DNA of 62,066 nucleotides, filler included, from Dugesia japonica (lineage: Eukaryota), in NCBI GenBank assembly GCA_001938525.1. It is 6 parts of 6 records of this genome, joined end to end, with 100 filler letters (N's around TTAATTAATTAA, not from the genome) between each part and the next. Parts side by side here need not be neighbours in the genome. Positions count along the whole stretch, not along the records: positions 1 to 9,882 come from MQRL01581257.1; positions 9,983 to 19,393 come from MQRL01498233.1; positions 19,494 to 31,264 come from MQRL01593616.1; positions 31,365 to 40,013 come from MQRL01226856.1; positions 40,114 to 50,177 come from MQRL01600001.1; positions 50,278 to 62,066 come from MQRL01542632.1. One strand, given 5' to 3'. The position numbers and the translations under genes were made by a program. This document shows positions 1 through 62,066 of the stretch, in pieces (position 1 is the first letter of the stretch; each line of letters begins with the position of its first letter). The notes under the pieces are model-generated. The model searched no databases, had not been told where the DNA came from, and was given only the letters and a program-made list of their open reading frames with translations.

Positions 1-1383
1 AAAATTCTCAGAAAACCCCATTTCATTACGTATTGATTGTTGCTGCTTATATAATTGTTCATAAAAAAGCGCCATTTTTTCATGTTGCATTACGAAGGGA
101 TCAAAATTAAAATCTTTTATTGCATCTGTAATTAAATTATAACTTGGCCAAATGTTGCCCTTTCNCTCAAAATAATTTAATAAAATTAAACGCATTGATT
201 CATAGGTCGGATCTTTATTAAAATACCCTNTAAATAAAAAGTTTAATAACATCATTTTATAAATTTCACTTTTCGATGTTTTTATTTTTTCTATCACATT
301 ATAAATAGTTTCATTTGGTTTATGATCATTTTGTATGTCCTCATATATGTGTGGATAATAAAACATTAACAAAGTTTTTAAATAATGATATCGTTCCTCT
401 TTGTCAGTATTATCCATTAATTTCCATATTTTCCGTAAAATTGTTAAATCATTTAATGGTTCTAAATCATTTCTATCATGTCGAATTTCTCTATATAGAT
501 TTATAAAATATTTCTGTTTATATTGTTTGTCTAATAAATAATTAATCATATCGTTGTGCTGTTTACCCATCATTTCTTTATATTTTATAGCTTCATATAA
601 CCACAATACATCCCATCTAAACGTTGCCACTCCAATTGGCAAATATTTTAAAAATTTGACATGTTTCCATAATTTTAAACCATATTTTGTTGCTACTTTT
701 AAACCTTTAGTTAATTTTGGATAATGTCGAGAATACGGTTTAATATGGGCTTTTCCAGTTAATTGATCGTATTCAAGTGGTCTAAAACCTCGCATAGCAT
801 TACCCAAACTTTCTAATGCTTGAAAACCTCGATATTTCCAAACAGCATGAAACCTGCTTACACGTTCACCTTTTTTCCAAAAATCACGATGAGGCGTTGT
901 TTTTCGTTTCAAATATTCACGTCTATCATGCCATTTGTTAAACTTCCATTTTCTCTTATTTTTTTGTCTATCATGTATGCTGTTATTATTATTATTAGCC
1001 AACATTCCAGATTTAAATAATTAAGGTTTATTAGTATGACCTTCGTTAATTAAATTTTGATTTTCTATATAAGAAAATAAAGAACTGGATGACGAATTGT
1101 AGCTTTGTGTCTGCATATACAATTTACGCGATAATAAAGAACTATTGCTACCACGTTGAAACATGTCATTTTCATATGACTGTGTAGTTGTACTTAAATT
1201 CAATCGACGAATTTGTTGTGTAGGTGTGCTAGTTACATTTAATAAACTACGCTCACTTGTATCTTGAATTTTTGTAGCCATGTTACGCATCTCTATTTGA
1301 TTTGAAATTTTCTTATCTAAACCACGAGTGATATTATTGGTTCGCAGTGGTTTATATTGATACTTTCTAGCTGATTTACGCAT
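1..1383 (-). CDS. Long intronless orphan reading frame (>=460 codons, runs off the window edge) split by one in-frame TAA at 1021-1023; virus-like
   Basis: Manual translation: ATG at 1005 opens 335 stop-free codons to base 1 (MLANNNNNSIHDRQKNKRKWKFNKWHDRREYLKRK...YEQLYKQQQSIRNEMGFSENF). It is missing from the ORF track because there is no stop in the window. The tracked ORF 1021..1416 (first ATG 1383) is in the same frame, ending 5 codons upstream. Confidence 0.7.
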
Positions 1384-1455
1384 TTTGAAAATATTTCTAA
1401 ATTTATTAAATGCCAAAGTGTATTAAAACAAGCAGAGTTAATAATATTAAAAACC

Positions 1456-1788
1456 ATGAATCTTCATCAGTATCAAGCTCTCCTAACCGATCCGTTACAA
1501 CTGATGAAATTAATGACGGAGCATCACCCGAAATGCATATCATATGTTTATAATTATATGATAATAAAATATTATTTTTATTGCTTCAAGGGACACTCTC
1601 AGTCAACATTACAGTATTTGGCTAATAATGAGTGCGAAAGCAGACAAATCGAAACAACGTCATTTGTAGGATCTAGTGCAAGTAATATTGCCCAACCAAA
1701 GAGAAAACATGTTGATATTGATGATGAGTGCACTACAGCCAGATCACTTGATGTTATAATGAAAAATTTATTTAATATTTTTTTTTGA
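1456..1788 (+). CDS. Orphan 110-aa ORF divergent from the long minus-strand ORF
   Basis: ORF track; ATG in AAAACCATG context ~70 bp from the divergent start. No recognisable domain. Confidence 0.3.
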   Translation: MNLHQYQALLTDPLQLMKLMTEHHPKCISYVYNYMIIKYYFYCFKGHSQSTLQYLANNECESRQIETTSFVGSSASNIAQPKRKHVDIDDECTTARSLDVIMKNLFNIFF

Positions 1789-2209
1789 ATTTTTTTCTGA
1801 AAAAATAAAATGTTTTTTTTTCTTTTTGAAAATTTTTAAATTTGAAGAAATTAAGACAAATATCTAGAGTTTAATGTGATTTTTTAGAAAATTTTCCTTT
1901 GAATAATAGTGACGATATAACGTTCCAAAATTTATATTCTCGCGTCCTCCCATCTTCCACTAAAGATTTTTGAAAAATTATTTTTTTAATGGGATAAAGA
2001 TTTTTTTCTCAGTAGAAATCTAAAAAAAAATTTGTGAAATGTGAATAATTTTTCTAAAAAATTTTTAAATTTCTTTGAATATCATTTTAACATGGTGTGT
2101 GATAACTCATTTAAATTTTTATTATTTTCAAATATATTTTATAAAACTAATTGTATTATTATAATTAAGAAAAGATAGTAAAACAATTTTAAATATTTAT
2201 TTATATTAA

Positions 2210-2810
2210 AAATATGATGGTTGATGTTCACTATCGTCGTCTTCAATTAATAAATTATTGAAACTGCAAACTAAAATAATAATAATAATATTAAAGTTGT
2301 TAATCTTTATTAATATTATTACTTAGATCTCCAATTTCTTTATCTCGATATAAATCGCATCCTTTCACCGATTGTAATGCATCCGATATTTTTTGAAGAT
2401 TAAATATTTTTTGCTGTTGAACTGTTTCCTGTGGATCGTACGGTTTTTCTGCATTACATTTCTTCAGCATATTTTCTATTGTACTAACTAGTGGGGTCGA
2501 CATTTTAAGTTTGAGCGCAAAGACCAACCCCTCGACTATTTTTGATACATTGGATATGGTACCCATTCGATATGGAAATTGAGGTTCTCTTCGTTTTTTT
2601 CTTTCTTGTAACAACATTTTTAACAACTGAATCTGTAAAAATAATATTTAAATTAATTATCATTATTTTATTTTACTTGATTTAAAGAATGAATTCTTCT
2701 TTCAATATCCTTTTCTAATAAATATTTATACTCTAATATTTCCCAGTCACTTAATCTTTCGAATTTCTTTCAATGGTATTTATGTTCTGGAATCACTTTT
2801 ATATTTTTTC
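2210..2810 (-). pseudogene. Spliced orphan gene fragment with short GT-AG introns
   Basis: ...KYH*KKFERLSDWEILEYKYLLEKDIERRIHSLNQ joins in frame over a ~44-nt gtaaaa...tacag intron (~2676-2633) to IQLLKMLLQERKK... (ORF 2300..2626). A second probable intron lies at ~2323-2272. Confidence 0.45.
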
Positions 2811-2857
2811 AGAAATTAAATATCTACAACATTCAATATTTATTTTTTATTTTAGAA

Positions 2858-4036
2858 ATGGAAGATATATCTTTTTAATTAATACAAGAAATGAAAAGGC
2901 ATGCAGTTATTATTGCATTAGCCGCCGGACACAGTGACTTTGAAATTTCAAAATTTCTTAACGTGGCCAGATCGTTTGTCAATAAAATTAGAAATCTAGG
3001 TTTGGCGTCTGATTGAAATGTTTCCTCTATTTCGAAAAAAACACATTCCTCACGTTCAGACAATGTCAGAAATGTTAATTTTATTCAAAACGTTCAGAAT
3101 GTTATTCATGAAAGTCCAGGAACATCAATGAGGTAAATTGCTGAGCGACTATCGGTTTCTGAGTCAACAGTGAGACGGACGGTACACAATAATTTCAAAT
3201 TCAAGTCCTACATCATAAAAAGAAGACATTTTGTACCGGCCAAATGCAAAGAAAATCGTTTAATCCGCTCGAAGTGCCTTTTAAACAAAATCAAACATCC
3301 TGATCATCCAAACATGCTATGGTTCTTTTCCGATGAAAAACTTTTCACTCAAGATCAAAAAATTAATAGGAGGAACTATCGATGTCTGTGCTCTAGTGTT
3401 TCTGAAGTCCTTACTGTTATGCACACCAAGTTTGCATCATCTTTAATGATATTGGATGTTGTCAGCAACGAAGTTCATGTTATGGCTCCGTATTTCTTTC
3501 CACAGGGACTTAGAATTAATGCATTTGCTTATATCGAGGCTCTGGATACCTGTGTGATGCCCTAGATTGAAGACGTTGCCCACGGAAGATCTTATGTGTT
3601 CTAGCAAGATTCAGCTCCTTGTCATACAGCAATAAAAATACAAAAATGGCTAGAGCTAAATTTTCACGACCATGTCACTCCAAACTTATGGCCACCTAGC
3701 TCACCCGATTTAAATCCTTTGGATTATTTTGTATNNNNNNNNNNNNNNNNNNNNNNNNNNNNNNNNNNNNNNNNNNNNNNNNNNNNNNNNNNNNNNNNNN
3801 TAAGTTCTGCAATGATAAATATGAACAAAAACCATTTGATCGCGGCGTGTAAGCTTTTCAGAAGCCGTCTTGAAACTGTAATTGACACTAAAGGGAATTT
3901 TATTGAATAAATATCTCCTGTGTACTTAAAACAATTATTGTTTATAATATTGCTTAAAAATATACATACTTTTCATTAAAAATATTACTTTGCGTTAATA
4001 TCAATTTTTGTCCTCAAATAGCTGACGAACCCTGTA
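2858..4036 (+). mobile_element. Decayed maT-family (DD37D) Tc1/mariner transposon, left TIR missing
   Basis: Transposase with stops: WFFSDEK...QDSAPCH...WPPSSPDLNPLDYF, with 37 residues counted between the 2nd and 3rd catalytic D. Right end is ...GCTGACGAACCCTG-TA (4020-4036). Confidence 0.9.
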
Positions 4037-6733
4037 TATATCCATATTGTTGGCGAGAATTGAGTTAAGTTGGAATGGATACTTATTGGTCATTTGTGTT
4101 CCTCGTTGATGTTGTTGTTGTTGGTTGCATAATTTTAAGATATTTTTTCTTTCCTCATCCACCATTTTATTTTCAAAATCATCCATTTTTATCATTGTTA
4201 TCAAATTATAAAATTATAAATTATAACTTTTCTTTAAATATAAGTTGGCCTAATTAATAATATTGATTTATAAATTGCATCTACATAGCTTATGACTTGC
4301 TTAAATCATCTAAATGTATTACCTGACTTAATTATTTACATATAAATTCTATTAATTATGTTGGGATGACACACCCAGTCTGTCAAGAAAATTCAAAGCC
4401 AAGATCACAAGAAGGAGAAATGATGAAGGAAGGGAGCCGAAGGGAAAGTCAATCAAGAACAACGTAGTTACGATGGAAAAGTTATAATAATTACATCAAA
4501 GCCACAAGAAAAGTAATTAAGAATAATCAGTATGGATAAATTAATAAAAGATGAAAAATACAAAGGAGATGGAGATGAAGATCTTGGGTCAACAAATCTG
4601 ACCATAGCAATTACAATAATCAAAAAGGAATTATGAAATTAAAAATAAAAGGCAAGAAAAGTATTACTGGAAAATAATTAATTATCAGAAAACATTAATT
4701 AATTTTAAAGAAAAAATAAGTTAAAATTAATCAAAAATCCATTTTTTACGAATATCTTGGCTCAGAAACCTCCTAGAAGCTCGGTGCAAAAAAATTTGAA
4801 AAGACAATGTATTAGAGCAACGAGATTTTGCCATGGGAAAATGATACCATTGTCAGGAAGATCCCTACAGGGATTGGAAAATTGAGCCAATAAGGCATTA
4901 GAAAATAAAAATATAACAAAGAATAGATGATCTAAAAATAAGCACCAATAGAAGTGCCAAAACTCTACAAAAATTTCCAAAAAATAGCAGCACAATCAAT
5001 GGAAAACAAGAAAACCCGAATTAAAATAGACTACCAATGACAACGATGGCGGGTTGTACCAGAAAAACTATAAAAGGCTCCTAAAATTTAGCAGAAAAAA
5101 CTTAACTTTTACCAAAATAAAACCCCACCTTTTACAGTAATTAATATAGCCTCAACGGAGAAAATTCACTTAGATAATGTATTGGAACGGAAAACGTAAG
5201 CTCATGAATTTAGAATTCATTATTTAACGAGTATAACAAATTACAGAAAAGAAAATTTGATTAAATCGTGGAAAGACTGTGAACTAGAGTAACCCTAATT
5301 AATCGACTAAGGAGCATCAAACTGAATTTGCAAATTGCCCGTTGCATAAGACAGGAAACACAATATTAAACTGATCAGTAACTTAATTGTTTATGTGAAT
5401 ATTTTAACTATTATTGATTTGGTGTTATAATTATGTGATTTAATGATGAATATATTATTCATAACAATCATTTTCTTTTAAAGGAATGTATTAATTGTAT
5501 AAGGTGAAACCGGTGCCAACCAGTTCTGTGTANNNNNNNNNNNNNNNNNNNNNNNNNNNNNNNNNNNNNNNNNNNNNNNNNNNNNNNNNNNNNNNNNNNN
5601 NNNNNNNNNNNNNNNNNNNCACACCGTCAGTGTAAACCATTACCAATGCATTGAACCACCCACACCCAGAATAGTGTGATGATTACCCGACGTGGTTTAC
5701 ACAATAATTTATAGACACCTAAAAAGTGGTCGCCAATTATCGTTGGCAGAAAAAACAATATGACTCATTGAGTTGGTGTGCGGCGGCAGATAGTGTTATT
5801 AAAGTCATCACAGTAAATCAGCAGAATTGTTGGTAAATAATCAATAAAATAGAACCTATCTTTAATCTTTACTTAGGAATCAATTTGAATATGGCAAAAT
5901 ATTACTTTCATGGCTGATGGTTCGATCTCCTCACTTATGTTCAGGCCCTCGCCCTACCAGGACGAATTCCCTTTTAATCTCTACGTCGATGGATTTATAT
6001 TCATAAAAAAATGAATTAGCTTTAGAAATGGTTTGTAATTCCCCGGCCAATCAATCAACTGTAAAGGAACAATATCCACTAGACTATTATGAGACATTTT
6101 GTGTTACTAATATTTATCTTTGGAATTTATTATCTTGATTTTAATGTTATTTTCACCATTTGGGTAGTATTCCGGTGATNTAAATGAATATCAGGAAAAT
6201 GTCTATGGTAAATTTCTTAGTTTAAAGGGAATTGATGACTATTGTTTTGGTCGCTATTATGTTAGCGCAAATCACTATTACAATCCCTCCAGCAACGATT
6301 GGGCAACATTATACTAAAAACCCCCAGACAGTTGTAATTTTTTCAGAATGCTCGGATTATTGGTAACATCGGAAAGAGCAAACCTTCCCGAGACCAACAT
6401 AAGGGGCTTATAGGAAAGAGTGATCATGGTGGCTAAAGATATATTTTTTGTTGTCTTTCTTATCCATGAGAGGAGGGAAAGGACTCTATCAAAGGTCTGT
6501 AAATAAACCCGGGTGGTATTATGTCATAAATAGGTGAGTTTATTGATGCTTTGGCCGATTTATTATTTTTATTGACCACAGTCATCCACGATAGAAGGGT
6601 CAAATAACCTTCCTGTCGCTAGTAAAATTATTAATATCGGTATTTTTTATCATGTTAATAAAAAATCGTTTTAATTACAGTCATTTTATTTTCCTTTTAT
6701 CGTTGCTATTTTTTTTGTCATTGTTTTAGCACC

Positions 6734-7057
6734 ATGGATTTCGTATGGGAGGCTTTATACGATAGGCGAACCAAGAGGGTCGTTTTTAAAAGATACCATA
6801 ACCCTCATAATCGTAACGCGGTAGTATTGAGGGATTATTCAAATCTACCACCTCTAGATGCGAAAATAGAGAGAGAATGGGATGGGGTCGAGCGGAATTA
6901 TTATTACGAGTGGAGAGGTCCCGATAGGACCCGTGAAGGTTTTCATTCGGCTATAGCCTTTCCATCTCCATTTCCGGAAAACACTCAAACTACTAACGAA
7001 TGGCGCGCCGGGCCATCCATGTTGCCAGTATCCGTCAATCATTTACCCCAAATATAA
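6734..7057 (+). CDS. Orphan 107-aa ORF in the TBP cassette
   Basis: ORF track; GCACCATGG start context; W/Y/R-rich and protein-like. No family recognised. Confidence 0.45.
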   Translation: MDFVWEALYDRRTKRVVFKRYHNPHNRNAVVLRDYSNLPPLDAKIEREWDGVERNYYYEWRGPDRTREGFHSAIAFPSPFPENTQTTNEWRAGPSMLPVSVNHLPQI

Positions 7058-7775
7058 TATTGAGTGTCGACATGAATATAAAACTCTAGGATATCCGAAA
7101 TAGTGCGAGTGGTGGGAGTGCGGAGAATAATGCTCCATATAACGGTCATTGATATTTCTTTTCCGTTACTTAATTTGTGATGTTTCGTAGTAAAACTAAT
7201 AAATTTAATGTCTGTTTTCTTTTCGTTACGCCTTCTTTAATAAAAAGTTGATCAGTCATCATAATAAATTTTGATTATAATTGCTTTCAGACATACATTA
7301 CTTAATAAGAAATAAACGCTATAACATAAGGTTGAGTTACTAACCCGTTATATCGCCGACCTCTCAAATCAGTTAGGTGACCAGGCATGAATACGATGGA
7401 ATGATGCGAATGACGAAGTTACGTTCAATTTTGTCAATATAGATCCAGCCCAGTGGTTAGATCCTGGTGCTTTGGATGAATTGTAATTATTAGAAATAAA
7501 ATATAACTTAATTTTAATATTGTGATTGACTTGTTTGTGAATATAGTAAGGGAAAATAGGAACCCGAAACAACGATGTACGATTGAGAACCTCCCGTAAA
7601 TGTCGAAGGCCAACCGCTCTGCGTCTAGGATCTAACTTAGGGTCGTTAGATTAAAATTCTTGAAAGGGATCCCCTGAGAGCCGTGTTTCCCCGTCCAGTT
7701 TTTCCGTTTTAACATCAACTCAGGTAGGACCCCAACAATTATAAAACAAGACATAACAAAAAAGGTTCATTACAT

Positions 7776-8216
7776 TTAATTTATCAAATCTAATACATAT
7801 CTTTTAATAATATTTACGTCATCATAAAAATCTAAAGTTTTCAAACCGGTTATTACTATTTTCCTAGAATGAAAAACATTAACACATAAAGGATTGAATA
7901 GTATTAATCGAAGACCTGGAAATATTTCTGGTTCATATACGCAATTTATTGTTTCAGCCAATTTATGTAAATTTATTGACAACTGTAAGGAAGCGGTCAC
8001 CATCACCGATTGTATTTCTTTGCAAATTATATTGAATGGAAGTTCTTTGTTTTCTAATGGTTTTTTACAACCCATTATTCTACATTTTTCATTTGGAAAT
8101 ATAATTATTGTAAAATCGGAATACTTTAATACACATTGTTTTGGTTTATAACTAAATTAAAGACTATTCAAATTTTCAGTAGTATATCCTTTATAATTTA
8201 TATTTGACAACAACAT
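7776..8216 (-). pseudogene. Minimal intronless TATA-binding-protein-like gene (146 codons, one in-frame TAA at 8157-8159)
   Basis: Extended by eye: MLLSNINYKG...SL*FSYKPKQCVLKYSDFTIIIFPNEKCRIMGCK (TBP repeat 1), then IQSVMVTASL...INLHKL...YEPEIFPGL...VNVFHSRKIVITGLK (TBP repeat 2; compare canonical YEPELFPGL and IFVSGKVVLTGAK). Confidence 0.85.
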
Positions 8217-8246
8217 AATTACAAATTAAAAGTAACTTATTTTGGT

Positions 8247-8255
8247 CTATTTATA
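8247..8255 (-). promoter_or_regulatory. TATA box (TATAAATAG) about 30 bp upstream of the TBP-like ATG
   Basis: Plus-strand CTATTTATA in the 91-bp gap between the divergent ORFs at 8216 and 8308. The AT-rich background lowers its significance. Confidence 0.4.
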
Positions 8256-8796
8256 CTTTTTTGACCATAAACAAAATCAATATACTGATTGAAAATGCTT
8301 TAAAAACATGGATATTACAGCGGAAAAACAAAGTTTTTTCATTATTAAAGAATATGGAACTCTAATAATTGACGAAGTACTGAAACTTGCATCAACTGAA
8401 GAAGAGGAAAATGATATGAATTTTGAAGAAAACATTGTGAATGATAAAAACGTTACAGATGATGATGAAAAGGAAAACGTTACAGATAATGCTGTTTGAT
8501 GATTATGATGATTACAGCGATTTTTGTTCAAATGATTGTTAAATTAATTGTTTAATAAATATTTTGGATTTATTTTTTCTTTATTATAAAACATGTTNNN
8601 NNNNNNNNNNNNNNNNNNNNNNNNNNNNNNNNNNNNNNNNNNNNNNNATGATTGTTAAATTAATTGTTTAATAAATATTTTGGATTTATTTTTTCTTTAT
8701 TATAAAACATGTTAAATAAAAACAAGTATATAAAAAATACTTTATCTGTAAAACATCATCAACAACAACAACATTAACAACATGTTCTAAAAATAA

Positions 8797-9170
8797 TTAA
8801 CAATCAGTCTCTAGCAGTCTCCATACGGGAAATCTAATTCCATTTTTTATTTTGTATCCTTGAAGTAAAAACTTTATTTTAAGCGTACCAACTTGTGTAN
8901 GAATACGTATATTTCCAGTTGTATCGTACCAATTAAAATCTGTTGCTCGATTGCAAAATGATCTTTTCATTGAAATGTCTGTTTACATTTCTGCAATTAT
9001 TTGACTCAATTCATCTTTCAAGATTTGTATATTTTTATCTGTCAATTGCGATATGTAGTTACCAAATTTAACTTTTTGCAACTCGACTGCATCTGATAGA
9101 AGAAATGATTTATGTTTTTTGATAAATGCTATTTAATAACCGTGGTATGTAACCGTACTATGGAGATTTC
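8797..9170 (-). pseudogene. Decayed ~124-codon ORF, possibly an OB-fold ssDNA-binding protein
   Basis: Manual translation with two TAA stops, ending FNWYDTTGNIRIXTQVGTLKIKFLLQGYKIKNGIRFPVWRLLETDC*. A possible 39-nt intron at 9209-9171 precedes it. Confidence 0.35.
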
Positions 9171-9617
9171 CTTAAAGTAAATTAAATTTATAAAGTAGTA
9201 ATACAATACCAAAAGAAAACCTNCATTGTTTCGTATTTTCTCACCAAATATTTCTTTTTAAGTTAATTTTCTTGAATTTTGCCTCATTCGAGCTTGTTCC
9301 TCCAATTGACTAGAAAAGTCAAACAAACCTTTTAATCGTCTCATTAGGCCTAGTATGTATTCCACTTTTCTTCCACCTTCAGTATATGTGTGTAGTTCCT
9401 CAATTGCATCTTCAACTGATTTTCTTTCATCATCAACAGCAATGANNNNNNNNNNNNNNNNNNNNNNNNNNNNNNNNNGGTCGGTTGCCATGGAAACGGC
9501 TGTAATCACCGTCGCGATCACGGTTCCGTGACCGTTTCCATTGAAACGGTTACCCCCCCCCACCCACCGTCTGTCCGCGCGTCCTCCTTTCCCAGTACTT
9601 TGATCGTTTTCCAGAAT

Positions 9618-9813
9618 TCATTAAAATAAAAGCTTCTATCAAAATTTTTCGTTTTGATTTTGATAATAATTCAAATTTTCGACTTTGTCTTCGTCAGGAA
9701 TTGATTTTCTGACGATTTCTTTCTTCACAATTCCTGACGACGACAAAGTCGAGAATAAGAATTATTATCAAAAACAAAACAAAAAATTTGGATCGAAGCC
9801 TTTATTTTAATGA
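9618..9813. repeat. Inverted pair of the hammerhead-bearing ~100-bp repeat, followed by a (TTA)n tract
   Basis: Arms 9618-9703 and 9728-9813 are imperfect reverse complements; (TTA)n runs 9814-9882. Confidence 0.8.
9668..9703 (-). ncRNA. Minimal type I hammerhead ribozyme motif
   Basis: Minus strand reads CAATTC-CTGACGA-A-GAC-AAA-GTC-GAAA-ATTT-GAATT: core CUGANGA and GAAA, 3-bp stem II, stem I AATTC/GAATT. Confidence 0.65.
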
Positions 9814-9829
9814 TTATTATTATTATTAA

Positions 9830-9882
<53 letters not shown>

Positions 9883-9926
9883 NNNNNNNNNNNNNNNNNN
9901 NNNNNNNNNNNNNNNNNNNNNNNNNN

Positions 9927-9938
9927 TTAATTAATTAA
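9927..9938. other. Artificial contig-join linker TTAATTAATTAA (also 19438-19449, 31309-31320, 40058-40069, 50222-50233)
   Basis: Identical 12-mer with stops in all six frames, centred in N runs. Confidence 0.95.
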
Positions 9939-11036
9939 NNNNNNNNNNNNNNNNNNNNNNNNNNNNNNNNNNNNNNNNNNNNAAAATTTGAACCTTTTTT
10001 TACAAATAAATTTTGTTTTGTTTTGATCGAAGCCTTATCTTATTTTAATGAAACCAACATCCCTATTTTTTCTTGAAGAGCTTGGCAGGCTCTTGACCAA
10101 TTAGTTGTGGTGGCTAACTGTCCATGAAAGCTAGCTGCTATTTGCTCCTCTGCTCCAAAGGTTCGGCTTGGTCTAAGCTAGAACAGGTGCTGATTAGCCA
10201 CATTTTGTGGTGCATTCTTTTTCATGTCTAAAAGCATCAGATTAAATCGTGCTTAATCTGAATTTCTTTATTCGTTAATGAAATATGACGATCGTAAGTC
10301 TTAACGAAGATTTTGGTAGTTAATCTTGATCTGGCTAATTGTCAAAAGATTGTCGAAATTTGGGAATTTAGTAAGGTGATGAAAATAATTTCTTTAAATT
10401 TTATTATTGTAATTTCCAGAAATTCTAAAAGTTAATTAACGCTGCAATTGGCTGAATTGGATTGGAATTTTCCGGTAAGTAGTTTTTTCTGAATTTTGGT
10501 TGATTTTCACTTGAGTTTTGTTTAGATGGCAATCTGAGTTTGATGTGCAATATCAAGTCGAATGACACGATTTATTAGAGTAAGTTTTGTCTATTTTTGA
10601 GCCCTTTTTATAGTAAATTTTATTCAGATTTATTTGCCATTGGCTGATTTTGGTCGAAATTCACAATAATTCTCCAAAAATTGTTGTAAGCATATGGGAA
10701 TAAAGGTAATTTTTCTATATAATCAAATTGTTTCTTGATTAATTTATTTTGCTTTATANNNTATATGTTCCATTTCATTCACTCCTGGAGGAATTTATCC
10801 ATTATTTCGATTTTATTTGGTAATTTACTGACATTTTATTTTTTGTAATTTTTAATTGTTCGCATAAAGCTTTATTATTTCAGATTTTGTTTTGTTTTTT
10901 AATCTGAACTTTTGTGTTTTATAGCTTTTTAAATCATGATGAATTAGTTGAGTTTTGTCACAACATAATCATTTTGAGTTTTAATTAATTCTTTCAAAAG
11001 TTTTGTTCTTGTCAACATTTCTTCATTATCCATTTT

Positions 11037-11554
11037 TTAAGGTTTGAAATATAAACCATCACAGATAGTTTTTATTTGTACTCCATTTTTAAAATTTTTA
11101 GTAATCAACTTCAACTCTGAGTTTGGTAAACTATTTTTTAAATATTCATGAATTGCACTTCCTTGATAAGGTTTTAAGTAAAGTCCTGAACCAGTTTTAT
11201 TCGTTTCTAATTTATTTTCAAGTTCTTCTTTTTTAGAATTTGATTCAGAATTTAATTTTTCTTTTTTCTGAAATTCAACTAATTCAGTTTCTTTTTGTTT
11301 TTTAATTGCATCTCTGGAATTACTTACTGTACTAGCAATTCAGTAGCAATACCAGCTGTTGATGATAAACCAGCAATTATAGTTGGTATTGCAGCAAGGA
11401 AAGCGAATCCACCTTCATGTTCTTTACCTAATTTCTTTTTTATTTTTTCTTTAACTTTATTACCAATCCAATAGTTTTTACCATTAATTTTTACAGATTT
11501 ACTTTTATTTGAATTTATCCAATCAATTAATTCTTGTTCTGATATTGAAGACAT
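11037..11554 (-). pseudogene. Polinton pX/core-like virion protein (frameshifted)
   Basis: EGGFAFLAAIPTIIAGL (adenoviral pX-like GGF motif), then GSGLYLKPY and DGLYFKP in the shifted frame. Confidence 0.65.
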
Positions 11555-11760
11555 TTTCTTTTAAAAAATAATAAAAATATTCTTATCAAAATCCCAGAGG
11601 GTCCACTCCTAAAGGGTCGCATTCAAATTCTCTTCCACCTCTTTACCTCTTTCTTCTCTTCGAATCCCAAAGAGTCCCATAAGTTTTCTATAAAAACTTC
11701 AGCTTCTATATCTAAATAATAATAATATTTAATTTTCCAATGTAAATTAATATTATAATA

Positions 11761-12421
11761 CTATTCCATTTTACTAGAAAATATATTACTAAACAAATCA
11801 TAATAAACATTATCTGTATCTGTTTTATTTAATTTGAAAAATATAAAACAATTAGAATTATTTCTAATGGAGTTTTTATCTAAATGAAAATATGTTTGCG
11901 AAATATAAATTACATTACAATTTACATGTCTTCCTCTTGTAAAATAACTTTTCTGGATTTCTTGATCTTTTACATTTAAAACATCATCAAAAATTATTAA
12001 ATTCTTTTTTACCTTAAATAATTTATCACAAGGAATAATTTCATTTGGTTTATTACTTAGAATTATGTTTATTAATCTTGGTTTATTTAACAAGTACTTC
12101 TTTTCTATAAACAATTGGATAACTTGTAATGGAGTAATTAAAGAATCGGGAACTATTTTTTTATGTTCAAAACTAAAAATAATATCTTGTTTTGTTAATC
12201 CATTTTCAAAACCATGGTAAAGTAATTGTAATTCAAATTGATTTATAGTTGTAGAATAAATTATCAGTGTCATAATCTAAAAACTCTGGTGTTAATAACA
12301 TTTTCATTAACAAAACATTTTTACCTGATCCTGACGATCCAATTATTAATAATCTAAAATTAGATAGATAGATTTTATTATTAAATATGTTTTTATTTTT
12401 ATTCCAAATTAACGAAGCCAT
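11761..12421 (-). pseudogene. A32/FtsK-like DNA packaging ATPase (frameshift near 12270)
   Basis: Walker A IIGSSGSGKN, Walker B LIIFDD, RGRH motif, YISQ and IRNN across ORFs 12233..12421 and 11761..12273. Confidence 0.93.
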
Positions 12422-12789
12422 TTTTATTTAATAAAAAATTAGGATTTATTATTTTTCTCTTTTAAGTAATCATTAGTCAATTTACTAACACTCATATTTA
12501 ATATAGCTAAATTAGACATACCCATATTTTTAAAATTTACATTATTATAAAATTGAATTTCATCTAATTCTTCTTGAGACATTTATTCAGAAGTATTAGT
12601 AGTTAACCGCTTACAAAACGTTTTAGGTCTTTTGTCACTCTTCGTTTGCGTTAGCTCTTCTTTGTATTGTATTTGCTCTTCTTTATCATTTTCAATTGTT
12701 TCATTATTATTTTCAATAGAGTTTTTAGAGCTTTGTGTATTTCCAATAGTTATATTTTATTAATTTAAAATTTATAAAAATAACAATTT

Positions 12790-13293
12790 TTAATTATTAT
12801 AATCAGAAGTTATTTTATCATCTAAGAATTCATCTATTTCATCTTTTTGTGAAGTAGCATCCATAAAAGAATTACCTAGTTTATTGACAACTAGATTTAA
12901 TATACTTATACTATATAGATCCATATTATTAAAATTAAAATTTTTAAAATCATTATTCAAACCAGAAATTTCTTCATCTATTTCATTTTTTGTTTTATAA
13001 TCATAAGTATCAGCAGTTATCCACTTCCAAAATAATTCTGGCGGATTTCTTAGATTTATAAGCGCAAGTGATTTCTTACAATATTTATTTTTTTCTGATT
13101 CTTTTTTAAATTCTTGTTAAAATTCTTCTTTTAATTGTTCTTTAAATTGTTCTTTTAATTGTTCTTTTAATTGTTCTTTTAATTGTTCTTTTAATTCTTG
13201 TTTTAATTCTTGTTTAATTTTTTCTTTTAGAGTATTTTTTGATTCTTCTTTTAAAATACCTTTTAAAATGAAATCAAAAGAATTCTCATTCAT
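12790..13293 (-). pseudogene. Polinton orphan ORF with a (LKEQ)n coiled-coil repeat
   Basis: MNENSFDFILKG...KQELKQELKEQLKEQLKEQLKEQFKEQLKEEF*...; 12-bp tandem repeat at ~13126-13215; one in-frame TAA. Confidence 0.55.
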
Positions 13294-13314
13294 TTTAATT
13301 TATTAATTTTAAAT

Positions 13315-14155
13315 TTATAAAACAGTTTTCTGAAGTTCATTACTATAAAATCTACACAAAATCTTTTCATTCTCCAAATCATTAATACCATAAGTAAAAG
13401 GTTTTGTTTTATAAACTTGAGTTACTATAAATATTTCATTTGTCCATTTAGCTGTAAAACCTTTTTCAAATTTATATTTTTATTTAAATATTCTAACTCT
13501 ATCTCCAATTTTAAATTTTTGTTTCTCTTTTAAATCATCATTTTCATGATGAGACCCTTTGGGATTATGATCTTCGATTATTTCTTTTATTTTATCTTAA
13601 TTATCACTAGCATCTTTTGGAGTTGTTTTTATACTAAAATGAATTGTATTATTATAATCATTTACAATCTTTTGTAATAAATTATTATTCCATTTTTGAT
13701 TTCCAACTAATGTAAAGTATTTCCACATTTTATTTTTAGAGTTCCAATAAATCTTTCAGCAAAAACTGATTTACCCTCATTTTCTGTATGGTATAAATTA
13801 ATGTCATTTACTTTAAGAAATTTATCAAAGTATTTTGATCTAATCGCTGATTCCTAGTCAAATCAAATATAATTTGAAATTCTAACATTTTCTTCAAATA
13901 TATTTTCATAAGCTTCATTTAATGATTCCTGATTTTTATAATTCATTGGAACACACAAACAAAATCTGGAATGTAAATCAATACAAACTAAATATATCTA
14001 TATTTTTCTTTACTAATAGATTTTTAACCATGGCAATAATGTCACAACTCCAAGTATTATCTTTTTCTTTTATTATTACTTTTAGGAAATGTTTTAATCT
14101 TTATGTAATTCATTTACAAGTAAGGAGAAAACGGAGTTAGCTCCTTCATTTGCAT
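13315..14155 (-). pseudogene. Polinton retroviral-like (c-)integrase
   Basis: Manual translation with stops and frameshifts: WSCDI...CIDLHSRF...YHTENEGKSVFAERFIGTLK...YNNTIHFSIKTTP...FKIGDRVRI...FEKGFTAKWTNEIF...FYSNELQK. Confidence 0.93.
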
Positions 14156-14179
14156 TATTTTAATATTTGAGCTTACAAC

Positions 14180-14610
14180 AGCACCTAAAATAATTTAACC
14201 CTTCATTGCTAATTTTACTAAACCTCTTTATATTTATTCAGAAGTAGTTAGATTTTGGATATTATTTAAATCATGAATTAAATCTACGTCAGCTGAATGT
14301 CTATCTCTTAAATCTTCTGACTTGTAAGATAAATCATATTTTAAAGCTGCTTCATCAACTCTATTAATTGGTTCTTCTCCAAGTTTTGGATTATCTTCAG
14401 AATTTAATCTTAAATCTAATCTTCTTCCTGATCCAGTATAATTATGTTTGAACAAATGTCTTTCACCAGGACATTTTCCCCAAGTAAATGGTTTTAGAAT
14501 GTTACTTGTTAATTTAGAAGATTGAAGATCACCTCCTTTTTTAAAAAAAATTCGTAAATGTCTAGCTTTATTTTTTCTAGGTAATATTTTACAATTTTCA
14601 CAAATACATT
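14180..14610 (-). pseudogene. Parvovirus-type phospholipase A2 (PLA2x) virion protein
   Basis: HNYTGSG...PINRVDEAALKYDLSY...DRHSAD; the canonical GPG and HDxxY motifs are changed to GSG and YD. An N-terminal CxxC remnant is present. Confidence 0.85.
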
Positions 14611-15630
14611 TATTATCAATATTAAATTTACATTCATTTATAAGGTAATATGTATTGTTTAATTGTATTTGAATACTTTTTAGAGAATAGTATTTAGTTA
14701 CATCTACTGCTGGAGTTCCTTCTTTAACAGTTTTCGATATTCTTCGAATAAGTAAATTATTATTCTTTTGATAAGAAATTTCTGAATCTTTTACGCCTAT
14801 AAATATATATCTTGGTTTATAAGTTAAATGACTTAGTTTAATGGAATAATAATTTCCTGAATCTAATGTTGTTTTTGAGACAATTTTATTTAAAAAGGAA
14901 ACTTGAATAGATTTATTTGTATTATTTCTTTCTAAAAGATTAATTTCCATTTTTGGAAGTAATCTACATTCTGGAATACGTAATCCTAAAGTTGTTCATT
15001 TTAAAGTTGCTGTTTAATCTTTATCCCCATTAAATAATAATTTATCATTCATTTGCATATTACATGTAAATTTAATCATTATATTATATAGTAATCTATT
15101 ATAACATTGCATAAATCCAAATAAATTTTTTAATGGAAAATAACCTTCAAATTTCTTTTTTGAGTTATAAAGTTTATTTCTTTTATAAAACCTATATTTG
15201 CATCAAGACCTTCTACATCAACATCACCATTATTTGTGTCCGGTAACCAACCTGATAATTCTCCATAAATATTTTTATAAGTTGAACTAGTTGTTATTAA
15301 ATTTAAAATTGTTGATGAAATTCAAGGGTCATTAATTATTTCTACATCTGAAGATCCTAAAGTTAATCTCATTGTTTTAAATAAACTTGGAAACCAATTA
15401 TTTTCCAAAATTATTTTATCTCCATCTTTAACATCAATCTCTATTTTAAAATATAACATTGAATTACAAATGTCTAATGGATTTGAAGATTGTAAAGATT
15501 GAAAAGTTTTACCTCCAGAAGACATTAAATTATTAATTGAACCAGATGAAGGTGAAATTCTTAAAACATCATTTTTCATAAATAAATGTTGAAAATTAAT
15601 ATTGTAATCAAGATAAAGTGTTGTATTCAT
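14611..15630 (-). pseudogene. Polinton double jelly-roll major capsid protein (C-terminus deleted)
   Basis: LENNWFPSLFKTMRLTLG...GWLPDT...GF.KRN...FEGYFPLKNLFGF...YNRLLY...KPRYIFIG...IQLNNTYY, with several stops and frameshifts. Confidence 0.8.
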
Positions 15631-16068
15631 TTTCTTTAGTAATAAAATAATAAAAACTATTTGCATTTGCGGTTGCGTTTGCATTTCTAGTAATACAAAA
15701 TAACAAAAATCTATTTTTTATAATATTGATAATTATTCTTACATGTTAAATTTTTAATATTAGATTTATGAATGGGACCTTTTGGGATTTCTTCAATTTC
15801 CTCTTTTGAATAAACAACACCTAGAGGTTTAAATTTATTTATAAGACTTTAAATTTATTTTTACTAATTTTAATTTTTTTATTACAATAACCACAAAACC
15901 ATTCATAATTAATTTTGAATCTACATTCACCTAAATCTTAATGTTTATATAAATTAATTTTACCATCAAATTTTTCTTTACAAGTTTATTCTTTCATTTT
16001 TATTGTTTAAAAACTTTTATTATATTTTTAAAAATAACAAAAAGTCAAATAACCAAGACATCCACCTA

Positions 16069-16215
16069 AGTAGTGTATAAATGACGGCTTCCCGTTGGTA
16101 TTGCAATTTATTTTCATAATACAAAATTTTATATTGTTTTTTTTTCTAGGTATTAAACATGTAGGTGAAGGAAAAGGGCAGAATCTTGGAGGGAAGCCAT
16201 CATTTATACACTACT
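16069..16215. repeat. Polinton terminus with a 25-bp inverted repeat
   Basis: AGTAGTGTATAAATGACGGCTTCCC (16069-16093) matches the reverse complement of GGGAAGCCATCATTTATACACTACT (16191-16215) at 24/25. Confidence 0.9.
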
Positions 16216-18105
16216 AAAACTTATTTGAAAACTATATTAATTAATTGATATTATTAAAACACATATCACAATCCCCTTTCTTTTAAGGGTTGATTATATG
16301 TTCGGGACTTGCCTTCCTCTCTCTCGTTGGATATTGCCTTTTACATTATTCTGAGTTGTCTAGAAGAACAGGTTTTACATCACTGTTGTTAACTGACGAA
16401 AATGTGACACTAATGATTGATTCATCAATCGTTGCTTTTTATTTCTGAATTCTCCATTGAATCGTTTAACTTGGGGAAGATTTCGACGAATTACTTTCAT
16501 TCCATCATCTAATTCTAAGTTATTATTACTGAGAAATATGCTTACGATCCGCGGTCCTATATATCGTTTTGCAAGCAATCCTCTCTTTTCTGTTTTTACC
16601 ATTACCCAATCTCTAATCTTTAATATAGTATTCTGATTTTCTACTTAATTTCTTTTTGGAATCTGTTTTCTCTTTTCGGTTATTTTCTGTTATTTATTCC
16701 TAAATAAAATTTTGTAAGGTGAAACTCAAGTTTTTTGTTATTTGATGATCTCATAATTAATTCAACAAAAGGAATTGCTTAAACCCACGATTGGTTATGT
16801 GTCTTACAAGATGCATATAATTTCTCTTTTGCTGTTCTAAATACACATTCTATAAACCCATTACTCTGATGATAATATGGTGGTGAAAATGATTGATTTA
16901 TTTGTAACTTATTACACAATTCCTTCATTATTCCCGATTTAAATTATGTTCCGTTATCAGAATGAATTATCCTCGGAATCCCTAAGTACGCTATCTATCT
17001 TTCAAATATTAGTTCGGTAACTGTTTTTGCAGAAATATCCTTCAATAATATTAACGCTATATATCTAGAAAAAACATCGATGATTCCTAAAATATATGAA
17101 TATCTCTCGGAATTTGGTAACGGTCCCGTTAATTCCTATTAGGACTTTTGGAAACAATTTATCTACAATACTCATCCTAATTCTATTAGTTTTATTTCCT
17201 ATAGTTACATTTATAAAAGAATATTACCTAAATCTGGATATATGTCCGGATTTGTTACAGTTCCGGCACAGCAATGGTTTGTTAAAATTTCGAGCAATAT
17301 GACCTTTTCCATTGCAATTATAACATTTTATTTCTTGTTTGATATTTGAACTGGATACTTCAGACAATCTGTTTCATAGTTTCTTTCCAAATACTTTATA
17401 CGATCTTTATACTTTATTCTCCGTTTTAAGATTTCCATTTCTTGTCATTTTTCTGTGTTAACATCATTGATAATAATTCTCAATTTATCATTATTTTGAG
17501 TTTTATCTTCCTTTTTCATAAAATTAAAAGCTTCTTCCAGAGTGTTTGGTTTCATAATTTCCGTGGCTCTGACTGCAAAACAATTATTTACCCCTTTCAA
17601 AATTTTGATAGCGGAGTTTTCTCTCTATCAAATTCATCAAAATCTGGCATTTTCAGAATTCCAGCAACTCTGGTGGCAATTAGATACTGTCAAAAAGTCA
17701 TATCTTCCTGCTTTAAGGATAAAAGATTAATTATTAGAGTTATCTTGGTTCATTTGATCTGATACAATTCAATTAAATTTTCTTCAGCCATTCATAATTT
17801 GATTTAAACTCTGGAATTGATTGGAGTTCAAAAATTGCTTCTTCTTCTAAACTTCCAAAAACTTCTCTGAAAATTGTTTTGGATCACCAATTTTTTGTTC
17901 TTCAGCAAATTTTTCGAATTCGGTAATATGAATAGAAATATTTCATCCGATTGTAAATTTCTTGGAAAACATCTTTTTTTCATTTAACCAGTCGATAAGT
18001 TCCTCCAGGAATGATCGTGACGCCATGTTATTGATAAGAAATAAAGTTATTAAAATTTTATTTGAAAACTACACATAATAATTAATATTATTAAAACAAT
18101 TAGCA
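16216..18105 (-). mobile_element. Internally deleted Gypsy LTR retrotransposon (gag - protease remnant - integrase) with ~80-bp LTRs
   Basis: 5' LTR ~18105-18026 ends ACA and is followed by PBS TGGCGTCACGA (tRNA-Ser-like). Contains two CCHC-type knuckles (CYNCNGKGH, CRNCNKSGH), integrase motifs IIDVFSRY, IHSDNGT, PYYHQSNG and YIGP, then PPT AAAAGAAAGGGGAT and a 3' LTR starting TGTGA at 16270. Confidence 0.88.
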
Positions 18106-19492
18106 TAATACTGTATGAAAACATTATTTCAGTGACTGTATACATGATTATATAATAGACTGTACAAAACTATATGATGTTGCGTCACGAGTAGGAAGGT
18201 CTGTGCTTGAGCGTTATTATCTACATACTTTCGCGAATTTAATCAATTCTAATTTTCCATGTAAATCAAGTTCAAAGTATATTCCTTTATTTTAGTTAGC
18301 CATTTTGATAAATGACTCATTCAAATATTTAATTTTTGAAATTAGCAATGTGGTTGAAAAATATACCCTGTTTTAAAATACGTATCACACATATTGTTAA
18401 AAAAAAATTTTACTAAACTTTCAAAAAGTATACATTTTTTGATAAATTGTACTTTTCTTAGCGAAAATAAATATTCAATTTTCATTGTGGAAGAAATCAA
18501 TGGTTTTTTTTATTTGACTTCATTCATTTAAACCAGGGTTTAAAAAACTGAACTTTATTTAAAACTGAACCCGAAACCAGAGTGGTTCACTGAAAACTCC
18601 GGAGTCGAACCCGAACTATATGAAAAAATAGAATATTTAAATCCATCTGAAAATATCCAAAAATTAATTCGCTTGATTATTCAAATAACTAAAGATCTAA
18701 CTATTTTCTGAAGACGTGAAACCCGTAGAATCGTAGGAAATTTAGACAATCAAAAACTTCTCTAGCTGTTTATTAAAAATTCCTATAAAATCAACAGAAG
18801 ACCAAGAAAACAAGCTCTTTATCTATTCTGTAATTCCATGGGACAAACAGTATTTATCTGGTAAATGACATTCTATTAATTATTGTTTTTCAAAAATATA
18901 GTTAGAATATTTCAGCTGAACAAAATCATCGATAAAAACAAATTAATGACTTATAACACCACTAGAAAAGAACATCTGTACACTTTTCTTCATATTTCAT
19001 TGTTAAATTAATCTCAAATGGGTATTTTTCTATCGATAAAGTAACAACAATCATCAATCCGACCATCTGTTGAAACCTAATTTCAATTTCCATGACTTAT
19101 TAAAAAATATATAAATTTAAAGTTAATCTTGGTTTTTAATTATTATTAATTTAATTAGGATTTAAATATCGATATTTCAGTATTCTTTGTCCCTTTTCAA
19201 CATATTTCTTCTGGATTTGAAGCTTAACACTTATCTTTTGGTAAATTTTCGTGACCTGTCTATGGTAGGTCAGGATCAGAATAGTCAATTGTTGTAATAC
19301 AAGGTTTATTGCGTAGTAAATTAACGAATCATCGCGGTACTCTTAAAATAACTGGTGTAAATGTTAAACAGTCAATTGTAGAGGTATCACTGTNNNNNNN
19401 NNNNNNNNNNNNNNNNNNNNNNNNNNNNNNNNNNNNNTTAATTAATTAANNNNNNNNNNNNNNNNNNNNNNNNNNNNNNNNNNNNNNNNNNN

Positions 19493-20519
19493 NTACTCGA
19501 GTTAACCTTTCACATAAATTATCAGTAGTTTATGCAATATTAATACAATCCATATTTGTTAATTTAACATCATCTCCATCTTCCCATTTTATAAATGAAA
19601 GTTTTATACCTGGATGTTCAATAAATTTTGGTTTTGGTTCTAAGTTATATTGTTGTCTTAATTTATTATGTTCATCTCTTTCCTTTTGAAAATCTCTTTC
19701 TAATTGTTTTATTGTTTCTACATTTNGAAGTGCTTGTTTAGATAAATTATTTATTATATCTCCTTTACATTCTGATTCATAAAATTTTGAAATCAATATA
19801 GTTAATAATGTTTGAAACTTTTCACTTTCTTTAAAATTATCAACTTGTAAATACATTTCTTTTAAAAGACCCAAATATTTATTTACTGTTTTCATTGAGT
19901 TTTTCGCATTTACCAAAATTATTAATTTCTTCAAAACTAAAATTTTCAACCTTTGAAAAATTATTTATACTATTATATAAAGTATTTAAATTTAAAACTT
20001 CTTGTGGTTTCATAATAACATTTTTACTAGCCATTTTTCTAAAGATAAATTTAACATATTATAATTTTCTTCTAATAGTTTTTTCCATACATTTTAAAAG
20101 GTTATTATTACTCATTTTTCGATAATCCACTCTCATTTGCGCTAGCTCGATGGGGCCCGTTGGGATTTTGTATTTGACTTTTATCAAATCGTTTTATTAA
20201 AGATTTATATTGACTTTAATGTTTTTTTCTATTATAAGAAATATTAAATTATCTTAAACATTTTGTTACTGTTTTTTCATTTACATTATTTTGTTTACAA
20301 AATCTTGAAATAGGATTTTCTATAAAATTATAACTTTTGAGAAGTTTATAAAAATTCCTTTGTTCATTACTAACCATTTTATTAATAAAAATTTTACAAT
20401 ACCTTTACTATTCGATTACTATTGGATTACCATACGATTAATATTCGATTACGATTACGATTACGATTACGATTACGATTACGATTACNNNNNNNNNNNN
20501 NNNNNCGATTACGATTACT
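19493..20519 (-). mobile_element. Probable second Polinton-family fragment with orphan ORF 19530..19949 and an (ACGATT)n tandem array
   Basis: Shares two GC-rich motifs (20128-20166) with the 10.8-16.2 kb Polinton; compact K/N-rich ORFs; (ACGATT)n at ~20413-20519. Confidence 0.5.
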
Positions 20520-21018
20520 AAAATATTAATAAAAAAAACTGTTTTATTTTTTTAAGTTTTTATTTTCACTCTTTGTTTGTATTAACTCATTTTTTATTAA
20601 AAATTCAGATTAACCATTAACATCTGTTTTATAATTTAAATATGTTTTTCAAAATTCAAAAAATAAAATCTTAAAATTCAAAAAATCAACCGATAACCCA
20701 AGTAGATGTAAAATGGGGTTTTCCGAGAAATTGTTTATTTATATTTACTTTACACTATTTTTTCCCAGATCACATCGTGAGGTTAATGAAGGTATACAAC
20801 CTTGATCAGAAAACGCCATTTTACATCTACTAGTCCAGTCTCCTTTGATAATGATTTGAATACATNTTCGAGTACAGAAAGCAGTGAAGGCCGTAGAAAA
20901 AAAAGTGTCGTTTTTGATGACTCTGTAAATTGGTCGAATGTAATATATGATGCCATAAGGATAGCACTAGTAAAGAATGCAATATATGTAATGTAATGAA
21001 TGCGATTTTTCAATAACT

Positions 21019-21197
21019 AACTGCAGAAGGCAATGATATGACAACGGGGCAAACATGAAAAGTAATAATTCCGGTGTCCAGCAAAGAATTCTTAACATCA
21101 ACCCACTAAAAATCTTTGTTCCTTGCAGTTGTCACAGTTTAAATCTTGTTGGCGATGCAGCAAAATCCATAGGTGCTGCTTCCTCGTTTTTTAGTTA
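21019..21197 (+). mobile_element. hAT transposase fragment (ZMYM1/DUF4371-like)
   Basis: CRRQ*YDNGANMKSNNSGVQQRILNINPLKIFVPCSCHSLNLV. Confidence 0.85.
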
Positions 21198-21204
21198 GTA
21201 GATA

Positions 21205-23361
21205 TATATGTCAGCACGGGAACAGTCTCCCCTCCCGCCGCCGATTGTTTTTGACAATTTGACAGTTTTGGTGTTTTTAACATGTAGGATTTTAATTGGA
21301 AGTTACGAATACATGAAAAAGATTTTTTGGAATTCGGGTTGGAATGGTCGAATTTTAGCTCAAGGAGGTCATATTTTATTTTATGATTTTAAATTTGGTA
21401 CCGATCGTCTTGAAATTGAAAGGCAAACATATTTTGTATGGGGTTTCCTATATGAATATGCTTGGTTCTCTCATAAAAGGTATGTCAGAACGGGAACACT
21501 TTGACTTGTTTTTTAAATTTCTCAACCAAAACTTATGGATCTCAAAATAATAGCATTCAGTGCAAAATAAAATTCTGAACATATTTCGTATAAGGTTTGC
21601 TGTAAAAATATGCTTAGTTCAAAAGATAGAAAATTCCCGGTGACCATGACCCACCGAGGATGAAAAATTACACTTTAAAAATACTAATGATAATCAAACA
21701 AATTTGGTATCGATTAACTTAGAATTTCAAACTTAACATTTTTTGTATATAATTTCTTATATGAATATGCTTGGTTCTCTCAGAAAAGTTATGTCAGCAC
21801 GGGAACACTTTGACTTGTTTTTTAAATTTCTCGGTCAAAATTTATTTTATGATCATGAAATTCCAAGCATTCAATTCAGAATAAAATTTCAAACATTTTA
21901 TGTATAGGGTTTCCTATAGAAATATGCCTAGTTCAAAAGATAAAGAATTACCGGTTACTACGTCTCACTTTAGATAGAAAATTATTTTTTTCTAGAAAAT
22001 ACTTAGGATAGTCAAACAAAACTGAAAATATTTCTCACAGGGTTTATTGTACAAATATGTATGGCTCTCAAAATAATATATAATTGTTTATAAATTAAAA
22101 TTATAATTAAAATAATAATAATTTTTAAAATATTTTAAGACCATTAAACTCAAAATAAAAAACTGAACATTTTGTATACAGGGTTTGATGTATAAAAATG
22201 CTTCATTTTAATAATTTTATTTCATNNNNNNNNNNNNNNNNNNNNNNNNNNNNNNNNNNNNNNNNNNNNNNNNNNNNNNNNNNNNNNNNNNNNNNNNNNN
22301 NNNNNNNNNNNNNNNNNNNNNNNNNNNNNNNNNNTGATTTACATTTAAAAATAAGCGTTAGAAAGTTTTACAAACTATTTCCATTAAAAATATAAAAAAT
22401 TGTAAAAACTGAAAATAATAATAAAATGGTATTGATAATAAATTAAAGCTATTAAAATATCACCATGGTAACACATGTTAAATTTAAATTTTCAAAAATT
22501 TATAAAATTTACAAAATAAATCTATGAACAACAACAGTNNNNNNNNNNNNNNNNNNNNNNNNNNNNNNNNNNNNNNNNNNNNNNNNNNGGTTCTCTCAGA
22601 AAAGTTATGTCAGCACGGGAACACTTTGACTTGTTTTTTAAATTTCTCGGTCAAAATTTATTGTATGATCATGAAATTCCAAGCATTCAATTTAGAATAA
22701 AATTTCAAACATTTTATGTATAGGGTTTGCTATAGAAATATGCCTAGTTCAAAAGATAAAGAATTACCGGTTACTACGTCTAACTTTAGATAGAAAATTA
22801 TTTTTTTCTAGAAAATACTTAGGATAGTCAAACAAAACTGAACATATTTCTCACAGGGTTTATTGTACAAATATGTATGGCTCTCAAAATAATATATAAT
22901 TATATAAGTATTGATAAATTAAAATTATAATTAAAATAATAATAATTTTCAAATATTTTTAGACCACTAAACTCAGAATAAAAAACTGAACATTTTGTAT
23001 ACAGGGTTTGATGTATAAAAATGCTTCATTTTAATAATTTTATTTCATATGTTTATTTTATTTCATTGTTAATAAATTTCAAAAATTTACATTTTATTTG
23101 AAATTCATGATTTTTCTAGTAAATATCAATTTTTGATGATTTTTATAATATAAATTTTGATTTACATTTAAAAAGAAGCGTTAAAAAGTTTTACAAACTA
23201 TTTCCATTAAAAATCTAAAAAATTGTAAAAACTGAAAATAATAATAAAATGGTATTGATAATAAATTAAAGCTATTAAAATATCACTATGGTAACACATG
23301 TTAAATTTAAATTTTCAAAAATTTATAAAATTTACAAAATAAATCTATGAACAACAACAGT
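21205..23361. repeat. Complex degenerate tandem repeat (~310-bp units with ATGTCAGCACGGGAACA), partly duplicated across a gap
   Basis: Motif at ~21208, 21482, 21791 and 22607; ~21770-22538 recurs at 22589-23361. Confidence 0.7.
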
Positions 23362-23584
23362 AAAAACATAAAAATTTAAATTACAAGATTTATTGATTAG
23401 ATATAATTTTTCAAAATACTAAATATTTTTTAAAATATAATTAGGCTAGATTACATTAATAGACTAAACTTAAATTAAATTATTGTAATAAATTAAATAA
23501 TTTACTTGAATTGACTGATTTGAGCATATACTATGACAAAATACTATCTATGGGTGGTGTTAATTGGTGTTAATTGGTTTACAA

Positions 23585-23915
23585 TTTCCACTACTTTACT
23601 ATATCTACTGTCTTACTGTAATCATTTGCTTACTAAAACTATTTGGTTACTGTATCACATAGACTTTACTATATCACTTGGGCTCACAGCGTCCATTGGT
23701 TTACTGTGAGCATTGGGTTTATTGAAACACATGGGCTTACTGTAACACATTCGCTTACTATATCCATTGACTTACTCTATCCATTGTGACCATTGGCTTT
23801 TTTGAAACATATTGGCTTACTCTTTCTATTGATTTACTGAAAATCATGGGTTTTACTGTATCAGATCGATTTTCTATACCAATTTGCTTACTCTATCTAC
23901 TTGTTTACTCTATTT
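23585..23915. repeat. Degenerate 18-bp minisatellite
   Basis: Units such as TTACTGTATCCATTGGC recur about every 17-18 nt. Confidence 0.65.
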
Positions 23916-24879
23916 ACAGGCTTTCTGTATCCTTTGCTAAACTCTGAAATTTATAAAATTTAGAGAAATTAAGGAAATTAATTATGGNNNNNNNNNNNNN
24001 NNNNNNNNAATTGGTCTATATTAACACATTATTTTCTACTATTTTAGTATAACTATTAGCTTACTGTGTAAATAAAACTTCTGATGTATTTATTACATAG
24101 ATGTATTTATTATATATTACTATGTAATTTGATTATCTGTATCATTAGTTGTAGGATGAAATGAATTATGACTAGAGAATCATGTTAACCATCAGTAAAC
24201 ATTAGAATCAGCTTAGTGTTTATTCTAATGAAAATAGTGACTTTTGTTTATTGATTTATGTCTAATGGGACAAATTGAGCATATTTAATGGATAAGATGA
24301 CTGTATTGCTTAACTTGAACGAGTAGACTAAGATGAATGACAGCATTGAATACAATATGTAAGTCAAATACGTAAATGAATTGAATGCATAGATTTAATG
24401 AATGTATCGGGTTTGTTGAATGTACTAGATTTTTTGGCTGTATTGGGTTTAATGATTTGTATTGGTCTAGATAGAATGTAACCAAGTGTTTACTCGTTTA
24501 CTTTGGAATATTGAACTATTTCTAAAGAATTTGACTTATATACGCGAATAATAAATTATGGAAATTTGAAAAGATTACATTTATTGCAAACAATAAAGTG
24601 AAACAAAATATATTTAAAATTTTANNNNNNNNNNNNNNNNNNNNNNNNNNNNNNNNNNNNNNNNNNNNNNNNNNNNNNNNNNNNNNNNNNNNNNNNNNNN
24701 NNNNNNNNNNNNNNNNNNNNNNNNNNNNNNNNNNNNNNNNNNNNNNNNGTACCCATCAAACAAATATGTGTAACCATTTTTTATTAATCTAAGGAAGACA
24801 AATGCATGATTACAATTGAAATCCGTAGACATAGTTAAATAGAGTATGAAATAATTTATCAGCGTATAACAATTTATGA

Positions 24880-25260
24880 CTTCTGTGAAAACCTTTTTTA
24901 ATTTTCATACACTACTTGGAAATCTTAGAAAGATTTCCACAACTTCTGTGAAATTTTGGATAAACTTTCACGACTACTCAGAAATTTTGAATAATTTTCC
25001 AACACTTNTCTGAAATTCTGTGTTTATTTTCAACATCTCTCGGAAATATTTACATTATTTCCCCATTGTTTTACATAGGATTTGAGAATTTTTCAACACT
25101 CTCTGAATTTCTGTATAAACTTTTAATACATCTCAAAAATTCTTTATAAATTTCCAACACTTCTCTGAAATTATTTATAATATTCCGACACTTCTCTGAA
25201 ATTCTAAATAATATTTCAACACTTCATGGAAACTCTGTACCATTTTCCAACACTTCTAAA
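24880..25260. repeat. Degenerate ~31-bp minisatellite
   Basis: TTCCAACACTTCTCTGAAATT-like unit repeated about ten times. Confidence 0.65.
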
Positions 25261-26262
25261 ATACTATAATAATTTCCCTTTCATCATCACCATCTGCCTG
25301 AATTTATCGTGCACATCTGCATACAACTCGTCTGCCCATCTGCGTGCACCTCTGCTTTCTCCATTCCTTCTTTTCTCTTAAAATTAAAAACAAACCCTTG
25401 TAGTAATTTTTAGAAATATTTCCTTCATTTCTATGTATTTATGACTAATATGAATAAAATCCAAATGCCCGGGGCATACTTTACTTATAATTTCCAATAC
25501 TTGGTTTATTGATTGTATCTAGTTTGATAGTGTTTAATAAACTTGTATAGAACAGTTATTAAATAAATTAAATTTATGATGGTTAATTATATAGAAAATT
25601 AGGTTATTTTCTTTGAAAGTATTGTATACGTAAGATATTAGAACATACATTTCAGTAGACTTATTAAAACTTGTATAAAACGAGTATATATCCTATTGAA
25701 ATTAATGCTATATTCAATAAAAATAGTAATACACTTAATAAACTTACTAATTATCTAGGAAATCTGTGTATAATCTATTGACATATTACTTTTTAAAATT
25801 AAAATACCAAACAATAACACAGAACAATTAATAAGAAACACAAAAACTTAATAAAAAGACAATAAATTTCATTTAAAATATTTATTAATGAAAATGGATC
25901 ATGATCTTCATTATAATTTTCTGTTGGTATCGTCTGGTTCTCAGATGTTTCTGTTTCTTCTTTACCTCGATATTTTCAATCTTCATGTTATAAAATTTCA
26001 ATAGGATGGCTTCCACTTTAAATTATTAAATTAAAGCCATTTATATAAAGATTCAACCAATTATGTTAAACTTTCATTACCCAATCAAATTCATANNNNN
26101 NNNNNNNNNNNNNNNNNNNNNNNNNNNNNNNNNNNNNNNNNNNNNNNNNNNNNNNNNNNNNNNNNNNNNNNNNNNNNNNNNNNNNNNNNNNNNNNNNNNN
26201 NNNNNNNNNNNNNNNNNNNNNNNNNNNNNNNNNNNNNNNNNNNNNNNNNNNNNNNNNNNNNN

Positions 26263-26329
<67 letters not shown>
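26263..26329. repeat. (AAT)n microsatellite
   Basis: Perfect AAT run next to a gap; similar runs at 9814-9882, 31202-31264 and the window end. Confidence 0.95.
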
Positions 26330-26439
26330 GTAAGCACACAAAATTCTTCTATAATGTTTATTTATTAAAATTCAAATAATAATTACAAAACTGATAATAA
26401 ATAAACAAAGTTTATATATCAATTTATAACTGATATATA

Positions 26440-28668
26440 ACTACTTTCTCTTCTAATTTGAAGTTTCAATCTTCTTTAGCCATTCCAATCTGCTGAATTG
26501 TAGTTTCCCTGCAAAGTCTATAAGCACCTGGTGTTGGCTAATGAATTTAATTATTTTATGTGGACCTTCATATCTTAAACCGTCTTTCATCAGCTTGCGT
26601 GGATCCACATTTACCAATACTTCTCCTCTTTCATTAAATTGTCTATATGTTCGTCTGTCAAATTCATATTTGCTTTTAGCCGCTTCATGTAAGTTTCCAT
26701 CTGCTGCTTTCTTTATTTTTATGATCTAAACTTTCTTGTTGCAGTAACCCATGTAAAACCATCCTTCTTCCAAAGATGATTTCAAAAGGAGATATTCCAG
26801 ATGATTTCCTTTGAGTTGCATTTATAGCAAATTGTATTCTTGGTAGTAATTTGTCCCAGTTTGCTTCCGAGCATCCATATTTTATTGTTGTTACCGTCAT
26901 ATTTCTCATATTTCTAATTCTTCTTTCTGCTGATTGATGTTGAAATGGCGATGCAAAATTTTGTTTTATCTTAAATTTATCTGCAAGTGATTGCATTAAT
27001 TTTTCTTCAAATAACTTTCTTCTATCAGTTAAAAATGACTTCGGTTTCCAAAACGATATATCCATTNATCTTTTATCGCATCAACCACGGACTTTTCATT
27101 CTGTTTATTCAATGCTACAAAAGAAACTAACTTTCTAAATTGTCAACCATGACGAGAACATAGTTTTCTTAGTTTATGCTTCAGAAAAATGAGCAATATC
27201 TATGAAAACCTGTTTTAAAGGTTCAAACTCTGTTCTTGGATATCAGATCCTCTTTCGTTCTTTCTCATATTTTATTTGGTGTTCTACAATCTGTTTTATA
27301 TTTGGTCAAAAATAACTTACATTTAAATATTCTGTGAGTTTTTGTCCTCCGGCGTGATATAATTCCTCGTGAATGAAATCAATAAGTTCGGATATCGATT
27401 GCCCTGCAAGTACTATTTTCTTTTTGTTATTTTCATGGATAATTAACATTTAATCATTCATCTCCAATTTATCCATTTTTGAAAAATATTTACTTTTCGT
27501 CACCATAGCACTCAGTTTACTATCACATTTTCTTTTTTCTATATATTCAATAATTTCTTTTGTAACAAGATCATTTTTTTGTATTTCTTTGATACATTTA
27601 TCAAAATTTGTTTTATTTAATATATTGATTCTTTTAACCTGAGCTCGTTCTCCCTTGGTACCTTAATGTGACGTCTTATATTGTGAAAACCAGCTTTTGC
27701 CTATTCTTGAATGGCCGTCAGCGTTTCCATGTGCTGCTCCTTTTCTGAATTCTAGATGGAAATTAAATTCTGCTAAATTTGTTATCCATGTTTGGAACAG
27801 CGCACTAATAGGTTTACTCGTCTTCGTCATAAATGTCAGAGCTTTATAATTTGTTCTTGCTCTAAATTCTTTTTCGTATAAATAATGCTTGAAATACACC
27901 ATAAACTCATGCAATTCCAACAACTCCTAGCGAGTTACGCAATATCCTTTTTCATGATCATTTAATTTTTAAGAACCATAAGCTTTTACTCGTTCTAATT
28001 CATTGTTTGTAACTTGGCTTAAAATTCCTCCAATTGCCACAAAACTAGCATCTGTATATAATTTCACTTTTATCATTTGGAAAAGCCTAGATACTATATA
28101 ACTTAATCTTTAACATAAAATTGATTCTCAAGCGTGTCTAAAAGTAGTTGAATATCAGGCACCGGAAAAGAGTATTTCTCTGTAATTGAATTTAATTTCC
28201 GAAAGTCCAGACACATTCTTATTGTTCTATCTTTCTTCGGTACAATTACCGATGGTGAATTCCACGGACTTCTGCAACTATAGATAATATTTGCTTTTCT
28301 AAGATTTTCCAATAACTCATCAATTTTGCTTTCCAAATGCATTAGTTTTCTTCTAGGATTTAACATTATTGGTCCTCCTTTTGTTTCAATGTGATGCTGA
28401 ATTATTGTTGTAAATCCAAGATCAATTTTCGATGTCATAAATATCTCTACGTGTTTTTCTATAAGTCCTCTAATTTCTTGATTGACATTCTTTTAAATAT
28501 TAAGAACATTTTTCACTCTTTTTGGATTCTCAACAACTGGATCAACAACATCCTTTGAATCAATAAAATCAACTTCGGTTATCTTCATTCCAAATATCCT
28601 CATCATATCAATGCCCCCAATAAATTCGGGACGAACATATTTGACAATTACAGTAAGTAGATCAGACG
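26440..28668 (-). mobile_element. Gypsy LTR retrotransposon pol remnant (protease tail, partial RT, RNase H, integrase)
   Basis: SPWNSP...RMCLDFRKL (RT N-terminus), YTDASFVAIGG and HGNADG (RNase H), SPFQHQSAERRIR, INATQRKSSGISPFEIIFGR and a GP motif (integrase). Most of the RT is deleted near 28100. Confidence 0.9.
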
Positions 28669-28975
28669 TCAAGGTCAAATTTTTTCAAGGTCAGTGATCT
28701 AGTATACTCTATTCTGATTAGTCCCTGATCTAGTATACTTCATTCTCATTGGCTGAAATAATTCAATGTTGAATCTTCAAGGTCACTGATCTAATATACT
28801 CCATTCTGATTGGTGGAAAATTTTAAAGTTCAAAATCTCAAGATGGAATTCTCAAGGTCAAATTGATATAGTATATTCAATTTTCATTGGAAAATTTTCA
28901 AGATCAGTGATCTAGTATACTCAATTTTGATCTTGAATTTTTTTTGACCTTGAAATTTTCCATCAATCAGAATCG
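28669..28975. repeat. Degenerate tandem array of TCAAGGTCA / TGATCTAGTATACT / CTGATTGG modules
   Basis: TCAAGGTCA at 28669, 28685, 28777 and 28852, inverted at 28945; TGATCTAGTATACT-like five times; CCAAT-box-like ATTGG sites. Confidence 0.8.
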
Positions 28976-30015
28976 AGTTTTTAATATTTTTTGACCAAGG
29001 AAGAGGGGAGTTTGGAAATATTATTTTTTTGGTGTGAAATTAAAAAAAATATTATTGGCGGCAAATTCGAAAAAAATATTTTTGGCGGGGGACATTTTTT
29101 TAAATTTCTTTTGAGAAGACTTTATATTTATGTATGAGATAGGAAGTCTTGATATTTTGCAAGGTCTCTATATTTTACATGGTATTTATGCATGGTATGG
29201 CCAGTCTCTATATTTGACATGGTATGGGCTGTTTCTATATTATTACAAGATATCGGGCAGTCTTAATATTTGTGTAAGAGATTAGGGCAGTCTAAAATTC
29301 ATAGGCATGTGATTTAATGTGTATGTATGTTGCATCTGAGTTGCATACATATTGCATTTTTTTTTTAAAATTAAAAATCAATAAAAAACAATAAAAATCA
29401 ATAAAAATCAAAAAAATCAATAAAAATTTTCAGGCACGTGATTTTCAGTGAATGTGTGCTGCATCTGAATTGCATCTGAGTTGTATACTTATTGCATTTA
29501 TTACTAAAAAATTCCCGTGATTTTTAATGTGTGTTTTTAAATTTCAATTATATACAATATAAAACAATTTAAAGCACTACAGACTTATGCATCAACCTAA
29601 TATCTCAAAATGCCATTGTGCAAAAATTCACGTAAAACATTTTAATTTTTTTACCAGGAGAGGATATGAACTCTAAGGTGATTTATTTGACCCACATTCT
29701 TACCTATATTTTCTCGAATCCTATCAGTAAATAAGAATATTTATTTAAAGTAGTTTCAGATTTTATTTTGAGTTTTATTTTATTAATTCAACATAACTAG
29801 TATACGTAAAAACTTAAAATGTAAAATTCATTTTGATGTTCATCAGGATTTTTGGATATTCTGCCAATAATATAAAAATATTTATTCAAATAATATTTTG
29901 GGGATAGTGAAATAGAATATTAAAACAATAAGATTTTTTAAGCTGTAGTAATTTATACTTTTCTAAAAATGTCCATTGAGAATAACTATCACAGATCAAA
30001 ATAGTCTGAAGTGTA

Positions 30016-30178
30016 GGACAAAAAGTCTTAGAGTGCAAAACTAANAAAAAAGTCCCTGGAGTTAGATATTTTATAAATATTTCAACCCTATTAAAAAAAT
30101 ATTAAAAAAGAAATAAAAATATTAAACTCCGGAACGATTTGTCCTAGTTTTGTACTTGGCGACTATTTGTCCGGTTAC
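30016..30178. mobile_element. MITE-like element with imperfect ~50-bp inverted ends
   Basis: GGACAAAAAGTC...GCAAAACTA...GGAGTT versus the reverse complement of AACTCC...TAGTTTTGTAC...GACTATTTGTCC. Confidence 0.5.
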
Positions 30179-30704
30179 CGGTGGGATAATATATAAATGT
30201 TTTCCTGGCTTTTGAGACTCTTATTTATTTAGTTTTATAAATTAAAGTTCAATTTATATTCGTGGCGGTATAATGCATTAAATTTTGGCAAAATGAGTTT
30301 ATCAGTGTCTAAAATGCCTAACTTTCAAAAAATAATACCAATGAAAATCAACAGAAATATGCACTCCTTGCAAAGAAGTCAGTAAATATTTTTTAAATAA
30401 AAAACGATGTACAAATCAAAAAAATTTATTTGATAACATTTTCCGGTAAAACATCCGAAATATTGATTATTGTTTGTAGGCAAAATATTTAAACAAAAGT
30501 ATTCTGAAAGAAAATACAATTATTAATTATAATTAATAATTTCATTTGAGTATAACATAATATATTTAAGCGTGATTAAAGTTCAAATGGACAGAAACTT
30601 TAAAAAAATTTGTGTTTTTCTTTTTGTCTGTGGAAAAATTGCATTTATCAAATAATTCGTTTTCATTAGAACTCTAATTTTTGTTTTAATTTATTGAATA
30701 CATT

Positions 30705-31165
30705 TCAGTCATTCTCAAATGTTTTAGCTTTTTTAATTTCTGATTTACTTTGTGAATCTTTACGTTTATGTTTTGAATCTTTCTGATGTTTATTATTGTC
30801 TGGACTTGGTTTTTTCTTCAAATATTCATTTGGTTTTATAAACAAATCTTCAGTTAATTCTTCGTTTTTCTGAGAAGCATAATGAATTATATCAGCTATT
30901 AAATCAAGTTTCATAATTCTTAAAGATTCCATCAAATCAAAAACCATTCTTGGTCTATTATCTGGAATTGTTGATTTCTTCCAATTCATAAGAACTTTAT
31001 ATGTTACTTCAGATAAAGTTTGATCAGCTGACAACGAATCGAAACCAATACCCGTTATTAGACTGTCCGACATTTGCAAATGAACAGCCAACGTCAGACC
31101 ATGTTCAACATATTTAGATAAAATTTGTAAACTGTGACCAGATAATACTTTGGGTTCTTTGTGCA
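30705..31165 (-). CDS. Last coding exon of a host death-domain-containing protein
   Basis: Intact ORF after a ctttaag acceptor; helical death-fold pattern GLTLAVHLQMSDSLITGI...VTYKVLMNWKK...LMESLRIMKLDLIADII and a basic tail. Upstream exons are lost at the contig end. Confidence 0.65.
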
Positions 31166-31200
31166 CTTAAAGACAATTCAAATATCAATAATATTAACAG

Positions 31201-31264
<64 letters not shown>

Positions 31265-31881
31265 NNNNNNNNNNNNNNNNNNNNNNNNNNNNNNNNNNNN
31301 NNNNNNNNTTAATTAATTAANNNNNNNNNNNNNNNNNNNNNNNNNNNNNNNNNNNNNNNNNNNNTTAAACGTTTATATTGTAATATGTTTGTTAAACACC
31401 ATGTCATGATTATTAGAGAACAAAGTATTCTAATATTAACATTAATATTGCACGAGGGGATTTAAGCGTGCTCTCATTAATCACTTAACTGTGTATACAT
31501 CTTGTGCGAAACTTGTTTGTTTTTAAAATTATAGTTCTTTCAGTTTTTTTNNNNNNNNNNNNNNNNNNNNNNNNNNNNNNNNNNNNNNNNNNNNNNNNNN
31601 NNNNNNNNNNTATCGAATAGATACTCGGATGATGAAATTTGAGAAAACAGTTTTCGTAAAACTTAAAATTTTAAAATTCTCAGCAGAATGATATTAAAAA
31701 TTTCATATTTGGAAAACAAAAATAATTTTTAAAAATTTGGGTAATTTAAACAAAAATGAGCTTTTCTGCCAATTTTACGAGGAAAGTGAAATTTTCGAGT
31801 TATTACGTAATATATGATATAATAAAACTTTTAATATAAACGTTTTTATCAAAATTTTGGTTTTTTATTGATATTGGATAA

Positions 31882-31917
31882 CAATTCGATATTTCGACAT
31901 TGTCTTCGTCAGGAATT
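31882..31917 (-). ncRNA. Minimal type I hammerhead ribozyme motif (best-preserved copy)
   Basis: Minus strand reads AATTC-CTGACGA-A-GAC-AAT-GTC-GAAA-TA-TC-GAATT(G), giving a predicted AUC cleavage triplet. Confidence 0.72.
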
Positions 31918-32458
31918 AACTTATTCAGGAATTGAATTTTTTTATTTATTATAAATTATAGTATAAATTATAATTATAATATTATAATTATATTTACATT
32001 AATTATTATTATTATAATATTTATATTAATATTATAATTATAAATTATATTAAAATTATTATAATATAAATTATAAATTATATATTATAAAAAGAATTCT
32101 ATAAAACGATCAATGATTATGTCCAACAATTATTCTCGCAATAATTTCAATTTTAAAATAATAAAACTTATTTTGTAATCCCTGAATTAGTACGTAACTG
32201 ATACGTAACTTTGATGTAACCATATTGAATAACGTAACTTTGTGTTAATGCTATAATCCGCACACATTGATTACATAACTTAGTGTATACTTAAGACCCA
32301 CTGTATATGATTGCGTTCTGAGTGGGGGTGGACATGTACGTCAGTATCTATCTACTCAAATTAAACTATTCGAACAAGGATACAGACGATTTGAAGTTAG
32401 TTAATATATAAAAATCATAAAATAACGAAAATTGAAATATTAAAATTCACTGATTACT

Positions 32459-35400
32459 TGACTAATTAGCAAATTCGCTTCCGCTAATTCTTCTTGTACT
32501 TTTAAAAGTTTCATTTCGCTAAAATCAAAATTATTGTTCTGCTGATCAATTTCTCCGGCTAAAATAAATACCATTCAAATGACAATTTTAACAAGTATTA
32601 GTAGTATACATTCAACAATTTCACTGTAATCCTTATAAAGAGATAAAACTAGTGACGATTCTGACATCGTTATGGACCGCACAGATTTCATTTTAAGCAA
32701 TTCTAATCGTAAACTATTGATTTCTGACTGATTTATATCCAATTTAATACGATCAAAATTTAATGAAACTGAACTCTGTATTTTCGACAATGCAGATTCT
32801 ACTAGATTTCGTACATTTGCTTCATTTACAGTCTTATGTAGACAGTTATTTTAATTATTAATGATAAAATCCTACTTCAAAAGATTTATCCTGAAGAATT
32901 TGTATTTTTGAATCTTTTAGCAAAGATTCATCTTTTAAATTTTGAATGATTTCCTCAAATTTCCTTTGAGATGATTCCATAATACCTAATTTTTCTTTTA
33001 GGTGTTGTACTTCAATGCTCAAATTTCTTCTCAATCCCATGGCTTTAATGAATCTTTTTTTCCATATTGAATCAACATTATCTAAAAAACTCAATGATTT
33101 ATTGAAAATTTGTAATATTTCTTCACCATCATTTATTTGCATGTTAGGAAATAATCCTCTACTCTGTAGTTGTTCTCGCAAATCCAATACTTCTTTTTGT
33201 AAAGACTCTAAATCTCCAATTACATTAATATTAACTTTCACTTTATTTCTAATCATTTTCACATGATTAGCAAATTGTAAGGTCGATAATGTATCATTGG
33301 TAAATTTTATGTCAGGATGTATACATGCAATGAGAACTGTTTTCGAATTACCCCCTATTGAATCCTATTAAAATTAATTAGTAAAGTGACAATTTCTATT
33401 AATGTTTTAACTTTTAATAAATGCGTCAATTTAGATTCTCGATAACGAATGTATCTTTCTTTTCCATTGGCAATATCAACATGGGCACTTATAACTTGAG
33501 AAAGAACATGTAATGATTTATTTATAGATCCGGCTTCCTGGAATTTAAAAGTTAAAATTCTCAATATTTGTATTTGTAAACTCTTAATCTGATGTCATCT
33601 GCTTTAGAGTCTTTTTGTCGTTCACTGCCAGCTAGATCAACTAAATGCAGAACACTTTTCCGTATGTTTTCAACTTTTCCTTCTTTGACACATGTTTCTA
33701 GACTTATTGAAAATACAGAATGACTTCTAGAACTTTTAAGATTCATTTCCGTACTAGCAACATGGCGATTTGATAAGCCAATGTTTAAAATCTAAATTTG
33801 TATTAAACAATTTTAACTATTGTGTTTTACATTCAATGCATCTCGAGTATTTTCAATAATTTTTTCAGTTAATTGATCAACATAAACACCTTGAACAAGA
33901 TTAACCTTCAAATAGACACGCTTATTTTTTGGATCTAGCAGATCAAAAATTTGCTCATTGTATATTTCAACGAAAGAACATTTAACCAAATATTCAACAT
34001 TCTGAAAATAAAAAAAGAACTTTGGAATTTCTAAATAGCTGGAATTAGAATATCATTTTGATAAATAAATATTTAACCACCAACGTTCAAAAAATTAAAT
34101 TTTCATAAATATAATAAATAAATAACTGTTAAATTATCCACTCATTCAATAATTTAATAGAGAGGTCAAATTTCTTAAACTTTTAAATTACTCGAATAGT
34201 CAAGCACTCTAAAATAAAAATGATTGAGTACTTGAGTACTCAAAAGCCAACCAAAAAGCCAAAATTTTATCAAGTAAAACCGCAAACCCACCACCCGAAA
34301 AAATCAACAATATTAGAGTACTTAGTTTTTTCCTCTTCCTACAAATTTGAACGTTAATTACTTATTGATTGATACGAGAACAGTCAAAAATAAATGAAAA
34401 TATAGACAGGAATAAAAACAAGAATAAGTACATAATAATACATTTGGCAACAATTAAAAATAATTTGAAAACTGGGACTTTTGGGCGTCCCGAAAGGTTC
34501 GTTTGGAATACTGGGATACGATGTTTATAATCGGTGACAATTACAATTAATATAGACACCTGGTAACCCTAAACAAGTAACTGGAACTGACCTCTCTAAT
34601 AATATAATTTTGAATTTCGTATAATATTTAAGAAAAATGAATTTTCACTGCGATAAAAAATTTATAGAAAGGACAGCCTTGTGTTGTTGTCATTAATATC
34701 ATTTTAGAAAAGCATGGAAAAACTAAATGAAAAATTGATTTCAAATCGTGATTTATTTCTAATTCAAATTTATCATTGATCTGAAAGGTTACATAAAAAA
34801 TTGTATAAATTATGTAACCTTTCAGATCAATGATAAATTTGAATTAGAAATAAATCACGATTTGAAATCAGTTTTTCATTTAGTTTTTTCCATAAAAAAT
34901 TGTCGTACCGATTAACAAATAAATGGGAATGGAAAATTTCCACAGAGCAAACAATGAAGTGAAACTATAACATTTGTTAACTGGTGAGCAACATAGATTC
35001 AATGATAGCGTTTTTACTACTTGAAGCTAAATCAATTAATTTAGACAATAATATATTAAAAACTCGAAATTCTAATGTTGGACTAGTTTATCATCGTTTT
35101 TTAATTCAAGTGAAATATTAGTGGGTTGTTGAATAATTTCGTAGTGTTTAAAAATATCTTTATATACAAAATACAGACAATCTATAAGAAATCAATATAT
35201 GAAATAAAAAATATATTCTTCAGATTATGCAGCTTTTAAATGGAGTTTCTATTCAACAAAAACGAGCATTATCGACATATTGTTTTATGAATATAATAGC
35301 GGCCAATATGCGCCGAAGCATTTCAGAATATCAACGTCGTTTATGGAGATAATGCTATAGCCAAATTAACTGCTCGAAAATGGTATGTAAAATTCAAAAA

Positions 35401-38271
35401 TCCCGATTTCAATATGGACGATAAACTCCAAGCCGGTTAACATTTTGAGTTCGATGAAAAGCGCTTTAAAGCACTTTTAGAGGACAGCCGTTAAATATGT
35501 TGAGCCTGGACTAAAAAAATGAACTGCAACCTTACAACATTATCTCGACATCTTCCATCGATAGAATTTACCCAAAAACTGGATGGATGGATACTCTATG
35601 CACTCAGAAAGAAAAATAAAGAAAACCAACTTAGAATCACAGCTCAGCATTTTACACGAAATCAAACAATGCGTAGCCAAAAATAATATTTCCTGTATAG
35701 AATCCTCACGCGGGATGAGAAATGGTGATTCTATGTAAATTTAAGACAAAGAAAGTAATTGGGAAACACCAAAACCTAGAGAAAAGCGAGATCTGCATCC
35801 AAAAAACAATGATTTGCGTTTGGTGGGACTATGATGGTCTCATACACATAGTTATGCTTAAGAAGAACAAGACGATCGACAAGAACATTTACGTAGCCCA
35901 GACGTACCTTGTGAAATATGCTATCCAAAAAAAGACCAAGTTAATAATGCTAAGTAATCCTACTCCACGACATAACACAGTAAAAATCATTAAAACCACT
36001 CTTCAAGAGCTCGGTAGGTAGAATCTTCAGCATCCACTGTACTCTCCAGATCTTTTCCGCTCGCTGCACAACAATATGATTGGAATAACCCTCGAAAATG
36101 ACAAGAATCTCAAAAAATGGCTTACCGACTTTTACGAGTCGAGACCCGACGATATTTGGATAAATGGTATAGACATGTTGGTTGACAGGGTGAAGAAAGT
36201 TGAAGAAACCGACGGGGAATACATAACTGATTAATTTGTTGTTAAAATATTATAATTTTTAATAAAAATTTCACTGATTTATTTGTTGTTAAAGTTGTCA
36301 ATAAAACCTTTTAAAAACGTTACGAAATTATGCAACAATCCAATATATTGTTTGTTACGTTCAGTTAATAAAACACGCCCGGAGTTTATTGAATACTTAA
36401 AAATAGCAAAAAATCAATACTTTTGCATTCATACTTAAAATCTTCAGCATCCACTGTACTCTCCGGATCTTTTCCGCTCGCTGCACAAGAATATGATTGT
36501 AATAACCCTCGACAATGATAAGAATCTCAAAAAATGGCTTACCGACTTTTACCAGTCGAGACCCGACGATATTTGGGGACGCGTTTGGGGACCACTCCAG
36601 TAACGGGTCCATGCACAAATTTGAAAAATGTAAATAATATTATGTAAAGTGTACACTGGTCTAGGACATAGACTTTTCATTTTCCATTGTGAAACTGTCT
36701 TATAAAAAACGATTAATCTAACAAAGTCTCTACAAAACATCTTCAGTCGTCATTGAGCAGTCGTGAGAAAATGCTGTTTTATTTCTTACTTTTCTACTTC
36801 AGGTGATCTGATAAAGAAAAATAAACAAAACAAATACGAATTGTTCGTAAAACATTTTTGTTACTTTTTACGAATAAATCGTATTTATTTTTTTTTAAAC
36901 TCACCTGGAGTAAAAAAGCCAGAATTAAATGGCTGCTCAATGACGGCTGAGAATGTTTTATGAAGACTTCGTTAGATTAATTCAGGGATTCCTTAGGTGT
37001 TCCACCAAGGTCCGCGAGTAAAAGACAAGCTGGTAACTCCTGCTCTAAGACTTAGAAGGCTCATAAACTCTTCGCTCAATTAAATTAGGATGAAACCTTA
37101 GGAATTTTTTTAATTAAAGTTTTTTAAATGATGAATGTAAATTTTAATTTTTTGACTAGCAAAAATCTGGAATTTTTGGCATTTTCCTAAATTTTTCGCG
37201 ACACACCGGAACACCCGTTGAACAACACTGATTAAATATTATCTGATAGTAATTATAGAGCATACAAATTGGTGTTTAAAAATTCAAATAATGTATTTAA
37301 TTTTAAAAATTCGAAAATATTTGGCTTATATTCAAAGATTTTTAAAATTAAATGCAAACACCCCTTCTATATTGTAGTAAAAATGTTCCAGGAAAACGCG
37401 AGTTTCTCCAATAATTTTCTTGTTCGTCTAAAACAGTGTCACAGAAAAATTACCAGTACCAATATTTTCATATTATTCTTATTTTATGAACTCTGATTTA
37501 AATTCAACATAAAATTAATTAGGAAAATTTACTATTAATGCAAAAATTTTAATATAAATAAAGGTAAAATTAATAACATTTTTCCAAATTATTCTTATTA
37601 TAAACAATTTTCATTTGACTACTATGAAAGACAAGTATTAACTAAAATAATCTTATTACTTCGCAAAATTGTTATTACGTAACATTTAGTAAAAATTACT
37701 AAACAAATTTACCATTTTGAAATTATATAAATTCAAATTTCCAACAATTTTCAAACATTACCAAAGTACAACTTAAATGATTTTTAATTAAAAAACCAAA
37801 ACAAACTTTTTCACGAAAGTAATTAATTTTATCAAAGATATATTTCAAACTATTAGGTATCAAACCAGGTTCATTAGCAATATTTCCACTACTTTTACCT
37901 CCGGTCATAGTAAATGTTTTACCACTGCTAGTCTGTCCACTGTTTTATTACAAATTAATTTTAAATTAATATTGATAAATTAATTACTAAGCAAAAACTG
38001 TACAATTATAACCTAAAAAGAATGATTCAAAAATATTTTTGCACGAATTGAAAATTTCCATCTAAAATTTATTATTACTCGCAAGATAAATAAATAATGA
38101 ACTTGAGTTGTGTTTTCGTCAGCGACTTTATCAAAACTATATATTTTTTCATCTGATTCTGATGGAATAATTATTGAATTTGATTCTTTATACTTCGAAA
38201 AATAATTTTTAGCACTCAAATCAATATTCGGACGAATCCTTAAAATCACTTTAATATTCTCTTCAGTTGAC
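32459..38271 (-). CDS. KIF15: Kinesin-12 / KIF15(KLP2)-like motor protein, multi-exon (both ends uncertain)
   Basis: Exons 38271-38103, 38061-37988, 37939-37807, then from 34001 downward with ~40-55 nt GT-AG introns. Motifs [83 protein letters not shown], then coiled coil. Subfamily call rests on SERQKD and VDIANGK similarity. Confidence 0.85.
34158..34598. mobile_element. Possible non-autonomous hAT-like element in the kinesin intron
   Basis: 11-bp TIR TAGAGAGGTCA...TGACCTCTCTA and GAGTACT(C) subterminal motifs; no clean TSD. Confidence 0.4.
34714..34893. repeat. Near-perfect 180-bp foldback (about 83-bp arms, ~13-nt loop)
   Basis: ATGGAAAAACTAAATGAAAAA...AAGGTTACATAA pairs with TTATGTAACCTT...TTTTTCATTTAGTTTTTTCCAT. 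Confidence 0.9.
35119..36345 (+). mobile_element. Full-length decayed mariner element in the kinesin intron
   Basis: TA-flanked TIRs (GTGGGTTGTTGAATAATTTCGTA / TACGAAATTATGCAACAATCCAA), ~1.23 kb, motifs [15 protein letters not shown] and HPLYSPDL. Its 3' part is re-duplicated at ~36438-36575. Confidence 0.9.
36713..36980. mobile_element. MITE with ~50-bp TIRs
   Basis: TTAATCTAACAAAGTCT...CAGTCGTCATTGAGCAG versus CTGCTCAATGACGGCTG...AGACTTCGTTAGATTAA. Confidence 0.75.
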
Positions 38272-41200
38272 CTGTATTTACATTTAAATTTGTATAACAT
38301 AGCATTAACACTAACATTTGTAAAATCTAATTTAAAATGAAATGTCCTAAAGATATTTTTAAACAAAAAGAATGCTTTTCTCGAAATTTTTACATTTCCA
38401 AATTTTTATTCAAAAAAAATTGTTATTTTCTTTATTTCAGATGTCTGGAATGATTTTGTGACTTTTGATTAATAAGATTGAATATTTTATCAATTATCAA
38501 AATGTTGACTTAGAATAATGAATTTTAAAAATTCTCAAATAGTTCAAATTTAATAGCAAAAATTTATTATGAATATGCAAAGATAGAAAAGCTTTGGTAC
38601 ACTAAAGTAGACCTTCAAATTTAAGGAGTTAACATACTTTAGTAATGTAAAATGGTTAATAAATAATATAAGTAATTGAATCCAGAACTGCGAGGGTTCA
38701 ATCAGAATACTTTGTTCGATTTTTAAAGGCTTCTGCTTCATTTTCCATATTAATCATCTTTCACTGTAGAAGCATCTTTCCTTGAAAACCACTAGCCATT
38801 AGGTATGCCTCAGTTACTTTTAAGAGTTGATCTAGTGACTGAATTTTTTTACCACCATAAACTTTATAACCACTTCAATGAAAACTGTTTAACAAAAATC
38901 CTTATTAAATTCTTCAAATAACGCGGAAAATATCGTGTAAAGTTGAGTATCAAATTATTCCCAAGAATAAATGAAAAATTGTCTACCACTGATGGCTAAA
39001 GTGATTCACGAAAAGAAGATCACCTTTAAATAATAAATAACCTAAGGCTTTTATTAATTGCCATATAAATTGTTTCCATCCTTCAACTTAAGTGAGAGAA
39101 TTGAATAAGACAATCCAATAAATAGATAAAAAAAAGAAACCAAATTACAATATTATGAAGTCTGTATTTACAAACCGAAAGNAAATGTTGGGATAGAACG
39201 ACCAAAAATGAGCAGTTAAAAGAAAGTTCATGAGTAAACTCAGAAATGGAAAGAAAATGTAATTCCAAGAATATAATAATGGCGACACAGATGAAATTAA
39301 AGAACTGCCTAAATACAAAAGAAAACTAACTGTGAACAACTACCATTGAACGGAGTGGGTTGAGCAAGAATAGAAGAAATACACATAGACCCAGTCGAAT
39401 TATCAATGAGACACAATGAGAATAAGAACAGAAAGAAGATAATGAATGAAAGAAACAACAAAACGAGAATACAAAGAGGCTGCAAGTATTGCTTGGCCAA
39501 TAATTTATTAACACGAATAAAATATGCTAAACTAGATTAATAATTAGCAACGGAGAAATAAATCAATTAAATTAGGTGCAGGAAGAAAAGCAAAAATTAT
39601 TTGTGTGCAAAGACCTCATATAGAAGTTACAATAGGGTAATAGAGAGGGTAGATATCTAACGTGTAGTGCTCCACGAGTACTTGTAATTACCAGGATATT
39701 ATGAAGCAGTATGTTGATCTGGTGCTATGAAATGTTATTCCTTCGTCTAATGTAGTCCATACTGTAGATGATCCTTAATAAACCTTTTAAACCTTATTGC
39801 GTAAACTTTATTTTTTGGGATAATTCATAATTGTAACTATAAACTTGACTAAACTCACTAATTTATTAATCATCGTGACAATGATATTGCTGATATTAAT
39901 AAAAATGGTAACCATGGAGATTAAAGCAAATCATTCGAGTGTTGGGGTGAAACACCCATTAATCTATAACTAAATCAATGGAAGAAATAAAAGTACGTAA
40001 AAGCAGTAAAAAANNNNNNNNNNNNNNNNNNNNNNNNNNNNNNNNNNNNNNNNNNNNTTAATTAATTAANNNNNNNNNNNNNNNNNNNNNNNNNNNNNNN
40101 NNNNNNNNNNNNNCAAAATTAATTTAGAAAACTCTAAATGTGAACTTAAATGATTGTTTGTTAATTAAGCTCACCATAACTCATATTCCTAAAGACATTT
40201 TCAAGACCTAATTGAAAATGATTCCAACATATTATCGAATATATAATACAAACGAAATACAAGCCAAAGTATTAATCGATTTTTTNNNNNNNNNNNNNNN
40301 NNNNNNNNNNNNNNNNNNNNNNNNNNNNNNNNNNNNNNNNNNNNNNNNNNNNNNNNNNNNNNNNNNNNNNNNNNNNNNNNNNNNNNNNNNNNNNNNNNNN
40401 NNNNNNNNNNNNNNNNNNNNNNNNNNNNNNNNNNNNNNNNNNNNNNNNNNNNNNNNNNNNNNNNNNNNNNNNNNNNNNNNNNNNNNNNNNNNNNNNNNNN
40501 NNNNNNNNNNNNNNNNNNNNNNNNNNNNNNNNNNNNNNNNNNNNNNNNNNNNNNNNNNNNNNNNNNNNNGAATAAATCTAATGAAATACATTAAAATTGA
40601 AAGAAATAAATTCATTGTAACAAAATAAAGAATAAAAGAAATAAATCTATTGAAATCTGTTGCACTAAATAAAGAATGAATATAATATAAATAAATCGAT
40701 TGTGGTAAATTAATGAAGGAGATGAGTTGAGGTGATAGATGGGGAAAGAAGAGATGAGTCTGATGTAATAAATCAATGGAGATGAGTTAGTCCTACGATG
40801 TGCGGAATGAGATGTGATTTGGGGATAGGCCATGTGAAAGAGGAAAGACATAAAAGTTATAATGTTACAGCAAGATAAATGCTCGAAATTAAATGTTTCG
40901 ATGATAATCAGTTGAATTTTATGAGTTGTTAGGATGATGAGAAGAATCAAAGAATAACGGAGTGTAATGATGAGTAGTCAGATTGTCCTTCGTGAGATTA
41001 GAAAAGGTTATGGGATTTTCGCGTAGATCTACCTGCAACTTTTCCTTTTGTTATTAGTGAAATAGCAGTATTTTTTTGTAGTACAGTTATGAAGGTGAAT
41101 ACCGCACTGAGTTATTGTTTTACTTATTAATGTATAAATGAATTGAATAATAAATAAGTGGTATGAAATACTGATTTATCTTAAATTTTAACCCTGAGTA

Positions 41201-42160
41201 AAAATTTGTGAAGATGATAAATATGATAAGATAGAGTGATAAGTAAGTGATACGAAATTGCATTTTTTTGTGTAATTTAAAGTTTTACTGAAGTCTTGAT
41301 AGTAATGCATCGCACATAAATAGAAAAACCATATTCCTAAGATAGATTAACACTCTGGTCCGCTGGATTTAAACTAAAGGGGCGGTTACAGCACTACCGT
41401 AACAAGGAGTCATCGGAACCAAACAAAAAGCGTGTAAGGGATACACGACGCTAAAATGCTTGTGATTTTCACAAGTATGCCTCTACTATTATAGAAATAA
41501 TATAATTTAAATTCGTGAAAATCCCAACATATATAATAAATTATGATATGATTTTCATTAATTATTTTCTCTAACTTTATTTTATGTACAGCATTTACAA
41601 AGTTATTTCCTACTTATTTATTTCATAAGAGCTATTAATCTTATGTCTATGTCCATATTTCTGTTTAAAAAATAACATCATTAATGTACATTGGCAGAAA
41701 ATTCTATTAAAAATAAATAATAATAGTACTCAATGATTATTAAGATCTTTTTATTATAAAATATCAAAGAAGAAAAATTATTTTACAAAAGTTAAGTTAC
41801 TATCAAAATCAGACTTCATTTAAATATAGCAATTACAAGGAAAACTTTTAAAAATGTTAAAAAGGGAATTTTTTATTTGTTTAAATATTTAAGTTTTTGA
41901 AAAAGTTTTGGCAAAAATTTGGATTTGGAGAATATTGGATTAGAAAGTAAATTTTTTATATTTTTATAACATTTTACTATTTTATTGTAATTGATTTGTA
42001 ATTTAATAAAGTTGTAATTAAGTTGTAATTTATCAAGTTTTAATTAATTTGTAAACAATAAATATATTTTATTCTAAAGATCTTTAATGTTTTTCAGCTA
42101 TTTTTGTTGTAATGAATACAAAAGAAGAAAATATTATTAATGAGGTGGGTATTCTTCACA

Positions 42161-43860
42161 TGGTAGCAGCGGTAAATACCGACTCGATAACTGAACGTCT
42201 ATTGCTCAAGGTATTTTTTAAGGCGAAGATATTGAAAAATTTATTAAAAGGATAGAATTATATTTTGACGCGAAAGGTATCAACCAGAAGAAAGAACAGG
42301 AGAGATTAGTCCTTTGTTTACTGAATGAAAATTATGTGAAGTCGGCAAAGAAGACAGAAGAATTTCAATCGAGGCTACGATTGGCATTCGAAAAAGAAAA
42401 GGATATAGTAGAAGATTTTCAGAATTTAGTAAATTTAAAAAGGGGAAATTTAGATGTTGGCGTATATGCAAAGAAAGTGGAGAATCTGGTCGACAGGATA
42501 TTTGATAACAAAGACTTTACAAAGGAGAAATTACTCGCCAAAATGTTAGTATTTTGTTCAGAAAAAGAGTTGAGGAAGAAGTGGTACTAAGGAAATTAGA
42601 AAAACTGGAAGAAATTAAGGAAACTTTAGTACTGTTAGACCGAGTGGAGAAAAAGAAAGAACGAATTTATGTTGTTCGAAGTTATGCGCAGGTGGTAAAT
42701 CGCGAGTTTCAGAATCCAAAAGTACATTCAAGGGGTACACAAGTAGATAGAAGCAAATTAAATCAACAGTTGGAATGTTGGATATGTCGCAAAGTTGGTC
42801 ACAGTAAAGAAAATTGTCCGGTAAAAGAAATAAGGGAACATTGGTCGTGCCATAGAAAGGGTTATTTGAGTAGAGAGTGTCCAGAAAGACGACCTGTGAG
42901 ATGTTTCGGATNNNNNNNNNNNNNNNNNNNNNNNNNNNNNNNNNNNNNNNNNNNNNNNNNNNNNNNNNNNNNNAAGGGTCATAGGGCGGAAAACTGTTAT
43001 GATAATTCGGGAATAAGACAAATGGGAGACACAAAAGGAAAAAGGACTGAGGAAAGGCATCGATATAATCAACTAAATATGATAGAGGAACAATGTAGAG
43101 ATGAACAGCATGTAACCGACGAGAAAGATGACAAGGAAGGAAATACTTTCCCAAACAGGTGGGCTCCATCAGTAGAGGAGTTGATTGGAGCCATCCATTA
43201 AGAGAAATTTTTGACAGTTGTCCTCAAGGAGCTGAGTTGTGGGAGAATAGATGGCAGATAGGAGAGAAAGTGTATAGATTTTTAAAGAGAGAAACATTTA
43301 GTAGTTCGGATAGTAAGGAATGGATCGGAGCGATTGAAGGTAGAAAAGAGATAACAATTTCTTATGACAAATTACAAGNNNNNNNNNNTGTTTTAGTAAC
43401 AATTCAGAATGTGAAGCTATAATGTTTATTACATACGGGAGCCCGTATTAATGTATTAAGTATGAGTTGTCTAAAGAAGTTTAAAGATATACAGCTGGAA
43501 GAACGAGATGAGAGATTGAGGTGTGCGAATGACAGTACTTTAGAAACGGCAGGAAGAGCACGTTTGCTAGTTTTATTGGGAGAGGATTGCAGAAAAATTA
43601 CCTTTGTTGTAGCAGATAAGGTTTTCCGGAGATAATAGGGTTTATTGATTTCCAGATGATTTTTGGATTTCATCTGACAGTGAAAAAAGTTTATGAAATT
43701 GAACAAATTGTAAACAATATTGATGCAAGATTTGGTAGACAAGTAGAGAAAGGAGAACGTTTAAATAGAGCGATTGAAACCATGGGAATTAAGAATGACT
43801 CAGATTATTCACAAGTCTGTATGATGAATAGCATACCAAGCGAGAAAAACTTATAGACAC
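42161..43860 (+). mobile_element. Gypsy LTR retrotransposon 5' part (PBS, gag with multiple CCHC knuckles, -1 frameshift site, protease)
   Basis: LTR end CACA followed by PBS TGGTAGCAG (tRNA-iMet-like); CWICRKVGHSKENC and further knuckles; degenerate protease CLLHTGARINV. The LTR lies upstream with an unresolved start. Confidence 0.88.
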
Positions 43861-43869
43861 ATGTGCGGC

Positions 43870-45710
43870 AATATAAATGTCATTTTTCTTTTTTTTGATA
43901 TAAAGTTATTTCCATGATATAAATGTCATCGATGTAACTTGTGGCTTGGAACTTTATTTTCCAATGAGTCTCTCTCAGCAATTTAGGACATAAAATTTGG
44001 CTCAATGTTCAAATAGAAGCAAAGTCTAGTCTTAACATATAGCCTGTCGCCAAAATATGCAACTTAGTAAGTTCTCAAATCTTTGTCGATTCTGATTTGT
44101 AAGAAAGTCTGCTTGGGATCTGTAACAGCACAGTCAGGTCGCAATCAGTCTTTCTTGGCAACTATGAATTGACCAACCTGGAAAATAACCAATTTAATAA
44201 TTCATAAAACTGTTATCAAGTACAGGCCCCTCCTTCATTTTACTTCCATTGACTTATTGCAGACTCATAATGAGACTCATATTCCTGACTTTATCATGTT
44301 TCTCTGTATCCAACTCAACCAGAATCCATATTGAATTCCGCCTTGTTTTCTCACTGTTGAATAACTGGAAGTTATCAGAACCCACCAGATAATTGTGACA
44401 GTATTTTCAACCAATAAAATTTCCAACAACGAACTTCCATTCCCCATTATGAAACCATGTTATGAAATCATTGTCTTCAATCAGTAAGTTCTGATAGTTC
44501 TCTGGTATCACCAGGCATGTATCTATAATTTTCTCTCGCTTAGTATACTAACAACCTTACAGACCTCCGAATACTTGTTTCCAATAAATTATTGTGATTT
44601 GGCTTTTAAAAATTTAATAGTCATCTTGTTCCTGAGAAGGATATTATTTCCAATTATGACATCAATACCACACGGTAGTTTATCCTACACATAAAACTCA
44701 ACTGGGCCTATGTTCACATCATTTATCATCACAGATTTGGCATCACACTTTCCAAGTATAGCCAGTGCACTCACATTTACCGGTTTGAAATCAGTACCAC
44801 ATATGCTGTTAAACTTCACATGTCTTCTTATTCAATACTTTATTAATGACACGCTATTACTTGAATTATATTCATTTTAAACTCTCAACAAATCTTTTGA
44901 TAAAGCAAAACATGATAAGTCTTGAGTATTTTTTGGCCGTCTTCGGTGACCATCAAGCCACTTATTTCATTGCACTCATATGGAATTTTAAAGACACGAG
45001 CTCACTAGAGTTCACAGCACCACGTCCGCACGAATTTCAACTGACCCACTCAAACTAGTTGAGAATTTACAGAATCGATTGCCTATTCTTCTTTATCGTT
45101 TAATGCTGCTTTGCAATTTGATATAAAGTGATCAACATTGCCACATTTGAATTGACAGTTCTTCTGTACATTCCCTGTACGGTAACAGTCCAAGTAACGG
45201 ATGACTTCGTCCTGTTTAGGTCTACTGACAAACGTTTTAACATAGTCACTGTGTTCTCGTTTCATTTTGACTAACTTTTGGAGGTAGTTAGTCCAAAATT
45301 TTCATCTAATCTTAAGACGCACTCATCTTTTAAATCTTCTCGCAGCGAGTCTAACAGTAAAATCGATGCAATGGTCTTCATAGAGTTATGATCACCAATA
45401 ACAACTTTCACGTTTTTCTTGATTTCTTCAATCCCAACGTCTACGTTCCTATTACAATCAATATTCATGCTTTACTTAGATCCAAGGTCTTTGTCGGCTG
45501 ATTTAGTAACTTTTTAGGATGGTTTCTTTGATATTTTTAACATTACTTTTATTCCTCTCAGTGTCATAAGATGATCGTGTAAAATTATTGGTTATCAATT
45601 TTTTCATTATTTTCTTCTTCATTTATACGTCAATTTACCTTTTCACATCTTCCCTCTTCAAAATTCTTTAATTTTTCAAACATTTCATCGCAATACCATG
45701 TTATGTGAAA
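43870..45710 (-). mobile_element. Highly decayed Gypsy element, opposite orientation
   Basis: ACA followed by PBS-like TGGTATTGCG at 45698; gag knuckles CYRTGNVQKNC and CGNVDHFISNC; RT motif YIDDIYI at ~43916-43938. Confidence 0.75.
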
Positions 45711-48700
45711 CTTAATAAAATAAAAATCGAATCAATCAAAAAATGTATTTCACCAAATTGAGAAAGATCGGTTTTTTGATATTTAGCATAGTTAAACAAA
45801 ATTCAAATTATTATAATATAACAGTGAGAAAAAAAATTTGGATTGTTATAATGGAATCCCAGAATATATTTTGACACAAAAATTCTAAGCCTCAATCTAA
45901 TTGTACGTGATACTATATTGAAGATTTGTTATTTAAAAGAAAACGATAATATATTTAGCTTTCTAGTTTTGTAAAAAAGAAAAGGTAACACGTGTTAAAG
46001 CTTACTTTTTCTTTTATAATTTTCAAAGAATTTATTGCACTTGTGAGGCATACATACCTCTGGTAAAGAACAATCTTATTGTAGCATAAATATTTATTAA
46101 AAAAATTACAAGGTTTCTAAATAAATTTTACAATATTAAAATTACAGCAAATCAATAAATTTACACTACAATAACTTATAATTTACAAATAATTAATAAT
46201 AAAAATTACACTTTAAAATTCTTAAAAGAATCAATATTACCTTGCCAAAATTCCAAAGTAAAATACCTTCAGATAAAACATTTTAGACCAAGATTTATTT
46301 TTCAAATTTAACCCACTCCACAAAACTGATTATAATATTTAAACAAAATCTAAAAATTCCTATTTATAATTAATCCTCACAGCACTTAATGGCTTTTCCA
46401 CGTTAGTTTGTTTAATATTAAGTATTCATCCGTATTTTGAGTTTTGGTTTTTTGTGATTTCGTGTTTCACATTTTATCGAGTTTTATACTTGATAAACTT
46501 GTTTGTATGATCTCAAGAAACATCTTTAATACTTCGATGAAATATGATAGGATTTTATTGAAATAATAAAACAAATCAATAAAGTAATTTTTAGTATTGA
46601 TTATAAACATTTTATTGATGCAATAAAGCCAAAAATTGTAGTTGATGGAAGTTTTATGGATTGTGTTATCATAATATCTATGGCACGTTAATTGTTTATT
46701 TATTACTTAGTAGTTGAAACAAAACTGTAAAATAAATTAATACATCAAAGGAAAATTACATTTTGTTTTTAAAATTTTGCGAATAAAAAATAAATTGACG
46801 GAAATAATTTGATATTGTAGAATATTGCCAGTGAAATTGAATTTGGCGGAATTTTGAATGGTGCAAATTCTAAGTTTTACTGTATATTAATATTCTTGAA
46901 AATATTTGATATTAACATAAACTTGATTTTATAAATAATATAATCATCTTTGTTAAAATAACTGTTTTTTTTAAAAATATCCGTTCATATGAATGTTACA
47001 AACAAATATTCATAACCTTTGTATTAGTATGTTACATTAATATGAATCGTTAAATATTATTTTATAAAATATGTAAATATTATAAATTTGNNNNNNNNNN
47101 NNNNNNNNNNNNNNNNNNNNNNNAAATAATCTTTTAAATTAATCATTAACTATTCATCGTCTAATTAATGCTTAAATTACTAACATTAGTAAGCAAAAAA
47201 TAATTTTTCTTGATATAAGCTAAATTAATTTTATTCAGCAGTAAAAAAATGATCCCCAGATAGTCGCTTAAAGTAGAACTCGAATTTATTCAATTTAGAA
47301 AATTTACTAATTTATATAACGGTTGATGTTTTTTGCACAATTTCACTTTAATTAAAATTACGATGTGTTAATTATCGTAAAGAAAGATATTGATGAATTT
47401 AGAAATTTTAATAAATTTTATTATTAAAAATATTTTGGTTTTAAATTTGTATTTATTGATAATTGATAAGTTATGAAAATAAATTAACTTTAAAATTTTT
47501 ATGTCACAATTTTCACTTTTTGTTTCATAAAACCATTAGTTTTGTTAGATATTTACTGAGAATAATTTACAAGGTTTCCTATAAATTTAAATACATTTTA
47601 TCAAAATATAAATAGTAGGTAGATACTGGCGCACTCACCCTTCCACGGCAAATTGGTTTATAATTTTGATTGCTGATAAACTTTTTATTTGTATTGCTCG
47701 ATTGTGATTGGTCCAAAATTTACACGAAAATTTAGAATTTCGGTATATACTGTTTTCTGCCAAAAACTATCGTATGGATACGAATTTGGTACCATTTGAC
47801 TCAAAATTAAACAAAATGTGTTTCTTAATGCAAAAGATACTAGCTCATTGAGCTACAAACTTGGTAGTATTCGACTTCGAATAAAAAACTGTTTACACAT
47901 TGTCTAAAGAACTGTTACTTGCAGAAGCTTCCTTCTTAAGATAAAAGGATGTACCTCACTGAACGACCTTATAAGTTTACTTATAAAAGATGAAACATTC
48001 GATTTGGATGTCTTTCGACAATGTTACTTCAATGTTATTCAATGAAACAAATGAAAATGTTAAAAAAATAGAAACATTTTAACGCGATAACCAATATTTA
48101 GAGGATGAGTTCATGAATTTTATTCCTAGAATTTTATCAAAGACAAAAAGTTTTATAACATTGAATTACAAAGATTATTTAAATAGCTGTAGAGCGAACT
48201 CGGTTCAGAATCTGTGGAGTTTATTTAATCTGAAACCTTTCATTGATACGATGGTGGAGATATCATTAATGAAATATCGCCATCATTTTTAAGAAACTTT
48301 GCAATTTGTTTCAGATTCAGTTTCTAGACAGTCTTGTTATTCTTATAAGAAAGAAATTTATGAAGAAACTCCAATTCAAACCAGAATCATTTGAAAATAT
48401 GAGATTTTTAATGGACCATCTGGTAAACTGTCATGGTTTCATTTTACCAACAGTTGTAAACGAATTATATGAAAATGAGAGAATCAGAGTATCAAATAGT
48501 CTCAAATAAGATTTTGGTTATACGAGTCCAGAAATAAAAAATGAGACTCTAATGAATATTAAATTACAGAATATTAAATTAATCAATATTAAATTATTAG
48601 TGCTTTAATTTAGAATTGTTTTGGTATTATTAATTAAATTTACAACACATGAAATAAAATTTATATCACTCAAAATAAAATTACAAAAGTATAAATAAAA

Positions 48701-50279
48701 TTAAGATAGACAAAGTAAAATTTCAACAAGAAAAATAAAAATTTCAAAATGGAAAATAAATTTCCAATAGAGATAATTAAATTAAATCTTTTAACTTCGA
48801 AAATCAAACTTTCACCATGGAAAATGAATTTTCAACATCGAAAATAAAAGTTTTAGCAATGAAAGTAAAAACTTTAACATGGAAAATAAATTTAAATATG
48901 GACAAAAATTAAAACAGTNGAAAGAAAACTATAAGACTCGAAATTAAAATTATTTTACAAATGACTTTATAAAAATTATAAGCTTTCAATTGTTACGCTT
49001 TAAAATTATAAAAATTCAAATATTGATATTCTTTGGGGAGAAAATTAAGATATGTATATTGCTCCGGAAAATTTAAGTTATTTTTTTGTTCGGAAGAGAA
49101 TACGAATGTCCCACAATAAAGATTTCTGTATCTAACAGTAGGAAAAATCAACTCCTTTATACGCTCAAAGTGCGTAAATCGTTAAGTCTATAAGCTTGTC
49201 GTCTATCAGTCTGTATTTATTTGGTTATCTATGAGCAGGTGATTTTTTCCTCAAAGACTCAGATTGTACAGAACGGCTGCAAATGGTCAATGATAAACTT
49301 ATATAGAGCTTAATTCAAAAATTATAATGCACAACCACACGAGATATATCAGAGATGTTAAAAACAAGTCAAGAATCTTTGAAATTCATTTNNNNNNNNN
49401 NNNNNNNNNNNNNNNNNNNNNNNNNNNNNNNNNNNNNNNNNAAATTTATATCACTCAAAATAAAATTACAAAAGTATAAATAAAATTAAGATAGACAAAG
49501 TAAAATTTCAACAAGGAAATTAAAAATTTCAAAATGGAAAATAAATTTCCAATAGAGATAATTAAATTAAATCTTTTAACTTGGAAAATCAAACTTTCAC
49601 CATGGAAAATGAATTTTCAACATCAAAAATAAAAGTTTCAGCAATGAAAGTAAAAACTTTAACATGGAAAATAAATTTAAATATGGACAAAAAATTAAAA
49701 CAGTCGAAAGAAAACTATAAGACTCGAAATTAAAATTATTTTACAAATGACTTTATAAAAATTATAAGCTTTCAATTGTTACGCTTTAAAATTATAAAAA
49801 TTCAAATATTGATATTCTTTGGGGAGAAAATTAAGATATGTATATTGCTCCGGAAAATTTAAGTTATTTTTTTGTTCGGAAGAGAATACGAATGTCCCAC
49901 AATAAAGATTTCTGTATCTAACAGTAGGAAAAATCAACTCCTTTATACGCTCAAAGTGCGTAAATCGTTAAGTCTATAAGCTTGTCGTCTATCAGTCTGT
50001 ATTTATTTGGTTATCTATGAGCAGGTGATTTTTTCCTCAAAGACTCAGATTGTACAGAACGGCTGCAAATGGTCAATGATAAACTTATATAGAGCTTAAT
50101 TCAAAAATTATAATGCACAACCACACGAGATATATCAGAGATGTTAAAAACAAGTCAAGAATCTTTGAAATTCATTTNNNNNNNNNNNNNNNNNNNNNNN
50201 NNNNNNNNNNNNNNNNNNNNNTTAATTAATTAANNNNNNNNNNNNNNNNNNNNNNNNNNNNNNNNNNNNNNNNNNNNTC

Positions 50280-51799
50280 ATAATTGTCTTTTGTGTATTA
50301 TCTTACATAGATATTTCAATTGTATTAATTAGATGATAATTAAAATATTACTAAAATTACATAGAACTCATTTCATTTTTTAAATAATTACATTGAAGTC
50401 GTGAAATATTTAATAAATTACATAGAAGTCTAGAAAAAAAAATTTATAAATTACAGAAATCAGTGAAATATTTTTAAAATTACAAAAAATTCCCACCAAA
50501 AAATAATTTCTTTGTCTAAATTGTATCAAAACAATAATTTTTAATTTAATTAGAACGTAATCGATTATGTAATCAAAGTAATTAAATTTTAAAACGCGAT
50601 TTTATTTCGAAATGCAAAAACGAATATAGAAATGCATTTGTTAAGCAGTTTAAATAAAGACACATTGATATGTCACTGGATAATATTTTTAAATACAAAA
50701 AATAATAATAAAAATAATAATTTTCCGAAAAAAAAAATTTCAAATAAACTAAAATTACCAAAAAAAAATTTTAAATAAAAAAAAATCCATAACTTTGGTT
50801 TGTGATTAATTGGTAAATTCAAAAAAAATGTTTTTAATGTAACCAGATATTTTGTTTTAGTATTGTATCAAATTAAAAAAAAATTTTAAAAACTATTAAA
50901 ATGAAAAAAAATTTTGTATGTAGCCAGATATTTTATTTTCTTTAGTATGTTATCAAATTAAAAAATGTGATAAATTTAAAAAAAATATGACAAAAAAATA
51001 TAAAGAAAAAATTTAAAAAATAAAAATTTAAAAAAAAACAATTTACAAAAAAATTTTTAAAAATTTTTAAAAAAATAAAAAATGTTAATAAAAAACAAAA
51101 AAACAATTATTTGATTAAAAACAAAAAAATTTCAAAAAAAAAATTTTATTTAAATAAAAACAAATACAATTATTAAAAAAAAAATAAAACAATAATTAAA
51201 ACAAAAAAAATTATATATTAAAACAAAAATTTTTTTTTCTAAGTTGTGTTTCCGTGAGGGGGGGGTTAATATTTAAGCAATATGTTTCCGTGAGGCGAGC
51301 AGGGTGTGGGTTAGAGAAGGGGTAATGATGTCTTTGTTCTGACTTTAAAAAAATTTCAAAAAAAGTATGACTCATAAAAAAATTTCAAAATGGCGGAAAG
51401 TAGAGGAGGAGTAAGGGGCTATGGTGTCTTTGTTCTTTATTTTCAAATAAAAGTATGAAATTAAAAAAATTAAAGTATAAAAAAAAAATTTTAAAAAAAA
51501 ATTTGATTGAAAAATAATTTATTTAAACAAAAATAAAATTTATTAAAATAAAATTTTTTTTTAAAAGTTATGTGTTTCCGTGAGGAGTGGTATGGTTTTT
51601 GTTCTGAAAAAAAGTATTTCTCATCACCAGAAAGTGGGCATGGGAAAAAATAAAAAGTGGGCGGAGCAAAAGATAAAAGTGGACGTGTCAAAAAAATGTG
51701 GGTGGAGTCCAAAAGTTGGCGGGGCTATGTATCATGGGGGAGGGAAGGGGTACACCCCCATCGAGGGGCCCCGGTTTGGTGCGCTCAAATCTACCTACT
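50280..51799. mobile_element. Probable Polinton-type terminal region: A-rich tract, short repeats, GC-rich tip ending CTACCTACT
   Basis: TGTTTCCGTGAGG three times (~51248, 51283, 51573), AAAATGGCGG, GC boxes. Terminus reverse complement AGTAGGTAGATTTGAGCGCAC resembles AGTAGGTAGATACTGGCGCAC at 47614. Confidence 0.5.
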
Positions 51800-52950
51800 T
51801 TCAATATCGCTATCTTGGGGTTGATTTTAATCATGAGCCCTTTCAAACTTCTACAAAAATGTTTGATAAAGCTGTTAGGGATCTTGAGAAAATTTCTAAC
51901 TCAGTTATGTATCCTTAGCAGAAAATCCATGCGTATCGAACCTCTTCATTCTAGGTTTACGTTTGCGTACAAGAAATTTAACATTCCGTTAGAAAAGTTG
52001 GATTGCAGTATGTATAATGAAAATGGGATTCTTCTGCGGGAGACGAATATTCCATGCAATCTCTAGTTCAAAATGTTTTCTTCCTCAGACAAGATTGTAC
52101 TGGATGTGGCTAGCAATGATCTTGTCCATGTTGCGACTAAGCATCTCAAGCATTTTGAATTCTGTTTCATAGATGATGCATTGGATTTGCTCTCCGTAGA
52201 TACCACCAACTCATATCTCATGCGTTGATGGTCTAAGTTTCATGATGCTATTTCTCATCTTTATAGATTGTATTACATACAAATTAAGTTAAAACAGAAC
52301 GAACTTGAAATTTGTACACAGATAATTGATTGTATCTTGGAAGGAAATTATTTGATTTCCTTCAAGGACCGGAGAGGTTTGACCACGATGCTTTATATTA
52401 TTTTGAGTTGGGCTCATACGAGAAAGTAAAGCAGTCTGTTTAAGGCAAAAATGCTGTCAACTGCAATGATGTGCTTGAGCTACTTGCCAGCTTTGTTAGA
52501 TCCAACACCATCTATAAGGTCATTGTTGATAAGATTTGTTAATTTTTCAACATAAATGATTGCATCGATCTTCAGCTGATAAATAGCGGGGCTAAACGTA
52601 TTATCCTATTGGATGTGAAGATTCTATGACATTTCCAATAATATTAAACTAGTCAGAGATAATAATATCGTCAAACACACACCACTTAAGGAAGATATCT
52701 TGAAAACGTGTCTGGATGTAAAATTTTCCTTGAAACAATCTCAGTGGGGTGCCTGGGATCTTAGTGTGTAGAAAACAAACCTGCTTTAAAACAGGTGGGT
52801 TTCAAGGCTAGTAGAATTAGGAAATTTGCTTTGATATTGATAAGAAAATGGATAGCCTGGTTAGCGAAAATTGGCACTCCCATAACGGATAGTCTGATAT
52901 AATAGCAATTCTGACCAAGAATGTAGAATTGTTTATGGCAGTGAGTCTAT
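51800..52950 (+). mobile_element. Decayed R2/NeSL-like non-LTR retrotransposon 3' part (RT tail plus restriction-like endonuclease)
   Basis: YRYLGV, MYP*QKIHAYRT, DLQLINSGAKRIILLDVKI (PD-D/ExK-like) and GAWD. Confidence 0.6.
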
Positions 52951-54114
52951 AATAGAAGAGTTGAAATAGGGTCCAAAATTTCAGGTGTTTTCTGAGTTTT
53001 CTTTATTTCCTAATTTTTTCCTTTTCTTTTTGTTTTTTTATGTTTTCTTACAGCATCTCCGCTGGCCGAACACGGACTTGATTATTCTTAGGGAGGGTTT
53101 TTTGGTCTGAAAAATGACTTTTGACTATCTTGGCATATTAATATGTCCTATGTTGATTCCTATGATTGTTTTTTTATTTTACACTTAGTGTTTCGGATTT
53201 CGTCAGTCTTATATAACGTTTGACGATTTAAGATAATTATATTCAGAATCAACAAAATATTCTTTATCCAATAGATACTTTTTTGTTAAAATTTGAGTTA
53301 CATTTTATTTTTTTCAAAATTTTATCATTAGAGATTGTAATTATCCATGAGAGCAACCCATACTAAGTACTTGTTTTTAATTTATTTCGCCAATGATAAT
53401 GTTTGACGTCTTTTATCTTTATTAATAATGATACTTGCAAACTTTATAATCACTACATGGTCCAGTGGTAATAGCAGTTCTTTTACAGTTCATCAATGGT
53501 GGTTTGATTCCTATAATTGTCGACTTATTTTTCACTTTGTTTTTCGATTTAAATTTTTTTCTATAACGTTTGACTATTTCTAACCATGTTTTCCTTACTC
53601 ACGTCAAATTCTCTATCAAATAGATACTTTGATGTTCAAATTCGAATTACTCTTTCCAAAATTCATAATTTCCTCAGGGACTCTCAAAATGAAGTACATG
53701 GTTTTTTCTATATAACGTTTTATCTATCAGATTTACATATTTGGAATCAAGAAAAGATTTTCTATCCAATTAATACATTAATCTTTACATTTGAGATACT
53801 TTTTCAATTTTCGAAAAAAGTTACCATATCCGGAGTACAGCTGAATATCTTCATTATGAAGCATTGCTACCGAGACGATATTTTAACTTTAAGTAGTCAC
53901 TTTTTCTTCCTAAGTAAAATATTACCAAATTTGAAACCATACGAGTTATGTACGCTGATAAAATTGAGCACCAAAATTCAAAATTTGCAATTTTCTACAC
54001 AAAACCTTATTTATTTCATCTCGGATAAACTTTGGCGATTTTATGTTTATATATCTGGAATCAACAGAAAACTTTCTATCTTATGGACGTCGTTATTTTA
54101 TTATTTTATCGATT

Positions 54115-56635
54115 CTATTACTGATATTTTATCACCAAAAGTGTTCTGCGGAGAAAATGATATTGAGAAATTTATCAAAAGATGGGAATTGTATTTTGAA
54201 GCTAAAAATATCACTCATGCGAAACAACAGGAGAGATTAGTCTCTTGTTTGCTAGATGAAGATTTGTTGGAAGAATATGCAAAGACTTGAAAAAAGTTGA
54301 AGGTTTTCAGGCTCGTTTACGTAAAGCATTTGGCAAAAAGAAAGATGTTATCAAAGATTTTCAAATTTTGATTAACTACAGGCGTTGATATGAAGAGATT
54401 TAGGTTTATTTTAAAAATGTAAAAGATTTAGGGGAAAGATTATTTACAAATAAAGATTTTTATAAGGAAGAAATGATTGCAAAGATTTTAATATTTTGTT
54501 CAGATAACAAAAAAGTTGAAGAAAAAGAGACGTTGCGGAAACGAGAGAATATAGAAGAAATTGAAGAAACAATGACGTTAGTAGATCGAGTAGAGAAAAA
54601 CANNNNNNNNNNNNNNNNNNNNNNNNNNNNNNNNNNNNNNNNNNNNNNNNNNCGAGAGAATATAGAAGAAATTGAAGAAACAATGACGTTAGTAGATCGA
54701 GTAGAGAAAAACAGAGATCGAGTTGACGCAGATAAACGTTACAAATTGAAATTATCAGAAACCGGTAATTTATATAGTGAATAGACATGTAGAACAAAGA
54801 AAGGAAAAACAAAATATCGAATGTTGGTTATGTCATAAGATCGGTCATACTAAAGCAAATTGTCCGACAAAAAAGTGGTAGAGTGCTGGAGTTGTCATAA
54901 AACAGGAAATATAAGTCGAGATTGTCCAAATAAAAAACCAACAAAATGTTTTGGTTGTGGAAAGGTTGGCCTATATAAGAAGGTTATGTCAAGAAGTAAG
55001 GTGGAAACGATGTAGTAATGGTTGACATAGAGGAGAAGAGTGCTACACAAATTTGAAAATGAAAAGAACAAGTGAGAAATTGATGACTGCAGAAAGATCA
55101 AGAAACCGATATAATCGAGTACATGCGATTGAAGATGAAGATTTCAGTACAAACGATGGATATGAGGAAGTATATGAAAGTTATTCCGAAAGGCAGTACC
55201 CAAAAGCCGGGGCTTCACCAGTAGAGGAGTTGGTTGTAGCCATCCATTGTTAAATGAAGTGAGTAATTATCCTCAGGAAGTCGAAAAGTAGGATGATATA
55301 GGAAAAGTTACAGAAAAAGTATACAGGTTCTTAAAGAGTGAAAATTTTGTGGACGATAGAAAAGTAGAATGGCTTGGAAAAATTGAAGCAGAAAAGAAAA
55401 CAAATATTTAGTAACATAAATTGCAAGGCAGAGTAAATGTTATGGTATCAAATTAAGTAAATAAAGTCAAATGTTTATAATATACATGAGCTCAAATAAC
55501 GTTATGAGTTTAAGTGGTTTTAATAAATTACGTGAACTACATTTAGAAATGAGTGATGGAACTGGAGTTAGAAATGAGTTAGAACTGGAGTTTGCAAAGA
55601 GGTTCCTTTCTTAGTTGCAGAAAAAGTGACACCAGATTTAATAAGAGTAGTAGATATGCAGAGGATTTTTGAATACCAGCTTATGAGAAAGGTTTATAGC
55701 AAAACGGATGAAAAATTCAAAAATTACATTTGCAATATTGAAGCAAAATTTGGAAGACAAATAATATAATGAGAGCGATTGACAAGAGCCTTAAATACTT
55801 GGAAGATTAAAGAGGGCCAACGGTTATTGAAAATAATTAAAGTAAAGAAGATGTTTTCATGGCAAAAAAATAGGATGAAGGACGCGCACATCTGACAAGA
55901 CATAAAATAAAATAAGTAGTAAACCAATCAATGTAAAACGGTATTGGCAACTAATGTGCTTAGAATCTAAAATTAAAGAAGCTATTCAAAACCTTTTCGA
56001 GATTAATTTTGTCCAAAAATGCAACTCTCTATGAAATACCCCACTGATTTGTGTTTGGAAAAGGAAAATAAAGATATAAGAATATGTTTGGATATCAAAC
56101 AATGAAATGAAGTTACGAAGAGGCAAGCTTTTCTGATGGCTAATGTTGATGAAATGCTGGACAAGTTAGATCGAGCCAAATATTTCAGTTCAATAGATTT
56201 AGGAAATGCGTACTATCAAGAAAAGCTCGAAGAAAAATCTCAAGAAAAAATGACGTTTTCAACGAAAAATGGACAAAATTGTTTTAATTAATCCAAAAAA
56301 GTGTCAGTTTCTTCAAAGCAAAATTAAATTACACATAATTACCATGGATGGTGTCAATTTAAAAAAGAACCAATAAGAACATTTGTCAAACCTAACTGTG
56401 TGAAGTTACAAAGTTTTCTGGAAATTTGTACTTACTACAGGAAGTTGATAGAAAACTGCGCAAGAAAGTCAAAGATATTAGAGCAGTTGTTTAGCGGATC
56501 AAGCAACAAGAACTTAGAATGGACAGATGAAATAAAAGATACTTTTGAGGGTCTGAAGAAAACGCTAATGACTGCACCTAAATTGTGTTTTCCGGACATA
56601 AACAAAAAATCCAGATCCCAGTTTTGATACCATTG
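54115..56635 (+). mobile_element. Gypsy retrotransposon (gag, protease, partial RT), same family as 42161-43860
   Basis: PKVFCGENDIEKFIKRWELYF (homologous to ~42205 onward), CWLCHKIGHTKANC, CWSCHKTGNISRDC, YFSSIDLGNAYYQ and LMTAPKLCFPD. Confidence 0.9.
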
Positions 56636-56663
56636 GAGCAATATTCTTTTTTTTTTCAAAAGT

Positions 56664-56700
56664 CAATTCCTGATGAAGACAAGGTCGAAATATCAAATTG
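56664..56700 (+). ncRNA. Minimal type I hammerhead ribozyme motif
   Basis: CAATTC-CTGATGA-A-GAC-AAG-GTC-GAAA-TA-TC-AAATTG. Confidence 0.68.
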
Positions 56701-57719
56701 TTATCCAATATCAATAAAAAAATTTTGATCAAAGCTTTTATATTAAACAAACAATCTCCATCAAATTCTGCAACCAAAAAAATTTTTAAAACATTTTCGG
56801 ATTCCCATAAAAAATTCATTTAAAAAATTTCAAAATTTTCATATTATTTTTACAACATATTATCACTTTCATATTGCTCACTAGGATTCCATAAAAATCC
56901 CATAAAGAATTTTTAAAAAACTTGAAAATTTAAACAAACTCAGATTTTCAAATAAATTTCCTTAAAACTCAACCCAATCTGACAAGCTCGAGTAAATTAT
57001 TTCTCAAATTATCCAAAAATTACCCAAACTGACCATTTTCTAATAAAAATTTGACCGATTTTACTCTTTTTTAATCAAATTGACCACAAAGAGGAAATAT
57101 TTGACCAAATTATTCAAAACTAACTCAAATTGACTATTCGCAGAAAACATTCAACCCAACTACCCAAAAATTACCAATCCCGACGAAAACTTCAACCAAA
57201 TCACCAAAATTAACCATTCACATAGAAATAATTTATGAAATCACCCAAAAATTACAAAAATTGACCAATCCCGAGGAAATAATCGATCAATTTCACCTAA
57301 GCAAACCAAAAATGACCTTAGTCGACCTCACTGAAAAGATTCCATGCAAAAACCACCTTTAATTATTTAACCTCACCGAATAATTCCCCAACCAAAATGC
57401 TTGAAAAAATTTGTTACCACTTAAAAAACCTTAAAAATATTACTGCTCACTACAAGTTACGTTAAAATAGTTTGGAGATAAATTTAATTTTTAAATAGCC
57501 TTTATAATATTTTAATCAATAATTTTATGGAGAATTTCAAATAAATTTAAAATTGTAAAAATAATAGCAACAATAATAATTTGTTAAATAAACAAATTAT
57601 TATTGTTATTGTTTAAAAAGCCTAAACAATTTTCCCAACTAAATACACAAGGAAATTTAAAAACAGTAACTTAATATTAATTAATATGATGCAATTTTTA
57701 AATTGCCAACTAAATGCAT

Positions 57720-58084
57720 TAGGATTATGGTTTGTTCTTGACCGCAACTACTCAAGACAAATAGTTTGTGGTCCCAAATGCATTTGTGATGGTAGAAATA
57801 TATGTAATAAAAAATATCACTTATAAAATAACATCCACCTTATGTAAAGAAATATATATAAGAGAATCATGCAGAAAAATGCGTACAAGAATTCAGGAAC
57901 AAAGAAAGTGAAGTCTTCCAACACTTTTAACATAATTAATATTTTACCGGATAAACATCATATTACATGTAAAACATTAAGAACAGGCTACCTTTCTACA
58001 CTTCACATGAAAAAACATGAACAAATATTGATCAAAGAGGATAAACCTATAATCAATGTGATTTATGATAATTATAATAATTAA
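57720..58084 (+). mobile_element. Penelope-like element GIY-YIG endonuclease remnant
   Basis: NITYKITSTLCKEIYIRESCRKMRTRIQEQ (degenerate GIY-YIG) and EQILIKEDKPIIN. Hammerhead-type repeats follow at 58190-58310. Confidence 0.7.
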
Positions 58085-58189
58085 AATAAATATCAATAAA
58101 TTAAAATAAAATAATAAAAAATTTAATATAAAAAAAATTTTTTTATTTAATATTTATATTAATATTTATCCATTGATAGTTTTTAGAAT

Positions 58190-58310
58190 TCATTTAAAAT
58201 TAAAGCTTCGATCAAAAATATTTTTTATTGATTTTTTGAGATTTATTCGAAATTTCGACTTTGTTTTTGTCAGGAATTGACTTCGAAAGTCAATTCCTGA
58301 CGAAAACAAT
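58190..58310. repeat. Head-to-head degenerate copies of the hammerhead repeat
   Basis: GTCAGGAATTGACTTCGAAAGTCAATTCCTGAC hairpin; minus copy 58244-58279, truncated plus copy 58291-58310. Confidence 0.7.
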
Positions 58311-59199
58311 TTAGGACCTACTGATAAATAATATTCAAAAACAAAATAATCAGAATACCTTTGAAATGGATTAATTTTGCTGGAAGTAAGAAAATAAATG
58401 AAAGAAATTTATTTATTTATCAGAATTATATTGTCGACTTACTAACGATTTTAAATCTGACCTCCAGAATTATGATGACGATCGATAAAATAATTATTAT
58501 TACTGAAGAAAAATAAATCTAATAAATTTAAACAAATGTCCTACATGAAGTCACCAGCAACGCAAACATCTTTTCTGAATGAAATTATACATTTAATTTT
58601 AGTGTAATAGGAAATTATATGAGATTAACCATTACGTATAATGATTATTTGAATTAGGTCATATGTATTATCAATTTTTATATATAACATTGCTTGTAAT
58701 CTAAAAACATGTGCAATTTACTCGTGACCACGGCGGGAAAATAAATATTACGTCAAATCACATCTCTGACTGATAGTATAACTTGAATTTAAAAACAGTA
58801 TAAAGATAAAGTGTCAAAATTATTTAAATAAATAATATATAAAGGAATGATATAATAAAACTTATTTCAAATATTTGTGTATTTAGTTCAGTTAATTCCT
58901 ACTTAGTTGTGACCACGGCCCTGGAAATAAATATAGCATCGAATCTTTTGCTTCACGTATAATAAAGTTTTAAATTTGTTTAGATGATTATATCTATATC
59001 CCTTGGACTAAAGTGGTTACACGTTTAACACATTATTTGTCTGAACACCATGTTTCAGCTCTTTTTGTATTTAAATTACAATTGGATTTTAAATTTAATT
59101 TTAAGTTTTTTAATATTAAATACTTACACTCGTCTAGAAACATTGAAGTTAGGTATAATTATTGTGTAAAAGTTACTTCTATGGTATACTCGGAGTTGG

Positions 59200-59730
59200 T
59201 TTTTTAGATAGGACAGATTTTAATTTACATATAAAAAAGAACTATGGTTATTCGCTTAAAAACACAAAAACATTTGTGAAATGTCCAGCAAAAGAGGTTA
59301 AAACGTGTCTATAATGATGGTAATTGATAAAAACGGTGTGGTTTCTTATGATATTCGAAAAGTTTTTTATAATGTGGATTTGTTAAAAACTTTTATCAAC
59401 GATAAATTATTAGATTTTTTCAGAAAAAGCCCAAATAAAATATTACTAATGGACAATTGTTCATTTCATAAAGAGTGGATGTTATGAGTTTATGTAATAG
59501 ATGTGGAATCAAGAGAATATTTCTACCACCATAATCACTTCAATTAAACCCAATAGAAGAATATTTAAGTCATTTAAAGATATTTTTTTTTGGATTAAAC
59601 GAAAAACCAAATAACAATAGGGATATGATGACGGTTAAAGAAAATTTAATTCAAAATGATTATATAGCTTTTGAAGGATTTTTTAGGCATATGATGGTTT
59701 GGATTGGAAAAGGTATAAGAAAAGTCGATT
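59200..59730 (+). mobile_element. Tc1/IS630-like DDE transposase remnant
   Basis: FLD..FNLH...YGYS...NVSIMMVI...LLMDNCSFHK...FLPP*SLQLNPIEEY. Confidence 0.85.
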
Positions 59731-59821
59731 TCATCGAACAATATAATATTAATAAATCTGATTATATTATTTAAAAAATAACTTTTTGTTTAAATAAATG
59801 TATGATTTAAAGACTTTAAAT

Positions 59822-60900
59822 CAGTGTTTCCCAACCATTTTCGTGCCATGCCCCACCAAAGCTTTAAATATTTAAATATGTATTCCATATAAAATGAAAA
59901 CTTTTAATTATTCAATAAGTATCTTAAATGATGGATTTCAGATATAAATAACAAGTAAGTTATTAAACAAACATTATAGTTCTGTGAGATCCTTGCGCTT
60001 AATGTTGGTTGCAAAGAAATTTTATGTTAGGTTTTAATTTTGTTAACTTTAGTCGTAGATTTTCTCGGTCTGTTATTTCCAACAGATTTCTTTTTTAAAG
60101 CATTAAATCATTTATGGAATTAAATTTGCTTTTAACTAAATACGAAGAAGGAAACGGTAACAATACACTGTTTCCTATTAGCGATTCTTGTTCTCCGTAT
60201 TTTGGCTCCTATCTGCACTATTTTGAATCGTTCCCAACTGTTTTAGTTGGTCGGGTGTAGTCTGCTGAGAAACCTCAAGCTCCTCTTGAGTTTGATATGG
60301 ATTTTCATCCAACAAATGCTCCAGATCTTTATCCGAAAATTCCGCTGACTTCCCGGTGCATTGAGAACTTGACAGATCCAGATTTCTGCTTTAAATAGTC
60401 TGTTTTGAATAGTTTGTAACTTACTGTACCTTCACCCAGAGCACATATAATGATTTCCGTTGCTTCATATGCCGTTTTCTTAATTGGATGGCTAATAGCA
60501 AACAATGCCTCAGATAAATTTTTTCGAATATTATTTAAATTTCTGTGGTTTTCGGCTTATTATATAAAACATGACTTTTTATATGTAGATATTGATTTTC
60601 CGATATTTAGTTTTAAATATTTACACATTAAGCAAAAATAACCTGTTGGATTGTGACTTTGGGTGAATCTACTATGGTGAATCACAAACAATATTTCTAA
60701 AAAGTTGGACTTGAAACCATTAAAATTTAAAAATAGGAACAATTCAATTTATATGATGGTGGTATATTCACTTATCAGGTTCGGATGTACAGCTACATCA
60801 CGAATGGCTATTTATATAACCTTCAAACAACGCAATCTTTGTCGCATTAAATTTGTATATTATAATCATAAACCTCTTAACAAATGAATTATGCAAGTAA
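59822..60900 (-). mobile_element. hAT (Charlie/SCAND3-like) remnant
   Basis: TIR CAGTGTTTCCCAACC at 59822; C-terminal motifs LLPFPSSYLV and LRLKLTKLKPNIK...H*AQGSH. Other boundary approximate. Confidence 0.75.
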
Positions 60901-61479
60901 ATATATGAAATTATATAGGAATTTTTATATTATAATAAAAAGTTAATATAATAAAATTTGTTGTTTTTTATTGAGTTTTGTACAATATTTAAGTGTAATA
61001 TTACAGGTTTTACTCGGAATGTAAAACTTAATTTTAATTAATGTAAAACACATGATACTATATAAGATAATAAGTCTTAAATTCAAAACAAAGAAAAGAA
61101 AATAGATTCATTTCAATCTATGGAATTTGAATTTTTATAAATTACACTAATGTTATGTTAATATGATCATAACATGGATCGATTTGATTTTATAAATAAC
61201 CTATGTTGTTGGCAACTCGAATAACTATTTCGTCTTAGACTTTTATGTTATAACATGTTTCAAACATGCTTTCAAATATTTATGAAGATCAATTAACAAT
61301 TTAAATTTGATACATAGAATAGAGTGTACTTTTTATTGCCTACACCTACCAAACTGAAACAGCTGAGAACGATTCAAAATAGTTCAGATAGGTGCCACAA
61401 TACGGAGAAGAAGAATCGCCCAATAAGAAAAAGTGGTGTCTCTTCTAAAAAAATTTAATAAGAAATATTTTATGCAATA

Positions 61480-61890
61480 GATCATAACGGAAGATAAAAA
61501 GCGGATATATTATGAAAACATCAAACGAATAAAATCTTGGGGTTTCCATGTGAACCTTCCCTTACTGGTCTCAAGCCTAATAGTCATGCAGTGAAAACCT
61601 TGCTGTCCATTTGGGGGAACTAAATGAAATGACATACTATCGATACTTGCTAAAATCAAGCTAACCTGAAAGATCGGAAAGGTGCAAAAGTCAATAAAGC
61701 TAAATAAGTGTAGCGTTAAAAAATTATATCATTTAATGGTGCTGTAACCAGGCCCATAATTATTTAGTATGACAAATCTAGACAACGTGTGTTAAAGACC
61801 TACGTGAACTATATTTTCTCTTTGAGTTGGGAATTCTCACTCATACAGCTTACTCACTTAATATTAGGTTTTCTTATTTTCCAATATTGT
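61480..61890 (+). mobile_element. Very decayed mariner transposase fragment
   Basis: ITEDKKRILYENIKRIKSW (TGDEKWI.Y.N-like) and a downstream HPAYS-like remnant. Confidence 0.5.
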
Positions 61891-62066
61891 GGAATTAAAT
61901 TTTGTATAATCAAATATATTTGACTTTTAAACTAATTTTTATTGGAAATAAAAATTAAAATATTTTATAATATTCAATACTTGTTTCTGCAACCTCTCTT
62001 TCAATTTGAGCTGAAATAAAATTGATTTATTGTTAATATATCTTCATTATTATTATTATTATTATT

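Follow-up and report, generated by a model that had tools for sequence, protein, structure and literature searches.

A dispersed repeat family with a minimal hammerhead motif in Dugesia japonica, probably derived from the ends of Penelope-like elements

Introduction

Minimal hammerhead ribozymes (min-HHRs) in the pseudo-LTRs (pLTRs) of metazoan Penelope-like elements (PLEs) were described by Cervera and De la Pena (2014; PMC4209133), who define them by the absence of helix III and list as further traits a bulge after A9, a G10.1-C11.1 pair and a palindrome at positions 15.2-16.2. According to the same source the copies are mostly single and dispersed, with opposite-strand pairs, and no cleavage was seen for the monomer and low cleavage for dimers. 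PLE insertions have been reported to carry head-to-head inverted pLTRs, junction palindromes and a tail of 30-40 nt at one end (Arkhipova, 2013, PMC3846280; Craig, 2021, PMC8557442), and this tail was traced by Frangieh (2024; PMC11167929) to two internal start sites of reverse transcription (RT). For the Anolis element PAc the latter paper places the two RT starts ~40 nt apart and downstream of the hammerhead, and reports nicking of both strands with a nuclease preference for ATT. The PAc hammerhead overlaps the ORF start, is protein-dependent and is dispensable for insertion in vitro, and no RNA-seq ends were reported at its cut site (PMC11167929).

Here we analyse a repeat family in a 62,066-nt stretch of the D. 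japonica genome (the window), which consists of six contigs joined by N-spacers and has a GC content of 27%. Elsewhere the window contains remnants of mariner and Gypsy elements, a Polinton-like gene set and a kinesin gene interrupted by introns.

Materials and Methods

The window was searched for the hammerhead motif using a pattern with at most 3 mismatches and a min-HHR descriptor demanding a helix II of at least 3 bp, a palindromic tetramer and an NUH triplet. For comparison a relaxed pattern was used, which returned at least 121 metagenome loci. Eleven public sequencing runs share 5-10% of the words of positions 54653-62066; four runs were compared over 56560-58460 at 80% likeness, their contigs representing related, not identical, DNA, and 40 of the 258 letter rows of these runs were listed.

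Results

Inventory of copies

Six copies of the repeat were located on contigs 1, 4 and 6 (Table 1), where a preliminary description of this DNA had placed them. That description was also accurate as to the loop II variants (AAA, AAT and AAG) and the tetramers (ATAT in C and D, AATT in A); its consensus of the hammerhead region holds in full for A and, apart from a T at the first C, for C, and fails for B, D, E and F. Additions to it are the fragments at 10021-10052 and 32091-32136, the optional tail, carried by A and E, and the head stutters at 9710-9716 and 31925-31939. A profile search of the window detected no more full copies and only the weak 3'-end fragment at 10021-10052. The full copies agree with each other at 62-79 of 87 shared positions and form two groups, A/B (76/87) and C/D (79/87). 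Copy D sits after a Gypsy RT-RNase H fragment.

Table 1. Repeat copies, fragments and neighbouring features in the window, with the extents given by nhmmer.
Feature	Position	Strand	nhmmer extent	Description
Copy A	9600..9708	-	9614-9714 (-)	intact min-HHR; A-rich body; partial tail
Copy A hammerhead				helix I 5 bp; helix II GAC-AAA-GTC; tetramer AATT; predicted cut 3' of 9673
A/B head-to-head junction	9709..9727	.		holds short core stutter at 9710-9716
Copy B	9728..9813	+	9722-9814 (+)	core broken (GAGA; U16.1 lost); untailed; terminal (ATT)n run
3'-end family fragment	10021..10052	+		without hammerhead; weak nhmmer match, E 0.05
Copy C	31830..31922	-	31825-31929 (-)	intact min-HHR; untailed; head stutter 31925-31939
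Copy C hammerhead				helix I 6 bp including G-U; tetramer ATAT; predicted cut 3' of 31888
99% AT stretch	31940..32090	.		separates head of C from opposite-strand tail
Tail-only fragment	32091..32136	+		opposite to C; resembles the tail of A (87% over 23 nt)
Copy D	56658..56747	+	56655-56750 (+)	core and helix II intact; G1.1>A; untailed
GIY-YIG endonuclease end, Penelope-like	57613..58084	+		5'-truncated, frameshifted; four-Cys linker; CxxC between two core motifs
99% AT stretch	58085..58165	.		after endonuclease stop codon
Copy E	58170..58283	-	58187-58288 (-)	core broken (G8>A, G10.1>A); no palindromic tetramer; tailed
Copy F	58286..58310	+	from 58282 (+), truncated	25-nt head only, ends after loop II; G10.1>A common to E

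Fit to the hammerhead motif and conservation

The motif pattern was matched five times in the window and never in 100 shuffles, and the min-HHR descriptor was matched in the window by A and C only. When the window was shuffled in 1-kb blocks, the descriptor with a helix I of at least 4 bp was found in 0 of 600 shuffled windows, and with a helix I of at least 2 bp in 6 of 600. The CUGANGA and GAAA boxes and the NUH triplet stand intact at min-HHR spacing in three of the six copies (A, C and D), are broken in B and E and are cut off in F. A single unpaired base lies between A9 and 10.1 in all six copies, G10.1-C11.1 with a paired helix II of 3 bp is present in four of the six, and the 15.2-16.2 palindrome without loop 3 is present in four of the five full copies, with two pair types. 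Helix I measures 5-6 bp in A, B and C; in D the closing pair is lost, G1.1>A breaking the pair at the predicted cut site, and at the corresponding position, 56695, most contig depth in all four related runs is a G that closes helix I.

All four traits given by Cervera and De la Pena (2014; PMC4209133) in addition to the descriptor or as part of the consensus are found here (a family of copies, a bulged base following A9, the G10.1-C11.1 pair and the 15.2-16.2 palindrome), and the anatomy supports the preliminary description in its proposal of a type I minimal hammerhead like those of Penelope pLTRs. To the same published min-HHRs the family is further alike in its type I topology, CUGANGA with one bulged base, GAAA, a short helix I, AU-rich flanks and mostly single dispersed copies with opposite-strand pairs, and it differs from them in being known here without a parent ORF (PMC4209133). 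The four letters after GAAA in C and D (UAUC) also occur in the Nematostella and Latimeria rows of Fig. S3 of that paper, and those in A (AUUU) in the Crassostrea row (PMC4209133). The earlier claim that helix III requires a partner is likewise supported; the "unusually short stem III" of that description is not, a loop-less palindromic tetramer being the defining trait of animal PLE min-HHRs in that source (PMC4209133).

Instead, the unusual feature is helix II, which takes up 9 nt, loop included (3 bp and a 3-nt loop). Judged by eye, the shortest helix II plus loop among the 56 rows of Fig. S3 of Cervera and De la Pena (2014; PMC4209133) has 11 nt (3 bp with a 5-nt loop in C. briggsae, 4 bp with a 3-nt loop in two others), many rows having a helix II of 5-8 bp, and the 34 rows of File S2 of Craig (2021; PMC8557442) have at least 10 nt. 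As predicted from the sequence, helix II would thus be notably compact, shorter than all in these two published lists. Engineered hammerheads with one G-C pair in helix II do cleave (PMC544870), and a literature search on the shortest natural hammerheads gave nothing on this planarian repeat family.

Among the five full copies, differences from the column majority number 3/55 in the core and 3/80 in the stems, as against 10/40 at the free positions and 38/245 in the downstream body. The preferential conservation of the core, which the preliminary description had made part of its refutation test, is therefore seen (core and stems together 6/135), with Fisher p values of 0.0004 and 0.001 for the contrasts that are generous, the copies being non-independent and the body AT-rich. 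When pairs were counted, 77% of the cells were paired, compared to 11-47% with slid partners. One compensatory change was observed, in helix III, the pair being A-U in A/B and U-A in C/D. Covariation among the six copies showed no excess over letter shuffles (41/500 and 99/500 shuffles reached the observed values), and the copies are not independent in this respect because they form two subfamilies. The Rfam search returned no hammerhead family at E-values up to 5; its best match lay on the A/B hairpin, to a miRNA model whose gathering score it missed by far.

Ends, tails and pairs

Inverted arms in head-to-head order are formed by A/B, by E/F and probably by C with the fragment at 32091-32136. 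The copies end at one of two fixed points, namely a short end or a tail of up to ~40 nt (present on A and E, absent from B, C and D); the tail-only fragment has ~45 nt and agrees by eye with the consensus of loose ends before 58180 in the related runs, among the loose ends listed (24 of 3289). The 99% AT stretch at 31940-32090 may be either a target site or a low-complexity 3' UTR. The heads of E and F make up a near-perfect palindrome (-33 kcal/mol). Six candidate units were free of target-site duplications longer than 5 nt, B entering a microsatellite at the contig end; in EN+ PLEs such duplications vary and frequently escape recognition. Tandem direct units were absent from the 62-kb window.

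This arrangement fits PLE insertion anatomy: in the A/B pair only A has a tail, B terminating in (ATT)n; E carries a tail and joins F in a palindrome; and the untailed C faces a tail fragment. With the inverted, 5'-truncated PLE insertions described in the sources cited above it shares head-to-head arms, a junction palindrome or stutter, an optional tail and an AT-rich or (ATT)n flank; it differs from them in that both arms are only pLTR-sized, the 5' edge is apparently fixed before helix I and no target-site duplication was found here.

In the related runs a shared tail follows past the short 3' end, with an agreement of 0.61-0.64. Head-to-head joints from 58283 to 56658 were seen in 5 contigs each of runs X1 and X2, among the joints listed (15 of 302). 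In X1 and X2 the summed depth was 4-8 x 10^5 on D, peaked at 6-8 x 10^5 over the endonuclease remnant and was 21-43 right of 58352. D and the remnant are thus highly repeated in the related runs, summed depth not being equal to copy number.

A comparison family in metagenomes

The listed metagenome loci are for the most part members of a single, unrelated min-HHR family, in which helix II has 6 bp. Among the matches listed there were 75 distinct loci with a profile match, 23 of them with at least two copies; 22 of the 24 adjacent pairs listed were head-to-head, two were direct and none was tail-to-tail, and exactly one arm was tailed in all 20 readable head-to-head pairs listed. At 26 of the 28 listed loci with an endonuclease match the ORF ends, by eye, at most ~100 nt upstream of a copy on the same strand; some of the loci are one site present in several assemblies. 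The comparison family is an analogy, not a homologue, and shows the same architecture with a visible parent.

The GIY-YIG remnant beside E and F

PLE endonuclease pieces were recognised in three frames at 57765-58081. An atlas search ranked a GIY-YIG cluster first for the remnant (0.95, 200 shared features, Pfam on 12% of the members), that with its C-terminal piece being a lead only, and the cysteine pattern follows the header of Fig. S2 in Craig (2021; PMC8557442). Protein searches with the remnant pieces gave no matches, Pfam gave only sub-threshold DUF matches, and tblastn of three comparison-locus endonucleases against the remnant reached only E 1.6. The linker has a CxC-x5-C string, as have the Hydra-clade PLEs of Craig (2021); by sequence it appears to fit the Nematis/Neptune pattern in that source better than the Hydra clade, a comparison that stops short of a clade assignment.

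The preliminary description had linked one pair of copies to this remnant. The proximity stands, the remnant ending ~90-100 nt from E; the geometry of a parent does not, as the remnant (+) faces E (-) tail-to-tail. The tail of E points at the stop codon of the remnant, an arrangement absent from the comparison family, and F, in sense to the remnant and 200 nt further on, is truncated and paired with E. Because of the tail-to-tail geometry, the most fitting reading of the E/F pair is an independent insertion, next to the AT-rich end of the remnant or within it; no joint bridging remnant and repeat was seen among the joints listed (15 of 302). The chances that the remnant belongs to the parent family are about balanced; it is similarly abundant in the related runs, and 99% AT stretches lie after its stop codon and before C. 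A reading of E as an antisense hammerhead relative to the endonuclease ORF was rejected: the ORF-side end of E is the optional tail, i.e., an insertion end, and the rows of File S2 in Craig (2021; PMC8557442) are all sense, bar one inverted copy.

Discussion

Origin of the copies

The copies are probably decaying 3'-terminal pLTR ends of a PLE with an endonuclease (EN+), inserted as very short, 5'-truncated pieces. By analogy with PAc, the PLE protein would nick both strands of AT-rich DNA, and reverse transcription, starting downstream of the hammerhead at two sites separated by ~40 nt, would in a single event leave two inverted arms of unequal length. The preliminary description had proposed a separate non-autonomous element; this is not favoured here, the copies being explained by truncated pLTR insertions. 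No full-length parent element was seen in the 62-kb window.

An observation that random truncation does not predict is the 5' edge, apparently fixed in five of the six copies. We regard as unlikely, if worth stating, a more far-reaching account: the hammerhead, with 25 nt between C3 and the cut site and a 3-bp, triloop-closed helix II, would be the smallest natural example in the set compared and would cleave as a dimer with the help of protein, and the very numerous solo copies with their fixed 5' edge would be cDNAs begun by internal priming close to the start of the PLE mRNA. If true, the 5' edge would map the start of the element RNA, and the family would be a genome-wide natural record of internal priming.

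The same edge bears on the possibility of a SINE-like solo pLTR, a unit of ~90-130 nt that would itself be the RNA template, whether as a transcript of its own or as a copy made by internal priming at the PLE mRNA 5' end, and that would be mobilised in trans by PLE protein. Such a unit would account for a head boundary lying 3-6 nt before helix I in five of the six copies and for the lack of conserved sequence before the head in the related runs, where agreement is only 0.44-0.48 in 34-66 contigs (counts not depth-weighted), as compared to the tail; moreover, in Adineta pLTR sequences are reported to suffice for mobilisation in trans (Arkhipova, 2013, PMC3846280). However, a 3' UTR of nearly pure AT would make the agreement just as low, and stretches of this kind lie behind the endonuclease stop codon and ahead of C; the same pairs also arise by ordinary truncation of coding elements in the comparison family. 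We consider the solo unit improbable.

Inverted pairs and a long hairpin, together with the possibility of reading D and E as the ends of a 1.6-kb unit, would also be expected of a MITE terminal inverted repeat or a foldback DNA element that resembles a hammerhead by chance. The arms are unequal, however, with a tail on one side; D and E are identical at only 66/87 positions, no target-site duplication was found, the descriptor was absent from the 600 shuffled windows, and core and stems are preferentially conserved. The family is thus not a MITE repeat in our judgement, as the preliminary description had also held, and the chance of this origin is very small.

Still less credence can be given to a fragment of a protein-coding exon, in which the core would be a short acidic peptide frame with several variable sites at third codon positions. 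The GAY and AAR/AAT variation does fall on third positions of one frame, and the hammerhead-ORF overlap of PAc shows that coding and ribozyme can coexist (PMC11167929), but the frame closes within ~25 codons in all five full copies, and the helix I of 5-6 bp at exact spacing and the palindromic tetramer are left unexplained. A non-LTR retrozyme, i.e., tandem hammerhead repeats yielding circular RNAs, has a negligible chance: retrozymes are likewise type I, non-coding and PLE-related (Cervera, 2020, PMC7229834; Li, 2026, bioRxiv 10.64898/2026.07.22.740005), with PLE pLTRs as their proposed origin, but they are tandem units of 150-450 bp with mostly canonical hammerheads, whereas the units here are dispersed or inverted and ~90-130 bp long, with ends off the cut site, a minimal motif and no tandem direct order in the window.

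Where the hammerhead might act

Under the truncated-pLTR reading, the hammerhead would act, if at all, in the RNA of the parent element, where two tandem pLTRs or two RNAs would pair via the palindromic tetramer with the strands of helix I swapped, and the predicted cut would follow the NUH triplet, AUC or UUU. The double-hammerhead energies are 0.0, -2.8 and +0.4 kcal/mol, compared to -10.6, -19.4 and -15.9 kcal/mol for the best dimers. Because the hammerhead fold lies 11-17 kcal/mol above the best dimer (nearest-neighbour energies, without tertiary terms), protein help is probably needed for folding, as in PAc.

The dispersed copies are better seen as passengers, with two of the six intact and no usable partner in cis. 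In the A/B transcript a hairpin of about -95 kcal/mol buries the motif, and inverted pairs therefore cannot supply the dimer. With four of the six copies damaged, inverted partners folding into a hairpin and no direct tandem in the window, the genomic stubs are, by the modelled folds, unlikely to be active.

Novelty and implications

The pattern of the family itself had no matches in viral contigs and none in metagenome contigs; its one match in a prokaryote genome was rejected as chance, lying inside an open reading frame without the 3' strand of helix I, and the 19 viral matches of the relaxed pattern were rejected as having no consistent helix II. A literature search on planarian Penelope hammerheads likewise gave nothing on this family. 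The kind is already known, having been described in 2014, and this family is absent from the collections and papers searched.

The finding adds one more family to a known kind, and its main use is in the repeat annotation of this genome. The 3-bp, triloop-closed helix II may serve as a natural test of the minimum size of a genomic hammerhead, and the paired stubs tailed on one side agree with the two-start-site priming shown in vitro for one PLE, a model that a genome rich in such stubs could serve to test.

Open reading frames and inverted repeats in the window

The features lying outside the hammerhead repeats are listed by position below. In the cluster of broken ORFs on the minus strand, the co-occurrence of a Pox_A32-type ATPase and a phospholipase A2-like domain suggests that this part of the sequence is a decayed insertion of Polinton/adintovirus-like type. 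The intronless ORF with the TBP domain, surrounded by short unassigned ORFs, may be part of a mobile or virus-like element.

The C/A-rich region separates one hammerhead repeat copy (copy D) from the 5'-truncated endonuclease remnant of a Penelope-like element (PLE); in the related sequencing runs this region is repeated and has many internal joints. The palindrome is located directly ahead of the endonuclease fragment that has high depth in those runs and starts at position 57613.

Features of the window, with Pfam E-values
Position	Strand	Feature	E-value
232-1422	-	Two neighbouring ORFs (pieces of 263 and 133 aa)	no significant match in Pfam search
6662-8543		Short ORFs without assignment
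7779-8156	-	Intronless ORF, TBP domain	7e-14
11040-15717	-	Clustered broken ORFs: Pox_A32-type packaging ATPase domain; phospholipase A2-like domain	1.5e-6; 0.0012
30708-31166	-	ORF, weak death-domain match	0.012
34718-34888		Near-perfect hairpin (arms 79 nt, 99% complementary; spacer 13 nt) within kinesin gene region
56750-57400		C/A-rich, degenerate units of 100-130 nt
57569-57607		Palindrome, 39 nt
60181-61419		Inverted repeats (80 nt each, 1079 nt apart) flanking mariner-like coding remnants

The metagenome comparison family

Among the matches listed, about 70 of the comparison loci (L001-L121) represent an unnamed animal PLE family on metagenome contigs, whose minimal hammerhead ribozymes have a helix II of 6 bp. 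At one locus (L057:887-2472) an endonuclease of a PLE type other than the one usual for this family is enclosed by two direct hammerhead repeats, an arrangement for which nested insertion and cross-mobilisation are both candidate readings. The head-to-head pairs carry a tail of 30-35 nt that is strictly one-sided. Its loci form a clean set of natural data on which to examine the two-start-site model, in which two reverse transcription starts give inverted arms with a tail on one of them.
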